The notes under the pieces are model-generated. The model searched no databases, was not told the origin of the DNA, and saw nothing but the letters and a program-made list of their open reading frames with translations. The translations under genes were made by a program, and so were the position numbers. Shown piece by piece: positions 1-64,000 of a DNA stretch of 64,000 nucleotides (positions are counted from its first letter, which is position 1; the number at the start of each line of letters is the position of its first letter). The DNA is taken from the NCBI GenBank assembly GCA_963743565.1, contig CAVUQD010000002.1, positions 113,604-177,603 of the forward strand, written 5' to 3'. The stretch comes from an uncultured Alphaproteobacteria bacterium. Its GTDB lineage: Bacteria; Pseudomonadota; Alphaproteobacteria; Rhizobiales; Beijerinckiaceae.

Positions 1-5
1 ATCGG

Positions 6-896
6 TCATGTCTTCTCCCGTTCTTCGAATGCGGCGTAGGCGGTCTCGAATCGCCGCAGATTCTCTCGCGTATAGGCCTCATAGTCGAAGTCGATCGTCG
101 ACTTGATCTCCGAAACCATGCTCCACAGGGTCTCGCGCAAGAGCGAGGCCGCCACCATCGCCTGCAACCCACGCCGGGTCGCCTCGGTCGGGGGCTCATC
201 GAAATAGTCGGCGAGCATCGCTTCATCCTCTTGCGCGGAGAGACCGTTATTAGAAGACAGACCGCCGAGATCGAAAAACGGCGTACCCCAACCTGCGTAA
301 TCCCAGTCGATGAGCCACAGCCGCTCGCCGTCGTCTATGAAATTCGCCGCGAGAAGATCATTGTGCCCGAAGACGAGGTCGATCGGCCCGAGCGCGCGCT
401 CGAGCTTCTGCGACGCTTCCAGCAATTGCGGGAGCATGGGAGTCCAATCGGATCCCTCCTCGCGCAGCAGATGCGCGTAGTCTCGAATGACGTGGAAGAC
501 GTTGAAGCAAAGCGTTGGACCGCGCAGATGGTTGGGCATCTCTCGATGCGCGCGCTTCACCAGCCCCAGGCAGCGGTGAAGATTCTTGCGAACGTCTTCG
601 GCGTCATAGGTCCGTCCGTGGATATAGTCCATGACGAGAAAGGGCGGCGCCGCGTAAACCAGATGCGGAGAAATCCCCGCCGCGGCCGCGGCCTTGGCGG
701 CCGCCAATTCGTTAAAGCGCATGACCCCGTGATGCGGGATGTCGCCGCCATAGCGCACGACAACTCGACGCCCCCTCTCGCTCACGAGAAAATTCTTATT
801 GGTGATGCCGCCCGACAGAGGCTCGATTTCGACAGGGCCGCTCCAAATCGGGAGCGCACGAATCAGGGATAAAGGATCGGGTGCGTCTGCGGTCAT
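6..896 (-). CDS. Choline/ethanolamine kinase family phosphotransferase
   Basis: 296-aa ORF with LSGGITNKNF N-terminus, HNDLLAANF (Brenner motif) and LIDWDYAG; divergent from eutBC. Confidence 0.85.
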   Translation of the reverse strand: MTADAPDPLSLIRALPIWSGPVEIEPLSGGITNKNFLVSERGRRVVVRYGGDIPHHGVMRFNELAAAKAAAAAGISPHLVYAAPPFLVMDYIHGRTYDAEDVRKNLHRCLGLVKRAHREMPNHLRGPTLCFNVFHVIRDYAHLLREEGSDWTPMLPQLLEASQKLERALGPIDLVFGHNDLLAANFIDDGERLWLIDWDYAGWGTPFFDLGGLSSNNGLSAQEDEAMLADYFDEPPTEATRRGLQAMVAASLLRETLWSMVSEIKSTIDFDYEAYTRENLRRFETAYAAFEEREKT

Positions 897-1003
897 CGCG
901 GCCTGCCCTGCTTGCCAATGCGAAGAACCCTAAGGCCGTGTCACGGAGGTGACAAGCGGGCGGCCGAGCGCTAGTTTCAAGCGCGTCATCGTCTCTGGGT
1001 CGC

Positions 1004-2377
1004 ATGATGTATTCGATCGACCTGCAAGGAACCCGTTACCGGTTCGACGACCTGAAGTCGCTGATGGCGAAGGCGACGCCGCTGCGTTCCGGCGACTGCC
1101 TCGCGGGCGTCGCCTCTGAGAGCGCCGTCGAGCGCGTTGCGGCGCAGATGCGCCTCGCCGATCTTCCGCTCTCGACCTTCCTCGCCGAGCCGCTCATCCC
1201 CTATGAGGACGACGAGGTGACGCGGCTCATTTTCGACACGCATGACAAGCGCGCCTTCGCGCCGATCGCCAGCCTCACCGTCGGAGAGTTCCGCGACTGG
1301 CTGCTCTCCGATTCCGCCACGCGCGAAACGCTCGCTGCCCTCGCGAAGGGGATCACGCCGGAGATGGCGGCCGCGGTTGCGAAGATTTCGCGCAACCAGG
1401 ACCTCATCGCGATTGCTTCAAAAATCCGCGTCGTCACGCGCTTTCGTAACTCGATCGGTCTGCCCGGCACGCTCTCCTCGCGCATTCAGCCCAATCATCC
1501 AACCGACGATCCCAAGGGCGTGCTCGCCAGCATCATCGACGGGCTGCTGCTCGGCGCCGGCGACGCGGTGATCGGAATCAATCCCGCATCCGACAGCCCG
1601 CGACGCTGCGAAGAATTGCTGCTGCTCATCGATGAATTGCGTGAAACCCTGGAGATCCCTACGCAGTCTTGCGTGCTCGCCCATGTCACGACCACGCTGC
1701 CGCTCATCGCGAAAGGCGCGCCCGTCGATCTCGTCTTTCAGTCGATCGCCGGGACCGAAGCCGCGAACCGCAGCTTTGGGGTGGACCTCGCACTGCTGCG
1801 CGAAGCGGACGACGCGGCGCACAATCTGCGACGCGGAACCGTCGGTAATAACGTCATGTATTTCGAAACGGGCCAGGGCAGCGCGCTTTCGGCGGAGGCG
1901 CATCATGGCTGCGATCAGCAGACGCTCGAGGCGCGCGCCTATGCAGTGGCCCGCGCCTTCGATCCGCTGCTCGTCAACACGGTCGTCGGCTTCATCGGAC
2001 CGGAATATCTCTTCGACGGCAAGCAGATCATACGCGCCGGGCTCGAGGATCACTTCTGCGGCAAGCTGATGGGCCTGCCCATGGGGTGCGACGCCTGCTA
2101 CACGAATCACGCCGAAGCCGATCAGAACGACATCGACGATCTTCTCACGCTCCTGGCGGTTGCCGGCGTGAATTATGTGATGGGCGTTCCGGGCGCCGAC
2201 GACGTCATGCTGAATTATCAGAGCACGTCCTATCACGATGTCGCGGCCGTTCGAAAAATTCTTAATCTCTCGCCTGCTCCGGAATTCGCGGAATGGCTTG
2301 CGCGGATGCGCGGCGGCGATCTCACGCAGGCGCAAGCGTTGCCCTCGTCCTTCCAGCGTCTCTTGGCGAAAGTTTGA
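1004..2377 (+). CDS. eutB: Ethanolamine ammonia-lyase large subunit
   Basis: 457 aa; motifs RSGDxLAGVA, QPNHPTDD, MYFETGQGSALS, GLEDHFCGKLMGLPMG. Confidence 0.97.
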   Translation: MMYSIDLQGTRYRFDDLKSLMAKATPLRSGDCLAGVASESAVERVAAQMRLADLPLSTFLAEPLIPYEDDEVTRLIFDTHDKRAFAPIASLTVGEFRDWLLSDSATRETLAALAKGITPEMAAAVAKISRNQDLIAIASKIRVVTRFRNSIGLPGTLSSRIQPNHPTDDPKGVLASIIDGLLLGAGDAVIGINPASDSPRRCEELLLLIDELRETLEIPTQSCVLAHVTTTLPLIAKGAPVDLVFQSIAGTEAANRSFGVDLALLREADDAAHNLRRGTVGNNVMYFETGQGSALSAEAHHGCDQQTLEARAYAVARAFDPLLVNTVVGFIGPEYLFDGKQIIRAGLEDHFCGKLMGLPMGCDACYTNHAEADQNDIDDLLTLLAVAGVNYVMGVPGADDVMLNYQSTSYHDVAAVRKILNLSPAPEFAEWLARMRGGDLTQAQALPSSFQRLLAKV

Positions 2378-2380
2378 AGC

Positions 2381-3151
2381 ATGGCGGAGAAACTGCCGGC
2401 GATTGACGGTTTGGCGGCGCTGAAAGCCTCGACTCCGGCGCGCATCTTTCTGCCGTGCGCGGGCGCGGCGGTCGCGACGGGGGCCAATCTCGCCTTCCAG
2501 CTGGCGCACGCGCAGGCGCGCGACTCGGTCGAGGATCATCTCGACACACAAGCCCTCATGAAAGAACTGCACCAGCGCGGGTGGGAATCCGTGTGCGTCG
2601 AGAGCGCGGCGCCGAACCGGCGCGCCTATCTGATGCGGCCCGATCTCGGACGGCGCCTCGACGATCCCTCGCGCGCGCGTCTCTCAACGCTCGCGGGCGA
2701 TGGCGATATCCTCTTCGTCGTCGCGGACGGCCTGTCCGCACGAGCCGTCACAGCGCATGCGCTACCGCTGCTCGATGCGGCGCTGCCTGCCTTTGGCGCC
2801 GAAGGCTGGAAGATCGGCCCCGTCATCGTCGTTTCTCAGGGCCGCGTGGCGATTGGCGACGAGATTGGCGAGGTCTTGGGCGCAAAGCTCGTCGCCGTTC
2901 TCATTGGAGAGCGGCCCGGTCTCTCCTCGCCCGATAGTCTCGGGGCGTATCTCACTTTCTCCCCGCGCATCGGCCGCACGGACGCCGAGCGCAATTGCCT
3001 GTCGAATATTCGCAGAGAGGGAATGTCCTACGCGGAGGCGGCGGCGCGGTTGCTTTATCTCGCCACCGAAGCGCGTCGGAGGAATTTATCCGGCGTAGAA
3101 CTGAAGGACGAGTTCCAAAGTGCGGCGTCCGCTCGCCTTGTCGCGGGCTGA
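2381..3151 (+). CDS. eutC: Ethanolamine ammonia-lyase small subunit
   Basis: 256 aa; STPARI, AHAQARD, RxAYLMRPDLGRRL, IGERPGLSSPDSLG, DAERNCLSNI; follows eutB. Confidence 0.96.
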   Translation: MAEKLPAIDGLAALKASTPARIFLPCAGAAVATGANLAFQLAHAQARDSVEDHLDTQALMKELHQRGWESVCVESAAPNRRAYLMRPDLGRRLDDPSRARLSTLAGDGDILFVVADGLSARAVTAHALPLLDAALPAFGAEGWKIGPVIVVSQGRVAIGDEIGEVLGAKLVAVLIGERPGLSSPDSLGAYLTFSPRIGRTDAERNCLSNIRREGMSYAEAAARLLYLATEARRRNLSGVELKDEFQSAASARLVAG

Positions 3152-3247
3152 ATTCGCCGGGCCGCGCGCAAAGAAGGGCATGCACAAGGTAATGAGCGCC
3201 GCCGATGCGGGGGCCAAAAGTTTATTGAACTTCAATAGGATCGATTG

Positions 3248-3361
3248 TGGCTGCCCTTCCTGGACACGTATCGAACCATGTGCATTGCTCCGGAGCCAAA
3301 TTTCCGTTGCATCTTGGAGGACCTTCGAGTGATGCAGTCCATGGCGTCGGGCATCAGGTAA
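3248..3361 (+). other. Left attachment junction encoding a displaced recombinase C-terminus (WLPFLDTYRTMCIAPEPNFRCILEDLRVMQSMASGIR*)
   Basis: The frame starting at the TGGCTG core is open to TAA at 3359-3361. It begins with the same WL dipeptide at which the recombinase enters the tRNA. WLPFLDTYRT resembles termini recalled for this recombinase family. Confidence 0.7.
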
Positions 3362-3410
3362 CGACCGTTTTCCTAATTCGCGTCTGCTGCGGGATCGCTA
3401 CCGGACTCGC

Positions 3411-4310
3411 TCACCCCTGAACTCGGGCGCAGCGAAAGCCAATATGATTGATGCGTTCGCGCGGAGCGCTCGCGGTCCGGCCGGCCGAGCGGACGCCCGA
3501 CGCGTAGTCGGCCCAGGAACCCCCGCGCAAGACGCGCCCTCCAGCCCCATCGTTCAGCCAGACGGAGCCGTCTGCCGGGGCGCCGACATAGTCAGGGTGA
3601 TCGGGATCTTCGACCCATTCCCAGACGTTTCCAAGCATGTCCTGAAGGCCCCAGGGATTCGCCCGCTTGCGCTTCACGCGCCGAGTTCCCGCGCTTTGAT
3701 GCGCGTATTGCTTTCCGGACCAAGACGAGCTGTCCCAGAGCGCCCCGAGATCGTAATCCCTGCCACTGTTGCCTCCGTACCAAGCGATCGGGTCGAGGAT
3801 CGGCGCGTTGTTCAGTCCCAGAATCTCCAGATCGCCCGCGTATGTCGCCGCCGTAGTCCCGGCCCGGCAGGCGTATTCCCATTGCGCCTCGCTCGGCAGG
3901 GAGAGGCCGAGACCGGGAACGAGCGCGTTCACCTTGCTGATAAACGCTTGCGCGTCGTCCCACGAAACTCTTTCGACCGGGCGATCAGGGCTTTGAAAAT
4001 CGCTTGGATTGTTCCCCATCACCGCGCTCCAGAGTGCTTGCGTGCATGGGGTCTCGAACATCCAGAACCCTCGCGCGATCGTCACCTCATGCTGCGGGCC
4101 TTCGTTCTTGGCCCGCCCCGCCTCCGACTCTGGCGATCCCATTAGGAAGTTGCCCGGCGGAATCCAGCGTAAGAGCTGATTGGCGTCCTGAACCGCGAAG
4201 CCAAGAAACAGGCCGTGACTATCCTGCCCCCATTCGCTGGCCCAATCGGGCGGAGCACCCTCGATCAGCCGCCGCCGCTCACTAAGAAGGTCGACCGCAA
4301 GTGCTCTCAT
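3411..4310 (-). CDS. Stand-alone FGE-sulfatase (SUMF1-like, C-type lectin fold) domain protein; DGR-target-like
   Basis: RWIPPGNFLMGSP, LPSEAQWEYACRAG, NPWGLQDMLGNVWEW, RVLRGGSW...IGFRCAR; ATG at 4310 preferred over the longer ORF start at 4385. Confidence 0.9.
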   Translation of the reverse strand: MRALAVDLLSERRRLIEGAPPDWASEWGQDSHGLFLGFAVQDANQLLRWIPPGNFLMGSPESEAGRAKNEGPQHEVTIARGFWMFETPCTQALWSAVMGNNPSDFQSPDRPVERVSWDDAQAFISKVNALVPGLGLSLPSEAQWEYACRAGTTAATYAGDLEILGLNNAPILDPIAWYGGNSGRDYDLGALWDSSSWSGKQYAHQSAGTRRVKRKRANPWGLQDMLGNVWEWVEDPDHPDYVGAPADGSVWLNDGAGGRVLRGGSWADYASGVRSAGRTASAPRERINHIGFRCARVQG

Positions 4311-4659
4311 CCTTGTGTGCCCCGAATGCTGACGTGAAAAAGCGCGCCGGCGAGCCTTGGAGGAGGCTTCGCCCGTTTCTAGCACGCCGACGGCCCTTCG
4401 TTTTCGCCATTCGGAACATCGAGAACTCGTCTTGGGGGAAAATCTCTCCGTAGGCGATCTTGCCGCAGTTTATCGACGCCGGCCGGCTTTCTGCGTTCTG
4501 TTCCAGATAAGTGACGCAGAGCGCCCAGAAGCTCGTCTGCCCGTCCTGAACGAAATTCTTCTCGACCGAGACGATCTTGTGGCTGGTCAAGAGCTGGTTC
4601 AACGTCGCGCTGGCCTCGTCGTCGCCTCGACAAGAGCAGGCGAAGACTTTCACGCGCAT
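4282..4659 (-). pseudogene. Truncated N-terminal half of the HRDC-domain accessory protein typical of DGR cassettes
   Basis: ATG 4659 with GGAGG RBS. MRVKVF...HKIVSVEKNFVQDGQTSFWALCVTYLE...KIAYGEIFPQDEFSMF resembles recalled DGR-associated HRDC proteins; similarity stops near 4410, before the HRDC domain. Confidence 0.6.
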
Positions 4660-4766
4660 CCTCCTGCCTCCTCTCGCGCTCTCGCGTGGTCGGCCCCGCC
4701 AGCGACCCACCGACGCAGGCGGTCGGCTCGCTCCGCTCGAACTCGCCGCGTCCCTCCCGGCTCCCC

Positions 4767-7700
4767 TCACTCCTGAACTCGGGCGCAGCGAAAGCCGATA
4801 ATGTCGGCGCGCACGTCCGGAGCGTACGCGCTCCGGTGCGCGGAGCGGACGTTCCGCGCGTCGAGGCCCCAGGAACCGCCGCGCAAGACGCGCAAAGCAG
4901 CCATAGCTGCTTGCGATGCTCCAGCCTCTACATCCGATCTGCTCCCCAAGCGAAGCAACTGTTTTGCCGCGTCGAGCAATCCCGCGCGCCGGACGGAGCC
5001 GCGCCAAGGCCTGCCGTCGCTGGGCGCCGCCTCATAGTCGCCGTGCCAATCGTCCGCGCACCATTCCCAGACATTTCCGTGCATTTCGTAAAGACCCCAG
5101 AGGTTAGGCGGCAGGCTCGCCACGGGAGCCGTCTCCTTGCGATAAAGCACTTTGGTCGCGTCGTCGTAAGGGTAGTTGCCATCGTAATTGACGAGCTCGG
5201 GCGTAATGTTCTCGCCGAAGCTGAACGGCGTCGTCGTCCCCGCCCGGCAGGCGTATTCCCACTGCGCCTCGCTGGGCAAAGAAAGACCGAGATCGGGAAT
5301 GAGCGCATTGATCTTGTCCAGGAACTGCTGCGCGTCGTCCCATGAGACTTGCTCGACGGGGCGGTCGGGGGCCTGAAACCGACTCGGATTTGTGCCCATC
5401 ACGGCCGTCCACAAGGCCTGAGAACAGGCCGTGTCGAAGAGCCAGAAGCCCTGTGCGATCGTGATCTCGTGCCGGGGACCCTCCGAAGTCAAACGCCCCC
5501 GCTCGGTCTCCGGCGAGCCCATCAGGAACCGCCCGGGATTGATCCAGCGCAGCTTCTGGCGCACGGGGTCTGCTGCGCCCGGCGCCTCGATCCCGGCCCA
5601 CAGGCCGAAGCGATCGCGCCCTATCGCTGACGCCCATTTCGGGCGCGCCAGGGGCTCGACCGTCAGGCGCTCACAGTCGCTGCGAATGACGAAGGACCCG
5701 GCGCGCGGAAAAATCGCGGCGCCCTCGCCGCCGACGAATAGCCGCGCGCGCTCGCCGCCGCCGGACGGCGCCGCTGCGGTCGGCCTCGCTCCGCTCCGCT
5801 GAACTCGCCGCGTCTCCGCCGGCTCCGCGCCGTCCTGAACTCGGGCGCAGCGAAAGCCGACATACTGGTTTTCCTCCTGCCGCTTGTATTGATACCGGGA
5901 CGCCGCACGGACGGCGTGCGCGCTGCTCTCCCAAGAACCGCCGCGCACGACACGCCCGACAGCCTTATTTGCGTCATCCCAAACTGAACCGTCGTTCGGC
6001 GCGCCTCGGTAGCCCCGATGCCAAGCGTCGGCGCACCACTCCCAAACATTGCCGTGCATCTCGTAGAGGCCCCAGGCATTGGCTGGAAGACTTCCGACAG
6101 GGACACGCCGCTGACGCCAACGTCCCTTAAACTCTTGATACTGAAAATCATCACCGAAGTAATTCACCTGATCCACAGTGACGGTCTCGCCAAAGCTGAA
6201 CGGTGTCGTCGTCCCAGCCCGGCAGGCGTATTCCCACTGAGCCTCGCTCGGGAGGGTGAGGCTGAGCCCGGGAATGAGGGCGTTGATCTTGTCGATGAAC
6301 TCCTGTGCGTGGTCCAAAGAGACGCGGACAACAGGCTCGGCGGCGGCGCCTGACCATCGCCACTCCCTCATCACCGCCTCCCAAAGGACGTTAGGGCATA
6401 CCGTGTCAAACAGCCAGAAACCCCTTGAGATGTTTACTTTGTGCCGTGGACCTTCGTTGGCGTCCCGCCCCTTCTCGTTGTTCGGCGACCCCATCATGAA
6501 CGTGCCCGGCGGGATCCACCGCAAGCGCTGCTTCACAAAGCCGTCCCGGCCTTCGATAGCGAATTCAAACCAGGGTCCAATCTTGTCGCAGCCGAAATCG
6601 CTGACGAAGGGAGGGACGGCGCCGTCCTTCCAGAAAGGCGGCGAATCGAGCGCGAAATCATCTTCGCGCGCCGTGATCCCGCAGACGAGGCTGCCATGAG
6701 ACAGGGCTTCGCTCGCGAAGGCGCGCAGCCGACCGCCCAGCTGACGGATCATGAAGCGTCGCGGCGGACGATCCGATGACGTCACTCGGGTCGCCACATA
6801 ACCCGGCGGCGCGGCGGGGTCGTCTCCGCGCGCCGAGCGCCAGAGCGACATGAAGGCGCGGCGCTCGGCGGCCTCGTCTGGCGTCCAGTCTTCCCAGCGC
6901 TCCAGCGGCAAACGGTGCGTCAAGCCCCAGAACCAGCCCATCTCGCCCGCCGACGCCTTCTCGGCCTCCGCAGCTTCCGCCAGCGCGAGGAAGTCCTCAG
7001 CAAGGCTCCGGCGGACGCGCGCGGGAACCAGAACCCGCGAGGATGCTGGGAGACTGCGGCATTCCTCCGCAAACACCCAGCGCATCCCGTCGCGCCAGGA
7101 ATGGCGCGGGGGATGGAAACGCCATCGATAGATCAGCTTCAGGACATCACGACGTTCCTCTGGAGCGAGCGTGGCGAACTCCTTGAGCAGCGCCTCGCGC
7201 GCGGCGACGTCGGGCGTCGCGCCGATCGGATGGCGTCGCGCCACCGCGGCGTCCTGCCAAAATAGCCCTTCGAGCCCCGGGTCGGCCCTTCCGCCAAGCA
7301 GCCAACGCAGCCCGCGGAGCAGCCCGGGCTCGATGCTGAGCGCGGGCGAGGCCAGGACCTGCAGCTGCCGCAGCCTCTTCTCGCGCTCCTCCAGCGTTAT
7401 CGGCTCGCCAATCCGGCGCCAGCCGATGAGGGACCACACCCTTGAGAGCTGCGCCACGGCGCGCAAGGGCGCCGCGGGCAGCACGGCGACCCCGCGCCCG
7501 CCGACGCGGCGCAAGCGCTCGCCATACTCGGCCCAGGCCCGCAACTCTTCGCCCTCCGGCTCTGAGAGCAGTCCGAGATCACTGAAAACGACGACGGTCG
7601 CGCCCGAGGGCGGCGGCGCCTGGTCGCGCCAATCGACGGGGATCACCCCGCCCTGCGGAAACAGCCGTTTCAGATCGTGATAGAGCGCCAGATAATCCTC

Positions 7701-8249
7701 GCGATAAGGGGTCAGACGCTCGCTCTTGTCGAAGAGCAGCAGCAACTCTCCACCCCAGCGGCGACGCTTCCGGCGCGGCCATCGCTTGAGTGGGATGCCG
7801 TCCGCAATCCGCCGCAGCGCCGCGTCCACGTCGAGGTCCTGTCCATCCCGCTGCCGCGCCGCCGCGCCGCGCAACAGCGCCGCCACATCCGCGAAGGATC
7901 CGAGCGGCGGGATGGGCGGCGGCGCGTCCCAACCGTCATCTTCCGGTGTGGAGGCGGCTTCCTCCAGCCAACGCGTCGCCTCGGTCTCCTGTTGCCCGGC
8001 CTTTTCAGCGACGTCGCCTTCATAAGCGACAACGCGCCAGAACAACGGCTCCTCGGCCTGGGGCTCCGACGGCGGCGGCGGCGGAGGAGGAGGAGGCGGG
8101 GGCGTCTGGAGCGGCTGCGCGGGCGGCTTTGACGGGCGAAGTTCGTAGCCGAGGAACTCCGCGACCTCGAGCTGGCGCCCGTGCGTCAGCGCCCTGAGCA
8201 GATCGGCGCGCCCTCCGATCGAGCGCCTGCAGATTGCCTCACGCGACAT
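4767..8249 (-). CDS. MoxR-associated vWA-like protein with poly-Pro linker and two C-terminal FGE-sulfatase domains
   Basis: 1160 aa; PPPPPPPPPP linker; vWA-like LLLLFDKSE and VVVFSDLG (degenerate MIDAS); two complete FGE domains each ending RGGSW...GFRCARVQ. Confidence 0.85.
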   Translation of the reverse strand: MSREAICRRSIGGRADLLRALTHGRQLEVAEFLGYELRPSKPPAQPLQTPPPPPPPPPPPSEPQAEEPLFWRVVAYEGDVAEKAGQQETEATRWLEEAASTPEDDGWDAPPPIPPLGSFADVAALLRGAAARQRDGQDLDVDAALRRIADGIPLKRWPRRKRRRWGGELLLLFDKSERLTPYREDYLALYHDLKRLFPQGGVIPVDWRDQAPPPSGATVVVFSDLGLLSEPEGEELRAWAEYGERLRRVGGRGVAVLPAAPLRAVAQLSRVWSLIGWRRIGEPITLEEREKRLRQLQVLASPALSIEPGLLRGLRWLLGGRADPGLEGLFWQDAAVARRHPIGATPDVAAREALLKEFATLAPEERRDVLKLIYRWRFHPPRHSWRDGMRWVFAEECRSLPASSRVLVPARVRRSLAEDFLALAEAAEAEKASAGEMGWFWGLTHRLPLERWEDWTPDEAAERRAFMSLWRSARGDDPAAPPGYVATRVTSSDRPPRRFMIRQLGGRLRAFASEALSHGSLVCGITAREDDFALDSPPFWKDGAVPPFVSDFGCDKIGPWFEFAIEGRDGFVKQRLRWIPPGTFMMGSPNNEKGRDANEGPRHKVNISRGFWLFDTVCPNVLWEAVMREWRWSGAAAEPVVRVSLDHAQEFIDKINALIPGLSLTLPSEAQWEYACRAGTTTPFSFGETVTVDQVNYFGDDFQYQEFKGRWRQRRVPVGSLPANAWGLYEMHGNVWEWCADAWHRGYRGAPNDGSVWDDANKAVGRVVRGGSWESSAHAVRAASRYQYKRQEENQYVGFRCARVQDGAEPAETRRVQRSGARPTAAAPSGGGERARLFVGGEGAAIFPRAGSFVIRSDCERLTVEPLARPKWASAIGRDRFGLWAGIEAPGAADPVRQKLRWINPGRFLMGSPETERGRLTSEGPRHEITIAQGFWLFDTACSQALWTAVMGTNPSRFQAPDRPVEQVSWDDAQQFLDKINALIPDLGLSLPSEAQWEYACRAGTTTPFSFGENITPELVNYDGNYPYDDATKVLYRKETAPVASLPPNLWGLYEMHGNVWEWCADDWHGDYEAAPSDGRPWRGSVRRAGLLDAAKQLLRLGSRSDVEAGASQAAMAALRVLRGGSWGLDARNVRSAHRSAYAPDVRADIIGFRCARVQE

Positions 8250-9205
8250 GCTTCTTCAGCACGAATTCACGCACGGTCTTGAGCGCGTCCCGCTGCGCCG
8301 TCGGCTCGCCCTCATGCTGATGCGCCACGACGCGCAGCAAATCGAGATATTCGGCTTGACCGGGGCGCGGGCGCAGGTCTCCATGCGCAGTTCGATCCTC
8401 GAACACCATTTCCGCAGCGAGGCTTAGCGTTTCCCCGTCGCAGTTCGGGAAATGCGCCTTTCCACGCTGCACGAGCAAATCCATCAGTCTTGCCCTGTCG
8501 TCTGGCAGCGTCAGCGCCAGCACCAGGCAGCGGCGCAGAAAGGCGTCCGGCAGCGTACAGTTCTTCGTTTGTGGTGATCACGACGAGCGGCGCGGGTTCT
8601 TTCGCGTTGACGACGCCGCAGCCCGGCGGCGCGATCCGGCCAGAGCCGAGCGCCTCAAGGAGTCCGTTGGGGACCTCCGCCTCCGCCTTGTCGATCTCGT
8701 CGATCAGGACGACGGAACCGTTGTCGGGATCGGCTTCCGCGCCACGCTCCGGGACATCCGTGCGGACGCGCGCGCGCGCGCTCGCCGCCGCTTGACGCTC
8801 CGCGCTGGGCCAGTCGAAGCCCCACCACAGCGGCCCGGGAACGACGAATTTTTCGATCGCGAAATCGGCGCGCGCGTCCTCGACCGATTTGTCGCGCAGC
8901 GCGCCGGCGAGTTGCGCCTCGGCGAGACGCCCTAGGGAATCGAGCCGCCAAAGGAGATCACGCGACTCGGTTTGGCTGTCGACCACTTGCTGAATGAACG
9001 TTCGCTTCAGCATCTTGGCCGCGGCGCGCGCCAACTGGCTCTTCCCGATCCCCGGTTCCCCGCGAACGAGCAGCGGCCGGCCCGCGGCTAAGGCCGCATT
9101 CAGCGCGCGCACCTCGCGCTCGTCGAAGAGATGCACCTGATCGGCGATGGCGCCATGCGGCTCGAGATCGGCACGAAGCCCTGGAGTGTAACTAATGAAC
9201 TTCAT
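8239..9205 (-). pseudogene. MoxR-family AAA+ ATPase with a +1 frameshift near 8559
   Basis: Walker A GEPGIGKS, Walker B VLIDEIDKA. Deleting one base at 8559 restores ITTNEERTLPDAFLRRCLVL and joins the 8312-9205 and 8239-8523 ORFs. A sequencing error cannot be excluded. Confidence 0.85.
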
Positions 9206-10590
9206 TTGGTGAGTTCACCGTCGTGAAGCATGTCAAGAACCGCCCACAGCACATTCAATTCGTTTTTTGCTGCATCGCGTCCGTCGTCGAGCGAGAAAAA
9301 GGCGATTTCCGGATAGGCGGCCTTCGCCTTGTCGATCGCGGCGTCGACGTCGCGCTTGTATTCTTCGTACCAGAAAACGTTCCTATTCATGCGTTGTCCA
9401 ATCGCGATTTCCCACTCCGGCGCATTGACGACGAAATAGTAGCGAGTCTTCTTTGTCCTCAGATTTTTCTGCAGACGCTCGCGCGCGCGTTTCCGTCTTT
9501 CCTCCGGCGCCAGAACTTCCTCGCCGAGCAACAGCAGCTTGGAAAAAACAAATTCGTCCAGCAGTTCCGTGAAGCGATCGAAAGTGGCTGGACCGCAGGC
9601 TGGCGGAAGTTGATAGGCGAACTCGCCATGCGGGCGCTGCGGCCTTACTGCGCCGCCGCCCAGCCGAGCGAAAGCGGGCGAACGTCCGAGCAGCCGAGCT
9701 TCCACTAGCTCCGCACCGGTCACGCTCTGCGCCGGAATCGGCACGACGACGGCCGCGCCGTCGCGCGCTTGTTCACGAATCTCCTCTATTTCCTCAGGCT
9801 CGTAAATCAGCAGGACGAATTCTCGAGTCGCGAGCTTGACCGCCCGCGCCCCAGCTGCATCATCGAGAACCGGACCTGACAATTCCGTATGGGCCTCAGC
9901 GAGCTTTTCGAGAGCCGTTTCCACATCCAGGCTCGCCAGCTCGTCGAAGACGACTCCACTACGGCGGCGAAGATCCGGTTCTGCGGAGGGCTTACTGAGC
10001 AGCTTCTCGATTTGGCCGACTGCCGCCGGCCATTTTGCGAGCGCCGCCGCGAAACGCTCCCGGATCGCGGCTTTCTCTTTCTCCGCCTTCTGCGCCGCCA
10101 GCGCCCGCTTCGCCGCGTCGTCTTCCGACGTTTGCGAGGGCAACTCCCGCGTCTGCTCAAGGCCGTAGAGGCGCCGGTAGCGCTCCTCAATCAGCCCGGC
10201 GATTTCCACGGCCTTGCGATTCGTGACGAGAGGAAAAACGTCCTGCTCACGGCCCTCGGGAACCTGCGTCATGTCGAAGCGAAATGGCAAGACTTGCTCG
10301 GATTGCTGCAGGAATAAGCGTTCGCGGATCACGCGTGCCTCGACGCGGGTCCAATTCTTCTCAAGATAGACCTTGGAGAAAAAGGGTACAACAAGTTCCG
10401 CCATGGAGTAGATATTCTGCAGCTTCAAATCAGAGTTGTAGCCGATCACCTCACCTTCGTGCCAGTTGTCATAAAAAATGCGCTCCTTATCGAAGCTCGC
10501 CAGCAAGGCCTCCGCGACCTTCTCGACATACGCACGATTCTCGCCTGCGAAAGAGAGGGCGACTGCGAAACGACGAGGCGTCAGCGTCAT
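9202..10590 (-). CDS. TIR-domain protein with an uncharacterised helical C-terminal region
   Basis: FAVALSFAGENRAYVEKVAEAL...IFYD...YLEKNWTRVEAR is a bacterial TIR (TIR_2) signature; ATG 10590; ATGA overlap with moxR. Confidence 0.85.
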   Translation of the reverse strand: MTLTPRRFAVALSFAGENRAYVEKVAEALLASFDKERIFYDNWHEGEVIGYNSDLKLQNIYSMAELVVPFFSKVYLEKNWTRVEARVIRERLFLQQSEQVLPFRFDMTQVPEGREQDVFPLVTNRKAVEIAGLIEERYRRLYGLEQTRELPSQTSEDDAAKRALAAQKAEKEKAAIRERFAAALAKWPAAVGQIEKLLSKPSAEPDLRRRSGVVFDELASLDVETALEKLAEAHTELSGPVLDDAAGARAVKLATREFVLLIYEPEEIEEIREQARDGAAVVVPIPAQSVTGAELVEARLLGRSPAFARLGGGAVRPQRPHGEFAYQLPPACGPATFDRFTELLDEFVFSKLLLLGEEVLAPEERRKRARERLQKNLRTKKTRYYFVVNAPEWEIAIGQRMNRNVFWYEEYKRDVDAAIDKAKAAYPEIAFFSLDDGRDAAKNELNVLWAVLDMLHDGELTK

Positions 10591-10949
10591 TAGCACGCCC
10601 CCACCGGCCCTGCCGCCGCCTTGAATCCCTCCCGTCGACGCTCGGTGACGGCGGCGATCTTGCCGCTGAACTGCCCGCGGCCAGGGGCCTTCAAAAGAAA
10701 GAAGCTCTTCATCCAGCATTACCGACAATGGCATCTGGCGTCTACATAGCATGGCGTCGGGACTAATGCATTCCCGCGCGGTGCGCGGACAGCACGGCCT
10801 TTTTCCGGCCTGTCCGGGGCCGCCGGCAACGCCATCGGATAGCCGATCTTCGCGGGCGTCAGGTTCAGCGATCTGCACGGCCAAAAGGACATTGCGATCG
10901 GCGGCTTGTAAGGCTTGGCTCCATGTGTCGTCGACTGTTTAGCTCCCAG

Positions 10950-10992
10950 TTGACAGGCGGCCTCGAATCAGGCTGTAATGTATCCACTAAAC
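10950..10992 (+). promoter_or_regulatory. Sigma70-type promoter of the XRE gene overlapping a degenerate operator
   Basis: TTGACA (10950-10955), 18-nt spacer, TGTAAT (10974-10979); GTAATGTATCCACTAAAC matches 13/18 of the palindrome at 14794. Confidence 0.55.
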
Positions 10993-11011
10993 AAGAAACA
11001 AGGGAGAGGAC

Positions 11012-11359
11012 ATGGGAGACGAAAAGTTTGGTGCATTCGTGCGCCAGAGACGGGAGGAAAAGAAGATCGGCTTGCGGGAGATGGCGAAAAAGATCGGGGT
11101 GAGCCCGACCTACCTCTCGAAGGTCGAGCGCGACGAGTTCACGCCGCCAACGGAGGACAAGGTCTGCGCGATTGCGCAAATCATCGAGTGCGACCCGGAT
11201 GAATTGCTGGCGATGGCCGGGCGCGTGCCATCCGATCTCGCGGAAATCATCAAGCGCCGTCCGGTCGAGCTGGCGGCGCTCTTACGCACCACCAAGGGCC
11301 TGTCTGCGGATGACATCACGCGGCTCGCGCGACAGGCAGAGAAGGCAAAAGCCCGGTAA
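11012..11359 (+). CDS. XRE-family HTH transcriptional regulator
   Basis: FGAFVRQRREEKKIGLREMAKKIGVSPTYLSKVER; RBS GGAGAGG. Confidence 0.92.
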   Translation: MGDEKFGAFVRQRREEKKIGLREMAKKIGVSPTYLSKVERDEFTPPTEDKVCAIAQIIECDPDELLAMAGRVPSDLAEIIKRRPVELAALLRTTKGLSADDITRLARQAEKAKAR

Positions 11360-11406
11360 CCTCGTAACCCAGGCACATAGATGCAGATGAAAGGATCAAG
11401 ACGTAG

Positions 11407-11658
11407 ATGTCGAGAAAAATTCCTTACGTGACGGAGGAGCAGATCGAGCGCGACGCCGCCGCGCTTCTCGCCGAATACGAGCAGACTAGCGGTGTGAGGA
11501 TCCTCAGGGCCGTGCCGATCGAGGACATCGTCGAAAAGCATATCAAGCTCGGCCTGGAGTTCGATGACATGCATCGGTTGTTGAACTGTCCCCGCTCGGG
11601 GCCCGGTCGAGATCCCGACATTCTCGGCGCGATCTTCTTCGACGAGAAGCGCATCGTA
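11407..11658 (+). pseudogene. ImmA/IrrE-family metallopeptidase, 5' fragment truncated by IS21
   Basis: EEQIERDAAALL...VPIEDIVE...ILGAIFFDEKRIV lies directly after the XRE gene; the frame is cut at the IS end before any HExxH motif. Confidence 0.7.
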
Positions 11659-11761
11659 TGTTGATTTCCATTGAGAGCTGACCCGGGCAGCAGGGGTTTT
11701 TCCACCGAGAACTGACCCATGTTCGAACCCTTCCCCCACGGGCATCGCGGGGGAGCATGGA

Positions 11762-13300
11762 GTGATCGACATGGAGTTATTGAGCGTCATCCGACGCTGG
11801 CGACATCGGCAACATCTCTCGATCCGGGAGATCGCGCGACGAACGGGGCTGTCGCGGAACACGGTACGCAAGTATCTGCGCTCGGACAGCGTTGAGCCGA
11901 AGTTCAACATCCCTGACCGCCCGAGCAAGCTGGATCCCTACGCTGACAAGCTGGCGCAGATGTTGCGGTTGGAGGCGGCGAAGTCGCGCAAGCAGAAGCG
12001 GACGGTCAAGCAGTTGCACGCCGATTTGGTCGCCCTCGGCTACGACGGCTCCTACAATCGCGTGGCGGCCTTCGCGCGCGAGTGGAAGGCGGCGCGGCAT
12101 CGGGAGCAACAGACCTGTGGCCGCGGCGCTTTCGTGCCGCTGGCGTTTCTGCCCGGCGAGGCGTTCCAGTTCGACTGGTCGGAGGACTGGGCGGTCATCG
12201 CGGGCGAGCGGATCAAACTGCAGGTCGCCCAGTTCAAGCTCTCCTACAGTCGCGCGTTCATCCTGCGGGCTTACCCGCAGCAGACGCATGAGATGCTGTT
12301 TGACGCCCACAACCACGCCTTCCGCGTGCTGGGCGGCGTGCCGCGGCGCGGGATCTACGACAACATGCGCACCGCCGTCGACAAGGTCGGGCGCGGCAAG
12401 GAGCGGCAAGTCAACGCGCGTTTCGCGGCCATGGTCAGCCACTTCCTGTTCGAGGCCGAGTTCTGCAACCCAGCCTCTGGCTGGGAGAAAGGGCAGATCG
12501 AGAAGAACGTGCAGGACGCGCGGCACAGGCTCTGGCAGCCGACGCCGAACTTTCCTTCCCTGGCGGCGCTGAACGACTGGCTGGAGACGCGATGCCGGGA
12601 GCTATGGGCCGAGATTCCGCATGGCGCGCAGGCGGGCACGGTCGCCGACGCCTGGAGCGAGGAAGCGCAACACTTGATGCAGCTTCCCCGCCCCTTCGAC
12701 GGCTTCGTCGAACACACCAAGCGCGTCTCGCCGACATGTCTCATCCACCTGGAGCGCAATCGCTACAGCGTCCCGGCCTCGTTCGCCAATCGCCCCGTCA
12801 GCGTGCGGGTCTATCCTGAACGCATCGTCGTGGCCGCCGAGGGGCAGGTTGTCTGCGAGCATCGGCGCGTCTTCGCCCGCTCCCACGATCGCAAGAGCGC
12901 GACGATCTACGACTGGCGCCACTATCTCGCGGTCATCCAGCGCAAACCCGGCGCCTTGCGCAACGGCGCGCCCTTCGCCGAACTGCCGCCCGCCTTCCGG
13001 GCCTTGCAACAGCGCATACTCAAGACGCCAGGCGGCGACCGCGAGATGGTCGAGATCCTCGCCCTGGTCCTCCAGCACGACGAGCAGGCCGTGCTCGCCG
13101 CCGTCGAACTGGCGTTGGAGGCGGGCGCGCCGACCAAGACGCATATCCTGAACGTGCTGCACCGGCTGGTCGATGGAAAACCGATCGACGCGCCGCCAGT
13201 GAAGCCGCCCAGCGCGCTGACGCTCACCACCGAACCGCAGGCCAATGTCGAGCGCTATGACGCCCTGCGCAAAGCCCGGGAGGCGCGCCATGCGTCATAA
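11762..13300 (+). CDS. istA: IS21 transposase IstA
   Basis: N-terminal [27 protein letters not shown] (DDE triad). Confidence 0.95.
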
Positions 13301-14084
13301 TCCCGCCGCCGGCGCCATCGTCATCATGCTGCGCAGCCTCAAAATGCACGGCATGGCGCAAGCCGTCGGCGAACTCACCGAGCAAGGCGCTCCGGCCTTC
13401 GAGGCCGCGCTGCCGATCTTGTCGCAGCTTCTGAAGGCGGAAACAGCCGATCGGGAAGTCAGATCCACCGCCTACCAGCTCAAGGCCGCGCGCTTTCCAA
13501 ACTATCGCGATCTCGCCGGCTTCGACTTCGCCAGCAGCGAGGTCAATGAAGCTCTCGTTCGCCAGCTTCACCGCTGCGAGTTCCTGGAGGATGCCCATAA
13601 CGTTGTCTTGGTCGGCGGCCCCGGAACGGGCAAGACGCATCTCGCCACGGCGATCGGCGTCCAGGCCATCGAGCATCACCGCAAGCGCGTCCGGTTCTTC
13701 TCCACCGTCGAACTCGTCAACGCGCTCGAGCAGGAAAAGCTTCAAGGAAAAGCCGGGCAGATTGCGGCGCGGCTCACACACGCCGATCTCGTCATCCTCG
13801 ACGAGCTCGGCTATCTGCCGTTCAGCGCCTCCGGCGGCGCCTTGCTCTTCCACCTGCTGAGCAAGCTCTACGAACGCACCAGCGTCATCATCACGACCAA
13901 CCTCGGCTTCGGCGAATGGGCCGCCGTGTTCGGCGACGCGAAAATGACGACGGCGCTCCTCGACCGCCTCACCCACCGCTGCCACATCCTCGAGACCGGA
14001 AACGACAGCTTCCGCTTCAAGGACAGCTCGGCGAAAGCCGCTAAACCCACAAAGGAGAAAACCCGCAACTTGACGAACGCCTGA
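13290..14084 (+). CDS. istB: IS21 helper ATPase IstB
   Basis: [32 protein letters not shown]; ATG 13290 overlaps the istA end. Confidence 0.95.
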
Positions 14085-14155
14085 CCCTCAAACCATCATC
14101 AACCCGGGTCAGTTCTCAATGGAAATCCCGGGTCAAATCTCGGCGGAAATCGACA

Positions 14156-14767
14156 GGCTGCCAGCTTTTCCGAGTGCGCCTGTTGGGAGAGGGCCTATCA
14201 ACAGAACAGCTTGCTGCAAACCCGATACTCGAACTGGGAGCACCACCGAGAGACAAAGCACGCGCTGGCCGAATGAATGTGGAGTTCATTCCAATTCTAT
14301 ACGCCACGTTCAGCGAACAAACCGCGATTGCTGAAGGCCGCCCTAGCCTAGATGACGAGATCGCAATAGCTACCTTCACAACACTTTACGATCTCAAAGT
14401 TTTTGATTTTACTGTATTTTCTGCAGCGCTTGGCAAAAACTTTGAGGCCGCCATCGAACACACGCGCTATGATTTTATCGAACAGTTGGAACAGGAAATT
14501 AGCAAGCCTGTTCGAGCCTCGGATAAAGTCCGCCAATATATTCCGACTCAAATCGTTGCTGAGTACATACGAGAGCGATTCAACTGTGACGGGATTATAT
14601 ATAGATCATCAATGATCAAAGACCGCTCACTCGACGCGAGGAATATTGCGTTGTTCGACAAGCGCCGACCTTTTCTCGGTGGCACAGAAGCCTCTCTCAG
14701 CTTCGTCAATTACGTTATCAAGGAGGTCTGGGACGTCAAATACGTGGTCGGCAAGTCGCCCTTTTAA
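14156..14767 (+). pseudogene. RES-domain (NAD+-targeting toxin family) protein, 5'-truncated by IS21
   Basis: Frame is open right up to the IS end (GCQLFRVRL); RMNVEFIPILYAT..TAIAEGRP, PTQIVAEYIR..DGIIYRSS are RES motifs; AT-rich. Confidence 0.75.
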
Positions 14768-14779
14768 GCGGGAGAGCCA

Positions 14780-14811
14780 TTGCGATCGACGACGTTTAGT
14801 ATATACTAAAC
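14780..14811 (+). promoter_or_regulatory. Recombinase promoter with a perfect 18-bp palindromic operator
   Basis: TTGCGA (14780-14785), 16 nt, TATACT (14802-14807); palindrome GTTTAGTATATACTAAAC at 14794-14811; ATG 7 nt after the -10 element. Confidence 0.65.
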
Positions 14812-14813
14812 AC

Positions 14814-16406
14814 ATGAAGACATCCGTCAAGCAAGGCCGCGCCGTTGATCTCGCCCGTAAACAGGCGGTGGTCTATGCCCGCGTCTCCTCCAAGGAGCAG
14901 GAGAAGGAAGGCTTCTCAATCCCGGCGCAGTTGAAGTTGCTGAAGGAATACGCCACCGCAAACGGCTTCGTGGTCGCCGAGGAATATGTGGACGTGGAGA
15001 CCGCCAAGCAGACGGGCCGCGCCGCCTTCGGCGAGATGGTGGTCTATCTCAAGGCGCATCCCTCAGTCCGCGTGATGCTGGTCGAGAAGACAGACCGGCT
15101 TTACCGAAACCTCAAGGATTGGGTGACGATCGACGAACTCGATGTGGAGATCCACTTCCCCAAGGAAGGCGTGGTGCTCTCGCGCAATTCGCGCTCCTCG
15201 GAAAAGTTCATGCACGGCATCAAGGTGCTGATGGCGAAGAACTACATCGACAATCTGTCCGAGGAAGCCCGCAAAGGCATGCAGGAAAAGGCCGAGCAAG
15301 GCATCTGGCCCACCAAGACGCCGCTCGGCTATCGCAACGTCACGGGATCGGACGGCAAGAAGGTCATCGAAGCCGACCCGGAGGTCGCCCCGCTCATCAC
15401 GAAGCTCTTCGAATGGTATGCGACCGGACAGCATTCGCTGCAGACCGCGGCGGCCAAAGCGCGAGCCGCCGGTCTCGCGCACCGAAGGAGCGGCACGCGG
15501 GTGCCCGTGAGCACGATTCACACGATCCTGCGCAACCGGCTTTACACGGGCTGGTTCGAGTGGAACGGCAAGCTCTATCGCGGAAAGCACGACGTCTTGG
15601 TCTCGGTCGAGCTTTGGGAGCGCGTGCAGGGCGTGCTGGATGGACGCCACGCCAGTAAAAACCGCCGCATGACGCACGACTTCGCCTTCTCGGGCCTGAT
15701 CGCCTGCGCAAAGTGCGGCTGCTCGGTGGTTGGGGAGATCAAGAAGCAGCAATACGTCTATTATCACTGCACGGGGTACGCCGATAAGTGCCGGGACGAG
15801 CCCGCTTCCTGTCGCCGCAAATATGTTCGCGAAGAGGTTTTGGAGCGGCAGTTCACGGAACTGCTTGGCCGGCTGCGCTTCGACGACGAGGTGCTCGAAT
15901 GGGTGCGCGAGGCGCTGCACGCCAGCCGCGCGGATGAGCGCAGAGAGCATGAGGACGCGATCAAGCGCCTGCGCGGGGAATACGACCGCCTGCAAGCTCG
16001 GATCGACGCGATGTATATCGACAAGCTGGACGGCAGGATCGGCGGCGACTTCTTCGACCGCATGGCAGGACAGTGGCGCGAGGAGCAGAGCCGCTGCCTG
16101 CGCGAGATCGAGCGCTGCCAGGAGGCCGAGCAGTCTTACATGGACGAGGGCGTGCGGCTTCTCGAACTCGCTCAAAACGCCCAAGCCCTGTTCGAACGTC
16201 AGCCGCCACGCGAAAAGCGGCGACTTCTCGATTTCGTGCTTTCGAACTGCTCATGGGAGGATGGCGAAGTGGTCGCCACCTTCCGCCAACCCTTTGATCT
16301 GTTAGCGCAAACGACGGCAGCAGCAGCGCGATGGGAGGCAACGGGAAGCGGAATTTCGATGAAAAGCGAGATTTGGCTGGGGGACCTGGATTCGAACCAA
16401 GATTAA
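14814..16406 (+). CDS. Large serine recombinase (resolvase + recombinase + zinc-ribbon domains)
   Basis: AVVYARVSSKEQ catalytic motif, EKTDRLYR, FSGLIACAKCG, YYHC; last codons overlap the tRNA-Gln 3' end. Confidence 0.95.
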   Translation: MKTSVKQGRAVDLARKQAVVYARVSSKEQEKEGFSIPAQLKLLKEYATANGFVVAEEYVDVETAKQTGRAAFGEMVVYLKAHPSVRVMLVEKTDRLYRNLKDWVTIDELDVEIHFPKEGVVLSRNSRSSEKFMHGIKVLMAKNYIDNLSEEARKGMQEKAEQGIWPTKTPLGYRNVTGSDGKKVIEADPEVAPLITKLFEWYATGQHSLQTAAAKARAAGLAHRRSGTRVPVSTIHTILRNRLYTGWFEWNGKLYRGKHDVLVSVELWERVQGVLDGRHASKNRRMTHDFAFSGLIACAKCGCSVVGEIKKQQYVYYHCTGYADKCRDEPASCRRKYVREEVLERQFTELLGRLRFDDEVLEWVREALHASRADERREHEDAIKRLRGEYDRLQARIDAMYIDKLDGRIGGDFFDRMAGQWREEQSRCLREIERCQEAEQSYMDEGVRLLELAQNAQALFERQPPREKRRLLDFVLSNCSWEDGEVVATFRQPFDLLAQTTAAAARWEATGSGISMKSEIWLGDLDSNQD

Positions 16407-16447
16407 CGGAGTCAGAGTCCGCTGTTCTACCGTTGAACTATCCCCCA
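16374..16447 (-). tRNA. tRNA-Gln (anticodon CTG)
   Basis: 74 nt; acceptor stem TGGGGGA/TCCCCCA, anticodon arm GCGGA CT CTG AC TCCGT, GGTTCGAATCC T-arm, encoded CCA. Confidence 0.97.
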
Positions 16448-16530
16448 ATGGCCTTCGCCTGCGGGCTGTTCCCTCTAGTGAGCGGCGCGCGGCCTGTCAA
16501 CATCGCGGCGGCGCGGCTTTTTTGTCCCGC

Positions 16531-16968
16531 TTATGGATCGAACTTCATGGTTTCGACGAAGTCCTTGAGGCGGTCCCTGAAAAATTGCCGCACCCGCAGC
16601 GCCGTATAGGGATGGGACTCGAGCACGAGGTGGAAGAGAGAACGCGGAATCCTCAGCACGGTCGACGGCTCTCGCGCAAAGGCCGTCGCCGGCCGCCTCG
16701 TCGCGGCGATCATCGCGCTCTCGCCAAGCAGCGCGACCGGATGCACGATCCGGTCGGCCGGCCGCCCCGGTTCCCCCGCCTCCACCGCGACGGCGCCTTT
16801 GACGAGCAGATAGCCGCCGTCGGCCGTCTCCCCGCGCCGAAAGAGCATGTCCCCGGCGCGCAGCAGCCGCGTATCGGCGCCAAAGAGCAGATCCCGCAAG
16901 GCCGCTTCCTCCATGACGGCGAAGACGTCGATGGCCAGGAGGTCCTCGATCTCACTACCGAGCGCCAT
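16531..16968 (-). CDS. Cyclic nucleotide-binding (Crp/Fnr-type) domain protein
   Basis: LRAGDMLFRRGETADGGYLLVKGAV...LLGESAM...RPATAFA. Confidence 0.85.
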   Translation of the reverse strand: MALGSEIEDLLAIDVFAVMEEAALRDLLFGADTRLLRAGDMLFRRGETADGGYLLVKGAVAVEAGEPGRPADRIVHPVALLGESAMIAATRRPATAFAREPSTVLRIPRSLFHLVLESHPYTALRVRQFFRDRLKDFVETMKFDP

Positions 16969-17662
16969 GTTTCCTCGTATCGAGCGGCTGCGCCTCGGCG
17001 TCTTCCTCCAGACAGAGCCTATAGCCGCCCTGGGCCGTCACGAGCAGTTCTGTCCGACCGCTGATCCCCTCGAGCTTTCGCCGCAACCGGTGAATATGCG
17101 TTTCTAAAGTGTGCGTAACAACCGCGCCATTATAGCCCCAAACCTCGCGCAGCAAAACGTCCCTCCCCACGACCTCTCCCTGAGCGCGGGACAAGCGGAG
17201 CAGGAGAGCGATTTCCCTTTCCGTCAGCAGACGGCTCATCCCATTCGGCGCCGTGAGCCGCTGCGTGACGGGGCAGAAGCTGTGGCCGCCCAGGGCTTGC
17301 CGCAGGGGGCGCAGCGGGGTCTGTTCCAGAGCCCTGCGAAGCGTGATCAGCAAGTCGCAAAAGCGCAGCGGACGGCGTATCGCTGCGTCGAACTCGGCGT
17401 CGTCTTGTCCTTCCTCTCTGGCAAGCCATAACGACGCGCCGCTGAAGCCCGCAAGGCGCGCCGCGCGCAGCAGCGCGCCGGCCTCCTCCTCTTGGAAATC
17501 ATCGGAGACGAGCAGCGCATCGGGAATGGCGGCCTCGATCGCGGCCAAAGCGCCCTGAACGGTCGCGGCCTCTCTCAAGGCGTAGTCCGGTTCTCTGGCG
17601 AAGAGCTCGGCAAGAGCCGTCCGCAACGAGGGACCACTGGCCAGGAGAATGTCGAGCGCCAT
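16955..17662 (-). CDS. OmpR-type response regulator with an atypical receiver domain
   Basis: C-terminal winged helix LTEREIALL...LLREVWGY...THTLETHIHRLRRK; start taken at ATG 17662. Confidence 0.85.
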   Translation of the reverse strand: MALDILLASGPSLRTALAELFAREPDYALREAATVQGALAAIEAAIPDALLVSDDFQEEEAGALLRAARLAGFSGASLWLAREEGQDDAEFDAAIRRPLRFCDLLITLRRALEQTPLRPLRQALGGHSFCPVTQRLTAPNGMSRLLTEREIALLLRLSRAQGEVVGRDVLLREVWGYNGAVVTHTLETHIHRLRRKLEGISGRTELLVTAQGGYRLCLEEDAEAQPLDTRKHGAR

Positions 17663-17782
17663 GACCTGTAGAAGCTCCTCGGGCCGCACGCCCTTGCAGC
17701 AGAGATAGCAGAATTCCAGGGGCCTTGAACGCCAGCGGCTTCGCCGTCAAGATTTGGCTCCGTTTCCTTAGAGCAGAGCGAG

Positions 17783-18337
17783 ATGAACAAAACGCCACGA
17801 CTGTCGCCCCGGACCGGGTTGCGCTTTGTCACCGTGACGCGCAAGCTTGCGGGCGCTCGGCATCACGGCCTGCTGATCGCCGGCGCCGCGATCTTTCCCT
17901 GCGCGCTGGGACGGGCCGGTCTCGTTCACGCCAAGCGGGAAGGCGATGGCGGGACGCCGATCGGGACCTGGCGGCTCCTGGGCTTCCGGCATCGACCCCT
18001 GCGGCTTCGCCGCGCCGGGCTGCGCATTCCCGCCAGGGAGATTCGCCCATTGGACCTCTGGTGCGACGACCCCGGCAGCGCTTTCTACAACCGCCCTCTC
18101 AGCGCGCCTTCGCGCTTTCGCTGTGAGAAGCTTTGGCGGAGCGACGCCCTCTATGACGTGGTGGGCGTGCTGGACTACAATCTGCAGCCTGCAATACTCG
18201 GGCGCGGCAGCGCCATCTTCTTCCACATTGCGACGCAAGACCTCGCGCCGACCCAAGGGTGCGTCGCGCTACGCGCGCGCGACATGGCGCGCCTCACGCC
18301 GCGTCTCGCGCGCGGGGCGACCCTCGTCATCCGCTGA
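17783..18337 (+). CDS. L,D-transpeptidase family (YkuD-like) protein
   Basis: KREGDGGTPIG, WCDDP..AFYN, GSAIFFH..PTQGCVAL. Confidence 0.85.
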   Translation: MNKTPRLSPRTGLRFVTVTRKLAGARHHGLLIAGAAIFPCALGRAGLVHAKREGDGGTPIGTWRLLGFRHRPLRLRRAGLRIPAREIRPLDLWCDDPGSAFYNRPLSAPSRFRCEKLWRSDALYDVVGVLDYNLQPAILGRGSAIFFHIATQDLAPTQGCVALRARDMARLTPRLARGATLVIR

Positions 18338-18346
18338 GCGCTCCGA

Positions 18347-19009
18347 TTAGCCGCGTTCCCCCATGATCGCAGAGCCTACTCGCACATGCGTCGCGCCGAG
18401 CTCGATCGCCTGCTCGAAATCCCCGCTCATGCCCATGGAGAGGCTCGAGAGCCCGTTGCGCGCCGCAATGTCCGAAAGCAGCGCAAAATGCGGCGAGGCC
18501 TGCTCATCCGCAGGCGGCACGCACATCAGGCCTTCGACCGCAAGGCCGAGTTCATGGCGGCACAGACCGACGAAGGCGTCGGCGTCCTCGACGAGCGCGC
18601 CGGATTTTTGCGGCTCGGCGCCCGTATTGACCTGGACGAAGAAGCGCATGGGGCGGCCGCGCAGAGCGACCTCGGCAGCGAGCGCGCGAGCGATCTTTTC
18701 ACGGTCGACGGACTGGATGACGTCGAATGTCTCGACCGCCTCTTTGACCTTGTTGGATTGGAGGGGTCCCAGCAGATGCAGCTCGACGCCCGGGTAGCGC
18801 GCCTTGAGGCCGGGCCATTTCTCTCTCGCCTCCTGGACGCGGTTCTCGCCGAAGACGCGCTGGCCGGCCTCGAGCAAGGGGACGATCGCGTCCGCTGGAA
18901 AGGTCTTCGTCACACAGACGAGCGTCACGGCTTTGGGATCCCGCCCGCTTTCCCGCGCGGCGCGGTCGATTCGGCTTCTCGCCTCATTCCAGCGGTCGAT
19001 GACGCTCAT
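18347..19009 (-). CDS. yggS: PLP-binding protein, YggS family
   Basis: LVCVTKT, FGENRVQE, GPLQSNK, GLMCVPP, SMGMSGDF, HVRVGSAI. Confidence 0.95.
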   Translation of the reverse strand: MSVIDRWNEARSRIDRAARESGRDPKAVTLVCVTKTFPADAIVPLLEAGQRVFGENRVQEAREKWPGLKARYPGVELHLLGPLQSNKVKEAVETFDVIQSVDREKIARALAAEVALRGRPMRFFVQVNTGAEPQKSGALVEDADAFVGLCRHELGLAVEGLMCVPPADEQASPHFALLSDIAARNGLSSLSMGMSGDFEQAIELGATHVRVGSAIMGERG

Positions 19010-19055
19010 GGCGGTCGGTTAAGACGACCAGCCCTCCGCTGCAAGGGGAAAGTCT

Positions 19056-19388
19056 TCAGGAAGGTATCGGCCGTTTCGTCACGCTTGCGAGCCAGTCCAG
19101 ATAGGCGGCGTCGCCGTCCGCCACCTCGATCTTGAGAATCTCCGGGATCTCGTAATCATGCATCGACCGAATCAGCGCCGAGAGCGCCGCGAAATCCTCG
19201 TCCCTAATCTTGAAGGAGAGCGCGGCCTCCGCATCTTCGCACACGGCGCCGTTCCAGATGTAGCAGCTTCTGATCGGATGCAATTGGACGCAGGCTGCGA
19301 GCCGCGCTTCGAGCGCCGCCAGGGCGATCTCGCGCCCCTTGGCCTCGTTCGCCGCCGTCGCGAGCACGATCGCGAAAGTCTCCGGCAT
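19056..19388 (-). CDS. cutA: Divalent-cation tolerance protein CutA
   Basis: RLAACVQ..IRSCYIWNG...HDYEIPEI...YLDWL; ATG 19388. Confidence 0.92.
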   Translation of the reverse strand: MPETFAIVLATAANEAKGREIALAALEARLAACVQLHPIRSCYIWNGAVCEDAEAALSFKIRDEDFAALSALIRSMHDYEIPEILKIEVADGDAAYLDWLASVTKRPIPS

Positions 19389-19475
19389 GCGTTTCTCCTT
19401 TCCTCTGGCCCTGGCTTGGAGGAAGCCCCGGCCTTCGCTAGAATTGAAGGCGCCGCTTAAAGGACAAATCCGCGC

Positions 19476-21239
19476 ATGACGCAAAGCCTTGAAGACAACC
19501 GCGCTCGAGAGCGGGAAAAGCTCGAAATGCGGGTGGGTTTCGCCGCGGCGGTCTTCGCCGTCGCCTACGCCTTCATCGGCTTGCTCGACCGAATGGGGGC
19601 GCCCGAGGGATTCGTCGCAGCGCTCTCGCCTTACTTCACGATCGTCGCGCTCGCGACCCTCGGCGCGCTGCTGCACTCGATGCGCGTCTCCTATTATTAT
19701 GCCGCCGGCCGCTCGGTGCCCGCACAATATGCGGGCTTCGCTCTCGCCACGCTTTGCGCGGGCCTCATGCTGCCTTTCGCGCCTCAGTTCGCGGCGCGCT
19801 CCTGGGGGATCGGCGTGGCCGGCGGAATGTTTGCGGGCGTCGCGCTCGCCGGCAGCATTCTGGGACCGATGCTGCGCAAGACCGGCGCGTTCTCGCTCTC
19901 GGGCGTGCTCGCGGCCCGCTTCCCGAGCCTGCCGCCCCGCCTCGGCGTGATCGCGCTCGCTTGCGTGTCCTCGGAGCTCGTGGCGCTGGCCGGCCAACAG
20001 ACGGCCGTGGACGTCCTCAGCGGGCTCTGGGGCGGCGGGCGGGGCTTCGCCGCGGCCTGCGTGGCCCTCGCGGTCCTTGCCATCGCGGGGCCGGGAGGAT
20101 TGCTCGGCGCGATCTGGACGGCCTGCGCGGCGGGCGCCGTCGCCCTCGTCGGCTTCGGCTGGCCGGCGCTGGGCCTCATGCTGCGTCGCGCGACGCCTAG
20201 CGGTGGGGACGCCGCGGGAGAGATCGGCGCGAGACTGCAGGACTGGGGGATACTCCCGGCGCAGGTCGATGCGGGCGGCGAGCTGGCGATCGCGCTGGCT
20301 GTGATGCTCGGCCTCGCCATGCTCGCCCCGCTGCTGGCGCCCGCCATTGTGACGCCCCGAGCCGAAAGCACGCGCAATGCGGGTTTCGCCGCGATCGCCT
20401 GGACCTGGGTTTTCGCTTGGCTCGTCGCCGCCGTGGTTGGCGGGGCCACGCTCTCGCTGGCGCGCCAAGTTGGCGGCCAGGCGGCGGAGCGGCTGCCGGA
20501 CGCTGTCTACCAAGCCAGCGCGCGAGGGCTCGTGACAATCTGCGGGTCACGGGCGCCGGATGCGGCCAGCGCGAGACGCGCCTGCGCCGAAAAGGGGTTG
20601 CCGGCGGGCGCGCCCCTCAGCCCGACCGACATCCGGGCGCGCGAGGATTTCCTCGTCACCGGTCTTCCGGCTTTGGAGCGCATGGGCGCCGCCGCCTCCG
20701 GACTGCTCGCCGCTGCGCAAATCGGGCTCGCGCTCGCGCTTGCCGCGGCTGGTCTCCAAGCCTTTGGCACGGCGCTTGGTCACGAGGCGGTCTACAGGCT
20801 GCGCGGCGGCACGGATTTGACGAGCCGGCGACTGGCGACGACACGCATGGCGCTGGTGCTGATCGCGACAGCGGGCTATCTGGCGAGCGCGCATAACCTC
20901 TTCGACGCGAAAGCCTTGCTCGTTCTCGCGCTCGGACTTTCCGCCGCGGCAGGCGCTCCGGTCACCGCGCTCGCGCTTTGGCCGCGCGCCGAGGATCGCG
21001 ACGCCGTCATTGCGCTGCTCGCCGGCCTTTTCGGCATGACCGTGACCATTATTGTGGCCGGCAGCGCGCGCTTCGTCGTCGTCGCGGAAGCCTCGCTCGT
21101 GGGCGCGGCGCTCGGCCTCGCCGCCGGCGTCCTGTCCGCCCGATCCCGTTCCGGCAATGTCTCGTCGCTGGCGAGCACCTTCGTCACGCGTGTGCTGCAC
21201 GGAGACGGCGACGTGATGGGCCCGGACAAGGGCGCCTGA
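19476..21239 (+). CDS. Sodium:solute symporter family (ActP-like) membrane protein
   Basis: 587 aa, many TM segments; YYAAGRSVP, LRKTGAFSL..LAARF. Confidence 0.8.
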   Translation: MTQSLEDNRAREREKLEMRVGFAAAVFAVAYAFIGLLDRMGAPEGFVAALSPYFTIVALATLGALLHSMRVSYYYAAGRSVPAQYAGFALATLCAGLMLPFAPQFAARSWGIGVAGGMFAGVALAGSILGPMLRKTGAFSLSGVLAARFPSLPPRLGVIALACVSSELVALAGQQTAVDVLSGLWGGGRGFAAACVALAVLAIAGPGGLLGAIWTACAAGAVALVGFGWPALGLMLRRATPSGGDAAGEIGARLQDWGILPAQVDAGGELAIALAVMLGLAMLAPLLAPAIVTPRAESTRNAGFAAIAWTWVFAWLVAAVVGGATLSLARQVGGQAAERLPDAVYQASARGLVTICGSRAPDAASARRACAEKGLPAGAPLSPTDIRAREDFLVTGLPALERMGAAASGLLAAAQIGLALALAAAGLQAFGTALGHEAVYRLRGGTDLTSRRLATTRMALVLIATAGYLASAHNLFDAKALLVLALGLSAAAGAPVTALALWPRAEDRDAVIALLAGLFGMTVTIIVAGSARFVVVAEASLVGAALGLAAGVLSARSRSGNVSSLASTFVTRVLHGDGDVMGPDKGA

Positions 21240-21491
21240 GGGACTCCCGCCCTCTGCTTGCGCGCAAGCGGGTTTTGCGGCAAGTCACGCGCCAGAGTGA
21301 ATCGTTTTCGATCGCGTGAAAACATGAGATCGAAAGGGACTAAGCTCCAAATCAAAAACTTAGAGCATGCACTGATCGGAAAACGCTCCGTGCTATTCCG
21401 GGACATGCTCTAAACGGCTTGGGGGGATCGGTCATCCCTGCACGGATCCGGGCGCCGAGAAAGGCTCCCGACTTTCGAGGGAAGGGAAGAC

Positions 21492-22862
21492 ATGGCCCGC
21501 GATGCAGACGACGCTACGCCAATCTCGTCGCGTCGGGAGCTCGTGGAGTGGCTGGCGGCAGGCGTCAAGGCCCCGGGCTCGCGTCTCAGGATCGGGACGG
21601 AGCACGAAAAAATCAGCTTCTACAAAGCCACTCGCACGCCGGTCCCCTACGAGAACGGCGTGCGCGCGCTGATCGAAGGGCTCGAGGCTTCGCTCGGCTG
21701 GACGGTGATCCGCGACCGCGATTGGCCGATCGGACTCTACGATCCCAAAGGCGGAGCGGCGATCTCGATCGAGCCGGGCGGACAATTCGAGCTTTCGGGC
21801 GCCCCGCTAGAAAGCGTGCATGAGACGAGACGCGAGCGCGACGCGCATTTTGCGGCCGTCGCCGCGATCGCGGGGCCGCTTGGCGTCTCCTTTCTCGACC
21901 TCGGCGCGAGCCCGAAATGGTCGCGGGCCGAGACGCCCGTCATGCCCAAGCAGCGCTATCAGATCATGTCGGACTATATGCCGAAGGTGGGCGCGCTCGG
22001 CCTCGACATGATGTTTCGCACCGCGACGATTCAGGCGAATCTGGATTTCACGAGCGAAGCCGACATGGTGAAGAAGTTTCGCGCGGGTCTCGCGCTGCAG
22101 CCCGTGGTGACCGCGCTCTTCGCCAATTCGCCCTTCATCGACGGCAAGCCCACGGGAGCGCTTTCACAGCGTTCCGTCATCTGGCGCGACACCGACCCCG
22201 CGCGCACCGGCATGCTGCCTTTCGTCTTCGAAGCGGGAATGGGCTTCGAGCGCTATGTGGACTATGCGCTCGACGTTCCGATGTATTTCGTCAAGCGCGC
22301 TGCTTTCTATCATGACGTCGCCGGCGCGAGCTTTCGCGATCTTCTGGCCGGCCGTCTCCCGCAGCTGCCGGGCGAGCGCGCGACGATCTCCGACTGGGCG
22401 AACCATCTCTCGACCATCTTCCCGGAAGTGCGGTTGAAGACCTATCTCGAGATGCGGGGCGCCGACGCCGGCCCGCCGGAGCACATACTCGCCCTGCCGG
22501 CGCTGTTCGCTGGGCTCTTCTATGACGCCGCCGCGCTCGACGGCGCTCTGGCGCTCGTCTCCGATTGGACGGCCGAGGCGCGCGAGGAGATGCGCGCCGC
22601 GGTCCCGTTCCACGCGCTGCAGACTCGCATCAAGGGGAGGACGCTGCGCGAAGTCGCGCTCGACATGCTGACGCTTGCGAGGGGCGGCTTAGAGCGGCGT
22701 GCTTTGCGAGACGCGAGCGGCGCTGACGAAAGCGTCTATCTCGCCCCGCTCGAGGCGATCGCGGAGAGAGGTGCGCCGCTCGCCGCCGAAAGACTGCAAG
22801 CGTTCAACACGCGATGGGGAGGAAGCGTCGATCCCGCTTTCGCGGAGTGCGTCCTGCTTTAA
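21492..22862 (+). CDS. gshA: Glutamate--cysteine ligase
   Basis: RIGTEHEK, EPGGQFELSG, MMFRTATIQANLD, FANSPF, FPEVRLK.YLEMRGAD. Confidence 0.96.
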   Translation: MARDADDATPISSRRELVEWLAAGVKAPGSRLRIGTEHEKISFYKATRTPVPYENGVRALIEGLEASLGWTVIRDRDWPIGLYDPKGGAAISIEPGGQFELSGAPLESVHETRRERDAHFAAVAAIAGPLGVSFLDLGASPKWSRAETPVMPKQRYQIMSDYMPKVGALGLDMMFRTATIQANLDFTSEADMVKKFRAGLALQPVVTALFANSPFIDGKPTGALSQRSVIWRDTDPARTGMLPFVFEAGMGFERYVDYALDVPMYFVKRAAFYHDVAGASFRDLLAGRLPQLPGERATISDWANHLSTIFPEVRLKTYLEMRGADAGPPEHILALPALFAGLFYDAAALDGALALVSDWTAEAREEMRAAVPFHALQTRIKGRTLREVALDMLTLARGGLERRALRDASGADESVYLAPLEAIAERGAPLAAERLQAFNTRWGGSVDPAFAECVLL

Positions 22863-22884
22863 GCCGGACTGGTTCGACCGGCGA

Positions 22885-23256
22885 TCAGCGCCTGTAAAGT
22901 TGCGCGTCGGAAGCGGCAGGCCCCTGGACGGTTTCGGAAACGCCCCTGACGCCGTCGGAAAGCGCGCGCGCCAGCCCGGCCGGGGCCGCCATCAGCGTCG
23001 GCGGCGCGCTCTCATGGGCCATTTCCGCGTGCACATGCTCGCCAATTCGCACGCAGCGCTGTCCCCCGGCGACTTCGACATAATCCGGGCCACGAGCGGC
23101 GCAATGGTTGTGGTTGACCGCCGGCTCCGCCGACGCAGACGCGCAGGCGAGACCCGCGAACGCGACGAAGGCGGCGGCGCGTGAAAGAGAGCATGTCGGT
23201 CGAGAGAAAGCTCGCATTGCCGCGGCCCGTGGTTGCGTCGGCCTGCGGGCCGACAT
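22885..23256 (-). CDS. Small exported hypothetical protein with a two-Cys motif
   Basis: Signal-like AAAFVAFAGLACASASA, then CAARGPDYVEVAGGQRCVRIG; start codon uncertain. Confidence 0.55.
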   Translation of the reverse strand: MSARRPTQPRAAAMRAFSRPTCSLSRAAAFVAFAGLACASASAEPAVNHNHCAARGPDYVEVAGGQRCVRIGEHVHAEMAHESAPPTLMAAPAGLARALSDGVRGVSETVQGPAASDAQLYRR

Positions 23257-23422
23257 TCATTCTTCAACGCCACTCTTTAACGCGCCGGGGCGGGCAAAAA
23301 TGCGGCCGAATGCATACGCCGCTTTTGAAAGGAGAATTACCCCACCCTAAGCGCCGCGACGCTCGTTGAATTTAGTAGACTAGAACATCGTGGCGGCATC
23401 GTGTCGGAGCGCAATAAGTTCT

Positions 23423-24178
23423 TCACCGCCAGTCGCCCAGAGTCGCCTGAATCAGCGCGAGCGCCGCCACGGCCGCCGTGTCCGCGCGCAGTATCCTCGG
23501 ACCCAGTGAAAGGCGTAGGACATTGTGGCGGCTCAAGATCATGGCGCGCTCCGTTTCGTCGAACCCGCCCTCCGGGCCGATCAGCACGGCGAGCGGAGGG
23601 GGCGCGGGCAAATCGGCGCCCTTGCCGCGCAGAGTTTCGAGCGCATTGGTTAACGGAGCGTCTTCGTCACAGAAGACGAGCAGGCGCTGCGGGTCGAGAC
23701 CCGCGAGATAGCGGTCGAGATCGACCGGCTCGAGCGTCTCGGGGATCGTCAGCAGGCCGCATTGCTCCGCCGCCTCGATGGCGTTGGCGCGCAGCCGATG
23801 CGCGCTGACGCGCCGCATTTGCGTGCGTTTCGTCAAGACGGGCGTCAGGCGCGCCGCGCCCATCTCGGTCGCCTTCTGAACCATATAGTCGAGGCGCGCC
23901 TGCTTGAGCGGCGCGAAGGCGTAGTCGAGATCGCCGGGCGCGGTCTGCTCGCGAAGCCGCTGCTCGACGCGGAGCGCCGCCGCGCGCTTCGAGACCATGT
24001 CGATCGTCGCCCGCCATTCGCCGTCGCGACCGTTGAAGACAAGAATCGCGTCGCCCTGCCGCAGCCGCAGCACATTGAGGAGATAGTTTTGCGCGTCAGT
24101 AGTGGGCGCGACGCGCGCGCCCTCCGTGAGGTCGTCCTCGACGAAGAGGCGTTGCGCGGCGAAGTCGTAAGGGGACAC
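23423..24178 (-). CDS. rsmE: 16S rRNA m3U1498 methyltransferase
   Basis: YLLNVLRL, KATEMG, EAAEQC, IGPEGGF, LGPRILRADTA. Confidence 0.96.
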   Translation of the reverse strand: MSPYDFAAQRLFVEDDLTEGARVAPTTDAQNYLLNVLRLRQGDAILVFNGRDGEWRATIDMVSKRAAALRVEQRLREQTAPGDLDYAFAPLKQARLDYMVQKATEMGAARLTPVLTKRTQMRRVSAHRLRANAIEAAEQCGLLTIPETLEPVDLDRYLAGLDPQRLLVFCDEDAPLTNALETLRGKGADLPAPPPLAVLIGPEGGFDETERAMILSRHNVLRLSLGPRILRADTAAVAALALIQATLGDWR

Positions 24179-24301
24179 GCTTGCTTCCTTTGACCAGCGA
24201 GGGGACGATTGCTTTCAGGATAAGGCTGCAACGCCTCCCCCCTCAGCCCCGGCGCCCCCTGTGTGATTTTATCCTTGGACGCGCCAACCATGCAGGCCGG
24301 G

Positions 24302-24739
24302 TCAGGTGCGGCGCACTTGCCCGGCCGCGCCGGAGTTGACGAGGGCAAGGAAGCGGTCGCGGATCGTGGCGAAGAGTCCGGGCGGCAACATGCCGTAGGC
24401 GACCGAAGCCTCGTCGGCGTTTGGCGCGCGGCGCAGATCGGGGCCGGGCCAGACGAATTCATTCCACTCGGAAAGCACGATCCACGAGCGCGCCGCGTCG
24501 AGACGCAGCCGTTCTTTGACCTTGGCGGGAATCTCGACGGCGAGGCTGGCGTGATCGGGCGGGCTATGGGTGATCGGCAGCACGAGGACGCGGGTGTCGC
24601 CGCTTTTGTCGGCGCGGATGGCGGCGATGATCGCGCAGGGGCGATCCTTCTGACCTTCCTCGCGACCTTCAAGATGTTCGCGATACCAGAGATAGCTGTA
24701 GCGGATAACGAGGCCGGAAACCGGTTGAGGGAGCGCCAC
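24302..24739 (-). CDS. PemK/MazF-like toxin (putative)
   Basis: GLVIRYSYLW..EEGQKDRPC..VLVLPITHSPP; directly downstream of a Phd antitoxin. Confidence 0.65.
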   Translation of the reverse strand: MALPQPVSGLVIRYSYLWYREHLEGREEGQKDRPCAIIAAIRADKSGDTRVLVLPITHSPPDHASLAVEIPAKVKERLRLDAARSWIVLSEWNEFVWPGPDLRRAPNADEASVAYGMLPPGLFATIRDRFLALVNSGAAGQVRRT

Positions 24740-24743
24740 GGCC

Positions 24744-25004
24744 TCACTTCAGCTCGGCATCGAGGGGCGCAAATTCGTCCGGGACTTTCGCCGACTGCAC
24801 CGCCTCGACCCATTCCTCGGGGAGTTCGGTCGCGAGCCCGACGCGGCGGTCGCGGCGCTTGAGGCGTTCCCATTCTTCCGCCGACATGATGACGAGCGAG
24901 TCGCGGCCGTGCTTGGTGATGACGACCGGCTCTTGGCGGGCCTTGTCGCTCAGCGCGCCGAAGGCTTGCTGAAACTCGCTGGCGGTGACGCGGGTGGGCT
25001 GCAT
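24744..25004 (-). CDS. Phd/YefM-family antitoxin
   Basis: VTASEFQQAFG..EPVVITKHGRDSLVIMSAEEW; upstream palindrome TATCTA-AAA-TAGATA at 25029-25043. Confidence 0.88.
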   Translation of the reverse strand: MQPTRVTASEFQQAFGALSDKARQEPVVITKHGRDSLVIMSAEEWERLKRRDRRVGLATELPEEWVEAVQSAKVPDEFAPLDAELK

Positions 25005-25130
25005 GGCTGACCTCTCTTTTGGATATTATATCTAAAATAGATAATTTTGCACCGGGCTAAATAGGGAGCCCGCATGACCCGCGACGAATAGGAGGCCGAG
25101 ATATGCGCGCACCCTCTGCGAGCGAGTCTT

Positions 25131-25168
25131 CGACGAAGAGGCCTTGCGCGGCGAAGTCGTAGGGGACA
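25131..25168. repeat. Degenerate direct repeat of the rsmE 5' end (24139-24177)
   Basis: CGACGAAGAGGC(G/C)TTGCGCGGCGAAGTCGTA(A/-)GGGGACA: one mismatch and one indel. Confidence 0.85.
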
Positions 25169-25255
25169 AGGCGATAATCCTTGTGGCGGCGAAGCACAGG
25201 AGGCAGGATAGGCTAGAAGCGCTCCGAATGTCGGATGAACAACCAAGGAACTCCC

Positions 25256-25498
25256 ATGTCGCTCAACATCAAGGTTGGCGAACCCAAAAGCCGGCTCTCC
25301 GAGCTTCTCGACAAAGTCGAAGCCGGCGAAGACGTCTTTATCGCCCGGGACGATGAGCCGATCGCGCGGCTGACCCGTGTCCCCAGGACGATGGAATTCG
25401 CCGCCCTCGTCGCCGAGGTGAAAGCCGCCCGCGCCGGGCGCGCGAAGACGACGCCCGAGGAGTTGATCGCCTGGCGAGATGAAGGTCGCCGGTTCTGA
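25256..25498 (+). CDS. Orphan Phd/YefM-family antitoxin
   Basis: IKVGEPKSRLSELLDKVEAGEDVFIARDDEPIARL; no toxin ORF follows. Confidence 0.8.
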   Translation: MSLNIKVGEPKSRLSELLDKVEAGEDVFIARDDEPIARLTRVPRTMEFAALVAEVKAARAGRAKTTPEELIAWRDEGRRF

Positions 25499-25597
25499 TG
25501 GCGTTGAATGCCGACAGGCGATTAAGGGCAACGGGCAATTTGATCAATTGTTGAAATTTGCTACGCTGGCGCTGGTCCTGGTTGGGGGCGGCGTCCC

Positions 25598-27022
25598 ATG
25601 CAAATCATTTCCTTGATAACGTCGGAACTCCCGCTTCCAACGTTAGTGCTTGTTGTTTTTATTAGCATAGTTGGGATTTGGTTCCATCTATTTTATTCAG
25701 AGAAAACAGTTGAGTTCGGGCCGGCGATCCTCACTACCACTGGCATTTTCGCTACATTCATTGGCATTGCTGCCGGGCTCTCAGGTTTCGACGCTAAACA
25801 TATTCTTGAGAGCGTGCCTGCGCTCCTCGATGGCCTCAAGACGGCGATTTGGGGCTCTGTAGCGGGCGTATTCTGGGCTCTTACGATCAAATATCGTCTT
25901 TACATTTTCGGGATTGGATCGAAAGCGCCCGAAGTTGGCCAAGGTGGAGCCACCGTCGACGACATCGTCAAATCCTTAGGCGGGATTCATTGGGCGCTTG
26001 CTGGCAACGAAGACAGCACGTTGGTTTCTCAACTCAAGCTGATGAGGCAGGAAACTAGAGACGGATTGGATGCCCTCAAAAAATCTCAAACAGAAGCGCT
26101 GCAAATGTTATCCAAAATGGGCTCTGCTGCGCTGGTGGAGGCTCTTCAGGAGGTAATAAGGGACTTCAACGCCCGGATCAACGAGCAGTTTGGCGAGAAT
26201 TTTAAACACCTTAACGAGGGGGTTGCGGCCCTCCTTGTGTGGCAGGAGCAGCACAAGGCGCATGTTGAGGCCGTGTCATCGCGCCTGGATCAAGTTGTCG
26301 AGAACTCAGCACTCATAACTGAAAATCATCAGCGAATAGTGAGCCAAGCAACTGCGTTTACCGCAACTGCTGAAGGCCTTTCTTCGCTTCTGGAGGCACT
26401 TGAGACACAAAAGGAGCAAATCTTGGCTTATGCTAGCTCTTTGGGTGAACTGTTGAATTCCGCGCAAGGATCAATTCCGAAAATCGAGGAGCGTATTGTA
26501 GCGATTTCAGATCAACTTGGTCGCGCGTCGACACAAAGCCAAGAAACGCTCGCTCGCTCGGTCGAGGAAAACGCGACAAATATCAAGCGCACGTTGGAGA
26601 ACGCGAATCTAACTGCGGCTAAAGCGCAGGAACAACACTCTCAGCAGATATCTCAGCTCGTGACGGAGTTGGACAAACGGATATCAGCTATGATCCGCAA
26701 ACTCGATGATACTACTACAAGAAACCAGGAGTTTTTGACACGCGCCGTGGAAGAGAGTGCCGCTAGCGTCAAGCGTACTTTGGAGGCATCGAGCGAGGCT
26801 TCAAGGAAAGCGGTAGAAGCCCATGCGCAGGAAATTTCTCAGTTGGTTGCCAAGACCAAGAAACAGATTGATCAATTAGACGAAGCCCTTGGCGTCGAAT
26901 TGACGAAATCATTGGATGCAATGGGTGGGCAGTTAGCGGCTCTAAGTGAAAAATTCGTCTCAGATTATGGACCACTTACGGAGAAGTTGCGTAAGATTGT
27001 CGCAATCGCTGAGGGCGTTTAA
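25598..27022 (+). CDS. zorA: ZorA-like MotA/TolQ/ExbB membrane protein with a long helical tail
   Basis: N-terminal TMs with GPAILTTTGIFATFIGI and LLDGLKTAI.GSVAG; DFN..INEQFGENFK; precedes OmpA/MotB and HNH genes. Confidence 0.85.
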   Translation: MQIISLITSELPLPTLVLVVFISIVGIWFHLFYSEKTVEFGPAILTTTGIFATFIGIAAGLSGFDAKHILESVPALLDGLKTAIWGSVAGVFWALTIKYRLYIFGIGSKAPEVGQGGATVDDIVKSLGGIHWALAGNEDSTLVSQLKLMRQETRDGLDALKKSQTEALQMLSKMGSAALVEALQEVIRDFNARINEQFGENFKHLNEGVAALLVWQEQHKAHVEAVSSRLDQVVENSALITENHQRIVSQATAFTATAEGLSSLLEALETQKEQILAYASSLGELLNSAQGSIPKIEERIVAISDQLGRASTQSQETLARSVEENATNIKRTLENANLTAAKAQEQHSQQISQLVTELDKRISAMIRKLDDTTTRNQEFLTRAVEESAASVKRTLEASSEASRKAVEAHAQEISQLVAKTKKQIDQLDEALGVELTKSLDAMGGQLAALSEKFVSDYGPLTEKLRKIVAIAEGV

Positions 27023-27126
27023 TGGTCAACACGTCCCTTCCAACCCGAAAGCCGGCTCGGAAAGCGAGCGAAGAGCATTGGATTCCGTTAAGCGACCTGA
27101 TGACGGGATGACCTGCCCCCGAACTT

Positions 27127-28052
27127 TCATCCATCGGCGAGTTGAGTCCTTGAGGTTGATACGCCTGAGGGCGCGGATGTAGCAACAGGCGATCGGCGGA
27201 GCTGGTCGGGGTTGCGGCGCCGATCGCCTGTTGCGGCGAGGTTGGCCGCATATTCTGCTGGCGTCGCATAACCGAGGGAGGAATGCGGTCGCTGGTGGTT
27301 GTAGTCGGCCGTCCACGAGCCGATTGTCTTTCTCGCATGGTCGAGGCCGAAGAACAGCGTCTCGTTGAGCAACTCATCACGCATGCGGCCGTTGAAGCTC
27401 TCGCAGAAGCCATTCTGCATCGGCTTCCCCGGCGCGATGTAATGCCACTCGACCCTGTTTTCGTTCGCCCAGGATAGGACGGCGTTCGAGGTGAACTCCG
27501 TCCCGTGGTCGGAGACGATCATGCCAGGCCTGCCGCGTCGTGCGATCAGCGTCGTCAGCTCGCGCGCCACTCGCTTGCCGGAGATCGATGTGTCCGGGAT
27601 CGCCGCCAGGCATTCGCGCGTCACGTCGTCGACGACGTTCAAGATACGGAAGCGGCGGCCGCAGGCGAACTGATCATGCACAAAGTCCAAAGACCAGCGC
27701 GCGTTCGGCTTCGCCTCGACCGGGATCGGCGCCCGCGTCCCCACGGCTCGGCGGCGAGCGCGGCGCTTCCTCACCGTCAGCCCTTCCTCACGGTAGAGCC
27801 GATAGATGCGGTTCTTGCCCGCGGGCTCGCCCTGTTGCCGAAGCAACACGAACAGCCTTCGATAGCCGAAGCGCCGGCGGGCGTTGGCGAGATCGCGCAA
27901 CTTGGCGCGAAGCTCGGCGTCCGCCGGTCGCTTCGACGCATAACGCATGGTCTTGCGGTCGATGGCGACGATCTGGCAGGCCCGACGTTCCGACAGGCCC
28001 ATCACGGCCCGAAGGTGCGCGACGGCTTCGCGCTTGACGGCGGGCCCTACCA
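27127..28052 (-). CDS. IS3 transposase OrfB (DDE), joined to OrfA by -1 frameshift
   Basis: [34 protein letters not shown]. Confidence 0.92.
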
Positions 28053-28313
28053 TTTTTTTGACAAGAGCTCGCGAAGCGCGGCCGCATCGAGCATCTGATC
28101 GGCCAGAAGCTTCTTCAGCCGCGCGTTTTCCTCCTCCAGCGCCTTCAGCCGTTTGGCCTCGGAAACCTCCATGCCGCCGAATTTGGCTTTCCAATTGTAG
28201 AGCGTCGTCTCCGAAACCGCGTATTTGCGCGCCAGGTCGGCCGCCTTCGCGCCCGCCTCTTGCTCTCGCAAAATCCCGATGATCTGCTCTTCCGTGAACC
28301 GTTTCTTCTTCAT
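28047..28313 (-). CDS. IS3 transposase OrfA
   Basis: [30 protein letters not shown]; A7 frameshift run at 28053-28059. Confidence 0.92.
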
Positions 28314-29130
28314 CGTGTCCGTCCTGCAATAGGCCGGACTCTAATCGCTTCTGGAGGGATTTCTCAGGGGCAGGTCAGGGATTGATGATGATATTTATGC
28401 TTGTTGCGGTCGTATTCATGCTGAAGGTGGAAGCTGATTCGAAGGCGGCAGATATCTTGAGGGACCAAGTCAAAGAGAAGGCCAAAGAGACAGAAAAACA
28501 AAAGAAAAAAATGGAGGATTTAGCCTCTTTGTATCTAAATATGAAGACTAAGTTGTATGAGCGCTTACTACAGGAATTTTCAAAAAATCGAGATCAGTGG
28601 CACTTAGACATAAAACCCGATCTTGCTATCGAATTTCGCGAGCCTGACGTGTTATTCGAGAGTCAAAAATTCGAATTGCGTGATGCGTTTAAAGATATAC
28701 TCAAAGACTTTTTCCCCCGCTACTTAAACATTTTAGATGGCCAAGAATTCAAAGACTCGATAGAGGAAATCAGAATAGAGGGCCATACTTCAAGTAAATG
28801 GAAGGACATGCCTCTCGATGAGGCATATTTGAAAAATATGGAGCTATCGCAGGCCCGAACTCGTGCCGTCTTGGAATATGTCCTACTCGAATTACCACGA
28901 AGTCCGGACGCGCAGCGCTGGCTTAAGGGTCATCTGACAGCGAATGGGCTGTCGTCATCAAAGCTGCATGTCAAGCTAGATGGGACCGAGGACCCCGAGG
29001 CTTCGCGTAGGGTAGAGTTTCGAGTGCGCACGAACGCCGAGCGTCTCATTGAAAAAGTGCTGGAGGCCGCTCGGCCACAGCCGATGCCCCGAGCAGTCAA
29101 TCCGGAACAATCCAAAAAGCCTGTTCGACC

Positions 29131-29997
29131 ATGAAGCTCCCGAATTTTCTTCAGTTCGAACCGTTTAACCGCCTGAAAGATGGGATGGGAATCCCGCGCG
29201 ATAAGTTAGGGGCCTTGGCCGGAGTCGATATGAATCCCGGCGGAGTATCTACGCAGGAGATAAAGCAGTTATCAAAAGAAGGTATCGATATCAGGGACAT
29301 CGATGAAATCAGAGTTTTGGATGATGGCACGCTCGCTTATAAAGACCGACGCATCCTCCTTCATATTCGTGACATTCAAAGTTACGGACGAACGGATACA
29401 TCTCCTCGTTTCCATTTCGCAAATTGTAATACATTGCAACGAATGCGCGCTGAGAAAAGGTTTGGAAGATACGTAGCCGCAAATAAAATGGATGGAACCT
29501 TTACTTTGATTTATGTTGATTCAAAACACAAGGTCGAACGAAGATTATATGTATGTCAAAACTGCTTAGATTACATAAAATACAATGGTTTTGATCGGAC
29601 ACTTCCCGATACGGAAAAGACAAAGCACGTAACAAATTTTTCGATAGACGATTTTTTTGATGCCTTTCCCAAAAACCTGCATCATTCCTATCCGAGGTAC
29701 ACCTCTACTGATGCCCCTATCAACGATTACAGTCCAGATTTTTCTACCATTAGCTCTGCCTATCGGAGAAGTGTTGATTGGAAATGCGAGGCCTGCGGAA
29801 TCGATCTTTCCTACCATAATTTGAGGAAATATTTACATGTCCATCATATTAATAGCTTAAAATACGACAATTCTGAAAATAATCTACAGGCTCTTTGCTT
29901 GCATTGCCACGCAAACCAGAGTTCCCATAGCCATATGCGAACTTCTTCTCATTATTCAGAATTCGAGGGCATTTGGCGGAAGTGGCGACAGGAATGA
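29131..29997 (+). CDS. zorE: HNH endonuclease, ZorE-like
   Basis: C-terminal CEACG..LHVHHINSLKYDN..NLQALCLHCH; ATGA overlap with zorB; AT-rich. Confidence 0.75.
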   Translation: MKLPNFLQFEPFNRLKDGMGIPRDKLGALAGVDMNPGGVSTQEIKQLSKEGIDIRDIDEIRVLDDGTLAYKDRRILLHIRDIQSYGRTDTSPRFHFANCNTLQRMRAEKRFGRYVAANKMDGTFTLIYVDSKHKVERRLYVCQNCLDYIKYNGFDRTLPDTEKTKHVTNFSIDDFFDAFPKNLHHSYPRYTSTDAPINDYSPDFSTISSAYRRSVDWKCEACGIDLSYHNLRKYLHVHHINSLKYDNSENNLQALCLHCHANQSSHSHMRTSSHYSEFEGIWRKWRQE

Positions 29998-30058
29998 GTT
30001 TCCTCAGACAAGCCCCACCAGTCTCTTAGGGTGTCAGGACTGCGGCCCCTCAACGCCC

Positions 30059-31681
30059 TCACCCCCGCAACCCCGGCGCCTCCTGGCCGGTCCGCGCGAC
30101 ATATTCGGTATAGCCGCCGTCATATCGGTGCACGCCTTCCGGAGTCAGCTCCAGCACGCGGTTGGAGAGCGCCGCCAGAAAATGCCGGTCGTGCGAGACG
30201 AAGAGCATCGCGCCCTCATAGCTCGACAGCGCCTCGATCAGCATCGCCTTCGTCGCGATGTCGAGATGGTTCGTCGGCTCGTCCAGCACCAGGAAATTCG
30301 GCGGGTCGTAGAGCATTTTGGCCATCACCAGCCGCGCCTTCTCGCCGCCCGAGAGCACGCGGCATTTCTTCTCCACATCGTCGCCGGAAAAGCCAAAGCA
30401 GCCGGCGAGCGTGCGCAACGCCCCCTGCCCCGCCTGCGGAAAGCTGTCCTCCAGCGATTGGAACACCGTGCGGTCGCCGTCCAAAAGCTCCATCGCATGC
30501 TGGGCGAAATAGCCCATCTTGACGCTCGCCCCGAGCGCGACCTCGCCCTCGTCCGGCCTTGCTGCGCCCGCCACGAGCTTCAACAGCGTCGATTTGCCGG
30601 CGCCGTTGACGCCCATCACGCACCAGCGTTCGCGGCGGCGCACCTGGAAGTCGAGCCCGTCATAGATGCGCTTCGCGCCATAGAACTTGCGCACCTCGGC
30701 GAGCGTCACGACGTCCTCGCCGGAGCGCGGCGCCGGCGGGAAGTCGAACAACACGGTCTGGCGCCGGCGCGGCGGCTCGACGCGCTCGATCTTTTCCAGC
30801 TTCTTGACGCGGCTCTGCACCTGCGCCGCGTGCGAGGCGCGCGCCTTGAAGCGCTCGATGAACTTGATCTCCTTGGCGAGCATCGCCTGCTGGCGCTCAT
30901 ATTGCGCCTGCTGTTGCCTTTCCGCCTGCGCGCGCTGCGCCTCGTAGAACTCGTAATCGCCGGAGTAGGTGGTGAGCGAGCCGCCGTCGATCTCGACGAT
31001 CTTGTTCACGATGCGGTTCATGAAGGCGCGGTCGTGCGAGGTCATCAGCAGCGCGCCTTCATAACCTTTCAGGAATTGCTCGAGCCAGATCAGGCTCTCG
31101 ATGTCGAGATGGTTGCTCGGTTCGTCGAGCAGCATCGCGTCCGGGCGCATGAGCAGAATGCGGGCGAGCGCGACACGCATCTTCCAGCCGCCCGACAGCG
31201 CGCCGACGTCGCCGTCCATCATCTCCTCGGAGAAATTCAGCCCGGCGAGAACCTCGCGCGCGCGGCCCTCCAGCGCATAGCCGTCCAGCTCCTCGAAGCG
31301 TCCTTGCACCTCGCCGTAGCGCTCGACGAGCGCATCCATCTCATCCATGCGCTCGGGGTCGGCCAGAGCCGCCTCCAGCGCGTGCAGCTCGGCGGCGACC
31401 TCGCTGACCGGACCCGCGCCGTCCATCACCTCGGCGACGGCGCTGCGGCCGGCCATCTCGCCGACGTCCTGGCTGAAGAAGCCGATGGTGACGCCGCGAT
31501 CGACGCCGACCTGGCCTTCGTCCGGTGCCTCCTGCCCCGTCATCATCCGGAAGAGCGTGGTCTTGCCGGCCCCGTTCGGCCCGACGAGCCCGGCCTTCTC
31601 GCCCCGGAGGAGCGAGGCCGAGGCCTCGATGAACAGGATTTGATGGCCATTCTGCTTGCTGACGTTTTCGATGCGGATCAT
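30059..31681 (-). CDS. ABC-F family ATPase
   Basis: Two ABC domains (GPNGAGKT, LSGGWKMR; GVNGAGKS, LSGGEKAR), no TM segments. Confidence 0.93.
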   Translation of the reverse strand: MIRIENVSKQNGHQILFIEASASLLRGEKAGLVGPNGAGKTTLFRMMTGQEAPDEGQVGVDRGVTIGFFSQDVGEMAGRSAVAEVMDGAGPVSEVAAELHALEAALADPERMDEMDALVERYGEVQGRFEELDGYALEGRAREVLAGLNFSEEMMDGDVGALSGGWKMRVALARILLMRPDAMLLDEPSNHLDIESLIWLEQFLKGYEGALLMTSHDRAFMNRIVNKIVEIDGGSLTTYSGDYEFYEAQRAQAERQQQAQYERQQAMLAKEIKFIERFKARASHAAQVQSRVKKLEKIERVEPPRRRQTVLFDFPPAPRSGEDVVTLAEVRKFYGAKRIYDGLDFQVRRRERWCVMGVNGAGKSTLLKLVAGAARPDEGEVALGASVKMGYFAQHAMELLDGDRTVFQSLEDSFPQAGQGALRTLAGCFGFSGDDVEKKCRVLSGGEKARLVMAKMLYDPPNFLVLDEPTNHLDIATKAMLIEALSSYEGAMLFVSHDRHFLAALSNRVLELTPEGVHRYDGGYTEYVARTGQEAPGLRG

Positions 31682-31783
31682 AGGGGCCCGTGTCTGAGGT
31701 GAGGAGCAGCGCGGGGCTTATGCCACGCCCGAGGCTTTCCGTGCTATGCAGCCGCCAAACAGGCGCCGCGGCCGGGGGGCAAA

Positions 31784-32914
31784 TTGAATCAACAGGTCGA
31801 GCCCATTCGCGCGGGGGTCCTCTCCGGCGGACAGATCGAAGCGCTTTTCCGCGGCGAGGCGATCCGCGCCAAGGCGCCGCTGGCCCCAAGCCAGATTCAG
31901 CCGGCGAGCCTCGATCTGCGGCTCGGCCCCACGGCCTATCGCGTGCGCGCGAGCTTTCTGCCGGGCAAGAATCGCAGCGTCGCGGAGATGCTGTCGCAGC
32001 TCAAATCCGACGAGATCGCGCTCGACGGCGCCGGCGCGGTGCTCGAACGCGGCTGCTTCTACGTCATCCCGCTCCTCGAAGACCTCGCGCTGCCGGAAGA
32101 CGTCTCCGGCGCGGCGAACCCGAAGAGCTCGACCGGACGGCTCGACATTTTCACGCGGCTCATCGCCGACCGCGCCGAGCGCTTCGACCTCGTGGAGAGC
32201 GGCTATCGCGGCCCGCTCTACGCCGAAGTGTCTCCCCGCTCCTTTTCGGTGCGGGCGCGCGCCGGCGCCAAGCTGAACCAGCTGCGCTTTCGCCGTCATG
32301 AGCCCGAGGCGCCGCTCAAGACGAGCTTCGCGCTCTCCGACGAGGCGATTGCCGCGATCCATGCGCAGGCGGCGCTCGTCGACGGGCCGCTCAATCTTCG
32401 CGACGGCGTGGTGCTGCGCGTCGATCTCTCCGCGCCGCTCGCCGCGGGCGTCGTCGGCTACCGGGCGCAAAAGCACACGGATGTCATCGATCTGGAGCGG
32501 ATCGGCGCCTACCGGATCGAGGATTTTTGGGACCGGCTGCCGGTTCGCCCCGACAGGCGGCTCATTCTCGATCCGGGCGACTTCTACATTCTCGCCTCGC
32601 GCGAGCGCATCCAGATCCCCGCCGATCTCGCCGCCGAAATGGCGCCGATGGACGCCGCCATCGGCGAGTTCCGCGTGCATTACGCCGGCTTCTTCGACCC
32701 TGGCTTCGGCCGGACCCCGGCAGGCCCCGGCGCGCGGGCCGTGCTGGAGGTGAGGAGCCGGGAAGTGCCCTTCATCCTCGAAGACGGGCAGTTCATCGGC
32801 CGCCTCGTCTATGAGCCGATGCTGCAAATCCCGGAAGCCCTTTATGGAGACGCGGGCCTTTCCAATTACCAGGGACAGGGGCTGAAGCTTTCCAAGCATT
32901 TCGAGGCGGTGTAG
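31784..32914 (+). CDS. dcd: 2'-deoxycytidine 5'-triphosphate deaminase
   Basis: QIQPASLDLRLG, ANPKSSTGRLD, RVHYAGFFDPGFG, SNYQGQGLKLSKHF. Confidence 0.92.
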   Translation: MNQQVEPIRAGVLSGGQIEALFRGEAIRAKAPLAPSQIQPASLDLRLGPTAYRVRASFLPGKNRSVAEMLSQLKSDEIALDGAGAVLERGCFYVIPLLEDLALPEDVSGAANPKSSTGRLDIFTRLIADRAERFDLVESGYRGPLYAEVSPRSFSVRARAGAKLNQLRFRRHEPEAPLKTSFALSDEAIAAIHAQAALVDGPLNLRDGVVLRVDLSAPLAAGVVGYRAQKHTDVIDLERIGAYRIEDFWDRLPVRPDRRLILDPGDFYILASRERIQIPADLAAEMAPMDAAIGEFRVHYAGFFDPGFGRTPAGPGARAVLEVRSREVPFILEDGQFIGRLVYEPMLQIPEALYGDAGLSNYQGQGLKLSKHFEAV

Positions 32915-32942
32915 AGCGGAGCGGATTGAGCCTCGCTCTGGG

Positions 32943-33190
32943 TCAAGTCTTGGCCGGGCTTGTCCCAGGGTCGTCCGGTTGAACGCGTCTGCGATCTTGC
33001 AGTCCAGCGCTCCCCGCCAGCTTGCGAGATTTGGCAAGCGCTATCCCTCCCCCTTGCGGGGAGGGCGGAGCGCCGTAAGGCGCGACGGGAGGGGGTGAAA
33101 GCCTCTCCGTTTCCCGCACCTTCCTGGATTCACGTGCTGTTGCGGCTCCCCCCACCCGGCTCGCTACGCTCGCCACCCTCCCCGCAACGG
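32943..33190. repeat. Cluster of REP-like palindromic elements
   Basis: GCCGGGCTTGTCCC at ~32953; CCCTCCCCCTTGCGGGGAGGG at ~33045; CCCACCCGGCTCGCTACGCTCGCCACCCTCCCC at ~33150. A similar CCTTCTCCACTTGCGGGAGAAGG lies at ~37438. Confidence 0.6.
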
Positions 33191-33326
33191 ATCCACCTTG
33201 TTAAAAATGCCAGCCTGGGCAATCATTGCATCTGAAAGGAGCCTAGCCGGCGAATTCCGGTTCGGGTGGCTCTTTATGGATGGTATGAAGTAAGATTTTC
33301 TGATCCACTAGATAACACTAAAGGCA

Positions 33327-35228
33327 ATGGCTGTCGGCATGACCGAGATTCTCGCCCTACAATATCACCAGCCGGCATTTATTCTGCTTCACGAATTATT
33401 TGATGACAATATTCGTTACGCGCTCACTCTCAAATTCGCCGAATTTAGAGGAAAGCAATTTCTCGCACACTTCCCCGTTAATGAAGTGATTGACAGCAAA
33501 GTCGCTTGGACGATAACAAGAAAAATCCTCGACAATATCGACAACGAAATCCATGATCTCGTGTCTAAAAGAAGTGTTGCCTACTGGCTACACATATATC
33601 GACGAATAGGCGTATCTCTATCGGCTGATCACGAAGATAAGACTGACGACGTCACCGTCGGACTTGTCCGACAAATTGCTGAGCTTGAAATCCAAAAACA
33701 TGGACTTCGTATCGCACCAAAGGAATTTGGTTTGTCAGATAAATTGAGTCCAGACAAAATACTTGGTGGCTGGATGAAGAAAGGGTTTAAGAATCTTGAA
33801 CGCCGTGGATATATTGAAGAGGATTTATTCAGTAAATATAGCGCTATGCTCAGGAGCAATTCAGAATGGGTAATACGGGACTTCTCCAAAAGGGATTTTA
33901 TAGACATATACGCAATCGAAGGCGCAGCTTATCAATACTGGAGATTGACGGCTCTTCTGAGATCGCTTGGCAAGGGCGCAAATATCATCGTCGACGAGAC
34001 AGGAGACTGGGATTACGCTCCGAACCCTACGCTGAATCAGCTGATTTTGTCGATAGATAAAAGGAACAAACATAGCAATTCATTTTCATCTTTAATGGGT
34101 GTCTGGATAGATAACGAGGATTTAACCGGGAGAGGACCCGGACGTACCCCGGAAGGCGAATGGAGTGTTGTCTTTTTCCCGATTTACAATACTCGAAAGC
34201 ATTCTTTAAAAGATGCATTAGAAATTTTTGGCGTGCGATTTCCAAAGGACTATGTTCCAAATTTTCTTCCATTGTACTTTATGCCGAAGGTATTTTTTAA
34301 GCATCACGAGTTCATGATCGACGTATTTGTGAAAACACGGAGATACGATTTCGAAGTATTAGTAGGAGTATTAGCCGGCCTTTCATCGTTTTTTGTTATT
34401 CCTAATAGCACTCCGTATGCTGAGAATAAATTAGAATTGCAGCATATGATGCTTCGCTCGTTTACACAGACTCTTACTAGGGGCTATCACCTTTTTGCTG
34501 GTTCTCATCAAGATCTAATTGAAATGTTAATAGATAGAATGTCAGTCATCTTCTCAAAGCAATTTGATCGCCGCCAAGTTGAATTCGTTGTTGATTCAAT
34601 CACGCTAACTGAAGATATTCAGAGGAAAATCTCTCCCTGGAGCAATGGCCCTAGATGCGTAATTATCCCAGCGGACGGCTTCTGTCTAGTTGATTTAGTT
34701 AGCACCCCCGCCCTCCTACATTCGATATTCGTATTTCTGCCAGATAAATTTGGTGAAAGCGGTACAGTATTTGAGAAACTTTTCAAAGACGCCTTGGAAC
34801 GACGAGGATACGACGTACAGTCCGGTAGACTAGTTGCAAATGATGGCTTGGAGCGTGAGTTAGACGCGGGAGTGATTATTGGAGACGAAATGTACATTTT
34901 TGAATGCGTGTCCATAGAGCGTCCACTGGACTATGAGATCGGTCGGCCTAGGACAATGGCAGTTAGACAAGATCGCCTCTCTCAAAAAGTTGACCAAGCA
35001 AAGTCACTCCACGCGTTTGTTTCCCAAAATCCCATAGGTCGTAATTACGATTTCTCGGCAGCTAAAAATTTTACATGGGTGGTGGTGTCTCCATTTGTCG
35101 AATGGATTTGGGACTTGCGGCCCGAGCTGTGGCTCGATTCCAACACTCCCCGGATTCTCTCACCGGATGAGGCATTCTCACTCCTTCACTCGGAAGATGG
35201 TAAGGCTCTCCACAGGGAGACGAACTGA
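33327..35228 (+). CDS. AT-rich hypothetical protein with a putative C-terminal PD-(D/E)xK/NERD-like region
   Basis: 633-aa ORF with visibly low GC; ELDAGVIIGDEMYIFEC near the C-terminus. Confidence 0.7.
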   Translation: MAVGMTEILALQYHQPAFILLHELFDDNIRYALTLKFAEFRGKQFLAHFPVNEVIDSKVAWTITRKILDNIDNEIHDLVSKRSVAYWLHIYRRIGVSLSADHEDKTDDVTVGLVRQIAELEIQKHGLRIAPKEFGLSDKLSPDKILGGWMKKGFKNLERRGYIEEDLFSKYSAMLRSNSEWVIRDFSKRDFIDIYAIEGAAYQYWRLTALLRSLGKGANIIVDETGDWDYAPNPTLNQLILSIDKRNKHSNSFSSLMGVWIDNEDLTGRGPGRTPEGEWSVVFFPIYNTRKHSLKDALEIFGVRFPKDYVPNFLPLYFMPKVFFKHHEFMIDVFVKTRRYDFEVLVGVLAGLSSFFVIPNSTPYAENKLELQHMMLRSFTQTLTRGYHLFAGSHQDLIEMLIDRMSVIFSKQFDRRQVEFVVDSITLTEDIQRKISPWSNGPRCVIIPADGFCLVDLVSTPALLHSIFVFLPDKFGESGTVFEKLFKDALERRGYDVQSGRLVANDGLERELDAGVIIGDEMYIFECVSIERPLDYEIGRPRTMAVRQDRLSQKVDQAKSLHAFVSQNPIGRNYDFSAAKNFTWVVVSPFVEWIWDLRPELWLDSNTPRILSPDEAFSLLHSEDGKALHRETN

Positions 35229-35497
35229 ACATCAGAGCCTCGCAAATTTGAACGGCGCTAGGAAAAGGTCGTAACTCCCTGATAAGAGGCCGGAGCGTCG
35301 GCACCAAACTTCTGCATCGCGTCAAGAGCGATCCTGTTGTAGCGGGATGCCACTCTCGTGGCTGTGGTCGCCAAGCCTCAGATTTTGACCACTCGCTCGC
35401 CCCCCCCCCCCGGCTCCTTCGCCGGCGCCCCATGACATCGGCGCGCTGAGAGGCTAAAGAATCTTCTAGCCTTTCGCGTCTTACGCCCCGGAACCTG

Positions 35498-36349
35498 ATG
35501 TCATTCCTGATCATCCCCTTTCCGGTCATAAATCCCGTCGCGATCGACATTGGGCCGCTGCCTTTCGGGCTCGGCAGCCTGCCGCTGCGCTGGTATGCGC
35601 TGGCCTATATCGGCGGCTTCGTCGCGGCTTGGGCCTATATGCGCTTCATCGTCGTGCGGGACGCCTTCTGGAACAAGGACCAACCGCGGCCCTCGCCCAT
35701 CGGCGTCGACGATCTCATCGTCTATGTGGCTTTCGGCGTCATCATCGGCGGCAGGCTCGGGCATGTGCTGATCTACGATCCCGGCCACTTCCTGCGCCAT
35801 CCGCTCGATGCCTTCATGCTCTGGAAAGGCGGCATGGCCTTCCACGGCGGCTTCCTTGGCGCGGCGGTCGGCATGGCGCTCTTCGCGCGCGCGGAAAAAC
35901 TGCCGCTGTTCACGGTGGGGGATCTTTGCGCCATCGCCGCGCCGATCGGGCTTTTCCTCGGCCGCATCGCCAATTTCATCAAGCCGGAGCTTTGGGGCCG
36001 GCCGACCGACGTTCCCTGGGCGATGGTCTTCCCGGACCCCGCCGCCGGCGACGTCCCGCGCCATCCGAGCCAGCTCTATGAGGCGGGGCTCGAGGGCGTG
36101 GCGCTCGGGCTCATTCTCTGGGTCGCGCTGCGCGCCGGGGCGTTGAAGAGACCGGGACTGACGACGGGGATATTTTGTCTGGGCTACGCCCTTGCCCGCA
36201 CCTTCTGCGAATTCTTCCGCGAGCCCGACCCCGAACAGGAAGCGCTCGGCTACGGGTTTACGAAGGGCATGGCGCTGTCGCTCCCCATGGCCATCGCCGG
36301 CTTGATCCTGATAGGCTTCGCGCTTCGAAGGCGGAGGGCAATCGCATGA
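35498..36349 (+). CDS. lgt: Prolipoprotein diacylglyceryl transferase
   Basis: LRWYALAY, IIGGRLGHVL, GGMAFHGG, LGRIANFI..ELWGR, RHPSQLYE. Confidence 0.97.
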   Translation: MSFLIIPFPVINPVAIDIGPLPFGLGSLPLRWYALAYIGGFVAAWAYMRFIVVRDAFWNKDQPRPSPIGVDDLIVYVAFGVIIGGRLGHVLIYDPGHFLRHPLDAFMLWKGGMAFHGGFLGAAVGMALFARAEKLPLFTVGDLCAIAAPIGLFLGRIANFIKPELWGRPTDVPWAMVFPDPAAGDVPRHPSQLYEAGLEGVALGLILWVALRAGALKRPGLTTGIFCLGYALARTFCEFFREPDPEQEALGYGFTKGMALSLPMAIAGLILIGFALRRRRAIA

Positions 36350-37428
36350 CCGCGCTCGGCGACGAAATCGCGACCGCCATCGAGCGGGAAGGTCCGCTGC
36401 GGCTGGACCGCTACATGACGCTTTGCCTGCAGCATCCGCGTCACGGCTATTACATCACGCACGATCCCTTCGGGCCGCAGGGAGACTTCATCACCGCGCC
36501 GGAGATTAGCCAGATGTTCGGCGAGATGATCGGCCTCTGGCTCGCCGACGCCTGGTCGCTTGCCGGCGCGCCGCAGCCGGCGCGGCTCGTCGAGCTCGGC
36601 CCCGGCCGCGGGACCTTGATGACCGACGTCTTGCGGGCGCTCCGCGTCGCGCCGGGCCTGACCGAGCGGCTGGAGGTCGATCTGATCGAGACCAGTCCGG
36701 CGCTGCGGCAGGCTCAGCGCGAGACGCTGGGGCGGGAGACGCTCCCCATTCAATGGCGCAACAGCCTGACGGAAACGCCAAGCGGATCGCTCTTCCTCGT
36801 CGCCAACGAATTTTTCGACGCGCTGCCGGTGCGCCAGTTCGTGAGGACCGCGGCGGGATGGAGAGAGAGGGTCGTCGGCCTCAATGGGGCGCGGCGCCTC
36901 GCCTTCGGCCTCGCCCCGAGCGTCGAGCCGGACCTGTCGGCGGTCGCGCCGCTGCATTCGGTGATCGAGATCTGTCCCGAGGGGCAAAATGTGATGGCGG
37001 AGATCGCCCGCCGCATCGTGACCGACGGCGGCGCGGCGCTCGTCATCGATTACGGCTACACGCGAACGACGCTGGGCGAGAGCCTGCAAGCCGTCTCGCG
37101 CCACGCCTATGTCGATCCGCTGGCCTCGCCCGGCGAAGCCGATCTGACGGCGCATGTCGATTTCGCGGCTCTCGCCCGCGCCGCGAAAGCGGAGGGCGCG
37201 AAGGTGCTCGGTCCAACGACGCAAGGCCGCTTCCTGACGCAGATCGGCATCGAGCGGCGCGCCGCGGCCCTGCGCAGCCGCGCGAGCGAGCGGCAACAGG
37301 GCGACATCGATGCGGCCTTGCGCCGCCTGACCGGCTCCGGCGACCCGCGCGAGGTCATGGGCGATCTCTTCAAGGTGATGGCGGTCACGCATCCCGATAT
37401 GCGCGAACCGCCGGGCTTCGCGGAGTGA
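36346..37428 (+). CDS. SAM-dependent methyltransferase, MidA/NDUFAF7 family
   Basis: GDFITAPEISQMFGE, ELGPGRGTLM, ANEFFDALP, IDYG, DLTAHVDF; ATG 36346. Confidence 0.92.
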   Translation: MTALGDEIATAIEREGPLRLDRYMTLCLQHPRHGYYITHDPFGPQGDFITAPEISQMFGEMIGLWLADAWSLAGAPQPARLVELGPGRGTLMTDVLRALRVAPGLTERLEVDLIETSPALRQAQRETLGRETLPIQWRNSLTETPSGSLFLVANEFFDALPVRQFVRTAAGWRERVVGLNGARRLAFGLAPSVEPDLSAVAPLHSVIEICPEGQNVMAEIARRIVTDGGAALVIDYGYTRTTLGESLQAVSRHAYVDPLASPGEADLTAHVDFAALARAAKAEGAKVLGPTTQGRFLTQIGIERRAAALRSRASERQQGDIDAALRRLTGSGDPREVMGDLFKVMAVTHPDMREPPGFAE

Positions 37429-37505
37429 TGCGAATCCCTTCTCCACTTGCGGGAGAAGGTCGTACCCGGCCTGTCTCGAATGTCGTTTGACCGGAAAGAC
37501 GCCTC

Positions 37506-38285
37506 TTGACGACACCACTACAGACCTTTGAAGCGCCAAGCCTCGCCCTGCCCGGCCTCGCGCACGGCTTCTTTGGCCGCGGCGGGGGCGTCTCCACGGG
37601 CGTCTACGCCTCGCTCAACGGCGGGATCGGCTCGCGCGACGCGCCGGAATGCGTCGAGGAGAACAAGGCGCGCATGGCGAAGAGGCTCGGCGTCGCCGCC
37701 GACCGGCTGCTCGTGCCCTATCAGATCCACTCGGCCGATGCGCTCGCCGTCTCGGAGCCCTGGGCGCCCGATGCGCGTCCGCGCTGCGACGGTCTGGCGA
37801 CGCGAACGCGCGGCCTCGCGCTCGGTGTGACCGGCGCCGATTGCGGCATGCTGCTCTTCGTCGACGCGTCGAGAGGTGTGATCGGCGCGGCCCACGCCGG
37901 CTGGAAGGGCGCGCTCTACGGGGTGATCGAAGCGACGATCGCCGCGATGGAAGGACTCGGCGCGCGCCGCAGCGACATCAACGTCGCGCTCGGACCGATG
38001 ATCGACGGCGAGAGCTATGAGGTCGGGCCCGAGTTCGTCGAGCGCTTCACCACCGAACATCCGAGCTTTGACCAGTTCTTCGCGCCTTCGCCGAAGGCGG
38101 GCCATTCGATGTTCGATCTGCCGGCCTTCATCGAGATGCGGGTCGCGCAGGCGGGCGCCGCCTCCTTCGAGAACATACGCGTCAGCACCTACGCCAATGA
38201 AGAAAGCTGCTTCTCCTATCGGCGCAGCGTCCATCGCGGCGAGGAGGACTACGGACGCCTCGTTTCGGCGATCGCGCTAATTTGA
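37506..38285 (+). CDS. pgeF: Peptidoglycan editing factor / YfiH laccase-like protein
   Basis: HGFFGRGGGVS, QIHS, GADCGMLL, AAHAGWKG, FSYRRS. Confidence 0.93.
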   Translation: MTTPLQTFEAPSLALPGLAHGFFGRGGGVSTGVYASLNGGIGSRDAPECVEENKARMAKRLGVAADRLLVPYQIHSADALAVSEPWAPDARPRCDGLATRTRGLALGVTGADCGMLLFVDASRGVIGAAHAGWKGALYGVIEATIAAMEGLGARRSDINVALGPMIDGESYEVGPEFVERFTTEHPSFDQFFAPSPKAGHSMFDLPAFIEMRVAQAGAASFENIRVSTYANEESCFSYRRSVHRGEEDYGRLVSAIALI

Positions 38286-38347
38286 TGTGTAAAAACAACA
38301 TTTTGGAGTTGAGGCCAAAAATCCTCGTCGATTTTTGAAATTTTCGC

Positions 38348-38376
38348 TTGACGCGCGTGGGCTGCTGCGATATAAA
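38348..38376 (+). promoter_or_regulatory. Near-consensus sigma70 promoter ahead of the head-tail cluster
   Basis: TTGACG, 17 nt, TATAAA in an AT-rich gap. Confidence 0.65.
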
Positions 38377-38457
38377 AACATCATCATCAAGAAATGCGCC
38401 CGGGAGTGATGCTTCCGGGCTTTTTCATTTCTGCGACCTGGGGGCCTTTTCAACGTC

Positions 38458-38910
38458 ATGACGAGACCCGCCGCGCCGCCTAAATCCACGGATCGCGCGC
38501 GGCGCGACGCGCGCATCCTCAAGGCCGCGACCAAAGGCCAATCTGTCCAAAGCATAGAAAGGGCGCTCAAGGCCGCGGGCTTCAGGCCAATCTCGCGCGC
38601 GCGGCTCATCTCGATCATGAAGCGCGCGTCGTCCGGCGCCGCCCCCGCGCCGATGTCCGAGGACTTCCTCGAAACCGAACTCAAGCGGCTGGGCGAGTTG
38701 CAGAAGGCGTTGCACGCCAAGGCGCTCAAAGGCGACAACGCCGCGGTGGATCGGGTGCTCGCCATTCTCGACCGCCGCGCCAAGCTCCTCGGCGTCGCGA
38801 TTCAGCCGGCTGCGCAGCCCGGTTCCGGCTCAGACGCGAAAACGATCCTGATGCAAAAGCTCGACGCCATGGCGGCGCGTGTCGCACGAGCGCCCGGCAA
38901 CTCTCGCTAA
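38458..38910 (+). CDS. Putative small terminase subunit
   Basis: 150 aa just before the large terminase; HTH-like start and ELKRLGELQKAL..KALKGDNAAVDRVLAILDRRAKLLG. Confidence 0.6.
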   Translation: MTRPAAPPKSTDRARRDARILKAATKGQSVQSIERALKAAGFRPISRARLISIMKRASSGAAPAPMSEDFLETELKRLGELQKALHAKALKGDNAAVDRVLAILDRRAKLLGVAIQPAAQPGSGSDAKTILMQKLDAMAARVARAPGNSR

Positions 38911-38949
38911 CGCCACGAGTAACCTCTCAAAGGCCCCACGACCCCCTCC

Positions 38950-40275
38950 GTGCTCCGCGCCGCCGATCTCGCCAAGCTGCCGCAGGAGGCGCGCGCGGAA
39001 TTCATCGCGCGGCTCTCGCCCGAAGAGGCGGCGCTGCTTCCCTATCTCTGGGAGTTCTGGGCGCGGCCCGAGCAGCTTCCGCCTTCGGGCGACTGGGTCT
39101 ATTGGCTGCCGCTCGGCGGCCGCGGTTGCGGCAAGACGCGCACGGGCGCCGAGACCGTGCGGCGCTGGATCAGGACGAACGCGCATGTGAACGTCATCGG
39201 CGCGACGGCCGACGACGTGCGCGACATCATGGTCGAGGGCGAGTCTGGGATCTTGAACGTCTGCCCGCCCGACGAGCGGCCCAAATTCGTCGCGGCGCGC
39301 AATCGTCTCGAATGGCCGAACGGCGCCAGGACCCTGCTCTTCTCGGCAGAGTCGCCCGAGCGATTGCGCGGCAAGCAGCACGCCAAGCTCTGGTGCGACG
39401 AGCTCGCCGCCTGGCGCTATCCGGAAGCCTGGGATCAGGCGGTCTTCGGCCTGCGTCTCGGCGACAAGCCGCAGGCGGTGATCACGACGACGCCGCGCCC
39501 GACGAAGCTCCTGCGCGAATTACTCGAAAGCCCGCTCACCCACACGACGAAAAGCGCGACCTACGCCAATCTCGCCAATCTTCCCGAAGCCTTCGCGCAT
39601 AAGATTCTGCGCGCCTATGAGGGCACGCGGCTCGGGCGTCAGGAGCTGGAGGCCGAGCTGCTCCTCGACACGCCCGGCGCGCTGTGGACGCGCGCGATGA
39701 TCGAGGCCGCCTATCGCCATACGCCGCCGAAGCTCACGCGCATCGTCGTCGCAATCGATCCGCCGGCAAGCTCGTCGGAACGTGCCGACGAATGCGGGAT
39801 CGTCGTTGCGGGTCTCAGCGCCGAGAAGGAAATCTGCGTGCTCGCCGATGTCACCTCGCAGGGCGACACGCCCTTGCGTTGGGCGGAGCGCGCGATCTCC
39901 GCCGCGCGCCGCTACGAGGCCGACGCCATCGTCGCCGAGGTCAACAATGGCGGCGAGATGGTCGAGGCGGTGATCCGCCAGGTCGACGCCGACATCCGCG
40001 TGAAGTCGGTGCGCGCGAGCCGCGGAAAGTTCACGCGCGCCGAGCCCGTCGCCGCGCTCTACGAACAGGGCCGCGCGCGCCACATCGGCGTCTTCGCCAA
40101 GCTCGAGGATCAGATGTGCCTGATGACGCCGGACTTCGATCGCGCGTCGGCGGGCTTCTCGCCCGACCGAGTCGATGCGTTGGTCTGGGCCGTCTCGGAG
40201 CTCGTCTTCGCGCCGGGCGACGGCTCGGCGATCATCGATTTTTACCGGCGTCTCGCGAGCGACGCGAAGGGATAG
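38950..40275 (+). CDS. Large terminase, RcGTA-like
   Basis: WARPEQLPP.GDW, GGRGCGKTRTGAE, LRGKQH..WCDELAAW, VVAIDPP..DECGIVV, SPDRVDALVWA. Confidence 0.93.
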   Translation: MLRAADLAKLPQEARAEFIARLSPEEAALLPYLWEFWARPEQLPPSGDWVYWLPLGGRGCGKTRTGAETVRRWIRTNAHVNVIGATADDVRDIMVEGESGILNVCPPDERPKFVAARNRLEWPNGARTLLFSAESPERLRGKQHAKLWCDELAAWRYPEAWDQAVFGLRLGDKPQAVITTTPRPTKLLRELLESPLTHTTKSATYANLANLPEAFAHKILRAYEGTRLGRQELEAELLLDTPGALWTRAMIEAAYRHTPPKLTRIVVAIDPPASSSERADECGIVVAGLSAEKEICVLADVTSQGDTPLRWAERAISAARRYEADAIVAEVNNGGEMVEAVIRQVDADIRVKSVRASRGKFTRAEPVAALYEQGRARHIGVFAKLEDQMCLMTPDFDRASAGFSPDRVDALVWAVSELVFAPGDGSAIIDFYRRLASDAKG

Positions 40276-40340
40276 CGATGGCACGGAACCAGCGATCTTC
40301 GCGACTGCACCCTCACTCCTCTGGCGACATCTCTGACGCC

Positions 40341-40485
40341 CCTTGCATCTGATGGCGGCGAGCATGGCGAGCGGTCGGACCTTGTCAAGGATGCGCGTTG
40401 CGCACCGCCTTCGGCGGCGGCCGAAGGCCGTCCTTGACAACGGCCGAACCGTCTCGCCGACAATGCTCCGCCAAGAGATGCAAGG
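40341..40485. repeat. ~145-nt nested inverted repeat (MITE/REP-like hairpin)
   Basis: CCTTGCATCT/AGATGCAAGG, TTGTCAAGGA/TCCTTGACAA and CCTTCGGC/GCCGAAGG pairs. Confidence 0.75.
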
Positions 40486-40632
40486 CGCACTGCAAGCTCC
40501 GGGGATGTTTGGCCACCGGGGCCGACGCCAAGGGGGAAGCCATACGCTTCTCCCTACCTCTCCTCCCCAAAGAGCCGAGTCCATGCCGCAAAGAATCTGG
40601 GCGCCCGAGGGCGCCGCCCCGAGCGCCCACGC

Positions 40633-42033
40633 ATGAACGCGCGCGATTCTCAAGCCGGCCGCCCCTCCTGGTCGCTTTCGCCGCAAGACCTCACGGTCTC
40701 CTACGGGCAGGCGCAGTTCATGTCCTCGCGGGGCGAGGCCAATGCGTCCGGCTGGTTCGGACCGCTCGCGCCGCTCGCCCCCATCGCGCCCAAAGAGGTC
40801 GCCGGGCGGCAGTTCGATTTCCCCTCGGGCTACAATATCGCCATCGGCACGCGCGCCTACGAGCCGATCACCTTTCACGATCTGCGCGCGCTTGCTGAAA
40901 CTTACGATCTGCTGCGCCTCGTCATCGAGACGCGCAAGGATCAGATCGAGCGCATGAGCTGGTCGCTGCGTCCGCGCCCCGGAAGCGACGGTCCCGGCGC
41001 CGCGCGCATCAAGGAGCTGACGCGCTTCTTCCACAAGCCCGACGGCGAGCATTCCTTCGCCGCCTGGCTGCGCATGCTGCTCGAGGACCTGCTCGTCATC
41101 GACGCGCCGACGCTCTGGAAGCAGCGCGCCCGCAACGGGTCGCTCCTGGCCTTGCATCCGCTCGATGGCGCGACGATCAAGCGCGTCATCGACGACTGGG
41201 GGCGCACGCCGCAAGCCTTCGTCGGCGATGACGGCGCGCTCGTCTATCCAGCCGCCTATCAGCAGGTGTTGAAGGGCTATCCCGCCGTCGACTACGCCGC
41301 GCGCGATCTGATCTATGCGCCGCGCAATCTGCGACCGGGCCGCGTCTACGGCTTCTCGCCCGTCGAGCAGATCGTGATGACGGCGAATATCGCGCTGAAG
41401 CGCCAGATCTTCACGCTGACGCATTTCACCGAAGGCAATATCCCCGAAAGCCTCATCGGGGTGCCGGAGAGCTGGACGCCCGACCAGATCAAGAATTTCC
41501 AGGACTATTGGGACGCCTATTTCACCGGCGATCTCGCCGCGCGCCGCCGCGCCAAATTCGTGCCCGGCGGCGTGGCGAAAACCTTCATTCAGACGAAGGA
41601 GCCGGAGCTCAAGAATCTCTTCGACGAATGGCTGGCGCGCGTCGTCTGCTACGCGTTTTCAGTTTCGCCGCAGGCTTTCGTGAATCAGCTCAATCGCGCG
41701 ACGGGAGAGACGCAAAAGGAGCTCGCGGAAGAGGAAGGGTTGTGGCCGATCCTGAAATGGGTGAAGCGGCTCATCGATCGCGTGCTGATTGAGGATTTCG
41801 ACGAAGAGGACGTCGAATTCGTCTGGGGCGAGGACGCGCAAGTCGATGTTTCGCAGCAGGCGCAAATTTTGACGAGCTATGTCGCCGCGGGGATTCTGAC
41901 GCGCAACGAAGCGCGCGCGCAGCTCGGACAAGCGCCAGTCGATAACGCTGGCGCCGATGCGCTGCTGGTGACGACGGGGAGCGGGCCGGCGCCGTTGCCA
42001 CAGCTTACGACCGTAGACGTGGGCCTCGTCTAA
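40633..42033 (+). CDS. Phage portal protein
   Basis: 466 aa; FAAWLRMLLEDLLVIDA, LHPLDGATI, VYGFSPVE, FTEGNIPE. Confidence 0.88.
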   Translation: MNARDSQAGRPSWSLSPQDLTVSYGQAQFMSSRGEANASGWFGPLAPLAPIAPKEVAGRQFDFPSGYNIAIGTRAYEPITFHDLRALAETYDLLRLVIETRKDQIERMSWSLRPRPGSDGPGAARIKELTRFFHKPDGEHSFAAWLRMLLEDLLVIDAPTLWKQRARNGSLLALHPLDGATIKRVIDDWGRTPQAFVGDDGALVYPAAYQQVLKGYPAVDYAARDLIYAPRNLRPGRVYGFSPVEQIVMTANIALKRQIFTLTHFTEGNIPESLIGVPESWTPDQIKNFQDYWDAYFTGDLAARRRAKFVPGGVAKTFIQTKEPELKNLFDEWLARVVCYAFSVSPQAFVNQLNRATGETQKELAEEEGLWPILKWVKRLIDRVLIEDFDEEDVEFVWGEDAQVDVSQQAQILTSYVAAGILTRNEARAQLGQAPVDNAGADALLVTTGSGPAPLPQLTTVDVGLV

Positions 42034-42109
42034 ACCCGCGACGCGGCGTCCCGCGCATTCACACTCTCGGCTCGCCTCGCGCGGGTCTTTTCTTTGGGAG
42101 CAACCCCGC

Positions 42110-43297
42110 ATGGCCGAATTCAATCTCTTCATTCCGCTGACCAAGGCCGACGCGAAGCGGCGACTCGTCTATGGCGTCGTCACGGCAGAGGCGCCCGATC
42201 GCGGCAATGAGATTTGCGACTATGCGACGACCAAGCCCTATTATCAAAAGTGGTCGGCGGAGTTCCTGAAGGCCTCCGGCGGCAAGAGCCTCGGCAATCT
42301 GCGCGCCATGCACGGCAAGATCGCGGCGGGGCGGCTCGAAGCCATCAACTTCAACGATGACGAGAAGCAGATCGAAATCTGCGCGAAGATCGTCGACGAC
42401 GCCGAATGGTGCAAGGTCGAGGCCGGCGTCTATACCGGCTTCTCGCAGGGCGGCGGCTATGTGCGGCGCTGGAAGGACGCGAACGATCCGACTCTCACCC
42501 GCTACACGGCGAATCCGAGCGAGATATCGCTCGTCGATCTGCCAGCGTTGCCCAACGCGACCTTCTCGCTGATCAAGGCCGACGGCGCCGTCGAAACGCA
42601 AGGCTTCGCCATGCATGAGAGCGCCGGCGAGGTCGAGCAGGTCTGGATGGCCCAGGACGGCAAGACGTTCAAGAAGAAGGCCGAGGCGCTCGCGCATCAG
42701 ATGGCGCTCGCGAGCATGGGACCGATGCTCGGCGCGCTCGCACGGGCGGAAAGCGATATCGACGGCGTGCGTCTTATGCCGCGAAAGCGTCCGGAGCGCG
42801 AAAAGCTCGTCAAGCTGCTCTCCGAGCAGGCGCTGGACGCGGCGCGGGCGGTGGCGGCGCTCGAGATCGTCTTCGATATCCTCAACAACGCGCTCGACGA
42901 TGATGACGCCTCGGACGAGATTTCGGCGCTCGCTCAAGCGATCGAGGAGCTGAAGCAATTCATCGCCTCTCTCCTCCTGGTGCATGACGAACCGCTGGCG
43001 CAGAGCGTGGGCGGTCAAGATCTCGCCAAGGCGCTGGAGGAGACGCGGCTCGAACGCGACGCGCAGCGCGCGCTGCTCGAAGAGCTCACGCCACGGCTCG
43101 AGAAGCTCGCGGCGCGCGTCGAGGAGATCGGCCGCCAGCCGCTGCCGCCGCCCCTGCTCGCGGGAACCCGCGCGATTGAGAAAGGCGCCGAGACGCAGCA
43201 GGAGGATCTCGCCGCGGCGCTGGCCAAGATGAGCGGCGAGGAACGCGCCAGGCTCCTCATCAAGGTCGCGCAACGTCAACCCGCGCCGCTTCGCTGA
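42110..43297 (+). CDS. Prohead protease / scaffold protein
   Basis: RRLVYGV..PDRGNEI, NLRAMHGKIAAG, YTGFSQGG, EISLVDLPALPNA; coiled-coil C-terminus. Confidence 0.82.
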   Translation: MAEFNLFIPLTKADAKRRLVYGVVTAEAPDRGNEICDYATTKPYYQKWSAEFLKASGGKSLGNLRAMHGKIAAGRLEAINFNDDEKQIEICAKIVDDAEWCKVEAGVYTGFSQGGGYVRRWKDANDPTLTRYTANPSEISLVDLPALPNATFSLIKADGAVETQGFAMHESAGEVEQVWMAQDGKTFKKKAEALAHQMALASMGPMLGALARAESDIDGVRLMPRKRPEREKLVKLLSEQALDAARAVAALEIVFDILNNALDDDDASDEISALAQAIEELKQFIASLLLVHDEPLAQSVGGQDLAKALEETRLERDAQRALLEELTPRLEKLAARVEEIGRQPLPPPLLAGTRAIEKGAETQQEDLAAALAKMSGEERARLLIKVAQRQPAPLR

Positions 43298-43365
43298 ATC
43301 AACCCGCTCGATAAGAGCTTGCCGCCGGGGACGGCGCTTTCTCACGCCACAGGACACTGACTAAG

Positions 43366-44871
43366 ATGAACATTCACGCGACCACGCACGAAGTCCTTCA
43401 GGCCATCCGCAAGGCGCAGAGCGTCTCCTTGACCGATCCGCGTCTCGGCGGACTGGAGAAGAGCACCTTCCAGCAGCCGATTAGCGCGACAAGCGGCCTC
43501 AACTTCTACGATCTCGAGCCCGGCGCGAAATTTCTCGTCCCGGTGCTGACGCCTCTGCGCAATGAAACGCCGCGCGTCTCCGGCATGGGCGGCATTCAGG
43601 CGAATTGGCGCGCGATCACCGGCGTCAATACGACGGGGCTGCGTCTTGGCGTTTCGGGCGGCAATCGGGCCGGCGTGCAGGCGGTGACGACGACCGACTA
43701 TTATGCTTCCTATAAGGGGATCGGTCTCGAGACGAGCGTCGATTTCGAGGCGGAATATGCCGGCATGGGCTTCGACGACGTGCGGGCCCAGGCGGGTCTT
43801 CGAGGACTTCAGGCGACGATGATCGGCGAGGAGGCGCTAATCCTCGGCGGCAACAGTTCGATGCCGCTCGGCGTGACGCCGACGCCGACGCTCACCGCAT
43901 CTTCGAGCGGCGGCGGGCTCGCCTCGGGAACCTTGTCCGTCATCTGCGTCGCGCTGTCGCTCGACGGCGTCATCAACGGCTCGGTCGCCACTGGAATTCA
44001 AGGGCAGATCACGCGTCCCAACGCCGACGGCTCGTCGGACAGCTTCGGCGGCGGCGCGGCTCAGAGATCCGCCAACGCCACCGTTTCGGTCACCGGCCCG
44101 ACGGGGCTCGTCACGGCAACCGTCGCGGCCGTGCGCGGCGCGCTGGGCTACGCCTGGTTCTGGGGCTCGACCGGATCGGAGGTTCTAGGCGCCATTACGA
44201 CGATCAACTCCATCGCGATTTCCGCGACGGCGGCCGGAACGCAGACCACCGCCTCGCTTACGACCGACTACTCGACGAACGCGCTGGTCTTCGACGGGCT
44301 TCTGACCATCGCGCTGAAAGCCGGCTCCGGCGCCTATGTCGCCCAGCAGCCGACGGGAACCGGCGCCGCCGGAACGCCGCTCACGGCCGATGGCGCGGGC
44401 GGCGTGGTCGAGATCGATGCCGCGCTCAAATCCATGTGGGACAATTTTCGGCTCTCTCCCGACACCATTTGGGTGAACAGCCAGGAGGCGCTGAACGTCT
44501 CGAAGAAGATTCTCGCAGGCGCCGCCAATTCGGCGCAGCAATTCGTCTTCAACGCGGCGCAGGACGCGATCAACGGCGGCGTGATGGTGAGAAGCTACCT
44601 CAACCGCTTTTCCATGAGCGGCGGCTCGACGCTCGACATCAGAGTGCATCCCAACCTGCCGGCCGGGACGATCCTGATGACCTCGCGCTCGATCCCCTAT
44701 CCGCTGTCCGGCGTCGGCAACGTATTTCAAATCCGCACGCGCCGCGACTATTACCAGATCGAGTGGCCGCTGCGCTCGCGGCGCTATGAATATGGCGTCT
44801 ATGCGGATGAGGTGCTGCAGCATTATTTCCCGCCTTCGATGGCGGTCATCACCAACATCGCCAACGGCTGA
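43366..44871 (+). CDS. Major capsid protein (with Ser/Gly/Thr-rich insertion)
   Basis: 501 aa after the protease; LVPVLTPLRNETPRV, PDTIWVNSQE, IRVHPNLP, YEYGVYADEVL. Confidence 0.75.
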   Translation: MNIHATTHEVLQAIRKAQSVSLTDPRLGGLEKSTFQQPISATSGLNFYDLEPGAKFLVPVLTPLRNETPRVSGMGGIQANWRAITGVNTTGLRLGVSGGNRAGVQAVTTTDYYASYKGIGLETSVDFEAEYAGMGFDDVRAQAGLRGLQATMIGEEALILGGNSSMPLGVTPTPTLTASSSGGGLASGTLSVICVALSLDGVINGSVATGIQGQITRPNADGSSDSFGGGAAQRSANATVSVTGPTGLVTATVAAVRGALGYAWFWGSTGSEVLGAITTINSIAISATAAGTQTTASLTTDYSTNALVFDGLLTIALKAGSGAYVAQQPTGTGAAGTPLTADGAGGVVEIDAALKSMWDNFRLSPDTIWVNSQEALNVSKKILAGAANSAQQFVFNAAQDAINGGVMVRSYLNRFSMSGGSTLDIRVHPNLPAGTILMTSRSIPYPLSGVGNVFQIRTRRDYYQIEWPLRSRRYEYGVYADEVLQHYFPPSMAVITNIANG

Positions 44872-44942
44872 CGCAACAACGAACTGCCGGCTCTCGCGCC
44901 CCCGGCGCGGGAGCCCGAAAGACCGAAAGGGAGTGGCGCGTT

Positions 44943-45776
44943 ATGGCGACGGGCGATCTCGTGCAGCTTGCCACGGTCAAGAACTGGCTCGGCGTCACCT
45001 CTTCCGCCGACGACGCGTTGCTCAGCGCGCTCATCACGCAGATCAGCCGCGCGATCTACAACTACATCAACCGATCCTTCGTGCTGCCGTCCAATGTGTC
45101 CGAAGCCTATGACGGCTCGGGCCGCGAGAGCCTGATCCTGCGCAACTGGCCGGTGGGCGCGATCAGCGCGGTTGTCGTCGACGGCAAGCCAATTCCGCCC
45201 GCCCCGCTGATGCTCACAGGCGTAGAGCCCGCGCCTGGATACGTGCTGGAGCAGGCGGACGATCAGCCGCCGGGCGCGATGCAGCAACTCTTTCTGCGTG
45301 GCCCCTATCGCTTCCACAAAGGCCGCCAGAACATCGTCGTCTCCTATCGCGCCGGATACGAAATTGTCGGAGAAGCGCAGAGCGTGCCGACACAGGCGCC
45401 CTTTCAATTCACGGCGTTCTCGCCTTACGGCGTCTTTGCCGAGGACACGGGCGTCGCCTATGCGAATGGATCGCCGCTGAGCGCCGTGGCCGCCAATCCG
45501 GGCGCGGCCCAATATACGGTGGATGCGACGAGCGGAACCTATGGCTTTTCCGCCGCCGACGCCGGCGCGGCGCTCACGATCTCCTACGGCTACATCCCCG
45601 CCGATCTCGCCCAATGCGCGCTCGAATGGGTCGCCGACCGCTATCGCTACAGGGACCGCATCGGCGTTGCGAGCCGAAGCCTCGGCGGCCAGGAGACGAC
45701 CGCCTATCAGAATCGGGCTATCCCCGATTTCGTCGTCGCCTCGCTCGTCAATTTTCGTCGCATCATCGCCAACTGA
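44943..45776 (+). CDS. Head-tail adaptor (gp6-like) with an inserted beta-rich module
   Basis: LATVKNWLG..DDALLSALITQISRAI..YINR at the start; IPADLAQCALEWVA..SRSLGG at the end. Confidence 0.75.
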   Translation: MATGDLVQLATVKNWLGVTSSADDALLSALITQISRAIYNYINRSFVLPSNVSEAYDGSGRESLILRNWPVGAISAVVVDGKPIPPAPLMLTGVEPAPGYVLEQADDQPPGAMQQLFLRGPYRFHKGRQNIVVSYRAGYEIVGEAQSVPTQAPFQFTAFSPYGVFAEDTGVAYANGSPLSAVAANPGAAQYTVDATSGTYGFSAADAGAALTISYGYIPADLAQCALEWVADRYRYRDRIGVASRSLGGQETTAYQNRAIPDFVVASLVNFRRIIAN

Positions 45777-45779
45777 ACC

Positions 45780-46247
45780 ATGCTCAGCGTCGATATCCAA
45801 GGCGCAGACGCGCTCGACGCGCGTTTGGCGACGCTCTCGGTCGCCGTCCGCGACGCGCTCGCGCGAAAGATCGAGGACCTCGCGGAGCGCCTGGAGCAAA
45901 GGATCAAGGATAATCTCTCCGGGACGGTGTTGCAGGCGGAAAGCGGCACGCTACGCGATTCGATCGAGGTGAGATTCGAGCCTTCCGCCGCCGCGCTCGT
46001 GGCCATGACGAAATACGCCGCCGCGCAGGAATATGGCTTCGTCGGCGAAGAGAGCGTTTCAGCGCACAGCCGCGAAATCAGAGAAGCCTTCGGCCGCACG
46101 ATCGCCCCCAAAACCATCTTCGTTCGCGCCTTTTCGCGGACCATGAATCTGCCCGAGCGCAGCTACATGCGGTCGGCGCTCGACGAGATGCAAGACGAGA
46201 TCGCGGCGGCTCTCTCCGACGCCGTCGAGGAAGGACTGAGCGCATGA
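45780..46247 (+). CDS. Neck/tail-completion protein (HK97 gp10-like)
   Basis: SGTLRDSI, KYAAAQEYG, PERSYMRSAL. Confidence 0.7.
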   Translation: MLSVDIQGADALDARLATLSVAVRDALARKIEDLAERLEQRIKDNLSGTVLQAESGTLRDSIEVRFEPSAAALVAMTKYAAAQEYGFVGEESVSAHSREIREAFGRTIAPKTIFVRAFSRTMNLPERSYMRSALDEMQDEIAAALSDAVEEGLSA

Positions 46248-46699
46248 ATGTCGCGCGCGAGGCCGTGATGACGGCGCTGGTCGCCCTGCTCGCAGGGGTG
46301 AGCTTCGCGCTCCCCGTCAATGGGCAGAGCGGCTTCGTCTCCGTGTCGCGACGCTTGAAACTCTGGTCAGACGTGCCGAAGTCGCAGCGCCCCGCCCTTT
46401 TCGTCACCGAGCACCGCGAGCAGCAGTCCTATCAGAACGAGGCGCTGCCGGCGAAGACGACGCTCGCCGTCGATCTCTTCGTCTATATCGACGCCAGCGA
46501 CCGGAACACGGTCCCCGCGATTGCTCTCAACACGATCCTGGACGCGCTGGAAGCCGCGTTGAACCCCGCAAACGGAGCTCGCCAGACGCTCGGCGGACTC
46601 GCCTCGCATTGTCGCATTGAGGGCGCGGTCCTCAAGGATCCCGGCGATTTGGATGGCGACGGCCTGCTTTGGGTTCCTCTGAAGATTCTCGCGATCTGA
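46244..46699 (+). CDS. Putative tail terminator
   Basis: 151 aa between neck and tail tube; SRRLKLWSDVP..RPALFV. Confidence 0.6.
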   Translation: MNVAREAVMTALVALLAGVSFALPVNGQSGFVSVSRRLKLWSDVPKSQRPALFVTEHREQQSYQNEALPAKTTLAVDLFVYIDASDRNTVPAIALNTILDALEAALNPANGARQTLGGLASHCRIEGAVLKDPGDLDGDGLLWVPLKILAI

Positions 46700-46744
46700 T
46701 CCCGTCTCCCCACTCCACCCCTTGCAAGCTCAAGGAGCCAACGC

Positions 46745-47491
46745 ATGTCCACCAATACTTCGCTGGCCTTCGGCGCCGGCGTCCTGATCGGCACGCCAGC
46801 CGGCGGCTCGCCCCTCCAGTTCGGCACGCTGCAGGACGTCTCCGTCGACTTCAGCTTTTCGGTGAAGCAGCTGATGGGTCAGTTCCAGTTTCCGATCGCC
46901 GTCGCGCGCGGCGCGGGCAAGATTTCCGGCAAGGCGAAATTCGCCAATATCGACGGCCCGACCTTAAACCAGATCTTCTTCGGCAATGCGCCGACGACGG
47001 GTCAGAAGCTCTGGTCCTACAATGAAGGCGCGACGGTCGCCGTGGCCTCGCCTTATACCGCGACGGTGGCCAACGCCGGGTCCTTCGACCAGAATCTCGG
47101 CGTCGCCTATGCCTCCACCGGCCTGCAATTGACGCAGGTGACATCGGGCCCGGCGCAGGGTCAGTATAGCGTCGCGGCCGGCGTCTACACGTTCAACGCG
47201 GCCGACAGCGGCAAGGCGCTGCTGATCACCTACAGCTACACGCAGTCGACTGCGGGCTCCAAGGCCGTCATCGGCAACAAGCTCATGGGCGTCGCGCCGA
47301 CATTCCAGATCGACTTCTATCAGACCAATCCCAACATCGCCGGCGCGCAATGGTCGCTGCGGCTCTATTCCTGCATTTCCTCGAAGCTCGGCCTCGCCAG
47401 CAAGCTCGAGGATTTCACGATCCCCGAGCTCGATTTCGAGGCCTTCGCCAACGCTTCGAACAATCTCGGCGAGATCAATACAGCGATCTGA
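46745..47491 (+). CDS. Major tail (tube) protein
   Basis: 248 aa; FGAGVLIG, LQDVSVDFSFSVKQLMGQ.QFPIAVARG, DFTIPELDF. Confidence 0.75.
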   Translation: MSTNTSLAFGAGVLIGTPAGGSPLQFGTLQDVSVDFSFSVKQLMGQFQFPIAVARGAGKISGKAKFANIDGPTLNQIFFGNAPTTGQKLWSYNEGATVAVASPYTATVANAGSFDQNLGVAYASTGLQLTQVTSGPAQGQYSVAAGVYTFNAADSGKALLITYSYTQSTAGSKAVIGNKLMGVAPTFQIDFYQTNPNIAGAQWSLRLYSCISSKLGLASKLEDFTIPELDFEAFANASNNLGEINTAI

Positions 47492-47502
47492 GGGAGCGCC
47501 CC

Positions 47503-47877
47503 GTGAGTCCTGATCCTCAGATCGATTGCGCCAACGCCGCCGTCGTCACCCTCGCCGGGCGCGAATGGTTCGTGCCGATGCTCGCGATGCGCCAGGCGCG
47601 CATCGTCGTCCCGGCGCTGATGCGCCTGATGCCGGTGCTGCAAAGCCTGCAGAGCGGCGTGGCCGAGGGCGCCGCCCAGCTCTCCGAAACCGATTACGAC
47701 GCGATCCTCGACGTCGTCTACGCAGCGCTGACGCGCGCCTATCCGCGACTGACGCGCGACGCGTTCCTGGACCTCCCCGCCTCCACGCCGGAGCTCATCG
47801 CCGCGCTCGCGGTCGTGACCCGGCAGACGGGCTTCTTCAAGCCGGAGGAGGCGCACACTCCCTCGGGGGAGGTCTGA
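47503..47877 (+). CDS. Tail assembly chaperone (G-like)
   Basis: GTG start after RBS GGGAG; position between tube and tape measure; ends in a G-run. Confidence 0.65.
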   Translation: MSPDPQIDCANAAVVTLAGREWFVPMLAMRQARIVVPALMRLMPVLQSLQSGVAEGAAQLSETDYDAILDVVYAALTRAYPRLTRDAFLDLPASTPELIAALAVVTRQTGFFKPEEAHTPSGEV

Positions 47878-48152
47878 GGGGAGACGCCGAAAGCTTCGAC
47901 GGCTCCCCAAAACACTTCGATCGTTTGATGGCGCATTATTGCCAATGCTCGGGGGAAGCGTGGAGCGACGCGCTCGAAGCCGAGCTCACCTTCCCGCGCC
48001 TCTTCGCACGCCAGGCCTATTGGCGCGAGTTCCCGCCACCGCCTCTGCTGCTGCGCGCGATCGCCGTAGGGCTAGGGGTTTACAAACCCGTCGCGAAAGC
48101 GGCGGACGCGATGGGGGCGCTGAAAGCGATGTTTCCGGAAGGAAAAATCTAG
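47865..48152 (+). CDS. Tail assembly chaperone extension (T-like), probably by -1 frameshift
   Basis: -1 frame is open across G GGG GAG (47865-47871) to TAG 48152; YWREFPPP motif. Confidence 0.5.
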   Translation, partial: GGGLRGDAESFDGSPKHFDRLMAHYCQCSGEAWSDALEAELTFPRLFARQAYWREFPPPPLLLRAIAVGLGVYKPVAKAADAMGALKAMFPEGKI

Positions 48153-48180
48153 CGCGCGTCAGGGATGGCTTTTGATTACC

Positions 48181-48615
48181 TCAATCACAGCCCCCTCCGA
48201 CATTACGCCAATCTCTCCAAATCCGCTCGCGAGCTGCGGCAAGCGTCAGGCGGCCGGCGCAGACCGCGCGGACGAGACAGGTTTCCTTGCGGTCCTTCTC
48301 CGGCGCCTCGTCCCAAGGCTGCAGCTCGAGATTGACACGCTCGAAGGGCGCGCCTCCGAGGCTCAAGGGGATACGATGGTCGAGCTCGAATTGCGACGCG
48401 CTCTCGGACGGGAGCGCCAATGTGCGCAACAGCTCTAACTTGATACGACGCGCGTAGGCGCTCGACGGACGAATGAAGCGCGTCCAGCCAACCAGGCAGA
48501 TCGTCTCCTGGACGCTTTCCTGCGTCACCGCCGGATTGAGCCGAATATCAACACGCGCTGGCTGAGAGAAACTGGGACTGGAGAGAGCGGCCAAGAGGAT
48601 CGAGGCCAGCTTCAT
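48181..48615 (-). CDS. Exported HNH-like hypothetical protein (moron position)
   Basis: Signal-like MKLASILLAALSSPSFS; ELDHRIPLSLGG..NL; opposite strand within the tail operon. Confidence 0.6.
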   Translation of the reverse strand: MKLASILLAALSSPSFSQPARVDIRLNPAVTQESVQETICLVGWTRFIRPSSAYARRIKLELLRTLALPSESASQFELDHRIPLSLGGAPFERVNLELQPWDEAPEKDRKETCLVRAVCAGRLTLAAARERIWRDWRNVGGGCD

Positions 48616-48729
48616 CAGGTTTTCCGCATCCTCCCGAATCAACTTTCACGCGAAATATACAGCCAAAAATTCGAGATTTCGCTCCGCCGAAGCGCAAGCG
48701 TCGGCCAATCCCGAGAAGGAGTCGCCGCC

Positions 48730-50037
48730 ATGGCCGACGAGGTGACGATCCGCTTTGGCGCCGACACGAGCGACTTCGAAGACGGCTTGAACGAGGTGCG
48801 CGGCGCCGTCAGCGGCGTGACGCCGGAGATCAAGAAGCTCTCGGATGGAATCGGTGAGGCGGCGCAAAAGGCGGCGCCCGCGGCGAGCGCATTTTCGCAA
48901 ATCGGCAAGGGCGTCAACGACGGCTTGACCGCGTCCCTCGGTCCGGCCTCCGCCGCATTGACGAAGCTCGGCGCTGACGCCGAGGAGCAGGCGAGGCTCG
49001 TCAAGAGTCAGCTCGACGAAGAGATTCGCCTGCTGCAAGAGCAGCTCGCGACCAAGAAGACGATCTACGACGGCGATGCGCAGCTCAAACGCATCAGCGA
49101 AGGCGAGAAGATCGCGCTCATCAGACAAGCGACGGAAGAAGAATACCGGGCGCAGCGCAATCTGCTGCAGCAGGAGGCCGAGCTCGACGGCCTCTCCCTG
49201 CAGCAAAGGCAACAGGCGTTGAACAGGCTCGCAACGCTGGAGGCCTCCCATGAGCGCCAGATGCTCGACCTCGCCTATCGTTCCGCAGAAGAGCAGGACA
49301 GGATTTGGCAGGATCTCGGGAACAAGATGGGCCACGCCATGAGCTCCTCGGTCCTCTTGCTCCTGCAACACACGACGACCTTCCGCGAAGCGCAGCGGCA
49401 GATGGCGGTTGCGGTGGTCGGATATTTCCTCGACATGGGCGTGCGGTGGATCGCGAGCTTCGCGGCGACGATCGCCAAGAACGTCGCGACGCATGTGCTC
49501 GGCGAAGAGACGATGACCGCGGCGACTGAGCTCGGCACGGCGCAACGCACCGCGAGCGCCGCTGCGGGCGCGGTCGCCGAGAATGCGGAGAAGGCCGAGG
49601 CGGTCGTAAGAAGCATTCTCGCTTCCTCGGGAGAAGCCTTCGCCGGCGTCTTCGGCTTTCTCGCGCCCTTGCTCGGGCCGGCGGCGGCAGGGCCCGCGGC
49701 GGCGGCGGAAGCGACGGTGGCCAGCGCCGCGTCCATCGCGAGCTTCGACATCGGCGCCTGGAGTGTGCCGCAGGATCAGCTCGCCCTGGTGCACAAGAAT
49801 GAATTGGTGATGACGGCCGCGCAGGGCGACGCCCTCCGCAATCTCATCAGCAATGGAGGAACGGCCGGCGCGAGCGCGCCGCAGGTGCATGCGCCGGTCA
49901 GTTTCAACGCTCAGGCGCTCGACGCGCAGGGCGTCGCAAGCTTTCTGCAAGGCAATGGCCGCGCGATCATGAAGGCGATGGCTTCTCATGTGCGCGACGG
50001 CGCGCATCTCGGGATGAAGGGGCTCAATCCCGCATGA
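48730..50037 (+). CDS. Short tape measure protein
   Basis: 435 aa, Ala-rich helical; C-terminal FDIGAWSVPQDQLALVHKNELVM. Confidence 0.8.
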   Translation: MADEVTIRFGADTSDFEDGLNEVRGAVSGVTPEIKKLSDGIGEAAQKAAPAASAFSQIGKGVNDGLTASLGPASAALTKLGADAEEQARLVKSQLDEEIRLLQEQLATKKTIYDGDAQLKRISEGEKIALIRQATEEEYRAQRNLLQQEAELDGLSLQQRQQALNRLATLEASHERQMLDLAYRSAEEQDRIWQDLGNKMGHAMSSSVLLLLQHTTTFREAQRQMAVAVVGYFLDMGVRWIASFAATIAKNVATHVLGEETMTAATELGTAQRTASAAAGAVAENAEKAEAVVRSILASSGEAFAGVFGFLAPLLGPAAAGPAAAAEATVASAASIASFDIGAWSVPQDQLALVHKNELVMTAAQGDALRNLISNGGTAGASAPQVHAPVSFNAQALDAQGVASFLQGNGRAIMKAMASHVRDGAHLGMKGLNPA

Positions 50038-52505
50038 GCTTTCCGTACATCGGCGCGATCAATCTGATCCCCGCGACCGGCGAATTCACTTACGACACGA
50101 TCGCCTACAGCGGCCAGCAGCCCGGCGGCGCCATGACGCCGATCAACACCTATCACGCGCCAGGGGGAACGAAGACCGACGTCGAATTCGCGCTGGACCA
50201 GTTGCAGGCCTCGCTGCCGAATTGCGCGGCCGTCGCCGTCGTCGTCCAATGGCTCGCCAATTCTCTCGACGCCGCAACGTGTCAGATCTACCCCTCTTCG
50301 ACATACATCGGCGGCGCCTTTCAGCCGACGGCGGGCGGAGCCGATAGCTGGCGCGTGAGCGATGTCACGCTTGCGACCGCGGGGCTCATCCCGATTAGCC
50401 GACCCGACGGCGTTCACGCAGCCTATGGCGGCACGCCTTCCGACCAGTCCATCGTGCGCTGCCTTCAGGCGATCAAGGCGCGTGGGCTCAAGGCCGCGCT
50501 CTATCTCTTCCTCGGCGTCGATCTACCCGGAAAGCCCTGGCGCGCCGACATTACCCATGCGCCCGATATTTCCAGCGCCGCGAGCGGCGCGGTCGCTAGC
50601 TTTCTGGGCTCGGCGACCACGGCGATGTTCACGCGCGACGCGGCGAATCTGACCGTTCACTATTCGGGGAACGTGCTCGACTTCACCTATCGCCGCTTCG
50701 TGCTGCACTACGCCAATCTCGCCGTGCTCGCGGGCGGCGTCTCGCTCTTCGCGATGGGCTCGGAGCTCGGCGGCTTGGAGGCGATCCGCGGGCCTGCCTG
50801 GAGCCCCACGGGGACGACCGACGCCAATGGCCATGCTGTCTGGGACTATCCTTTCGTCGCGGGCCTGATCACGCTCGCCGACGATTGCCGATCGGTTTTC
50901 GACTCCGCCGGACTGACCAAGAATCTGGCGACGCGACAAAACCTCATCGTCTATTCGCCGGACTGGACGCAATGGATGGGCGCGCAGCACTCGGGCGCGG
51001 GTTATTACGGAATCTGGCCGCATCTCGATAGTCTCTACGCCTCGAGCAACATCGATCTCGTCTCATTCGACAATTACATGCCGCTCGCCGATTGGACGAC
51101 CGGCGACGGCGGATTGGACGCGCAAAACTGGCGACTGCCCGCGCCGGCTTCCTGGCCGATCTCCACGCCCGCCACGCTAGGCTACGCGCTTTCGTCCACA
51201 CCCGCCCTCGACACGCTCGCCTATCTGCAAGCCAACATCGAAGGCGGCGAGAAGTTCGACTACTTCTACACAAACTACACCGCCGCGCAGGCGCTCGATC
51301 CAAACGGGACACTGCAATGGGTCACTACGCCGCAGGGCGACCGTCTGGCGCAAGCGCGGAGCGCCTATTCGTCGGATCAGCAGCTCTTCGCGTTCAAGCA
51401 GATCCGCTGGTGGTGGAACAATCCACACCAAGCCGTCTACGACAGCGGCGACGGGAACGGCTCCATCGCACGCGGTCTGCAAACGCCTTGGGCCCCGCAA
51501 TCAAAGAGCGTCTGCTTTCTCGAATACGGCTTTCCGACCGTCGACAAGAGCGTGAACCAGCCGAACAAATTCTTCGACCCAAGCGCGTCGGCCGGCGGTG
51601 CGCCTTTCTGGTCGATCTGGAACGCGGTCGACAAGGCGCCGCTCGTCGACGACACGATCGCGCTTCTCGCGCATCAGGCCTTCTACGCCTATTGGAGCGC
51701 GAACAACGCGACGTCGAGCGGCGGCGTTAATATGATCGCGACCGATCTGATGTTCGCGTGGTGCTGGGACGCGCGCCCGCTGCCCGAGTTTCCGCTACGC
51801 TCCGACGTTTGGGGCGACGCCGGAAATTGGCGTTACGGGCACTGGCTCAACGGCAAGCTCCCCGCCCTGCTGACGCCGACCGCCTCTCCACCGCCAAGCT
51901 TCGGGCCCTTCCCGTCCTTTCCGACGCTGCTGGGAGTCGGATGGTCCGTGAAGGTCACGCCAAAATTCTCGACCGCAACGCTTGAACGCGCCTCCGGGAA
52001 ATCGGCGCGGCGTATGCTCATGCGCTGGCCGCTCTACGAGATCGAGCTCACCTATGATTTTTTGAGGAGCGACTCGGTTAATCAGGAGCTCCAACAGATC
52101 ATGGGCTTCTTCGAGGCCATGCAGGGTCAGACTCAGCCCTTCTGGTTTCAGCCGCCGGGCCTTTCCACGTTGCAGAACCAACTCGTCGGCGTGGGCGACG
52201 GCATGACGACATCCTTCCCGATGCAGCGCACGACGGGCGCCTTCACCGAGCCGCTCGCCGGCGTCGCCAGTCTTTCGGCCGTACGCGTCGATGGCGCCTT
52301 ACTTCCCGCGGCAGTCTGGTCGCTCTCCGCCGGTTATGAGCCGACGCTGACGCTTTCAACGCCGCCAGCGAGCGGCGCACAGGTGGCTGTCGACGGCGTC
52401 GCGCTCTGGCTCTGCCGCTTCGCCGACGACGCGCTCGATCTCGAGCAATTCGCGTACGGGCTCTTTGAATTGAAAAGCCTCAAGCTCGTCACGGTGAAAT
52501 TGTGA
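50034..52505 (+). CDS. GTA TIM-barrel-like (glycoside-hydrolase-like) domain fused to a C-terminal DUF2460 distal-tail domain
   Basis: YGGTPSDQSIV, YRRFVLHYA.L, MGSEL, SFDNYMPLADW, EGGEKFDY, WCWDARP; then FPTLLGVGWSVKVTPKF..WPLYEIEL. Confidence 0.8.
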   Translation: MSFPYIGAINLIPATGEFTYDTIAYSGQQPGGAMTPINTYHAPGGTKTDVEFALDQLQASLPNCAAVAVVVQWLANSLDAATCQIYPSSTYIGGAFQPTAGGADSWRVSDVTLATAGLIPISRPDGVHAAYGGTPSDQSIVRCLQAIKARGLKAALYLFLGVDLPGKPWRADITHAPDISSAASGAVASFLGSATTAMFTRDAANLTVHYSGNVLDFTYRRFVLHYANLAVLAGGVSLFAMGSELGGLEAIRGPAWSPTGTTDANGHAVWDYPFVAGLITLADDCRSVFDSAGLTKNLATRQNLIVYSPDWTQWMGAQHSGAGYYGIWPHLDSLYASSNIDLVSFDNYMPLADWTTGDGGLDAQNWRLPAPASWPISTPATLGYALSSTPALDTLAYLQANIEGGEKFDYFYTNYTAAQALDPNGTLQWVTTPQGDRLAQARSAYSSDQQLFAFKQIRWWWNNPHQAVYDSGDGNGSIARGLQTPWAPQSKSVCFLEYGFPTVDKSVNQPNKFFDPSASAGGAPFWSIWNAVDKAPLVDDTIALLAHQAFYAYWSANNATSSGGVNMIATDLMFAWCWDARPLPEFPLRSDVWGDAGNWRYGHWLNGKLPALLTPTASPPPSFGPFPSFPTLLGVGWSVKVTPKFSTATLERASGKSARRMLMRWPLYEIELTYDFLRSDSVNQELQQIMGFFEAMQGQTQPFWFQPPGLSTLQNQLVGVGDGMTTSFPMQRTTGAFTEPLAGVASLSAVRVDGALLPAAVWSLSAGYEPTLTLSTPPASGAQVAVDGVALWLCRFADDALDLEQFAYGLFELKSLKLVTVKL

Positions 52506-53104
52506 CTCTTCCCCTCTTTCCCGCATTGCCGGGCACAGGCTTTGCGAGGAAGAGACCGATCGCCGTCTCTCTTCTCGCAGAGCACGAATCGGGGAGGAGC
52601 GTCAGAAGCGCGCTCTATGGCGGCGTTTATGAATTCGAAGTCGACATCGACGGCCTCGCTTCTGACACGACCCAGAATCCAGGGCTTGCCGCGCAATCGC
52701 TGCAGGCGCTCATGGGCCTCTATCTGCAATGCGGCGGAGCCTTCGGAACTTTTCTTTTCACCGACCCCGACGACAATACGGCGGTCGATCAGCCGATCGC
52801 CATGGGCGACGGCGCGACGACGACCTTCGTGCTTCTGCGGAGCGTCGGCGCAGCGAGCGACACGGTGTCTTACGTCACCGGAGTCTCCGCCGTCACGCTC
52901 AATGGCGCCGCGGCCTCGGATTGGAGTCTGCTTTCTCCCAACCTACTGCAGTTTGCGACGCCTCCCGCAGCCGGCGTCGAAATCGCAGCGAGCTTCACCT
53001 ACGCCTTCCAATGCCGCTTCCTCGACGACACATTGGAGTTCGAGAACTTCATGCAGAATCTCTGGTCGTCGAAGGTCGTCAAATTTCGAAGTCTGCGTCC
53101 ATGA
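52502..53104 (+). CDS. DUF2460 (TIGR02217-like) distal tail protein
   Basis: FPALPG, FLFTDPDD, GDGATTTF.L, FTYAFQCRF..D. Confidence 0.8.
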   Translation: MTLPLFPALPGTGFARKRPIAVSLLAEHESGRSVRSALYGGVYEFEVDIDGLASDTTQNPGLAAQSLQALMGLYLQCGGAFGTFLFTDPDDNTAVDQPIAMGDGATTTFVLLRSVGAASDTVSYVTGVSAVTLNGAAASDWSLLSPNLLQFATPPAAGVEIAASFTYAFQCRFLDDTLEFENFMQNLWSSKVVKFRSLRP

Positions 53105-53973
53105 AAGCCGCTCCTCCCGCGCTGGTTTCCTTTCTCGCCGCGGCGCGCACGCAAAGAGATCTGACGATCGCCTTCGCGGACTGCTTCACCTTCACGCAAA
53201 CGAACGGTCTCGCGCTCACCTACACAAATGCGGACGTTCCAGTCTCCTATGACGGGAAATTCTTTCGCGCCGACGGCCCGCTCATCTCGGGTCTGAAATA
53301 CCGCGCCACGATCGGCCTCAACGTCGACCGGCAGGAGATTTTGATCGCGGCGCGTCCGAACGATCTCACGAGCGGGGCAGCTGTTCTCTCCTCGTTGCGC
53401 GACGGCGCCTTCGATGGCGCGCGCGTGCGGCGCGACCGCGTCTTCTTTTCCGACTTCGTCGGCGGAACGCTCGTTGGCGGCGTCACGCTCTTCTATGGCC
53501 GTGTCTCGACCATCGACGAGGTTGGCCGCACGCGCGCCAAGGTCACCGTCGCCAACGAGTTGGTGCTGCTCGACATCGACATGCCACGCAATATCTTCGG
53601 CGCGACCTGCCAGAACGTGCTTTATGGCTCCATCTGCGGCCTGCCTGCCGGGGCCTTTTCGACGCAAGCCGGCGCCGGCGCGGGCTCGACCACGAGCCTC
53701 ATCTATTCTTCGGCCGCGCTCGCGGCGCATGCGCAGGGCAAGCTGGTCTTCTCCTCGGGAGCCAACGCAGGGGTCGTCGCGACGGTGAAGCTGGTTGCTC
53801 CTGGCGTCTCGCTAACGCTCGCCTATCCGCTACCCTTCACGCCAGCGACGGATGACGACTTCACCGTCTATTACGGCTGCGACCACACCCAGGCGACCTG
53901 CCAATCGCGTTTCAACAACCTCGCCAATTACCGCGGATTTCCCTACGTCCCCCCGCCACAGATGGCGGTGTGA
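53101..53973 (+). CDS. DUF2163/BR0599 (TIGR02218-like) hub protein
   Basis: GAFDGARV, CQNVLYGSICG, GCDHTQATCQSRFNNLANYRGFPYVP. Confidence 0.88.
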   Translation: MKAAPPALVSFLAAARTQRDLTIAFADCFTFTQTNGLALTYTNADVPVSYDGKFFRADGPLISGLKYRATIGLNVDRQEILIAARPNDLTSGAAVLSSLRDGAFDGARVRRDRVFFSDFVGGTLVGGVTLFYGRVSTIDEVGRTRAKVTVANELVLLDIDMPRNIFGATCQNVLYGSICGLPAGAFSTQAGAGAGSTTSLIYSSAALAAHAQGKLVFSSGANAGVVATVKLVAPGVSLTLAYPLPFTPATDDDFTVYYGCDHTQATCQSRFNNLANYRGFPYVPPPQMAV

Positions 53974-54440
53974 CCCTCTTGGCGGACGCTCGGATTCTGT
54001 TCATGCGCGAAAAAGTCGTCGCCGAAGCCAGGAGCTGGATCGGCACGCCCTATCACAATTGCGCCGACGTCAAGGGCGTCGGCTGCGATTGCGGCATGCT
54101 GCTGGTGCGAGTCTTCGTTGATGTGGGAATCGTCGAGCCCTTCGATCCACGCCCTTATTCACATGACTGGCATCTGCATCGCGGCGAGGAGCGCTATCTG
54201 GACGCACTGCTCTCGCGGGCCGCAGCGGTCGAGACGCCGAAGTCCGGCGACGTGATGCTCTTTCGTGTCGGGCGCTGTTACAGCCACGGCGCGATCATCA
54301 GCCGCCCGGAACCGCTGACGGTCGTGCATGCTTCCTTTCCCGCTGGCGTCGTGCTCGAGGAGGTCGTGGCCCAGAACGCGATTATGCGAGAGAGAATGCA
54401 CAAAGCGATTTTTGCGAGCCTCTTGGACGCCCGCCGATGA
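53970..54440 (+). CDS. NlpC/P60 cell-wall peptidase
   Basis: EARSWIGTPYH..KGVGCDCGMLL, HGAI, VVHA. Confidence 0.92.
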   Translation: MTLLADARILFMREKVVAEARSWIGTPYHNCADVKGVGCDCGMLLVRVFVDVGIVEPFDPRPYSHDWHLHRGEERYLDALLSRAAAVETPKSGDVMLFRVGRCYSHGAIISRPEPLTVVHASFPAGVVLEEVVAQNAIMRERMHKAIFASLLDARR

Positions 54441-56659
54441 GTTTCCTCGCCACGAAGAAAGCGTCGCCGAATTCGGCGATGATCTGGCCGAGCTATACCG
54501 GCCTGCAATTACAGACGGCGACGAATGTGTTGCCAATCCCGGTGCTCTGGGGGATGAACAAGCTCGCCGTCAACATCATCTATTACGCGAATTTCCGCGC
54601 GAACCCCGTTTATTCGCCGACGCCCGTCACCGGAAAAGGCGGTGTTCTGAGCGGCACCAAGGGCGGTCAAGGCTATACGTGGTCGGTATCCGGCTGGACT
54701 TACAGCGCAGATCTGATGATGGCCCTCTGCGAGGGCCCCATCATTGGAATCAATCAAGTCTATCAGGGTCAGTCGATATATGGGACGCCCTATGCGACTT
54801 CGGGTGGAACGGTCACCGGTGGCGGCTCTGGGCTGTCCGCGCTCGGGCTGACGCTCTTTGCGGGCGTCACGCCGCAGCAGCCTTGGGGTTATCTCGCTGC
54901 GAGCAACCCGAGCGCCAGCCTGTCCTACCCTGGTCTCGCTTACGTCAGCGCGGCGAACTTCAGTCTCGGGCAATCCGCAAGCATCGGCACGCTCAACCTC
55001 GAGGTGAAAGGCGCGTTTTTCGGCACAGGCGCCAATGGTCTCGACGCAGATCCTGCGCAGGTCGTCGCCGACTTCCTCCTCAATGAGCAATACGGCGTGG
55101 GATTTCCCGGCGCCAATATCGACGCGACGACGCTTTTCGGTTCAGGCAACGACGCTTCGATGCAAACCTATTGCCGCGCCATGGGCCTCTGCTTCAGCCC
55201 CTCGATCAATCAGGTCGAGACTGCTTCGAGCGTATTCACGCGCTGGCTGCAGCTCTTGAACACGGCGGCTGTCTGGTCGGGAGATCGCCTGCGTTTCGTC
55301 TCCTATGGCGATGAAGCCGTGACCAGCAATGGCGCGACCTACACGCCAAATGTGACGCCAGCCTTCGCGCTGGATGACGATGATCTTTTGCTGACGCCAG
55401 GCCTCGACCCCATCAAAGTGACGCGCGTCGATCCTTTTTCTCTTCCCAATCTGCAGCGCGTCGAAGCGCTGAACCGCACAGGGGTTACGAGCGGGCAAGG
55501 CTTGCCCGAGTATCAAGCGACGCCGATCGAGGCGCGAGACCAGGCGATGATCGAGCAGTTCGGCCTGCGGGTCGGCTCGACGATCACAGCGCACGAGATT
55601 TGCGATCTCAACGTCGCATCGATCGTCGCCCAGACGATTCTGCAGCGTGGCCTCTATGTGCGCACGCAGTTCAAATTCGACCTCTCCTGGGAGTTCTGCC
55701 TGCTCGATCCGATGGACGTCGTCACGCTTTCCGACTCCAATCTAGGATTGAGCGGCGCGCCGGTGCGGATCGTCGAGATCGAGGAGGACGACCAAGGCAA
55801 GCTCTCGGTCCTCGCCGAGGAGCTCGTGATCGGCGTTTCGACGCCAGCGCCCAATCCAACCGGCGCCGCGGGCGGCGGCTCGCTCAATATGGCGGTCGCC
55901 GCCGCCGCGGTGAACACGCCGCTCATCTTCGAGCCGCCGCCGCAGCTCACCAACAATGTCGCCGAAATCTGGCTCGGTGCCTCGGGCGGAACGGCCGGCG
56001 TCGCCGATCCCGCCTGGGGCGGCTGCGTGGTGTGGGCGTCGCTCGACGACACCACTTATCAGCGCATCGCCACGATCCGAAATCCGCTTCGTCAAGGTTT
56101 TCTCACCGCGCCGCTTCCGGCAGCAAGCGGATATGACGTCACGAACTCGCTTGCGGTCGATCTGACTGAAAGCGCCGGAGCGCTCAGCGGCGCGACGCAG
56201 GCGGCGGCGTTCTCCGGACAAACCCTCTGCCTCGTCGACGGTGAGCTAATTGGGTACACCACAGCGACCCTGACGGCCGCATATGGTTACACGCTTACCG
56301 GGCTCGCGCGCGGCATGTATGGCGCCGCGCCGGCTGCGCATGCGATCGGCGCGCCCTTCGCGCGTCTCGACGGGGCCGTCGTGCAATACGCTCTGCCGAG
56401 CGACTTCATCGGTCAGACGACCTACCTGAAGTTCCAGAGCTTCAACGTGTTTGGGAGCGGGTTGCAGGATCTCTCCACCTGCGCCGTTTACAGCTATGCG
56501 CCGAGTGGGGGCGGTGCGGTCGGACCCGTGGCGACTTCCCTCTCGCTGGGTCAGGCGCAGGATTGGGGACAAGCCAGCCTGGCGGCGAGCCTCTTTGACA
56601 ACTTCGGCACGGCGACGGGAGCGGCCTATGTCGCTATCGATTTGGGGAACGTCACCTGA
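54437..56659 (+). CDS. Tail tip / host-specificity (Phage-tail_3-like) protein
   Basis: 740 aa; PIPVLWG, LAYV, DPAQVVADFL, LDPMDVVTL, L.RGMYG, YLKFQSFN. Confidence 0.8.
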   Translation: MSFLATKKASPNSAMIWPSYTGLQLQTATNVLPIPVLWGMNKLAVNIIYYANFRANPVYSPTPVTGKGGVLSGTKGGQGYTWSVSGWTYSADLMMALCEGPIIGINQVYQGQSIYGTPYATSGGTVTGGGSGLSALGLTLFAGVTPQQPWGYLAASNPSASLSYPGLAYVSAANFSLGQSASIGTLNLEVKGAFFGTGANGLDADPAQVVADFLLNEQYGVGFPGANIDATTLFGSGNDASMQTYCRAMGLCFSPSINQVETASSVFTRWLQLLNTAAVWSGDRLRFVSYGDEAVTSNGATYTPNVTPAFALDDDDLLLTPGLDPIKVTRVDPFSLPNLQRVEALNRTGVTSGQGLPEYQATPIEARDQAMIEQFGLRVGSTITAHEICDLNVASIVAQTILQRGLYVRTQFKFDLSWEFCLLDPMDVVTLSDSNLGLSGAPVRIVEIEEDDQGKLSVLAEELVIGVSTPAPNPTGAAGGGSLNMAVAAAAVNTPLIFEPPPQLTNNVAEIWLGASGGTAGVADPAWGGCVVWASLDDTTYQRIATIRNPLRQGFLTAPLPAASGYDVTNSLAVDLTESAGALSGATQAAAFSGQTLCLVDGELIGYTTATLTAAYGYTLTGLARGMYGAAPAAHAIGAPFARLDGAVVQYALPSDFIGQTTYLKFQSFNVFGSGLQDLSTCAVYSYAPSGGGAVGPVATSLSLGQAQDWGQASLAASLFDNFGTATGAAYVAIDLGNVT

Positions 56660-57207
56660 TGAGCACACAAGTTCAACTGCGACGCGATAACGCTGCGAAC
56701 GTCGCCGCCTTCGCGGGCAAGCCCGGCGAGGTCATCGTCGACACGACGAACAACCGCCTCTGCCTGCAAGATGGCGCGACCGCCGGCGGCATTCCGGCCG
56801 CGAAGCTCTCCGAGGTCGTCACGCTCGGCGCAACCTCACTGCTCGCGCAGGCGCCGCATGGCGGCGCCGTCAGCATCGGTTGCCTCGAGCAGCTCATTTC
56901 TCTCTCAGGCGCGACGACGACCTCGACGGTTCAAATCCCCGCCGGCGCGATCGTGATCGCCGTCTCCAACCTTGTCGTCACGGCGATAACGGGCGCGACC
57001 TCCTATAGCTGCGGCGTTTCGGGCAACTCCACGCAGTTTGGCTCATCTCTCGGCGTGAGCGCGGGCTCGACGAACCTCGGCCTCATCGGACCCAATCCTT
57101 CTTACAGCGCCACACCCGTCCTGTTCACCGCCGCAGGCGGCAATTTCACGGGCGGCCAGGTGCGCATGACGATCCACTATCTCATGCCAAGCGTCGCTAC
57201 CTCCTAA
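56659..57207 (+). CDS. Small tail-fibre-like protein with an Mtd_N-like N-terminus
   Basis: MSTQVQLRRDNAANVAAFAGKPGEVIVDTTNNRLCLQDGATAGG resembles the major tropism determinant N-terminal domain. Confidence 0.7.
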   Translation: MSTQVQLRRDNAANVAAFAGKPGEVIVDTTNNRLCLQDGATAGGIPAAKLSEVVTLGATSLLAQAPHGGAVSIGCLEQLISLSGATTTSTVQIPAGAIVIAVSNLVVTAITGATSYSCGVSGNSTQFGSSLGVSAGSTNLGLIGPNPSYSATPVLFTAAGGNFTGGQVRMTIHYLMPSVATS

Positions 57208-57303
57208 AGCGACAAACCTTTCGTCTAACCCCAGAAAAACGAACGTCGTCGCGCGCGGTGATTCGCGCGCCGTTCCACGCGCGCGCTGAATAAGGAGCCT
57301 TCG

Positions 57304-59412
57304 ATGCAATGGAAGAATCCCGATGGATCGATCACGACTGGCGTCGTGGTCGAGGACGGCGCCGGAAACAAGATCACATCCTTCTCGGGCGTCGGCGGCT
57401 CAAACGCCAATTTCACACCGAACGGCAACACGGCGCAGCTCTCCGTTTCCTCGGCTAGCGCGCGCGTCGCGCTGCCAGCCGGCGCGACTGTCATGGTGTA
57501 CAACACCGGGCCGCAGCCAGCTTTTGTAGCTTTCGGCGGCAGCGGCGTGCTGGCGACGATCGCAAGCGATGAGGTGCCTTCCGGCGGCGCGTTGCCCTTT
57601 GCGCCGGGCTCCGCGACTTATATCGCCGCAATCACGGCGAGCGGCGCAACGAACCTCAACATTACGGGCGGCTCGGGCCTCGGTTTCGCGCTGAGCGGCG
57701 GCGGCGGTGGCGGCGGCGCCAACGCCTCTGTGAGTGCAACCGGCTCGACGGCTCCGAGCTCAGCGACGGAAGTGGGCTTCATCGACAGCTCAGGCAGTTT
57801 GCGCGCGCCGTCGAAGACCTATCCCTTCCCCAACGCGATCACCGACCCCGCGGCCGGATATCAGTCCGCCGTGCTCGCCTTCCACAACACCGACAACCAA
57901 GCGCTCAGTGGAACCACCTACGGGCTCAACACCGGCGGCGTCGCGCAGCTCGTCAACAATGTGGGAAATCTCGACCGGCAGCGGGAGACAGGCTTCGACG
58001 GCATTCCCTCCGTCGGCGTCTCCGCGGGCGCGCAGCAGCTCGCCGGGCCGCCGCTTTCGACGACCGTCACCTCCGGCGCGATCACCGCCTCGGGCTCGCC
58101 GCAGAACGTCACGCTCGGCGCGATCTCCTTCACCAATCGCGGCGTGACGACGGTCTTGCAGGCCGGCTCTCAGCTCCTCGTCGACGCGGCCGCGAATCAG
58201 GAAGCCGTCTTTCTAACTTCGGTCAACACCTCGACCAAGGTCGTGCAGGCGATCTTCGCCAAGAGTCATGCGGCGAGCGTCGGCGTCTCCGTCTTCGCGT
58301 ATAACCAGGCGCGCGACGCGACGATCCCGGACGGCTCGACGCCAGCGGGCATCGCGGCGAGCGCCGCCTATTTCTTCAACGCGCCGGCGCAGACCGTCGA
58401 GATGGAGCGCTCCGCCGCCGGCGAGCTTGACGGCGCCACGGGGATCGGCACGGCGCTTGCTGCCGAATATGAGTGGAACGCCGGCGGTCCGCTCACCAAC
58501 GCCGGCGCGATCTCGGGACTGGCCTTCGATCGTGCGCGCAATCTGCAGGGCAAGGGCGCCGGCGGCTCGACGCTTAACGGCACGGTCGCGGCGGGCGCCG
58601 CTTCACTGACGCTCAATGCAGCCGTGGGACTCAATCCCGGTCAACAAATCCGACTCGACGCGGGCGCAGGCGTCGAAGAGTCGGCCTATGTCTCGCCGAG
58701 CTACACGGTCGGCTCTCTCGCCGTTCCGCTGCAATCGGCGCTCGCCAATGCTCACTCGAATGGCGCGACGGTCGCCTGGGATGTTTTTGTCTCGGCGGGG
58801 CCAGGCCTCAACGGCTTCACGCCGACCGGCGTCGGGATCGAGGAGGAGGCGCTCTACGATCCCGTTTCGGCCAAATATTACATCGAGCGCGCCGCGACGC
58901 AGGACGGCTGCGCGCCGCAAAACGTCGTCATCGAAGCGCCGGGGCTGTGGAACGGAACGACGATCGACCGTGCGCGCGAGGTCATCGGCGACGGCCAGGC
59001 CGCCACCGGCATCGCCGTCAAGGCGCTGATGCTTTGGAACGGCGCGACCTACGATCGCGCCAGCGGCAGCGCCGCCTACGGCCTCTATGCGGCGCCGAAG
59101 CCGCTCGCCCCGGTCGCGACGAGCGTGGCGGCCTCGTCGCTGGTGCTAAAGAGCGCCGCCGGCAACCTCATGAGCCTGATGGCCACCTCGACCGTCTCAG
59201 GGTGGCTCATGCTCTTTGACGCGACCACGGCGCCGGGAAACGGCGTCGTCACGCCGAAGTGGGTCTACCCGATCGCCGCAGGCGGCGCGCTCAACATGGC
59301 GTGGCCCAACCCACTCGTCTTTGTCACGGGCGTCGTCGCGGTCTTCTCGACGACCGGCCCCTTCACGCTGACGGCGAGCGCGACGGCCTTCATCTCCGGG
59401 CAGGTGCAATAA
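57304..59412 (+). CDS. Large beta-rich hypothetical protein (fibre/spike-like)
   Basis: 702 aa, Gly/Ala/Ser/Thr-rich, recurring DRxR..G motifs. Confidence 0.65.
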   Translation: MQWKNPDGSITTGVVVEDGAGNKITSFSGVGGSNANFTPNGNTAQLSVSSASARVALPAGATVMVYNTGPQPAFVAFGGSGVLATIASDEVPSGGALPFAPGSATYIAAITASGATNLNITGGSGLGFALSGGGGGGGANASVSATGSTAPSSATEVGFIDSSGSLRAPSKTYPFPNAITDPAAGYQSAVLAFHNTDNQALSGTTYGLNTGGVAQLVNNVGNLDRQRETGFDGIPSVGVSAGAQQLAGPPLSTTVTSGAITASGSPQNVTLGAISFTNRGVTTVLQAGSQLLVDAAANQEAVFLTSVNTSTKVVQAIFAKSHAASVGVSVFAYNQARDATIPDGSTPAGIAASAAYFFNAPAQTVEMERSAAGELDGATGIGTALAAEYEWNAGGPLTNAGAISGLAFDRARNLQGKGAGGSTLNGTVAAGAASLTLNAAVGLNPGQQIRLDAGAGVEESAYVSPSYTVGSLAVPLQSALANAHSNGATVAWDVFVSAGPGLNGFTPTGVGIEEEALYDPVSAKYYIERAATQDGCAPQNVVIEAPGLWNGTTIDRAREVIGDGQAATGIAVKALMLWNGATYDRASGSAAYGLYAAPKPLAPVATSVAASSLVLKSAAGNLMSLMATSTVSGWLMLFDATTAPGNGVVTPKWVYPIAAGGALNMAWPNPLVFVTGVVAVFSTTGPFTLTASATAFISGQVQ

Positions 59413-61268
59413 TGATGAAGCGCTTTCTTTTCTCCACAGCGCTGTCCTTCAGCCTCGCGCCCGCGCTCGCGCAAGAGGGCGGCTCGTTTGTTCCAGGCGG
59501 CTCGAGCACGCTTACGCCCGGCTCGACGTCGACCTCTGGCTTCTCCGCGGGACAACTTTTGTACAGCAATGGATCGACTTTGCAGGCGCTTGGGCAGGGC
59601 GTCTCGGGACAATTCCTGCAGAGCAATGGCGCCGGCGCGACGCCGAACTGGGCGAGCGCTTCGGGCTCCGGCACGGTCAACAGCGGGACGCAATATCAGG
59701 TCGGCTGCTATCTGACGACGGGCTCCGCGATCTCCGGCTGCGGAAACCTTACGCTGAACGGCGCGACGGCCGCGATCGGCGCCAACGGCACGCCGGGAAA
59801 CTTGCTCGTTTGGGGAAATATCGCGGGCCAATCCTCGACGCTCAGCGCCTCGACCTATTCGGGCGCGACGAGCTTCGTCATGCCCTATTCGGGCACGGCG
59901 AACGATCCATTGCTTTCCGCAGCCTCCACCGCGACCCTCAGCAACAAGACCTTCTCGGGCGCGACGAATGTCTGGCAAGGCGGCGTCATCGGCGCGACTT
60001 ATGGCGGGACCGGCGTCAATAACGGCTCGAGCACGATCACGCTCGGCGGATCGCTCACCTTCTCTGGAGCCTACACCTTCGCCGGCACACTGACCGGCGC
60101 GACCGCGATCACCTTCCCGACCTCCGGCACGCTGCTCGCCAATCCGATGACGGCGCCAGGCGATCTGATCCTCGGGGGGACGGCCGGCGCTCCGTCTCGG
60201 CTCGCGATCGGCTCGAACAACACCTGCCTCACCAGCAATGGCGCGACCGCAAGCTGGGGCTCCTGCGGAACTGCATCGCCCGGCGGCGCGAGCGGACAGA
60301 TCCAGATCAACAACGCCGGCGCCTTCGGCGGCTCGGCGAACCTCACATGGTCCAGCCCGGCGCTGACGATCGGCGCACAGGGAACGACGCTCGGTCAGCT
60401 CGCGCTCGCCTCCTCGGCCGCTTTCACGACGACGCTCCAGCCCTCGGCCTCCGCCACGGCTTCCTACACGTTGACGCTGCCGCCCGCGGCGGCGACCGCC
60501 GCGCAATGCCTGCAGACGACGGCGGCGGGCGCCGCGCTCACCTTCGGCTCCTGCGGCGGCGCGGCGACTCTGGCGGTCGGCTCGACGGCGACGAGCGGCG
60601 GCGCGGCCGGGCAGATCATGTACGACACGGGATCATTGCTGCAGGAGCAGGCGAATTTCGTTTGGGACTCGACCAACCACAGCTTCAACCTCTTCAACGT
60701 CACCGGCACGAATTACGAGCAGTTCAATCTGGGCTGGTCGTCGAACGTCGCGATGCTCGCCATCTCCAAAGGTGGCACGGGCACGCTGCGCAACTTCGAG
60801 CTGACGGTCGGCGGCACGAATATCCTCGACTATGGCGTGCAGACGGCGAGCACGCTCACGCTCGGCGCCAACGGCACGGCCAATGTGGTGACGGGCGGCG
60901 GCGGAGTTGGCTTCAATAAAAGCGGATCGGGCGCAAACGCGGTTATTGTCGCCGGTTCCTCCGGTTACGGATGGGCCAGCGCTGGCTCCGTCACCACAAT
61001 TCCCGCTGCCGATACGTCTCTCTGCCGCGCGGCGGCGGGCGTGGTCGAAGTCGGCTCGGGCTCCAGTTGCGCGACCACGGGAACCCTTCGCGCGAAGGTC
61101 GTCGGAACGCCAACGGGCTACACGGTCGCGACGCTCCCGACCGGAACGACTGGCGACCGCACCTATGTCACCAACTCGACGTCCTGCACGAAGAACGGAA
61201 CTTTGACGGGATCGGGATCGATCTTCTGCGCCGTCATCTACAACGGCTCGGCATGGGTGGGCGAGTGA
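59412..61268 (+). CDS. Fibre-like Gly/Ser/Thr-rich protein with an N-terminal signal peptide
   Basis: TAATG overlap; MMKRFLFSTALSFSLAPALA signal; TLPPAA and TLSNKT fibre-type motifs. Confidence 0.65.
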   Translation: MMKRFLFSTALSFSLAPALAQEGGSFVPGGSSTLTPGSTSTSGFSAGQLLYSNGSTLQALGQGVSGQFLQSNGAGATPNWASASGSGTVNSGTQYQVGCYLTTGSAISGCGNLTLNGATAAIGANGTPGNLLVWGNIAGQSSTLSASTYSGATSFVMPYSGTANDPLLSAASTATLSNKTFSGATNVWQGGVIGATYGGTGVNNGSSTITLGGSLTFSGAYTFAGTLTGATAITFPTSGTLLANPMTAPGDLILGGTAGAPSRLAIGSNNTCLTSNGATASWGSCGTASPGGASGQIQINNAGAFGGSANLTWSSPALTIGAQGTTLGQLALASSAAFTTTLQPSASATASYTLTLPPAAATAAQCLQTTAAGAALTFGSCGGAATLAVGSTATSGGAAGQIMYDTGSLLQEQANFVWDSTNHSFNLFNVTGTNYEQFNLGWSSNVAMLAISKGGTGTLRNFELTVGGTNILDYGVQTASTLTLGANGTANVVTGGGGVGFNKSGSGANAVIVAGSSGYGWASAGSVTTIPAADTSLCRAAAGVVEVGSGSSCATTGTLRAKVVGTPTGYTVATLPTGTTGDRTYVTNSTSCTKNGTLTGSGSIFCAVIYNGSAWVGE

Positions 61269-61282
61269 AGAAGGAGAGACGC

Positions 61283-61561
61283 ATGAAGCTGAGCATTGGC
61301 GCGTTTGCGGCGATCGTGTTGTTGTCGCTTCCGGCTTTTGCCGAAGTTCCAGACCTCCCGAGCGCGGCGCCGCCCGCCGCGGAAAAACGCGTCACGGATT
61401 TAGAGCAGCAGGTCACAGTCCTTTCCGAGCAAGTCAAACGCGCCGACGCGATCATTGCCGGACTTTCCCGCCAACGGAACGAAGCGATGGACCGCGCCCT
61501 GCTGATGGAGACGCGCGCGCTCGCGGCCGAAGCTATCATTCCCAAGGACGCCAAAAAATAA
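61283..61561 (+). CDS. Small signal-peptide coiled-coil protein
   Basis: RBS AAGGAG; MKLSIGAFAAIVLLSLPAFA then a heptad region. Confidence 0.7.
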   Translation: MKLSIGAFAAIVLLSLPAFAEVPDLPSAAPPAAEKRVTDLEQQVTVLSEQVKRADAIIAGLSRQRNEAMDRALLMETRALAAEAIIPKDAKK

Positions 61562-61571
61562 GGATCGATCG

Positions 61572-63734
61572 ATGTTTCGAGGCCTGGCTCTCAACCGAAT
61601 CGCGGCGGTGGTCCTTCTTTTGGCTGGAGCATCCTTCATCCCGCTTCTTATCGCCATTGGCGCGATTTTCTTGGCGGCGCGCGAGGCCCATACCGCGCCG
61701 CTGCCAACCGCCCTGACCTTCCTCGGCTACGGGCAATCCACGATGCAGGCGCCGGGCACAACCGTGCTTTCCGCCGGCCTCACCTGCACCTTCTCGACCA
61801 CGAGCGGCGGCCAGGTCACGATCGCCGGACTCAGCGGCACGCCGCTCTCCGGCGTGCTCTCGGGAGCCCCGCTCGCGGCGGCCGGTCTACCGACATCGCC
61901 CGCGCTCATTCAGACGACCGGTTTCGTATCGGGCACGAGCGGCGGCAACGGAACCTATTCCGTCAACGTCTCGACGACGCTTGGTCCCGTCGGCTGCTAT
62001 GTCGGGACAGAAACGACGTTCGGCGCGTCGCTAACCGGATCGAACATCAATTCCAACGCCTTCATGATCAACACGAGTCCGGTTCTCGGGCCGCGCGCCA
62101 TGTGGGAGACGCTCAACGGCTCGAACTGCAACAATTCCAAGCCCGTCATTCCGTCGAACTGGTCGGGCTTCGCATTGCTGAAAGAAACAGCCTACAGCCA
62201 GAGCTGCGGCGGCGGCTTCCTGATCGAAACGCCGCTATCGAGCTTCGTTGCGCAGTTCATCGCGCAAACCGGCTGGAGCGCGCCGAACGCCGTCGTCGCC
62301 GCGAACATGGCGCATGGCGGTTTGGACTGGAACGCGACGCAACCGAACACGCTCTCGCCCGGAAGCAAGAGCACTTCCGACTGGACTAATCTCGTCACGG
62401 CGCAGAAATATATCAAGAACGCCGTGCAATCGAACGCGAGCGCGCTGCCGGGCATCACCGGGCCGTGGACCTATCGCCTCGGTGGCGTTCCGCTGCGCCT
62501 CGGCGAGAGCGCGGCGGCGCCGTCGAGCGGTATGGCCGCGACCGCGGCCTTCACGACCTCCTCGGCGACGATCCCTGTCAATACGAATACCTACAACCTA
62601 AACATCGCAGGCTGGTGCGTCTATGACTCCACGGCGAGCGCCTTCATCGGCTATGCGGTCTCCTGGACTGGAACCACGCTCACGCTGCAATCCGCGAGCC
62701 TCGCGGCAAGTTCCGGATCGACCGACAACTTCTATATTTCGCCCTGCTATGCGGGCTACCTCGCCACGCTGCAATCCATCGTGGCGCAACTCACGGCGTC
62801 AGACGTCTCCGACGCGCCCAACCCCGCCGGCGTGCCGATCTTCGCCACGGCGCCGTCATCGACCAATTTCACGGCGGCGCAGGGCCAGTTTCAATTCGTC
62901 GTCAACGCCGCGATGGTGACGGAAGCGCTCGCCGATCGCCGCTACGTCCATGCCGGGCCTGGCTTTATTGGGAAGTTTCAGAGCGACTCTGTCCATCAGG
63001 AGCCGCACGGCAACGCGATGGCCGGCGCCTATATGGGAAAATGGGCGGCGTGGACTCTGACGGGCAAGCGGACGCCGCCCTTCGCGATGATCTCCGCGCA
63101 ACGCCTCGGGCCAGGATCGGTCGATGGCAACGGCTCGCACTATGGCGTGCGCGTGACCTTCCAAATGCCGCCGTCTCAGCCCTGCGTCGCGCCCGGCGCG
63201 AACGGGCAGAGCTGCGCGTCAAACGTTTCGGCGGCGCAGCAGCAGGTCTTGCAGTTCTACAGCGACGGCGACATTCCGCTTTGGACAGGCGGCAACTACG
63301 GCTTCTGCTATACGGACGGGGCCTATCCGGCTGGCGGCTCGACCTTCTTCAAATATTGCGGCGCGGCGGCCAGCGGCATTTCGATTGCGAGCCTTCCGAT
63401 CCTCGCGACGTCGAACAGCTACACGGCGGGCGGACAGCCGAACCAGATCGACATCGCGCTGACGGGCGACCCCAACACGGCGAGCAATCCGACCATTAGC
63501 CTCGGCGCGGCTTCGACCGGCAATGGCATTACGATCTGGGGCGTCGCCAACGTGCATCTCTATCTGCACAACGTCGCGAACAAGGATTGCACGATCCCCG
63601 GCAATTCGGCTCTCTCGGGCAACGCGTACAAGAACGCGGTTTGCGACGGCGTCGGAACGGCGCTCAACTATCTCATCGACTTCGCGGCGCCGAGCTTCAT
63701 CGGCGTCGGCCAGACTCTCACGACGGCATGGTGA
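61572..63734 (+). CDS. SGNH/SASA-like carbohydrate esterase domain protein with a hydrophobic N-terminus
   Basis: FLGYGQS (block I-like), MAHGG, LRLGES, DSVH (DxxH-like). Confidence 0.6.
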   Translation: MFRGLALNRIAAVVLLLAGASFIPLLIAIGAIFLAAREAHTAPLPTALTFLGYGQSTMQAPGTTVLSAGLTCTFSTTSGGQVTIAGLSGTPLSGVLSGAPLAAAGLPTSPALIQTTGFVSGTSGGNGTYSVNVSTTLGPVGCYVGTETTFGASLTGSNINSNAFMINTSPVLGPRAMWETLNGSNCNNSKPVIPSNWSGFALLKETAYSQSCGGGFLIETPLSSFVAQFIAQTGWSAPNAVVAANMAHGGLDWNATQPNTLSPGSKSTSDWTNLVTAQKYIKNAVQSNASALPGITGPWTYRLGGVPLRLGESAAAPSSGMAATAAFTTSSATIPVNTNTYNLNIAGWCVYDSTASAFIGYAVSWTGTTLTLQSASLAASSGSTDNFYISPCYAGYLATLQSIVAQLTASDVSDAPNPAGVPIFATAPSSTNFTAAQGQFQFVVNAAMVTEALADRRYVHAGPGFIGKFQSDSVHQEPHGNAMAGAYMGKWAAWTLTGKRTPPFAMISAQRLGPGSVDGNGSHYGVRVTFQMPPSQPCVAPGANGQSCASNVSAAQQQVLQFYSDGDIPLWTGGNYGFCYTDGAYPAGGSTFFKYCGAAASGISIASLPILATSNSYTAGGQPNQIDIALTGDPNTASNPTISLGAASTGNGITIWGVANVHLYLHNVANKDCTIPGNSALSGNAYKNAVCDGVGTALNYLIDFAAPSFIGVGQTLTTAW

Positions 63735-63739
63735 CGCTG

Positions 63740-64000
63740 ATGTCTCTTAGCAGCATTTTGAGGCGGGCGACTGCAGCCTCGCCGTTCCTGATCGGTATTG
63801 CGTTGACGCTCTCGACGGTCGCCGCCTTCGGCGGATGCGGCGTGAGCTGCTATCCCGGAGAAGAGCAGATAGGCCTCTGGCCAAACGTGATGGCCGACCT
63901 CGTCGCGCAGCCGGCGTCTTCTTCCAACGCTTATTGGGACGAACAGCAGCAGGCGTACAACTGGCTCACGACTTCCGCGCCGACGCTAACGAGCAACGTC
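63740..64000 (+). CDS. Hypothetical protein, truncated by the window end, signal-peptide-like start
   Basis: ATG 63740 is open to the end; MSLSSILRRATAASPFLIGIALTLSTVAAFG. Confidence 0.55.
   Translation, partial: MSLSSILRRATAASPFLIGIALTLSTVAAFGGCGVSCYPGEEQIGLWPNVMADLVAQPASSSNAYWDEQQQAYNWLTTSAPTLTSNV

Follow-up and report, generated by a model that had tools for sequence, protein, structure and literature searches.

A serine recombinase island at the 3′ end of a tRNA-Gln gene whose integration is predicted to exchange the C-terminus of its own recombinase

Integration-dependent immunity has been described for mycobacteriophages BPs, Brujita, and Charlie and for Clusters G, I, N, and P (Broussard et al. 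2013; PMC4557955). In BPs, attP lies within the repressor ORF, and integration shortens the repressor by its 33 C-terminal residues, among them an ssrA-like tag; the BPs integrase also bears a C-terminal proteolysis signal (PMC4557955). We regard this system as the closest analogue of the locus described here, and the repressor of the Cluster G/I/N/P phages is the only experimentally established parallel that we found.

Within the 64-kb stretch of DNA analyzed here (the window), positions 3248–16379 are most likely an integrated mobile element of ~13.1 kb that its own large serine recombinase inserted at the very 3′ tip of tRNA-Gln(CTG) (probability roughly 0.8). As in BPs, attP would lie inside an ORF, two isoforms would be encoded according to state, and the piece removed is of similar size (31–35 residues, against ~33 in BPs) and in most family tails has an end resembling an ssrA tag. 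In BPs it is the repressor gene that is split, and a tyrosine recombinase serves as the integrase; here the serine integrase gene itself is split, antisense-tRNA codons take the place of the lost tail, and any proteolysis is conjectural. SSV1-type fusellovirus integrases also have attP in the integrase gene, a tRNA target, and a gene partitioned by integration, but SSV1 encodes an archaeal tyrosine recombinase whose gene is split in two large pieces and disrupted (PMC8371274). At the present locus, only the last 31–35 codons are exchanged, and every recognized domain is retained.

The junctions and the recombinase comprise the following features.

3248–3253, + strand: far-end junction core TGGCTG, the left island boundary, with the crossover within the block
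3248–3361, + strand: severed 3′ part of the recombinase gene, encoding WL and a 35-aa tail up to the stop, with homology to the ends of one-piece homologs
3254–3283, + strand: P′ arm of attP, with CCTGGA at 3259–3264 and TCGAACCA at 3271–3278; family consensus CCSTTCCTGNAYACNTATCGAACCATGTGC
14814–16406, + strand: large serine recombinase, integrated isoform, 530 aa; ATG at 14814, TAA at 16404–16406
16374–16379, + strand: recombinase-side junction core TGGCTG, antisense of tRNA A72-G73-C-C-A plus one more base, read as Trp-Leu
16374–16447, − strand: intact tRNA-Gln(CTG) (ARAGORN), the B′ arm of attB, with CCTGGA at 16385–16390 and TCGAACCA at 16392–16399

A preliminary description of this DNA had read the recombinase terminus as borrowed from the tRNA-Gln 3′ end, and this reading held: the ORF ends in MKSEIWL-GDLDSNQD and a stop, next to a tRNA called by ARAGORN. 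Residues 1–522 come from the element, the last 8 residues and the stop come from antisense tRNA-Gln, and the final 11 codons are antisense tRNA. The same description had placed a TGGCTG core opening a WL tail at the far end of the island and CCTGGA and TCGAACCA at both junctions; we found the core at 3248, 13.1 kb upstream, opening WL-PFLDTYRTMC and running to a stop, and both motifs at the positions listed above. Translation of 3248–3361 gives WLPFLDTYRTMCIAPEPNFRCILEDLRVMQSMASGIR followed by the stop. In genome G019, homology to the same tRNA starts exactly at the recombinase-side core (16374).

Only the two island junctions carry the composite TGGCTG-N5-CCTGGA; it occurs nowhere else in the window. 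The whole genome contains a single recombinase of the tail-swap family and a single tail, in direct orientation and 13.1 kb apart. In far-end junctions from genomes (80) and metagenomes (72), conservation begins exactly at TGGCT, with ~0 bits in the 40 nt upstream. The hexamer and motifs at 3248 could instead be chance matches or tRNA-fragment debris, with the island boundary elsewhere. An empty site with the window's left flank was found in none of 40 relatives, metagenomes, or exact-protein look-ups; the flank is rearranged relative to G019, and its eut block is syntenic in no relative examined. Against such a misplaced boundary stand the absence of the composite motif from 100 dinucleotide-preserving shuffles, the homology of the tail to one-piece proteins, 150 independent far-end junctions with an identical boundary, and the collinearity of islands in relatives with circular forms, and we find it very hard to credit.

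Domain searches of the window recombinase returned a catalytic domain (PF00239, E 1.2e-21, residues 18–164) with the motif YARVSSKEQ and its catalytic serine, a Recombinase domain (PF07508, E 1.1e-14), and Zn_ribbon_recom (PF13408, E 9e-12); only serine-recombinase domains were found, with no tyrosine recombinase domain. The protein also matches the A118 integrase C-terminal domain remotely (4KIS, E 5e-7; also 6DNW). With phiC31, Bxb1, A118/LI, TP901-1, and SPbeta SprA it shares the Resolvase/Recombinase/zinc-ribbon architecture, possibly including a long helical insert, as well as a brief block of identity at the core and a zinc-ribbon motif set 5 bp further outward in attP. Unlike these canonical large serine integrases, to which its sequence similarity is remote, it has a tRNA CCA end as target and a single conserved attB arm. 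To our knowledge, all of them have attP outside the integrase ORF and target protein genes or intergenic DNA. The recognized domains of the window protein (catalytic, Recombinase, and zinc ribbon with putative coiled coil) all end before residue ~495 and are kept in both isoforms. An AlphaFold model of the one-piece homolog P0005 shows long helices at 358–462, partly with pLDDT 86–90; the whole model is poor (pTM 0.31, pLDDT 61), and its tail (pLDDT 25–54) is uninformative on docking.

In the proposed mechanism, the attP core TGGCT(G) would lie inside the recombinase ORF, 31–35 codons before the stop, and its TGG would serve both as a codon for Trp and as the complement of the CCA that ends the tRNA. 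Integration would sever the last codons, which would come to lie at the opposite island end, and the ORF would then run into antisense tRNA. Excision would rejoin the gene, fusing the 3248–3361 tail in frame to codon 522 and yielding ...IWL-PFLDTYRTMC..., 557 aa here and 551–553 aa in relatives. With the attP crossover inside the ORF, the free and integrated states are thus predicted to encode different C-termini. The preliminary description had proposed this arrangement, with a longer attP form, and it is strongly supported by one-piece homologs that carry exactly this tail; the 27 additional residues that it gave for the circular form agree with predicted lengths of 557 aa for the joined and 530 aa for the integrated protein. 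Because the crossover lies within the ORF, a tailed isoform would always integrate and a tail-less isoform would always excise, except where protein is carried over between states.

We compared 120 close homologs of the window recombinase. All have (E)IWL in common and diverge after it, and most continue as antisense-tRNA tails of freely variable sequence and length, ranging from GD and a stop to ~90 aa. A PFLxTYRTMC tail is present in 12 of the 120 (~10%), 11 of them full-length and 1 frameshifted. The one-piece tailed proteins are 551–553 aa long (for example, P0005, P0023, P0028, P0062, and P0070), and the window tail is homologous to their ends, so that the refuting condition set out beforehand, a tail unlike recombinase C-termini, did not apply. 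Contigs with the one-piece form are mostly ~15–19 kb, element-sized, and circularly permuted; in L029, hsdR is divided between the two contig ends. Two contigs from separate samples (L290 and L291) are 100% identical and circularly permuted, giving a circle of 18,674 bp, and a contig of 18,801 bp corresponds exactly to this circle plus a 127-bp overlap. Integrated islands collinear with L029 (G304, 17.8 kb; G217, 15.9 kb; G089, 17 kb, at tRNA-Asn) equal the circle map cut exactly at TGGCTS. One-piece forms could also come from tandem arrays instead of circles.

The free form is rare in DNA scans: among 81 tails in genomes a single one is in this form, and among 72 in JGI metagenome contigs none is. 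Such rarity would fit a tail essential for catalysis or synapsis, in which case integration would disable the recombinase and lock the element in unless a helper supplied enzyme; archaeal SSV-type integrases do split their own gene on integrating into tRNA genes (PMC8371274). However, only the last 31 residues are lost here, and these are located after a variable low-complexity linker. Far-end tails are also intact and under selection in many hosts, which would require frequent returns to the free form, and free circular forms were recovered from several samples. We therefore consider inactivation by integration quite improbable.

The identity block between attP and attB is only TGGCT(S), 5–6 bp, which locates the crossover to the block rather than to a dinucleotide; no dyad symmetry was detectable. 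In serine integrases, attP and attB half-sites differ by a 5-bp shift of the zinc-ribbon motif. At this locus, CCTGGA has an equal offset in both arms, TCGAACCA starts 18 bases past the first core base in the tRNA arm and 23 in P′, and TCGAAC occupies +19 to +24 of the tRNA arm but +24 to +29 of P′; the zinc-ribbon motif thus shows the 5-bp outward shift of attP relative to attB arms that characterizes serine integrases. Read from these alignments, TCGAACCA of P′ is evidently a mimic of the tRNA T-arm set 5 bp further out, and a P′ arm of this kind within the tail coding region would match the structural model of serine-integrase att sites. In distant lineages the arm pattern is W-x7-RT (free-form tails) versus W-x5-SN, and the W-x7-R-T signature recurs in free-form tails of lineages that are ≤52% identical.

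In attB, only the arm inside the tRNA is conserved, and the recombinase would recognize its target by that half alone, from acceptor and T-arm DNA. A need for just this half, with its near-universal T-arm sequence, and a 5–6-bp core could explain the spread of the family over tRNA-Gln(CTG), tRNA-Gln(TTG), tRNA-Asn, and other tRNAs, and because the arm outside the tRNA has no sequence requirement, the recombinase might use an occupied site again. Tyrosine-integrase tRNA islands (P4-like; Islander, PMC4383910) likewise insert at the 3′ part of a tRNA gene and restore it, but their enzyme belongs to a different family, and the duplication here is only 5–6 bp. Congeners have tyrosine-integrase islands at the same tRNA-Gln, marked by 45–55-bp partial tRNA repeats. 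The family shows a way for a serine integrase to exploit tRNA genes, and it matters for island-finding software, which expects islands at tRNA genes to have a tyrosine integrase and long repeats of tRNA fragments.

Codons 13–33 of the family tail have a pN/pS of 0.44, compared to 1.19 and 1.73 in the other frames, and entropies of 0.88, 0.63, and 1.58 bits at the three codon positions. Codon 34 is the stop in 54 of 81 tails, and 38 of 53 unique tails (72%) end in [LFIVS]-Ala-Ala, against a genome baseline of 0.4%. Among lineages ≤52% identical, 3 of 7 free-form tails have an Ala-Ala end versus 0 of 61 tRNA-type tails. By these codon statistics, the tail past the att arm is evidently a protein segment under purifying selection; it is probably an amphipathic helix ending in hydrophobic-Ala-Ala, and this end resembles the ssrA degradation tag in sequence. 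The window tail departs from the family end (..LxLAA), closing instead with ..MQSMASGIR and having lost Ala-Ala, an end also missing from P0034 and further copies that carry a cargo insertion behind the tail.

These altered ends in the window copy and P0034 would suit a neutral by-product, in which the att site merely overlaps the 3′ end of the gene and an ordinary C-terminus is lost without regulatory meaning. The presence of all recognized domains in both isoforms also agrees with this explanation, as do the freely varying tRNA-derived tails, which suggest tolerance. It is nevertheless unlikely, given that the low pN/pS, the fixed stop, and the frequent hydrophobic-Ala-Ala end are found although the tail is detached in ~99% of sampled genomic copies, and that the overlap of ORF and att site is retained across lineages down to 36–52% identity.

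By analogy with mycobacteriophage BPs, the tail may be a ClpXP-type degradation signal that would make the free-form enzyme short-lived and be removed on integration, a reading to which we give not quite even chances. A stability version of the switch is supported by the conserved hydrophobic-Ala-Ala end. Residues 13–30 are conserved more than a bare degradation signal would need, and the tail of the window copy itself lacks the Ala-Ala end, which speaks against such a signal in that copy. That the tail has another role, or none, is plausible too, if somewhat further short of even.

If the isoform difference is functional, the element would hold a self-contained feedback loop, with recombination editing its own recombinase gene, and a simple protein-encoded memory of the free versus integrated state. 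The tail-swap design is apparently common to a large, undescribed family. We tentatively suggest, as possible rather than likely, that a very large and so far undescribed serine-integrase superfamily targets tRNA CCA ends and senses whether the element is integrated through the overlap between attP and its own stop-proximal codons. A free element would then make a tailed enzyme that has a degradation signal or is otherwise regulated, an integrated element would make a tail-less one, and the reaction product would rewrite the enzyme that made it. If true, this would contradict the view of tRNA targeting as a tyrosine-integrase trait. Integrase bioprospecting would be affected because the protein annotated from the integrated form differs from the enzyme that carries out integration.

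Between the tail and the recombinase gene, the island contains the following features.

3411–10884, − strand: cargo operon between the tail stop and the XRE promoter
3411–4385, − strand: 324-aa protein with an FGE-sulfatase domain, cargo operon
4767–8249, − strand: 1160-aa protein with an FGE-sulfatase domain, cargo operon
8312–9205, − strand: AAA_5 ATPase, cargo operon
9202–10884, − strand: TIR_2 protein, cargo operon
11012–11359, + strand: XRE-family repressor of the element backbone (HTH_31, HTH_3), 77% identical to the XRE protein after attP in L029
11407–11664, + strand: ImmA-like (Peptidase_M78) gene, N-terminal 78–85 codons, severed by IS21
11659–14155, + strand: IS21-family insertion sequence with terminal inverted repeats; istA 11762–13300, istB 13245–14084
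14174–14767, + strand: RES-domain ORF without an upstream partner gene
14795–14810, + strand: palindrome TTTAGTATATACTAAA, 3 nt before the recombinase ATG, overlapping a −10-like box

In relatives the tail stop is followed by backbone sequence, which in the window picks up again at ~10925. In relatives, the full backbone comprises XRE, ImmA, DUF5659, small ORFs, a primase, and a 650-aa protein, with 3 conserved small ORFs after XRE and ImmA in intact copies (an 88-aa DUF5659 protein, 73 aa, and 81 aa). The window copy retains only the recombinase, XRE, and 78 ImmA codons (59% identity to residues 1–78 of a 255-aa L029 protein); the DUF5659, primase, and 650-aa genes are absent from the island. 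No target-site duplication is visible at the IS21 element, from which we infer an adjacent deletion of backbone genes. The window copy is a decayed family member and probably no longer autonomous.

The preliminary description had found no directionality factor evident, and we likewise recognized no such gene within the window. The statement stands for this copy but does not extend to the family, as intact relatives keep the 3 small ORFs, which could be directionality factors; with the window copy decayed, the argument from a missing factor is weak. The proposal at stake was a built-in switch, in which the tail locks the enzyme in an integration-only state and the tail-less isoform recombines attL with attR without a separate factor. 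It draws on the absence of an obvious factor gene here and on the division of labor between isoforms, a logical necessity of the gene arrangement; in phiC31 integrase, moreover, a coiled-coil motif in the C-terminal domain sets directionality. The candidate small ORFs beside XRE/ImmA weigh against it, and the IS21-associated deletion accounts for their loss here. A constitutively excising prophage-state enzyme would also destabilize integration unless tightly repressed, and the AlphaFold model, itself poor, lends no structural support. We judge such a switch improbable.

The palindrome TTTAGTATATACTAAA is conserved ahead of the recombinase gene in L029, L289, L291, and L288, and GTTTAG/CTAAAC half-sites flank the XRE promoter at 10936–10941 and 10987–10992. 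On this sequence pattern, the palindrome is probably the XRE operator, and the recombinase gene appears to be controlled by the XRE/ImmA module of the element. ICEBs1-type ImmR/ImmA elements similarly have an XRE repressor and an ImmA-like metallopeptidase near att, with a probable operator before the integrase gene. Unlike them, the present family has no conjugation genes, its backbone consists of a primase and a 650-aa protein of no known family together with defense cargo, and its regulation is presumed. PADLOC gave no match for the cargo operon of the window copy. Elements of the family are widespread in Alphaproteobacteria, where they carry restriction-modification and defense-like cargo.

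We re-examined the ORF, tRNA, and junction motifs of the 13.1-kb island, and the sequence statements of the preliminary description all proved correct. Two features meet at the recombinase end:

14814 (ATG) to 16404-16406 (TAA), plus strand: recombinase gene, 530 aa, with Resolvase, Recombinase, and Zn_ribbon_recom domains
16374-16447, minus strand: tRNA-Gln(CTG), the sole tRNA of the window (ARAGORN)

The three domains identify the 530-aa protein as a large serine recombinase. Its last 11 codons, TGG CTG GGG GAC CTG GAT TCG AAC CAA GAT TAA, match the tRNA-Gln 3' end read in reverse complement, with TGG representing CCA in antisense. At the far end, a second TGGCTG at 3248 begins the reading frame WLPFLDTYRTMCIAPEPNFRCILEDLRVMQSMASGIR, which closes with a stop codon, and each of the two cores is followed by CCTGGA and then TCGAACCA. 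The pattern TGGCTG-N5-CCTGGA occurs at two sites in 64 kb, both at the junctions, and has no match in 100 shuffles. The whole genome contains a single recombinase of this family and a single tail (the codons that would follow ...IWL in the free form), which are in direct orientation with 13.1 kb between them. The earlier figure of 27 additional residues is right, the joined form being 557 aa versus 530 aa for the integrated form.

A homolog search with the joined protein as query returned thousands of sequences, the best 120 of which (74-89% identical) were examined. All share ...(E)IWL and diverge immediately past it. Roughly 100 of them continue with antisense-tRNA peptides, for example GD, GDLDSNQD, or GN directly before a stop, PGPDSNQRP.., or RPRQDSNLRP..., and a few read into targets other than tRNA. 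Twelve, 11 full-length and one frameshifted, run on as PFLxTYRTMCxAPxPxFRRVLExIRELxLAA to a stop. The tail of these one-piece homologs is the window's far-end tail, which settles the reservation in the preliminary description that this peptide might not be homologous to recombinase C-termini. Integration at the tRNA CCA end is shown to swap the 31-35 C-terminal residues of the integrase. Among the tails leading elsewhere, that of P0010 (664 aa; 58.8-kb ENA contig) runs ...EIWL-RLPDSKTGHK... into a phage-integrase (PF00589) domain, and its element appears to be integrated in a tyrosine integrase gene, not in a tRNA; P0014, P0019, and P0041 carry further tails of non-tRNA origin.

A whole-library search yielded 2,764 clusters (E ≤ 1e-30). 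In the 150 best representatives (32-92% identity, most 36-52%), we found 61 antisense-tRNA tails matching W-x5-(S/L)N and seven clear free-form tails that retain W-x7-R-T. An Ala-Ala end is present in three of the seven free-form tails (a fourth ends in Ala-Gly) and in none of the 61 tRNA-type tails. The whole-library search shows the att anatomy described below, with its 5-bp outward motif shift, to be old and widespread. No close relative was detected among PLSDB plasmids or INPHARED phages, and IMG/VR contains integrated-type relatives only, at 55-58% identity.

The free form exists as DNA. Contigs carrying the one-piece form are mostly 15.5-19 kb, the size of the element, the exceptions being some short fragments and the 132-kb contig of P0070. 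The 15.5-kb contig of homolog P0005 (L029) has the order cargo, recombinase gene, attP, XRE, ImmA-like, DUF5659, two small ORFs, primase, 650-aa protein, and further genes; because the N-terminus of hsdR lies at one contig end and its C-terminus at the other, L029 is a circular permutation. Homolog P0034 is represented by two contigs from different samples (L290 and L291), 100% identical in two blocks that are arranged as a circular permutation. The implied circle is 18,674 bp and the longer contig 18,801 bp, an excess of exactly 127 bp, which is the terminal overlap normally left on circular de Bruijn contigs. Tandem arrays of the element, instead of circles, would give the same pictures.

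Integrated copies in three other genomes show the map of the free form cut at the core:

G304: 17.8-kb island, target tRNA-Gln(CTG)
G217: 15.9-kb island, target tRNA-Gln(CTG)
G089: 17-kb island, target tRNA-Asn(GTT)

In each, the recombinase adjoins the tRNA, an intact detached tail ORF of matching orientation occupies the far end, and gene order is collinear with L029. When L029 is compared with the G304 island, the two homology blocks join within 9 bp holding TGGCTG. We then scanned a DNA pattern for P', the attP arm within the tail codons, against species-representative genomes and JGI metagenome contigs, obtaining 81 sites in the former and at least 120 stretches in the latter. Among carriers in culture are strains of Nitrobacter (including N. 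vulgaris DSM 10236), Mesorhizobium (including M. wenxiniae WYCCWR 10195), Amaricoccus, and Aurantimonas, along with a strain of the Kordiimonadales. Almost all sites are far-end junctions, with the recombinase upstream only at L084; by tblastn, none of 72 JGI metagenome sites has a recombinase upstream, and some have a 20-30-codon remnant. At L098, L119, L130 (G043 C17), L212, L239, and others, only the last 20-30 recombinase codons (..AKSEI|WL..) precede the tail, with stops further upstream. Such remnants may represent decayed copies of the free form, or else what tandem integration into an occupied site left behind. Over the 40 nt preceding TGGCT, the information content is approximately 0 bits, which places the element boundary exactly at the core and indicates no sequence requirement for the attB arm outside the tRNA.

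The detached tails are conserved as protein. A stop falls at codon 34 in 54 of the 81 genomic tails. Across 53 unique tails, 52 have a hydrophobic residue at position 31, 46 have Ala at position 32, and 44 have Ala at position 33; 38 end in [LFIVS]-Ala-Ala, 22 of those in LAA. Of the ORFs in the window's genome that reach 300 aa or more, only 0.4% have a hydrophobic-Ala-Ala end. Codons 3-12 are also constrained as DNA, with TAT CGA ACC spelling a T-arm mimic from codons expected to be rare in high-GC genomes. Selection was assessed on codons 13-33, which lie past the att arm and are not covered by the search pattern. There, pN/pS is 0.44 in frame versus 1.19 and 1.73 out of frame, and entropy per codon position is 0.88, 0.63, and 1.58 bits. 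Judged by these substitution patterns, the tail is a selected protein segment. The tail of the free form shows conservation at the protein level, and usually has an ssrA-tag-like end. Since the tail is detached in nearly all sampled genomes, selection can be effective only while the gene is whole, and the elements must therefore regularly go through the free state.

The C-terminal exchange implies that the tailed isoform integrates and the tail-less isoform excises. By analogy with mycobacteriophage BPs (PMC4557955), the tail would destabilize the free-form integrase and integration would take that feature away. We give this reading a probability of about 45%. The tail may quite possibly have another role or none; helix-like conservation across residues 19-30 hints at more than a simple degradation signal, and an AlphaFold model of P0005 (36-sequence alignment) was not good enough for the tail to be assessed. 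A function in directionality seems unlikely. The overlap of att site and recombinase gene is well supported, and a function of the swap is proposed. Known relatives of the self-splitting idea are the BPs repressor, whereas the split gene here is a serine integrase, and archaeal SSV-type integrases, which are tyrosine integrases (PMC8371274). In the literature searched, subscription journals apart, no serine integrase is described that has its attP site within the integrase ORF and targets the end of a tRNA.

Numbered from the T of TGGCTG, CCTG occupies positions 12-15 in both the tRNA arm and P', and TCGAAC lies at 19-24 in the tRNA arm versus 24-29 in P'. In the A118/LI integrase, the zinc-ribbon motif is reportedly moved 5 bp outward in the attP arms, the same shift as that of TCGAAC here. 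Five attP sequences show no significant dyad symmetry. Sequence comparison would place the crossover within the TGGCT(S) block, and no finer.

An empty site with the window's left flank was not found in 40 relatives, metagenome contigs, or exact-protein matches. Searches with the eutC and tRNA flanks located eutC beside tRNA-Gln in none of the 40 relatives, and the predicted attB 30-mer had no exact match in metagenome contigs. EutC has an exact-protein match in one other sample, where the island is present as well; the right-flank protein has no exact-protein record. The relative G019 shares the tRNA and right flank, but its left flank differs and its eut block is at another place. The eutB/eutC block (window 1-3118; G000 C2:111172-116718) is a 5.5-kb unit, and that of G019 lies between approximately 115-bp REP-like repeats present dozens of times in its genome. 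Homology to all relatives ends approximately 30 bp short of the eutC stop codon, a point 130 bp to the left of the att core. In G019 (L027, C1:1686000-1704000), DNA syntenic with G000 C2:236224 onward begins approximately 9 kb past the tRNA-Gln 3' side. This arrangement implies an approximately 106-kb inversion separating the two species; one of its endpoints is at or close to the tRNA/att site. Congeners and members of the same order (G022 C6:1722246-1738332, G005 C14:205272-216586, G026 C1:1509064-1520936, and G031 C1:958892-975876) have 45-55-bp partial tRNA-Gln 3'-end direct repeats 11-17 kb from the full gene. Repeats of this length are the classic sign of tyrosine-integrase islands at the same tRNA-Gln, in contrast to the 6-bp core of the serine-recombinase island.

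The window's copy is a decayed remnant, with the following interior features:

3411-10884, minus strand: four-gene operon (7.6 kb) for a TIR_2 protein, an AAA_5 (MoxR-like) ATPase, and FGE-sulfatase proteins of 1160 aa (two such domains) and 324 aa
11012-11359: XRE, a backbone gene kept in the window
11659-14155: IS21-family element that cuts the ImmA-like gene, with 25-29-nt terminal inverted repeats and no visible target duplication

Only the recombinase gene, XRE, and 78 ImmA-like codons remain of the backbone; the DUF5659 gene (88 aa in relatives), the conserved small ORFs (73 and 81 aa in relatives), primase, and 650-aa gene are absent. With its backbone decayed, this copy would be expected to excise little, if at all. 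The missing IS21 target-site duplication suggests that an adjacent deletion took out the replication module. The preliminary description had noted that no directionality factor was evident; this stands for the window's copy and not for the family, as the absence is a trait of a remnant that has lost backbone genes. The operon lies precisely in the interval bounded by the tail and the XRE promoter. None of its four genes has a PADLOC match, and it looks like an uncharacterized conflict or defense system. Sequence found after the tail stop in relatives picks up again at approximately 10925, and the window tail's last codons are altered from ..AA to ..MASGIR before the stop. The P0034 element has a DUF3800 gene at the spot of the operon, its tail likewise lacking the Ala-Ala end, which marks the interval between tail stop and XRE promoter as a cargo hotspot. 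Directly past the IS21 end begins a RES-domain ORF (14174-14767) with no Xre-type partner upstream, possibly truncated or orphaned.

The palindrome TTTAGTATATACTAAA (TTTAG-N6-CTAAA, 14795-14810) ends 3 nt from the recombinase ATG, overlaps a -10-like box, and is kept in L029, L288, L289, and L291. Half-sites GTTTAG (10936-10941) and CTAAAC (10987-10992) bracket the XRE promoter (TTGACA, 10950-10955). Given these operator-like elements, the recombinase gene is probably under XRE/ImmA control. With the palindrome so close to the ATG, the recombinase mRNA may be nearly leaderless.

Follow-up and report, generated by a model that had tools for sequence, protein, structure and literature searches.

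A probable relic DGR with a MoxR-ATPase/TIR conflict system in an alphaproteobacterial genomic island

The locus described here is very probably a diversity-generating retroelement (DGR) in a state of decay, joined to a conflict system of MoxR ATPase and TIR protein within a genomic island. Its target genes share a 25-mer and a characteristic codon pattern and are syntenic with intact DGRs, a stub of the accessory gene abuts a deletion junction, reverse transcriptase (RT) and template repeat (TR) are absent from the genome, and differences in three of the four variable regions (VRs) are enriched at template adenines (A sites). The direction of events most consistent with these data is loss of the machinery rather than its never having been acquired. 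Loci of this type, degenerate ones included, are in the literature (Doré et al. 2024; Kaur et al. 2020), as are DGR targets linked to MoxR and TIR, VRs in tandem and targets at remote sites; the present locus adds a decayed example to a known DGR type and reveals no new mechanism. It is nevertheless a clean natural case of DGR death, in which one deletion with a junction defined at base level appears to have taken RT, TR and accessory domain, and in which the MoxR/TIR system and four sensor domains remain as intact open reading frames.

Gene content of the locus

The locus is set in a genomic island (tRNA-Gln) and comprises the following genes in the window, i.e. the whole stretch of 64,000 nucleotides that was analysed:

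9202-10884, minus strand: TIR-domain protein, 560 aa (Pfam TIR_2, E 7e-9)
8312-9205, minus strand: MoxR-like AAA+ ATPase (Pfam AAA_5, E 2e-11; faint bpMoxR match), 63 nt from P0002
4767-8249, minus strand: P0002, long DGR target, 1160 aa, with a ~570-aa N-terminal extension and two FGE/CLec domains (Pfam FGE-sulfatase twice, E 1e-81)
3411-4310, minus strand: P0001, short FGE/CLec-only DGR target, 299 aa (Pfam FGE-sulfatase, E 1e-46)

The start of P0001 is most likely the ATG at 4310 (299 aa) and not the GTG at 4385 given by the ORF finder. The N-terminal extension of P0002 has a weak VWA_CoxE match (E 5e-4, 20 bits against a Pfam cut-off of 26.4), and the homologs of this protein include one from Thiorhodococcus drewsii. 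Two features of MoxR-associated conflict systems are present, namely a MoxR-like AAA+ ATPase directly upstream of a target gene and an effector-domain gene (TIR_2) in the operon, the TIR protein being the likely effector of the locus. This 560-aa first gene matches only TIR_2 (Pfam, E<=0.01), with no VMAP domain found, and PADLOC offers no model for any of the locus proteins.

Rhodoblastus sphagnicola (locus L020; GCA_014197735.1, JACIGC010000016.1:72568-89470) has its genes in the same order, with a TIR-like gene first and then a MoxR-like ATPase, a long target with two FGE domains and a short FGE target. The 1148-aa long target of Rhodoblastus shares 52.6% identity with P0002 over the full length of the latter, and P0001 is 63.5% identical over 299 aa to the short target located 3' of the TR, while the MoxR-like ATPase shares 60-71% identity with the AAA_5 gene in the same position and the TIR protein 32% over 484 aa with the first gene. 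Between both targets, Rhodoblastus carries an HRDC accessory gene (165 aa), an RT (339 aa) and a TR, of which the window has no intact versions.

A 25-nt tail shared by four variable regions

An earlier note on this DNA had proposed that three FGE domains end in an identical 25-nt tail. Indeed, the window has three exact copies of the 25-mer GGCTTTCGCTGCGCCCGAGTTCAGG, at 3416-3440, 4772-4796 and 5834-5858, all reading on the minus (coding) strand, with 0 copies expected by chance and 0 matches in shuffled sequences. The VRs that it closes are:

3416-3536, minus strand: VR1, 96-nt body (3441-3536) and 25-nt IMH (3416-3440)
4772-4892, minus strand: VR2, body (4797-4892) and IMH (4772-4796), at the C-terminus of P0002
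5834-5954, minus strand: VR3, diverged body (5859-5954) and intact IMH (5834-5858), in the internal FGE domain of P0002

A fourth exact copy, missed by the earlier note, is located on another contig of the same genome (C1:780087-780111), where it ends a remote target, a TIR-FGE gene (VR4). Each of the four copies is translated as GFRCARVQ, and each closes a Pfam FGE-sulfatase domain. Their codons TTT, CGA and GTT are minority codons, as had been claimed, with a usage of 27%, 8% and 19% in neighbouring genes, and the chance of obtaining the exact 25-mer from usage-drawn codons is ~2e-4 per copy.

In DGR terms, GGCTTTCGCTGCGCCCGAGTTCAGG is the IMH, the homing signal at the 3' end of a variable region. 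It forms the 3' end of all three VRs of Rhodoblastus sphagnicola and is identical across genera (present genome, Rhodoblastus, several Acetobacteraceae and other alphaproteobacterial MAGs); what is found here is what marks a relic DGR target, a C-terminal VR in a CLec/FGE-fold domain with an IMH common to the VRs of intact DGRs. When 60 relatives were searched for the 25-mer (<=3 mismatches), a single real homolog was detected, an FGE-pentapeptide protein of a member of the same genus (G025); its tail has 3 mismatches, and no RT lies within 10 kb of its gene. A match in G015 from the same search looks like chance.

In the 96 bases 5' of the 25-mer, 66/96 are invariant among VR1, VR2 and VR4, and the 30 variable columns are distributed as 12/11/7 over codon positions 1/2/3, bearing out the claim that VR1 and VR2 keep their scaffold codons and change at positions 1-2. 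Third-position difference per site amounts to 0.50 upstream, over the remainder of these domains, but to 0.16 in the VR body and to 0 in the tail.

Intact relatives

The reading of these regions as DGR variable regions with an IMH, also put forward in the earlier note, is supported by the situation in same-order intact relatives, which have RT, HRDC gene and a TR ending in a variant of the IMH (IMH*). Where VRs have GAGTTCAG, TRs have GAGCTCAC, so that IMH and IMH* are distinct; the Rhodoblastus TR ends in ...GAGCTCAC / GGCTTTCGCTGCGCCCGAGCTCAC. Rhodoblastus resembles the window in having three VRs, two of them in one protein, with identical IMH and identical post-VR element; two VRs in one polypeptide, as had been noted for P0002, are normal for the clade. 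In three further loci (L027, L029 and L050), the TR-type copies (AAC-rich, tail CTCAC) adjoin RT and HRDC genes and the VR-type copies end in TTCAG. The VRs of Rhodoblastus match their own TR at 92/92 non-A sites and, over the intact relatives, TR and VR disagree at 0/92 to 1/95 non-A sites, against 9-17 of their 20-23 A sites. In L092, an internal VR that at first seemed to have "escaped" was explained by an indel, which had shifted the alignment.

A probable deletion between the two target genes

Two features occupy the position of the Rhodoblastus HRDC gene, RT and TR:

4409-4413, minus strand: deletion junction, with ~1.47 kb gone (HRDC residues 86-165, whole RT, whole TR)
4282-4659, minus strand: HRDC accessory-gene stub, residues 1-85 conserved (4659-4414) followed by an out-of-context tail, HRDC domain lost

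Window positions 4658-4414 align with nt 2-255 of the Rhodoblastus HRDC gene, and positions 4408-4201 align with Rhodoblastus starting 96 nt upstream of the short target; the flanks of the gap map 1.47 kb apart in two intact loci (Rhodoblastus and L085, see below). By tblastn, the stub is 53% identical to residues 1-109 of the Rhodoblastus HRDC protein (E 1e-28 to 5e-31). The Pfam HRDC domain of the intact protein spans residues 82-148 and no Pfam domain was found in the stub; the only trace of an accessory gene, whether of Avd or HRDC type, is an N-terminal stub of 85 residues.

The genome is 99.95% complete in 10 contigs. It gave 0 matches to PF00078, for which a known RT used as positive control scores 4e-12, and 0 tblastn matches (E<=0.01) to the Rhodoblastus DGR RT. 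RVT_1 matches in the genus are mostly multi-copy genes of 400-490 aa resembling group II intron RTs. A search of the genome for a further copy of the 25-mer or a TR (<=5 substitutions; blastn with word size 7 and any VR) returned nothing beyond the four VRs. The check suggested in the earlier note, a non-coding copy of the 25-mer beside an RT gene, thus found neither TR nor RT, and two components of a complete active DGR, the RT and a TR matching a VR at all non-A sites, are missing. The template of this genome, or a perfect match to it, was not recovered from metagenomes either, since a scan for the exact scaffold GTCCGCTCCGCGNNCCGGNNCGCGNNCGCTCCG gave no match.

Differences relative to a surrogate template

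A metagenome scan for the IMH* tail yielded 14 TRs. The closest, L085, lies on an HRDC-RT-TR-target contig and was used as surrogate; it is identical to the inferred own TR at 79/96 positions, and the non-A counts below rest on it. Mismatches affect 14/21 A sites and 12/75 non-A sites in VR1 (p = 1.6e-5), 13/21 and 5/75 in VR2 (p = 2.7e-7), and 13/21 and 8/75 in VR4 (p = 5e-6), i.e. 62-67% of A sites and 7-16% of other sites. Conversely, 17/21 of the L085 A sites are variable among these three VRs. Thirteen of their variable columns are non-A sites of the surrogate and may reflect either drift or A sites of the lost TR. In VR1, VR2 and VR4, then, differences concentrate at template adenines and at codon positions 1-2, and these three VRs, the remote one included, appear to fit one lost template.

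VR3 does not follow this pattern. It differs from the scaffold of the other three at 21/66 columns, its body is as divergent at third positions as the remainder of the domain, and only the 25-mer and ~35 nt 3' of it are conserved, conservation setting in sharply where the 25-mer begins. Against the L085 TR, 26/75 non-A sites are mismatched and A-site enrichment is absent (p = 0.11), which speaks against the claim that VR3 is a product of the same template. The proposal of three targets of one template therefore survives in part: VR1/VR2/VR4 differences are mostly A-to-N relative to the L085 TR, but the genome has neither template nor RT at present. The intact IMH of VR3 beside a diverged body counts against the decayed-DGR reading, which accounts for it only partly.

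In the scenario that we favour, the ancestral locus would have carried an HRDC gene, a DGR RT and a TR between P0002 and P0001. TR RNA would have been copied with errors at adenines and the cDNA would have overwritten the final ~100-120 nt of the FGE/C-type-lectin domains, with homing directed by the IMH and the conserved element 3' of it. Paralogs in which half of the third codon positions otherwise differ would in this way come to share their scaffold codons and their tail exactly, and would vary at codons of the NNC type. A single deletion of ~1.47 kb would then have removed the HRDC domain, RT and TR, so that VR1, VR2 and VR4 would be frozen products of one lost template; VR3 may have drifted from the template before the deletion while keeping IMH and post-VR element. 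The lectin-like domains would accordingly be relics and not parts of an active system, because RT and template went with the deletion. The putative sensors may still work as receptors of fixed specificity and may signal via MoxR to TIR.

Sister strain and diversification in trans

Strain L023, an independent assembly at 95-96% identity, is collinear and has the same deletion junction, across which its sequence is contiguous. VR1 is the same in both strains apart from errors of the long-read style, VR2 and VR3 differ, and the 25-mer of VR3 has one substitution in L023. The differences in VR2 and VR3 were rejected as a sign of DGR activity because divergence between the strains spans positions 3800-6300, at 10-38 substitutions per 100 nt, and takes in both the HRDC stub and stretches of the domains that lie outside the VRs.

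These data bear on the possibility that the VRs are still diversified in trans, by an RT and TR on a replicon or mobile element outside the assembly or by a minority of cells with an intact locus. Diversification in trans of remote and degenerate loci is documented in Thiohalocapsa PB-PSB1, and two loci that looked degenerate had structural variants with an intact RT/cassette (Doré et al., PMC10907252); the four intact IMH copies and the unlike VR2 and VR3 of the two strains would also be expected. We consider it improbable, however, given a 99.95%-complete genome devoid of any RT or TR-like copy, a deletion junction found again in an independent strain, strain divergence that is not VR-specific, a VR1 unchanged across both strains, and 5-12 non-A mismatches of VR1, VR2 and VR4 to the nearest TR where active systems have 0-1.

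The post-VR element

Sequence conservation extends beyond the IMH into a post-VR element:

4700-4771, minus strand: post-VR element after VR2, including GGCGAGTTC and GAGCGGAGCGAGCC; 88% identity over 60 nt with the sequence 3' of VR3
5765-5833, minus strand: post-VR element after VR3, kept within the coding linker that joins both FGE domains of P0002

The core GCGGAGCGA is near-invariant in 14 VR flanks from several genera, and the internal VR of Rhodoblastus is followed by the element in the same arrangement as VR3. A conserved hairpin 3' of the IMH was dropped because RNAalifold predicted 8 pairs and none covaries.

IMH and post-VR element might have been kept for a second, DGR-independent role, as a recombination anchor for swapping sensor cassettes or as an RNA or DNA regulatory element. 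This would explain the intact tail of VR3 beside its diverged body and the sharp boundary at the 25-mer start, and it fits the conservation of the post-VR box across genera, even inside coding sequence, and the position of the strain-divergent tract, bounded near repeated conserved FGE blocks. Such a role nevertheless seems slightly less probable still than diversification in trans: the predicted structure has no covariation support, retention is equally explained by too little time since the deletion (the VR3 25-mer of L023 already has its substitution), and the same elements flank actively diversified VRs in intact relatives, so that DGR function is sufficient. That these are ordinary FGE paralogs which never were DGR targets here, with a tail due to gene conversion or to selection on the GFRCARVQ peptide, is barely credible: GFRCAR is a conserved FGE-family motif and the G025 protein has a similar tail away from any RT, but peptide selection does not fix eight synonymous sites in four copies of domains that differ at 50% of third positions, the exact string has a chance of only ~2e-4 per copy, synteny with intact DGRs, together with the HRDC stub, shows that the machinery was once present, and variable columns are enriched at TR adenines.

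Relation to known systems

The decayed DGR closely resembles the clade 5A loci described by Doré et al. 2024 (PNAS, PMC10907252), e.g. Thiohalocapsa PB-PSB1 DGR 8 and Thiorhodococcus drewsii, and its putative assignment to this clade is by architecture. Shared features are a MoxR-like ATPase directly upstream of a long target whose N-terminal extension has no clear domains, a second, short CLec-only target, adjacent TIR or peptidase effector genes, and tandem VR-bearing CLec domains; remote targets and degenerate loci devoid of RT and TR were also described there. In contrast to these loci, the present genome has no RT, TR or HRDC domain anywhere and no sister locus that supplies them, and the host is an alphaproteobacterium, probably Roseiarcus-like, where the clade 5A hosts compared are purple sulfur bacteria. 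The MoxR-vWA (VMAP) ternary conflict systems, in which DGR-diversified FGE-type domains have been noted (Kaur et al. 2020, eLife, PMC7159879), likewise place a large sensor-like protein in one operon with a TIR effector and a MoxR-type AAA+ ATPase, although here no VMAP domain was detected and the vWA match is below the Pfam cut-off. The DGR of Bordetella phage BPP-1 (Mtd/Brt/Avd; Guo et al. 2011, PMC3240598), the reference for the IMH and the downstream target-recognition element, follows the same logic, in that the VR closes a gene of the CLec fold at its 3' end, a few bases distinguish IMH from IMH*, and a cis element that follows the IMH is required. It differs in its accessory protein (Avd against HRDC-type here), in its target (a phage tail fibre against cytoplasmic-type sensor proteins here) and in the hairpin after the IMH, which is unsupported here.

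Because IMH and post-VR box are conserved across genera, the orphan sensors might stay addressable, an incoming island or plasmid with a DGR cassette of the same clade re-arming them in trans, and would then form a dormant rather than a dead repertoire; we regard this as an outside chance. As a natural "RT knockout", the locus bears on how useful DGR-diversified sensors are at fixed specificity, and on the pace at which VR scaffold, IMH and post-VR element erode after homing has ceased. Finally, the genomic settings of the decayed and intact loci differ, that of Rhodoblastus adjoining a relaxase and the present one lying on a tRNA-Gln island.

The homing signal and its intact relatives

The exact 25-mer GGCTTTCGCTGCGCCCGAGTTCAGG occurs on the minus strand of the window at 3416-3440, 4772-4796 and 5834-5858 (0 expected by chance), where the earlier note had placed an identical tail, and each copy forms the end of a Pfam FGE-sulfatase domain. 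Its TTT, CGA and GTT, described there as non-preferred, are indeed minority codons in neighbouring genes (27%, 8% and 19%, respectively). Two of these domains belong to one polypeptide, as had been proposed, and a further copy was found on another contig, C1:

3411-4310 (ORF call starts at 4385), minus strand: short FGE protein, one 25-mer-ended FGE domain (variable region VR1)
4767-8249, minus strand: long two-FGE protein of 1160 aa, two 25-mer-ended FGE domains (VR2, C-terminal; VR3, internal)
8312-9205, minus strand: MoxR-like ATPase
9202-10884, minus strand: TIR protein
C1:780082-781491 (= L003:1496-2905), minus strand: TIR_2 + FGE protein of 469 aa, ending in a fourth exact 25-mer with an identical post-VR element (VR4)

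On the minus strand, the order TIR protein, ATPase, long target and short target is that of Rhodoblastus sphagnicola, which has the nearest named homolog of the short protein and in which a complete diversity-generating retroelement (DGR) is arranged as TIR-like / AAA_5 ATPase / 1148-aa two-FGE / HRDC / RVT_1 reverse transcriptase (RT) / pseudo-ORF / 300-aa FGE. The pseudo-ORF, which has 93 codons, a weak FGE match, an AAC-rich composition and the 3' end GGCTTTCGCTGCGCCCGAGCTCACGG, is the template repeat (TR). All three R. sphagnicola VRs end in the window's 25-mer followed by a similar element of ca. 35 nt; when compared to the TR, they agree with it at 92/92 non-adenine sites, the differences being confined to 10-17 of the 23 adenine sites. 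DNA pattern scans of other RT-bearing loci revealed the same rule, with TR-type copies, adjoining RT and HRDC, carrying a CTCAC tail and VR-type copies a TTCAG tail. The 25-mer is therefore the homing signal (IMH) of a DGR clade and the motif ending in GAGCTCAC is the TR variant (IMH*) of that clade. As homology with such systems shows, TR adenines were copied in an error-prone manner and IMH-directed homing wrote the ligand-binding face at the C-terminus of the FGE/CLec domains. The C1 gene, near which no HRDC or RT remnant was found, is a fourth, remote DGR-type target; its TIR domain is ThsB-like in PADLOC.

Alignment of 14 VR flanks further defined a post-VR box with the near-invariant core GCGGAGCGA (4700-4771 and 5765-5833 in the window), located about 55-60 nt past the IMH start. 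The box is common to several genera and is also kept in the coding linker after internal VRs. GCGCCC of the IMH is complementary to part of it, with no covariation among the 14 flanks.

Loss of the reverse transcriptase and template

The gap between the two window targets is only about 450 nt. In tblastn searches, the R. sphagnicola HRDC protein matched window 4659-4330 (53% identity, E 1e-28) while its RT had no match anywhere in the window's own genome. DNA alignment to R. sphagnicola indicated that window 4658-4414 corresponds to HRDC gene nt 2-255 and that the next aligned segment, 4408-4201, picks up 96 nt before the R. sphagnicola short target; the same result was obtained with L085, a metagenome contig carrying a second intact locus. 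Judging from both alignments, ca. 1.47 kb is missing at 4409-4413, the lost segment comprising HRDC residues 86-165 (HRDC domain included), RT and TR. The non-coding 25-mer copy beside an RT gene that the earlier note proposed to search for was not recovered. The genome (4.25 Mb, 10 contigs, 99.95% complete) contains neither TR-like sequence nor RVT_1 matches. L023, a metagenome contig assembled independently from a strain of 95-96% identity, runs collinear with the window across the junction and likewise lacks RT and TR; the deletion is therefore real and older than the split of the two strains.

Fit of the variable regions to one template

The four FGE domains were compared in a codon-aware alignment, with a VR body of 32 codons (96 columns). 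Among VR1, VR2 and VR4, third-position difference falls from 0.50 upstream of the VR to 0.16 in the body, the corresponding body values for positions 1 and 2 being 0.28 each; 66/96 body columns are invariant, the 30 variable ones being distributed as 12/11/7 on codon positions 1/2/3, and 0/24 tail sites differ. The earlier description of conserved scaffold codons with changes at positions 1-2 therefore holds for VR1 and VR2 but does not extend to VR3, which differs at 21/66 scaffold columns, has a third-position divergence as high as in the remaining domain and is conserved only in the 25-mer and the ca. 35 nt that follow.

Because the locus has lost its own TR, the nearest one found, that of L085 (HRDC-RT-TR-short target), was used as a surrogate; it agrees at 79/96 positions with a TR reconstructed by setting each variable column to A.

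Mismatches to the L085 TR (region; adenine sites; other sites; Fisher p)
VR2; 13/21; 5/75; 2.7e-7
VR4; 13/21; 8/75; 4.7e-6
VR1; 14/21; 12/75; 1.6e-5
VR3; 11/21; 26/75; 0.11

A single lost template is consistent with VR1, VR2 and the remote VR4. Of the three window targets that had been assigned to one template, VR3 does not conform, its body having diverged while IMH and post-VR element were kept. VR1, VR2 and VR4 show 5-12 non-A mismatches to the surrogate versus 0-1 in active systems, which may stem from a surrogate that differs from the true TR, from drift after the loss, or from a combination of the two.

Strain divergence and possible remaining function

VR1 is unchanged between the window and L023 strains; VR2 and VR3 differ. 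The differences belong to a tract at about 3800-6300 with 10-38 substitutions per 100 nt (<6 per 100 nt elsewhere), which extends from the short target's N-terminal half to the internal FGE domain and takes in both the HRDC stub and domain parts outside the VRs. Such a pattern does not fit templated mutagenesis; it suggests replacement by a diverged allele at these sensor genes through homologous recombination. The tract ends lie near a repeated conserved FGE block (3804-3992 and 6159-6347). It is very improbable that the VRs are still diversified in trans or via a minority variant, a scenario with a precedent in the intact structural variants that Doré et al. (PMC10907252) found for two loci appearing degenerate in their own reference genome. 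All four operon proteins and the remote TIR-FGE protein retain open reading frames, and the system may still be working with fixed specificities.

Comparison with known systems and genomic setting

The locus is a real, decayed member of a published kind. Its architecture is that of the clade 5A loci of Doré et al. 2024 (PMC10907252), which have a long target with an undefined N-terminal extension, preceded by a MoxR ATPase, a short CLec-only target and TIR or peptidase genes next to them; the same paper describes tandem VRs as well as remote targets and degenerate loci. PADLOC has no models for the window-locus proteins; the vWA signal stays under the Pfam cut-off, and a VMAP domain was not found. 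Among 18 genomes carrying the 19-mer, a related DGR RT occurs in 9 and no such RT was found in the other 9, these genomes being mostly MAGs in which absence is weak evidence. The host of the window locus is probably a Roseiarcus-like alphaproteobacterium; its EutB groups at 90% identity with a protein from a Roseiarcus sp. MAG.

The surroundings include the following:

1004-3151: EutBC, flank on the other side of the locus
11762-13300: Mu-transposase-C-like/HTH gene, between the TIR gene and tRNA-Gln
16374-16447: tRNA-Gln (CTG), far end of the region

The locus is probably located on an integrated island. Further small genes lie between the TIR gene and tRNA-Gln (10865-16400).

A second RT-less locus with the window gene order occurs on L022, a 982-kb metagenome contig (ENA ERZ28775471 NODE_13), and encodes a Metallophos/PNP_UDP protein, an AAA_5 ATPase and FGE proteins of 1214 and 331 aa; only about 95 nt separate the two targets, and toxin-antitoxin and phage genes surround the locus. 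Another orphan target may be the pentapeptide-repeat + FGE protein at L007:7842-8972 in G025, a genome of the same genus: its 3' end is 3 bases off the 25-mer, the post-stop sequence is similar, choline kinase and DAO/GCV_T genes are its neighbours and no RT was found within about 8 kb. Finally, the clade RT gives two separate matches (residues 1-185 and 214-336) at G072:C190:3572-4587 in an Acetobacteraceae MAG, whose RT may be frameshifted or decaying.

Follow-up and report, generated by a model that had tools for sequence, protein, structure and literature searches.

The locus examined here raises the question of whether a short open reading frame, lodged between two genes for FGE-domain proteins, is what is left of the core of a diversity-generating retroelement (DGR), a bacterial hypermutation cassette that in its working state alters the tips of sensor proteins, and what the loss of that core would mean for the variable regions (VRs) of the neighboring genes. 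The analyzed DNA, called the window below, is a stretch of 64,000 nucleotides from contig CAVUQD010000002.1 of an uncultured alphaproteobacterium (assembly GCA_963743565.1), and positions are counted from its first letter. The region is a remnant of an HRDC-type DGR within a TIR/MoxR/vWA-FGE conflict-system island beside a tRNA-Gln gene. The genes around the remnant are as follows:

1004-3151: eutBC, the island boundary on one side
3411-4310, minus strand: stand-alone FGE-sulfatase/C-type-lectin-fold target, 299 aa (Pfam FGE-sulfatase, E = 1e-46)
4767-8249, minus strand: 1160-aa protein with a vWA-like N-region and two FGE domains (two Pfam FGE-sulfatase matches, E = 1e-81)
8312-9205, minus strand: MoxR-like AAA+ ATPase (Pfam AAA_5, E = 2e-11; weak bpMoxR match)
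9202-10884, minus strand: TIR-domain protein, 560 aa (Pfam TIR_2, E = 7e-9)
11762-14084: IS21 istA/istB, island backbone on the other side
14174-14767: RES-domain protein, island backbone
14646-16406: large serine recombinase, its 3' end overlapping tRNA-Gln
16374-16447, minus strand: tRNA-Gln, adjoining the island

The start of the 299-aa FGE gene (ATG at 4310) was placed by a conserved start column in relatives, and the gene is collinear with the 298-300-aa FGE genes that lie downstream of the template (TR) in two intact loci, L006 and L004. The best vWA match of the 1160-aa protein falls below the family cut-off (VWA_CoxE, E = 0.0028, 17.6 bits against 26.4 bits), and the MoxR/vWA-FGE arrangement upstream of the HRDC gene is conserved in most relatives with enough flanking sequence. 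The MoxR-like ATPase shares 42-56% identity with its counterpart upstream of vWA-FGE in nearly all relatives where that gene is present, and the 560-aa TIR protein is a candidate for the effector-bearing third component of a ternary system. PADLOC gave no matches.

Between the two FGE genes lies the small reading frame in question, hereafter the stub ORF, which divides into two parts:

4659-4282, minus strand: stub ORF, 125 aa
4414-4659, minus strand: accessory-gene remnant, codons 1-82 (N-terminal beta-alpha-beta-beta domain, linker and the first ~4 HRDC residues)
4282-4413, minus strand: read-through tail, codons 83-125 plus stop (from the ORF list and a nucleotide origin test)

The ATG of the stub ORF has GAGAGGAGGCAGGAGG just 5' of it and is separated from the stop of the vWA/2xFGE gene (4767-8249, 1160 aa) by 107 nt, in agreement with a first-pass annotation, made from the sequence of the window, that had noted an RBS-preceded ORF right after the vWA-FGE stop. 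Its tail runs 29 nt into the next gene. No profile in Pfam, NCBIfam or PADLOC matches the peptide, so that the profile search proposed in that annotation came back empty, whereas a word-indexed search of 5.8 billion proteins did return relatives: HRDC-domain (PF00570) proteins of 162-164 aa with 54-65% identity to the stub. The likeness to the N-terminal half of DGR-associated HRDC proteins claimed for the stub is thus real, and it is limited to residues 1-82. The alignment is strong up to residue ~82 (...PQDEFSMF) and collapses beyond, placing the end of homology at residues 82-86, and an intact homologue used as a query against the genome matched the window over residues 1-86 only. Because homology ends at 82 and the HRDC domain of intact relatives spans residues 79-145 (Pfam), the stub retains the family-specific, non-HRDC N-domain, and of the HRDC domain hardly more than a trace (~4 residues). 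The earlier description of a surviving HRDC accessory stub was therefore right about the N-terminal part of the accessory gene and needs one refinement: as an HRDC-type accessory protein, the stub has the family N-domain and lacks the HRDC domain (PF00570, ~79-145).

An AF2 model of the stub, built with 47 homologues, predicts a confident beta-alpha-beta-beta domain at residues 1-52 (pLDDT 89-96), a helix of lower confidence at residues 76-96 and a disordered tail at residues 97-125 (pLDDT ~40). A fold search of the PDB with the N-domain model found no significant match (best E = 0.09), with a vague ACT/RRM-like beta-alpha-beta-beta resemblance, and a PDB sequence search with the accessory proteins matched only the HRDC part of the relatives.

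To what kind of locus the stub once belonged can be read from its relatives. A scan of 185,579 species genomes for the accessory protein yielded 52 loci, in Proteobacteria, Planctomycetota, Verrucomicrobiota, Nitrospinota and other groups. A DGR reverse transcriptase (RT) gene directly follows or overlaps the accessory gene in 50 of the 52 (the exceptions being L070, at a contig edge, and L073, with an HRDC fragment only); in the window, the next gene is the FGE target instead. Where the flank suffices, the usual gene order is MoxR, vWA-FGE, HRDC, RT, TR, FGE, with a large FGE-bearing gene upstream of HRDC wherever the contig reaches that far, and with MoxR and vWA-FGE upstream and a small FGE gene downstream in most loci with enough flank. 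On these contigs an HRDC gene of 162 aa is overlapped by ~10 nt by an RT gene of 339 aa (RVT_1), followed by a TR-bearing gap and an FGE gene of 298-300 aa; the contig of the closest homologue, P0002, likewise reads HRDC-RT-gap-gene. Intact relatives compared at the same position, downstream of vWA-FGE, thus carry HRDC, RT, TR and FGE, as the first-pass annotation had expected. No intact copy of the island was found in 36 same-genus and 24 same-order genomes, in which only RecQ HRDC domains were matched. The HRDC gene nearest to the stub encodes a protein of ~65% identity and is 73-80% identical at the DNA level. From these comparisons, the ancestral cassette would have read, on the minus strand, vWA-FGE-FGE (with VR1 and VR2), accessory gene (N-domain plus HRDC), RT, TR, structured spacer and FGE (with VR3).

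Set against these relatives, the window shows a deletion whose edges can be mapped to the base:

4413-4414, minus strand: deletion junction, HRDC codon 82 (TTC) joined to CGAATGGCGAAAAC of the post-TR spacer
4342-4413, minus strand: 3' half of a conserved structured spacer, now inside the stub ORF

The junction is based on nucleotide alignments to L004, L005 and L006, a multiple alignment of post-TR regions and a codon view, is known from one assembly, and places at 4413/4414 the break that had been read near 4410. Both of its flanks are collinear with L004 and L006: blastn aligns window positions 6531-5051 and 4893-4499 with L006, over its upstream target and HRDC N-half, and 4280-3408 is collinear with the downstream FGE gene of intact loci. 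Compared with L006 and L022, ~1.46 kb is missing between the flanks, from HRDC residue 83 to the end of the gene, with RT, TR and the 5' half of the spacer. An internal deletion of the retroelement core, as first proposed, is therefore borne out, with one correction: Avd had been counted among the deleted parts, and the intact relatives of this HRDC-type DGR have no avd gene. We infer a single internal deletion, ~1.46 kb long, that would have fused accessory codon 82 to a point midway along the post-TR spacer; with it would have gone the HRDC domain, RT and TR in full, and the spacer's 5' half. No close relative of the island was found in the databases, and the deletion may be older than the acquisition of the island by this genome.

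We considered two accounts of how the break arose. A deletion mediated by short repeats is conceivable, since relatives read TTCGCCAAR where the HRDC gene breaks off and TCGCCRAAAC within the spacer. The other, that the HRDC domain begins at a deletion hotspot, was rejected, both because other breakpoints are scattered at residues ~70, 82, 88, 93, 120 and 138 and because an N-domain query finds only deletions that spare the N-domain.

The sequence on the far side of the junction comes from a structured element that lies just 3' of the TR in intact loci. The ~70 nt past the break (4413-4342) match the post-TR segment of L004, L005 and L006 with 76-78% identity (blastn, E = 2e-10 and 4e-8), and identity is 78-81% to spacer positions 1889-1955 in L004 and ~4090-4164 in L006. 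In a multiple alignment with 11-13 relatives, the window has the invariant motifs GAAAC...AAGGGCCGyCGGyGTG...AAGGCTCGCCGGC and lacks the end of the TR, the first hairpin and the CCTGAACAGA box. The remnant keeps a long stem (GTCGGCG...CGCCGGC) with an inner hairpin and still folds into the 3' stem at -32.3 kcal/mol. Intact copies of the structured RNA were seen just 3' of the TR at L006:4020-4175, L022:1816-1965, L028:9913-10070 and 10 other loci, and RNAalifold on 13 intact relatives gives 26 base pairs, 14 of them with compensatory changes. The post-TR element matches no Rfam family, and a promoter and terminator scan of positions 3200-5000 returned nothing relevant.

Position and covariation are what point to a function for this spacer. 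In BPP-1, the Sp region is a conserved structured segment 3' of TR that recruits RT-Avd, supplies the priming 2'-OH and is required for priming (PMC6182149). By analogy, the post-TR RNA may be a counterpart of this priming region (Handa et al., 2018; PMC6182149): both are structured, non-coding segments directly 3' of TR. The likeness is positional, with no claim of sequence similarity, and the window holds the 3' half only. A covarying post-TR RNA in HRDC-type DGRs may help to define the functional DGR RNA of that class.

The 125-codon ORF is accordingly a pseudogene-like fusion of an intact small N-domain (residues 1-82) with 43 codons of former non-coding RNA, and its tail is probably a meaningless peptide read from what was a non-coding spacer. 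Similar fusions and losses occur elsewhere in the family. In L056 (10001-10552), HRDC residues 1-138 are fused to RT residues 281-331 and the TR is kept; L071 (4157-5180) has a deletion across the HRDC/RT junction; L073 (10049-10204) has an HRDC fragment only; and in the metagenomic proteins P0027, P0056 and P0087 the N-domain continues into Asn-rich, TR-encoded sequence or into the C-terminal part of an RT. Cores of the same DGR family have thus decayed by internal deletion repeatedly and independently (L056, L071, L073, P0027, P0056, P0087). Another unusual use of the N-domain was seen in P0010 (1424 aa), where 25 separate stretches match accessory N-domain residues 36-65, which suggests a repeat protein made from part of the N-domain motif.

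Could the stub nevertheless be a functional, selected short protein, with the N-domain acting alone? Its N-domain is intact and confidently folded in the model (pLDDT > 90), its RBS and start codon are kept, and an exhaustive, profile-free search with residues 1-82 returned 588 relatives, among them many metagenomic N-domain proteins without detectable HRDC. Most of these short proteins, however, are visibly truncated, frameshifted or fused to TR- or RT-derived sequence, whereas 40 of the 53 full-length members (145-175 aa) have the HRDC domain. The tail of the stub, moreover, derives from non-coding RNA, the model predicts it to be disordered, and in GC-rich DNA a 43-codon open frame is nothing unusual. 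We consider a working short protein unlikely. A related speculation, to which we likewise give only a small chance, is that the deletion was an adaptive lock-in of four successful sensor tips, including that of a remote TIR-FGE protein described below, and that the N-domain stub, possibly with the 3' half of the spacer, was retained to serve the MoxR/vWA-FGE/TIR system in some way independent of the DGR. If so, the N-domain fusions of P0027, P0056, P0087, L056 and L071 would represent a recurrent, selected way of switching off a DGR.

It is also conceivable that the accessory gene was not cut at codon 82 at all and runs on to about residue 107 through an HRDC domain that is frameshifted and degenerate, with the deletion beginning further downstream. 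Both tblastn and MAFFT do align the protein beyond codon 82, with matches at A-K, G-PA and FT in the tail. At the nucleotide level, however, local alignment of the tail DNA against the post-TR spacers of five relatives gives z-scores of 5.4-24.9 relative to shuffled sequences, whereas the HRDC C-halves of the same five relatives give -0.1 to 2.9; from this contrast it follows that the stub tail is translated spacer. The tail also holds the invariant spacer motifs CGGCGTG...AAGGCTCGCCGGC, and an uncut gene is highly improbable. The spacer at window positions 4330-4359 happens to translate as QGSPARFFTS, which mimics the HRDC motif GVPAYALFTNE and lures tblastn and MAFFT into a longer HRDC alignment; by the nucleotide z-score test, we attribute this resemblance to chance.

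With the core deletion mapped, the question becomes what the targets record of past diversification. Four VRs were found in the genome:

5840-5955, minus strand: VR1, internal to the 1160-aa protein
4778-4893, minus strand: VR2, C-terminal in the 1160-aa protein
3422-3537, minus strand: VR3, in the 299-aa FGE protein
Contig C1, 780086-780216, minus strand: VR4, C-terminal in a 461-aa TIR-FGE protein

The remote target gene that carries VR4 (L075, C1:780082-781467, minus strand) lies outside the window, and a search of 24 same-genus genomes found no orthologue of it. Among VR2, VR3 and VR4, variable columns fall at adenines of the relatives' TRs in 19 of 30 cases, against 7 of 86 invariant columns (Fisher p = 5e-9); as a control, the three VRs of the intact locus L006 vary at 19 columns, all of them TR adenines and none a non-adenine. 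The adenine-position differences are, judging from these alignments, a footprint of past DGR activity. The constant 3' end GGCTTTCGCTGCGCCCGAGTTCAGG is kept in all four VRs, and the TRs of relatives read ...GAGCTCACG there.

Differences away from adenines are graded among the VRs. VR4 is nearly identical to the island's VR2 at non-adenine positions, and of the four non-A differences between them about three are plausibly adenines of the element's own lost TR. VR3 shows ~10 non-A differences from VR2 or VR4, and VR1 shows 23-26 from the other VRs, counts that would overstate drift if, as may be, some of these positions were adenines of the element's own lost TR. The last rewriting from a shared template seems to have reached VR2 and the remote VR4, and the pattern in VR3, and especially in VR1, is consistent with drift without a template. 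Rewriting of VR1 probably ceased long before that of the other VRs, and the gradient VR2 ≈ VR4 < VR3 < VR1 would give the relative order of time without template-directed overwriting. Directly after VR1, and in frame with it, comes a copy of the GC-rich post-VR element.

The first-pass annotation had reported no RT or template in the 64 kb and had left two options, that the VRs are frozen or that they are diversified in trans. The absence holds across the whole assembly, which comprises 4.25 Mb in 10 contigs and is 99.95% complete. A PF00078 search gave 0 matches in the 4.25 Mb genome (the same search gave RVT_1 in three control genomes), and tblastn of the genome with the DGR RTs of L004 and L006, the two closest, had a best E of 0.19, so that the genome-wide search for a DGR RT that the annotation called for ended with none. 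In blastn with the relatives' TRs, no TR was found in the genome; the queries match the four VRs only, each at the 3' end of an FGE coding sequence (last ~130 nt). Avd (PF05635) was also not found genome-wide, as had been stated for the window. Of the components of a functional DGR, the genome lacks RT and TR, its accessory gene has lost the HRDC domain with no Avd elsewhere, and what is present are FGE/C-type-lectin-fold proteins with a C-terminal VR and a conserved, TR-distinct 3' end (IMH-like). The locus is a DGR remnant, not a DGR.

Diversification in trans, by an RT and TR on a plasmid, a prophage or an unassembled replicon, would be in keeping with the fact that remote targets are normal for DGRs (one lies here on contig C1), and with 10 contigs an RT on an unassembled plasmid is conceivable. 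Yet the assembly has no RVT_1 domain, no tblastn match and no TR-like sequence beyond the four VRs, and VR3 and VR1 bear many non-adenine substitutions that an active TR would overwrite. Because the genome lacks RT, TR and Avd, such diversification is very unlikely and the VRs are frozen, which favors the first of the two options. The remaining alternative, that an intact HRDC-RT-TR segment exists and was skipped by an assembler confused by the ~130-nt repeats of the VR and TR copies, is highly improbable, given that the junction lies outside these repeats, that HRDC codon 82 and the post-TR spacer share few bases at most in relatives, and that a real RT and TR would be expected on some contig and none is found in 4.25 Mb at 99.95% completeness.

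Taking together the homology, the synteny, the junction, the missing RT and TR and the adenine-position pattern of the VRs, the best explanation, in which we have high confidence, is a decayed DGR left by deletion of its core, with its VRs frozen. Without RT and TR, mutagenic retrohoming would no longer take place, and the four VRs would be fixed alleles subject to ordinary mutation only. The MoxR, vWA-FGE and TIR genes are intact ORFs, and the sensor system is probably still functional with a fixed set of ligand-binding tips.

In its architecture, the ancestral element would belong with the HRDC-type DGRs (architecture C; Wu et al., 2018; PMC5758913), whose prototype is the Treponema denticola DGR (PMC4891356). 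Common to both are an HRDC accessory protein whose gene overlaps the RT, FGE/C-type-lectin-fold targets with C-terminal VRs, and multiple targets including a remote one; in the window, by contrast, the HRDC domain, RT and TR are deleted. The gene order of the intact relatives is HRDC, RT, TR, whereas in Treponema the accessory gene lies between TR and RT, and the relatives' accessory protein differs in having a distinct N-domain of ~55 aa with no Pfam family and no significant PDB match.

Orphan DGR targets that remain after core loss have been described in Treponema denticola isolates (Nimkulrat et al., 2016; PMC4891356). Like those, the targets here persist without RT or TR, and VR differences from related TRs fall mostly at adenines; the T. 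denticola targets were read as leftovers of DGR loss. The present case differs in that the deletion scar is kept (the stub and half of the post-TR spacer), making the event mappable to the base, and in its host system, a MoxR/vWA/TIR conflict island here as opposed to surface lipoproteins in T. denticola.

DGR-diversified VMAP and MoxR-vWA ternary conflict systems are likewise known (Kaur et al., 2020, PMC7159879; Dore et al., 2024, PMC10907252), and the cassette architecture of the relatives matches these published MoxR/vWA systems (PMC7159879, PMC10907252). Unlike in those systems, the DGR here is dead, vWA and VMAP are not confirmed above family thresholds, and the host genome is of a size typical of unicellular alphaproteobacteria; the cassette is present in 0 of 36 same-genus species, and the island sits by tRNA-Gln with a serine recombinase. 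Since both orphan DGR targets (PMC4891356) and DGR-linked MoxR/vWA systems were already described, the finding is a known kind of decay, unusually well resolved, and no new mechanism. It provides a base-resolved natural DGR knockout in a MoxR/vWA-FGE/TIR system, in which the sensor and effector genes are intact and the diversifier is gone, and the strain offers a ready negative control for the question of whether such systems need ongoing hypermutation to work. It also adds to the evidence that DGR cores are often lost while their targets persist, as in T. denticola, which matters for surveys that count targets only near RTs.

Follow-up and report, generated by a model that had tools for sequence, protein, structure and literature searches.

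Gene transfer agents (GTAs) are particles that package random host DNA, in amounts smaller than needed to encode the particle. Other particle genes persist in chromosomes as defective prophages, such as PBSX of Bacillus subtilis, which carries xre, and the vertically inherited defective prophages of enterobacteria reportedly described by Bobay, Touchon and Rocha in 2014; both keep structural and lysis genes under purifying selection and do not propagate autonomously. The RcGTA-type agents of Alphaproteobacteria, RcGTA of Rhodobacter capsulatus and the Caulobacter GTA (PMC9632790), are encoded by chromosomal head-tail clusters without integrase or replication genes. The isolated Brevundimonas siphophages vB_BpoS-Polewnik and Strzyga (ON529863, ON529867; PMC10070969) are 62 kb long and have genes for replication and for nucleotide metabolism (helicase, ribonucleotide reductase, ThyX).

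Here we describe a 32.6 kb phage particle cluster, with packaging, head, tail and lysis genes, in a Methylocystis-like bacterium. Its origin lies in a lineage of Polewnik-like siphophages, which occurs widely in Beijerinckiaceae chromosomes in the form of integrase-less clusters. We lean towards reading it as a long-resident, non-autonomous phage-particle cluster of the domesticated or defective-prophage type with a GTA-like organisation.

Gene content and boundaries of the cluster

The cluster starts at position 38,330 of the window (the whole 64,000-nucleotide stretch that was analysed) and runs to C2:184,503, ~6.9 kb past the window end (~70,900 window-equivalent), flanked by the host genes pgeF on the left and a SpoU methylase on the right. 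Pfam, NCBIfam and PHROG domain matches establish that the packaging-head-neck-tail run proposed in the initial annotation is real, and the GC content of its genes (62-67% vs 63% for the genome) is host-like, as stated there. The genes listed from terS to the fibre all lie on the + strand, and the 153-aa cargo gene lies on the - strand.

38330..38457, +, element left end and leader, directly before terS
38348-38353 and 38371-38376, promoter-like site by our own reading of the sequence (TTGACG, 17-nt spacer, TATAAA)
38398-38420, GC-rich hairpin, then a T-run; terminator-like match between the promoter-like site and terS
38458..38910, +, putative small terminase TerS, 150 aa, by position only, directly upstream of terL
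38950..40275, +, large terminase TerL, 441 aa (Terminase_6N and Terminase_6C)
40276..40632, no strand, non-conserved spacer; a 97-aa ORF is not maintained
40633..42033, +, portal, 466 aa, toxin-less form (Phage_portal)
42110..43297, +, head maturation protease/scaffold, 395 aa (phrog_21715 and weaker protease phrogs)
43366..44871, +, major capsid protein (MCP), 501 aa (phrog_13692, E 9e-137)
44943..46699, +, head-tail connector (277 aa), gp10-like protein (155 aa) and tail terminator (151 aa) (Phage_connect_1, HK97-gp10_like, phrog_442, phrog_4204)
46745..47491, +, tail tube, 248 aa (phrog_8234, E 3e-59)
47526..48152, +, probable tail assembly chaperone, 208 aa, from its position between tube and tape measure
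48181..48642, -, 153-aa cargo gene (moron), function unassigned (dN/dS 0.15 vs 2.1 for the overlapping + strand ORF)
48730..50037, +, tape measure protein (TMP), 435 aa (phrog_2854)
50034..52505, +, 823-aa baseplate protein, megatron-type GTA_TIM barrel fused to DUF2460 (distal tail) (PF13547, E 1e-82; PF09343)
52502..53104, +, second distal-tail (DUF2460-like) protein, 200 aa, by similarity to relatives
53101..53973, +, baseplate hub, 290 aa (PF09931, DUF2163-type, and PF09356, BR0599)
53970..54440, +, NlpC/P60 cell-wall peptidase, 156 aa (TIGR02219, E 1e-19, below cut-off)
54437..56659, +, tail-tip protein, 740 aa, equivalent to the C-terminal megatron part (Phage-tail_3 and Rcc01698_C)
56659..59412, +, Mtd_N-domain protein (182 aa, PF18454) and 702-aa fibre candidate
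59412..64000, +, three ORFs with signal-peptide or membrane-anchor N-termini (618, 92 and 720 aa), then the beginning of a further ORF
Past the window to C2:184,503, 543-aa ORF, Amidase_2, Phage_lysozyme2, OMP beta-barrel and ORFs of 82, 273, 78 and 114 aa

The intact virion genes, and the several cluster ORFs that have no family match, would fit an active temperate prophage whose integration or replication system has gone unrecognised. However, host genes abut both ends. The left flank consists of lgt, Methyltransf_28 and pgeF and has no phage early genes, in agreement with the earlier observation that integrase, replication and early genes are missing on that side. The right boundary, which the initial annotation had singled out for inspection, adjoins host genes as well, and no integrase, replication or repressor gene was found in the cluster, its right end past the window included. 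We also found no att-type repeat at the cluster ends and no tyrosine integrase on the contig beyond 23 kb, so the cluster lacks the set expected of a temperate prophage (integrase or recombinase, att repeats, repressor, replication module); no holin was recognised in it either. Given also that its junctions are identical in six species and that its dS equals flank dS in two species pairs (see below), we consider an active prophage very improbable.

A module shared with isolated siphophages

The head-to-tail-tip module is collinear with Polewnik and Strzyga at 35-59% amino acid identity (one value of 32% apart), and the shared stretch from terL to the tip includes the RcGTA-like baseplate genes. 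Against Polewnik, the series terL, portal, protease, MCP, neck, tube, hub, NlpC and tip gives, in order, 47, 51, 51, 59, 35, 32, 41, 46, 35, 41 and 41% identity. Within it, TerL stands at 47%, the portal at 51%, the protease/scaffold at 51% (gene at the equivalent position), the MCP at 59% (Polewnik/Strzyga gene), the tube at 46% (gene at the tube position), the NlpC/P60 peptidase at 41% (endopeptidase) and the 740-aa protein at 41% (tip attachment protein). The MCP is also 31% identical to the one annotated in Arthrobacter phage Sonali; its AF2 model is poor. Unlike the two phages, the cluster described here carries no non-structural genes, and its TMP is far shorter (435 aa vs 967 aa). The mixture of RcGTA-type and other genes had been taken as the mark of a domesticated particle; that argument falls, since isolated phages have the same order of terL, portal, MCP, tube, hub, NlpC and tail tip. 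Nor is the short TMP a special trait, because 435 aa is typical of the cluster family (356-487 aa).

The module is found again in hundreds of Beijerinckiaceae genomes, with 388 relatives of the portal, as integrase-less chromosomal clusters of 28-33 kb, a family for which we found no name in the literature searched. Clusters of this size, bounded by host genes, occur in Methylocapsa polymorpha RX1, MAG077 and MAG118, and share the gene order from portal to Mtd_N with ours; two of these three have no tyrosine integrase within ~300 kb, and in the third the nearest lies 18 kb off, behind host genes. Element identity correlates with host-flank identity (r = 0.83-0.93). In relatives from other genera, an S24 repressor and a DUF6456- or DUF6362-type gene stand at the left end, and the S24 (LexA/CI-type) repressor parallels xre of PBSX. 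This repressor module is absent beside terS and elsewhere in our genome, so that, in contrast to PBSX-type elements, this copy has lost it or never had it; the siphovirus type with an RcGTA-like baseplate is a further difference.

Of the remaining genes, terS is 40-43% identical to its equivalent in the G024 and G013 copies and has no Pfam or NCBIfam match. The chaperone candidate, which matches no family, is conserved in G019 and G065, and the 153-aa cargo gene, without a Pfam match, has homologues in the G024, G013 and G023 copies. The second DUF2460-like protein shares 66% identity with a 222-aa G024 gene and 34% with the C-terminal end of the 823-aa protein; a 551-aa gene of the MAG077 copy shares 40% with the fibre candidate. 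The ORFs at 59412..64000 have no Pfam or PHROG match; they are 60-64% identical in G065 and G019 with dN/dS of 0.28-0.45, and we class them as variable distal cargo or receptor-binding genes.

In the sister copies of G019, G024 and G023, exchangeable toxin domains sit on the portal C-terminus, followed by orphan cassettes and immunity-type genes. This resembles the MuF polymorphic toxins (Jamet et al. 2017, PMC5576092; Zhang et al. 2012, PMC3482391), except that the carrier is the portal itself and not MuF; the Polewnik and Strzyga portals have a weak MuF-type C-terminus. The portal of our genome bears no toxin: it stops ~10 residues past a conserved pre-toxin segment, whereas the same segment runs on into toxin domains in G019 (Tox-REase-5) and G024. 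The spacer downstream of terL is a position that holds immunity-type cargo in relatives, including a 2.2-kb insert with an Imm52 gene in G024; the equivalent of its 97-aa ORF has 7 stops in G019 and no match in G065.

Relation to RcGTA-type clusters

We compared the cluster with the canonical RcGTA-type cluster of the congener G010. The division drawn in the initial annotation between RcGTA-type and other genes was borne out: TerL is 53%, the hub 31% and the megatron 32% identical to the G010 counterparts, while tblastn with the G010 portal, capsid and tube gave no match in this genome. RcGTA-type TerL and baseplate hub are thus present (hub vs TIGR02218: 81.7 bits, cut-off 80.5), and no RcGTA-type portal, HK97-type capsid g5 or tube g9 was found. 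PDB sequence searches returned an RcGTA chain for the 823-aa protein only (megatron 6tba, residues 221-765, E 2e-58); they gave no match for MCP, tube or terS, and no RcGTA portal. The GTA_TIM domain is of RcGTA type, as first proposed, but its location needed correction: it is fused ahead of DUF2460 in the 823-aa gene and is not part of the 740-aa gene. A full-length megatron (NF048004, cut-off 800 bits) is lacking, as the match is split over two genes, the 823-aa protein (386.7 bits) and the 740-aa protein (positions 890-1170, 98.8 bits), with no further match in the genome.

The cluster therefore resembles RcGTA-type GTAs in being a head-tail cluster in the chromosome that lacks integrase and replication genes, in its vertical inheritance under purifying selection, and in its homologous TerL, hub (TIGR02218), NlpC/P60 peptidase and megatron domains. 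It differs in size (32 kb vs ~15 kb), in a portal, MCP, tube and terS that are unrelated at the sequence level, in a megatron whose TIM barrel is fused to the Dit domain and whose C-terminal part is a separate gene, and in having lysis genes within the cluster and no GafA in the genome.

Could the cluster nonetheless be a true GTA that packages and transfers random host DNA, having replaced an RcGTA-type system lost by the lineage? The restriction to structural and lysis genes, the vertical inheritance with host-like omega and the RcGTA-like TerL and baseplate are consistent with this, as is a weak DUF6456 (GafA-type) gene adjoining the cluster in some relatives (PMC9638019). This genome has no canonical GTA cluster, and the canonical megatron is absent from all 19 element-bearing Methylocystis genomes and from 10 genomes of other genera but present in 42 of the 59 other Methylocystis genomes. 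However, a single event on the host tree would explain this exclusivity, and GafA (DUF6456, PF20057), present in congeners with canonical clusters, is absent here. Unlike in classic GTAs, moreover, the capsid is probably full-size: at 59% identity, the MCP matches that of a 62-kb phage whose head measures 58 nm, so the capacity is probably >32 kb and the whole cluster could fit. Sister copies have decayed as well. Replacement by a true GTA seems unlikely, and GTA activity is doubtful.

Inheritance and decay in sister species

The initial annotation had suggested looking for synteny next to pgeF and at dN/dS. The cluster lies beside pgeF in six sister species, and both junctions (pgeF|SpoU) are common to 6/6 clade members, this genome included; it has occupied the same chromosomal junctions since before the six-species split. 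The G019 and G065 copies at this locus show ~85% nucleotide identity. Core genes co-diverge with their flanks: against G065, dS is 0.50 and omega (dN/dS) 0.126 for the core vs 0.48 and 0.116 for the flanks, and against G019 the values are 0.51 and 0.127 vs 0.53 and 0.109. TerL has a dN/dS of 0.07-0.08. The equality of core and host flanks points to vertical inheritance under purifying selection.

Every gene is intact only in the genome studied here, and 5/6 syntenic copies carry independent deletions, frameshifts or stops. The G065 copy has a 5' deletion in terS, a GAG to TAG change in terL and frameshifts in MCP and TMP, although these frameshifts could be assembly errors, G065 being a MAG. 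The G019 copy misses protease and MCP, and those of G109, G110 and G031 are mostly deleted. This pattern would suit a neutral relic, an old and functionless defective prophage that is decaying as in the sisters and has not yet been damaged in this species; the lack of a regulator in the genome (neither a DUF6456/GafA nor an S24 repressor homologue) and the terminator-like hairpin upstream of terS point the same way. Against it, omega is 0.13, as in the host flanks, over a dS of ~0.5 in two independent pairs, whereas long neutrality of either copy would have brought pairwise omega towards 0.5. In addition, >20 ORFs are intact with core gene lengths that are all family-typical, and even the non-coding leader is conserved. 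We therefore regard a neutral relic as unlikely, if still a serious alternative.

The leader upstream of terS

The leader is kept in 12/12 Methylocystis copies examined, at both locus types, and its conservation holds across copies with dS of ~0.9. If the hairpin between the promoter-like site and terS acts as a terminator, the operon may be silent. A helper-dependent element would account for this arrangement: its late operon would be read through only with an antiterminator or activator from a related co-resident or infecting phage, and the cluster would serve as a structural-gene reservoir or a parasite. Compatible with such a scheme are the strong promoter-like site with a hairpin and T-run behind it in all 12 copies, the want of an own regulator, and further prophage-like regions elsewhere in the genome: C1 has a terL paralogue at 873 kb, and C6 a lysis cassette at 79-84 kb. 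However, we identified no candidate helper regulator, and co-divergence with the host speaks against mobilisation. Promoter and terminator are, moreover, consensus readings: the automated promoter scan did not call the TTGACG/TATAAA site, and the hairpin shows no covariation although its stem is conserved. Helper dependence thus appears improbable.

Predicted particle and its consequences

Under the reading that we favour, a long-resident and non-autonomous particle cluster, a trans-acting factor would switch on the late operon. DNA packaging by TerS and TerL would be of the headful type, into heads of ~58-60 nm, the 435-aa TMP would set a tail ~65 nm long, the baseplate would carry cell-wall hydrolases, and the amidase and lysozyme would lyse the producer cell. 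As the cluster has no replication or integration functions, its particles could only move host DNA, by generalised transduction or in a GTA-like manner, or act as killing particles.

Gene content and boundaries of the cluster

A tight run of same-strand genes begins at window position 38,458 in this 4.25-Mb, 63% GC genome, and both its GC and its third-position GC are host-like. The whole element, from about window 38,330 to window-equivalent 70,900, measures 32.6 kb. Domain and PHROG searches confirmed the packaging, head, neck and tail genes that the initial annotation had recognized here.

Genes of the cluster and its flanks, from left to right (C2 is the contig that contains the window, which occupies C2:113,604-177,603)
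Left flank: host genes lgt, Methyltransf_28 and pgeF
First gene of the run: putative small terminase (terS), named from its position only
TerL: large terminase, Terminase_6N/6C domains
Portal: 466 aa
Protease/scaffold: after the portal gene
Capsid protein (MCP): 501 aa, phrog_13692, E 9e-137
Connector, gp10-like protein and tail terminator: after the capsid gene
Tube protein: phrog_8234
Chaperone: between tube and tape measure
Window 48181-48642, minus strand: 153-aa gene between tail chaperone and tape measure
Tape measure (TMP): 435 aa
823-aa protein: GTA_TIM barrel, then a DUF2460 domain
Second DUF2460 protein: after the 823-aa gene
Hub: TIGR02218, barely above cut-off
NlpC/P60 peptidase: after the hub gene
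740-aa protein: Phage-tail_3/Rcc01698_C
Mtd_N protein: after the 740-aa gene
Fibre candidate: 702 aa, after the Mtd_N gene
Window 59412-63734: three co-oriented ORFs 3' of the fibre gene, with Sec-type signal peptide or double membrane-anchor starts
Beyond the window end: further ORFs, Amidase_2, Phage_lysozyme2, an OMP beta-barrel gene and four small ORFs
Right flank, from C2:184,506: SpoU methylase, GHMP kinase, acyl-CoA dehydrogenase, icd, greA and carB

The three ORFs that follow the fibre gene vary more between species than any other part of the cluster, and starts of their kind are unusual among virion proteins. Pfam found no domain in the small right-end ORFs or in the minus-strand 153-aa gene, and their PHROG matches were weak (phrog_19005; phrog_1193, "hemolysin", E 6e-4). 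The 153-aa gene is kept in both locus types (between pgeF and SpoU, and elsewhere in related Methylocystis copies), its dN/dS of 0.15 indicates purifying selection, and it has a paralogue on another contig at C1:1,033,557-1,033,919. An FMN reductase gene adjoins it in the copies of the type found in G024, a congener with the other locus type.

Beyond the right end of the window, where the initial annotation could not see the boundary, host genes resume at C2:184,506 with no integrase or replication gene. No ORF of the element matches an integrase, recombinase, repressor or replication protein, and the only tyrosine integrases on the same contig lie more than 125 kb away. An att-like repeat is absent, the longest word common to both junctions being 11 nt, within the shuffle range; internal direct repeats within the window are insignificant. 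The cluster is not an active prophage.

At window 38286, just 3' of pgeF, other Methylocystis species carry the orthologue of a gene that in the source genome sits at C8:372,961-373,632; the left junction of the element thus coincides with a rearrangement breakpoint specific to a six-species clade. Between dcd and lgt, a 2.5-kb low-GC (~51%) insertion (window 32918-35419) contains a 633-aa ORF without a Pfam match, and is missing from G065 and G110 of that clade, where dcd adjoins lgt. Elsewhere in the source genome, a second TerL, 51% identical, lies at C1:872,841-874,010 with an integrase nearby (C1:879.8 kb), and C6:79,300-83,750 holds a prophage-type lysis cassette similar to that of the copy in G019, another clade member, which suggests other prophage-like regions in this genome.

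A phage lineage distinct from RcGTA

The isolated Brevundimonas siphophages Polewnik and Strzyga carry a gene 59% identical to the MCP, and the entire structural module is collinear with Polewnik. Amino acid identities to Polewnik are 59% for the MCP, 51% each for portal and protease, 47% for TerL, 46% for the tube, 41% each for terminator, NlpC/P60 and tail tip, 35% each for connector and hub, and 32% for the gp10-like protein. The reading of the mosaic composition as a sign of domestication was therefore not borne out, since the same module occurs in an isolated phage. Polewnik, a siphovirus of 61.9 kb, has a head of 58 nm and a tail of 149 nm (PMC10070969), and its 967-aa TMP is consistent with that tail length. 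By the same TMP-to-tail rule, the 435-aa TMP would predict a tail of ~65 nm; TMPs of 356-487 aa are the normal range in related chromosomal clusters.

A canonical RcGTA-type cluster is absent from the source genome according to a GTA_TIM/megatron profile search, whose only matches were two genes of the cluster, both far under the NF048004 cut-off. Compared with the canonical cluster of the congener G010, the element's TerL is 53%, its hub 31% and its megatron 32% identical, whereas the G010 portal, capsid and tube match nothing anywhere in the source genome. PDB sequence searches agree: the 823-aa protein aligns with the RcGTA megatron over residues 7-615 (6tba, E 2e-58), and the sole match of the portal is a non-RcGTA phage portal. 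The initial division into RcGTA-like and non-RcGTA-like proteins was thus correct, with TerL and baseplate related to those of RcGTA-type GTAs and portal, capsid and tube not. PDB searches returned nothing useful for MCP, tube, terS or the 740-aa protein, and an AlphaFold2 model of the MCP from a 20-sequence alignment reached a mean pLDDT of 46. We place the element outside the canonical RcGTA family, three defining features of which were looked for and not found. Particles of classic GTAs are too small for their own cluster, whereas kinship of the capsid to that of a 62-kb phage suggests that the predicted particles of this element would probably not be.

Inheritance, selection and decay at the pgeF locus

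A first scan detected the MCP in 5 of 36 congeners; 24 other families of the order gave no match. The patchy distribution that this implied was overturned by the two species closest in pgeF identity, G019 and G031, which carry traces of the element at the locus. In G019 the cluster lies between pgeF and SpoU at ~85% nucleotide identity, equal to its flanks; protease and MCP are missing, and the MCP has no other copy in that genome. In G031 only 200 bp from the start of terS and a few genes at the far end survive. Searching species representatives with the portal brought in G065, whose copy is collinear throughout its 32.9 kb, and a junction probe across all 78 genomes of the genus revealed two more remnants at pgeF|SpoU (G109 and G110) and a related copy at a different locus in 13 species. 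Both junctions are common to six species, so any loss of early genes, if they were ever present, predates the divergence of these species.

Substitution rates of the cluster and its flanks (Nei-Gojobori, own script; length-weighted means)
Window copy vs G065, 15 core genes: dS 0.50, dN/dS 0.126
Window copy vs G065, 11 flanking host genes: dS 0.48, dN/dS 0.116
Window copy vs G019, 13 core genes: dS 0.51, dN/dS 0.127
Window copy vs G019, flanking host genes: dS 0.53, dN/dS 0.109

The match in dS between element and flanks indicates co-divergence with the chromosome, and the low dN/dS, ~0.13 and close to that of the flanks, indicates that purifying selection acted on both members of each pair for the greater part of this period. 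The synteny next to pgeF and the selection that the initial annotation had proposed to look for are thus both present.

The window copy is the only one in which all core genes are intact and of family-typical length. In G065 the 5' half of terS is deleted, terL has a GAG to TAG change, MCP and TMP are frameshifted and a distal ORF contains a stop, while the 11 flanking host genes are clean; G065 is a metagenome-assembled genome, and its frameshifts may be assembly errors. In G109, G110 and G031 most of the copy is gone. With five copies broken and pairwise dN/dS low, either the damage must be recent or selection has been episodic. Such decay would suit a silent relic, a reading we consider rather unlikely given the purifying selection and the intact window copy.

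Relatives in the Beijerinckiaceae and portal toxins

The portal has 388 relatives among species representatives, and those at ~60% identity are mostly from Rhodoblastus, Methylocapsa, Methylocella, Methylovirgula and Beijerinckia. Clusters in these genera have two types of left end. In one, the order is host genes (often PPDK and MeaB), weak DUF6456-type gene, HTH/S24 repressor, terS, terL; in the other it is host genes, 110-aa gene, S24 repressor, 112-aa gene, weak DUF6362-type gene and another type of TerL. Homologues of the GTA activator GafA are annotated as DUF6456 (PMC9638019), and the match in the first type falls under the Pfam cut-off. The clusters of Methylocapsa polymorpha RX1 and of two chromosomes from metagenome-assembled genomes span 28-33 kb with host genes on both sides; two have no tyrosine integrase inside ~300 kb, and in the third the nearest is 18 kb off, behind host genes. 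Two unassigned ORFs in the M. polymorpha copy yielded no recombinase match in PDB sequence searches. Host-gene and element identity correlate at r = 0.83-0.93 across seven loci flanked by an FGE-sulfatase gene, and only moderately in the MeaB-locus group (r = 0.27-0.42), where ORF calls are noisy. The strong correlation at the FGE-sulfatase loci and the host-gene boundaries make the whole family look non-autonomous and inherited with the chromosome. For copies of the G024/G013 type, an integrase lying 14 kb rightward had raised the possibility of full prophages; we rejected this, as host genes abut terS on the left and no integrase ORF was noticed in the corresponding stretch of G013.

In three sister copies the portal gene runs on into a polymorphic toxin domain (Tox-REase-5 in G019).

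Regions of the sister copies with toxin-bearing portals (L-numbers denote loci)
G019: L055:360-2585, minus strand
G019: L054:16400-20000
G024: L010:8419-13600
G023: L016

In the sister copies the toxin portal is followed by a lower-GC stretch of 3-4 kb with DUF7945 and DUF4926 genes, where the portal "pre-toxin" segment recurs in two or three displaced copies, an orphan-cassette architecture like that of CdiA/Rhs loci. In addition, a CdiA-CT RNase-A-type ORF is inserted 3' of the GTA_TIM-Dit gene in G019, and an Imm52 gene sits between terL and portal in G024. The Polewnik portal (L002:15667-17991, 774 aa) has a weak C-terminal Phage_Mu_F match (E 6e-6, under the cut-off) and may represent a fusion of portal and MuF at the place where the chromosomal relatives bear toxins.

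Leader sequence and absence of the canonical GTA

The left-end regulator module is missing from the window copy, with no homologue elsewhere in the source genome. The leader is kept in 12 of 12 Methylocystis copies of both locus types: TTGACG, a 17-nt spacer and TATAAA are followed by a GCCCGG...CCGGGC hairpin with a T-run, and terS begins ~30 nt later. The TTGACG-N17-TATAAA site went uncalled in a promoter scan, and the hairpin exhibits no covariation or compensatory changes. Phage late operons under antitermination control have a constitutive-looking promoter followed by a terminator, and by analogy we infer that the leader layout would fit such an operon.

The canonical megatron occurs in 0 of 19 element-bearing Methylocystis genomes and 0 of 10 element-bearing genomes of other genera, vs 42 of the remaining 59 Methylocystis genomes. 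Fisher's test gives p = 1e-8, a value that we discount as meaning little, since all element-bearing genomes fall on one side of a 99/99 branch in a two-gene host tree and a single historical event suffices. The pattern may thus reflect one loss or replacement. gafA (DUF6456) is likewise absent from the element-bearing genomes tested (the source genome, G005, G013, G015 and G019). Replacement of the canonical system by the element is compatible with this distribution, which is no demonstration of it.

Interpretation

On sequence evidence, this particle cluster belongs to a Polewnik-like lineage, is fixed in the chromosome, has been shaped by selection and is organized like a GTA. The original proposal of an uncharacterized GTA lineage gains from vertical synteny, purifying selection and the lack of an integrase at the right end, and loses in that the mosaic belongs to a phage lineage outside the canonical RcGTA family. 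On balance, we lean towards the cluster being maintained as a potentially functional particle cluster; genuine GTA activity appears unlikely.

To our knowledge, all experimentally studied alphaproteobacterial GTAs of the RcGTA kind stem from one domestication. The Beijerinckiaceae clusters could conceivably represent a second, independently domesticated GTA lineage that combines a Polewnik-type head and tail with an RcGTA-type baseplate. Such a system would take the place of the canonical one in lineages that lost it together with gafA, would be controlled either by an S24 repressor together with a GafA-like factor or through antitermination in the conserved leader, and, through many copies with swappable portal toxins, would yield particles delivering DNA and kin-discriminating toxins. 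We regard this combined proposal as speculative and doubtful as a whole.

Our analysis suggests that a phage lineage separate from that of RcGTA has also given rise to a particle cluster that is inherited with the chromosome and evolves as fast as host genes. Among the genomes examined, the element is known from methanotrophs and their relatives, only where the canonical GTA is absent. The six-species series, from intact to nearly erased, is a natural experiment on element retention and loss. If inactive, the cluster would be a well-dated case of slow prophage decay. If active, it would be a new gene-exchange vehicle in the environmentally important Beijerinckiaceae, with a possible role in bacterial competition via the portal toxins of its relatives.
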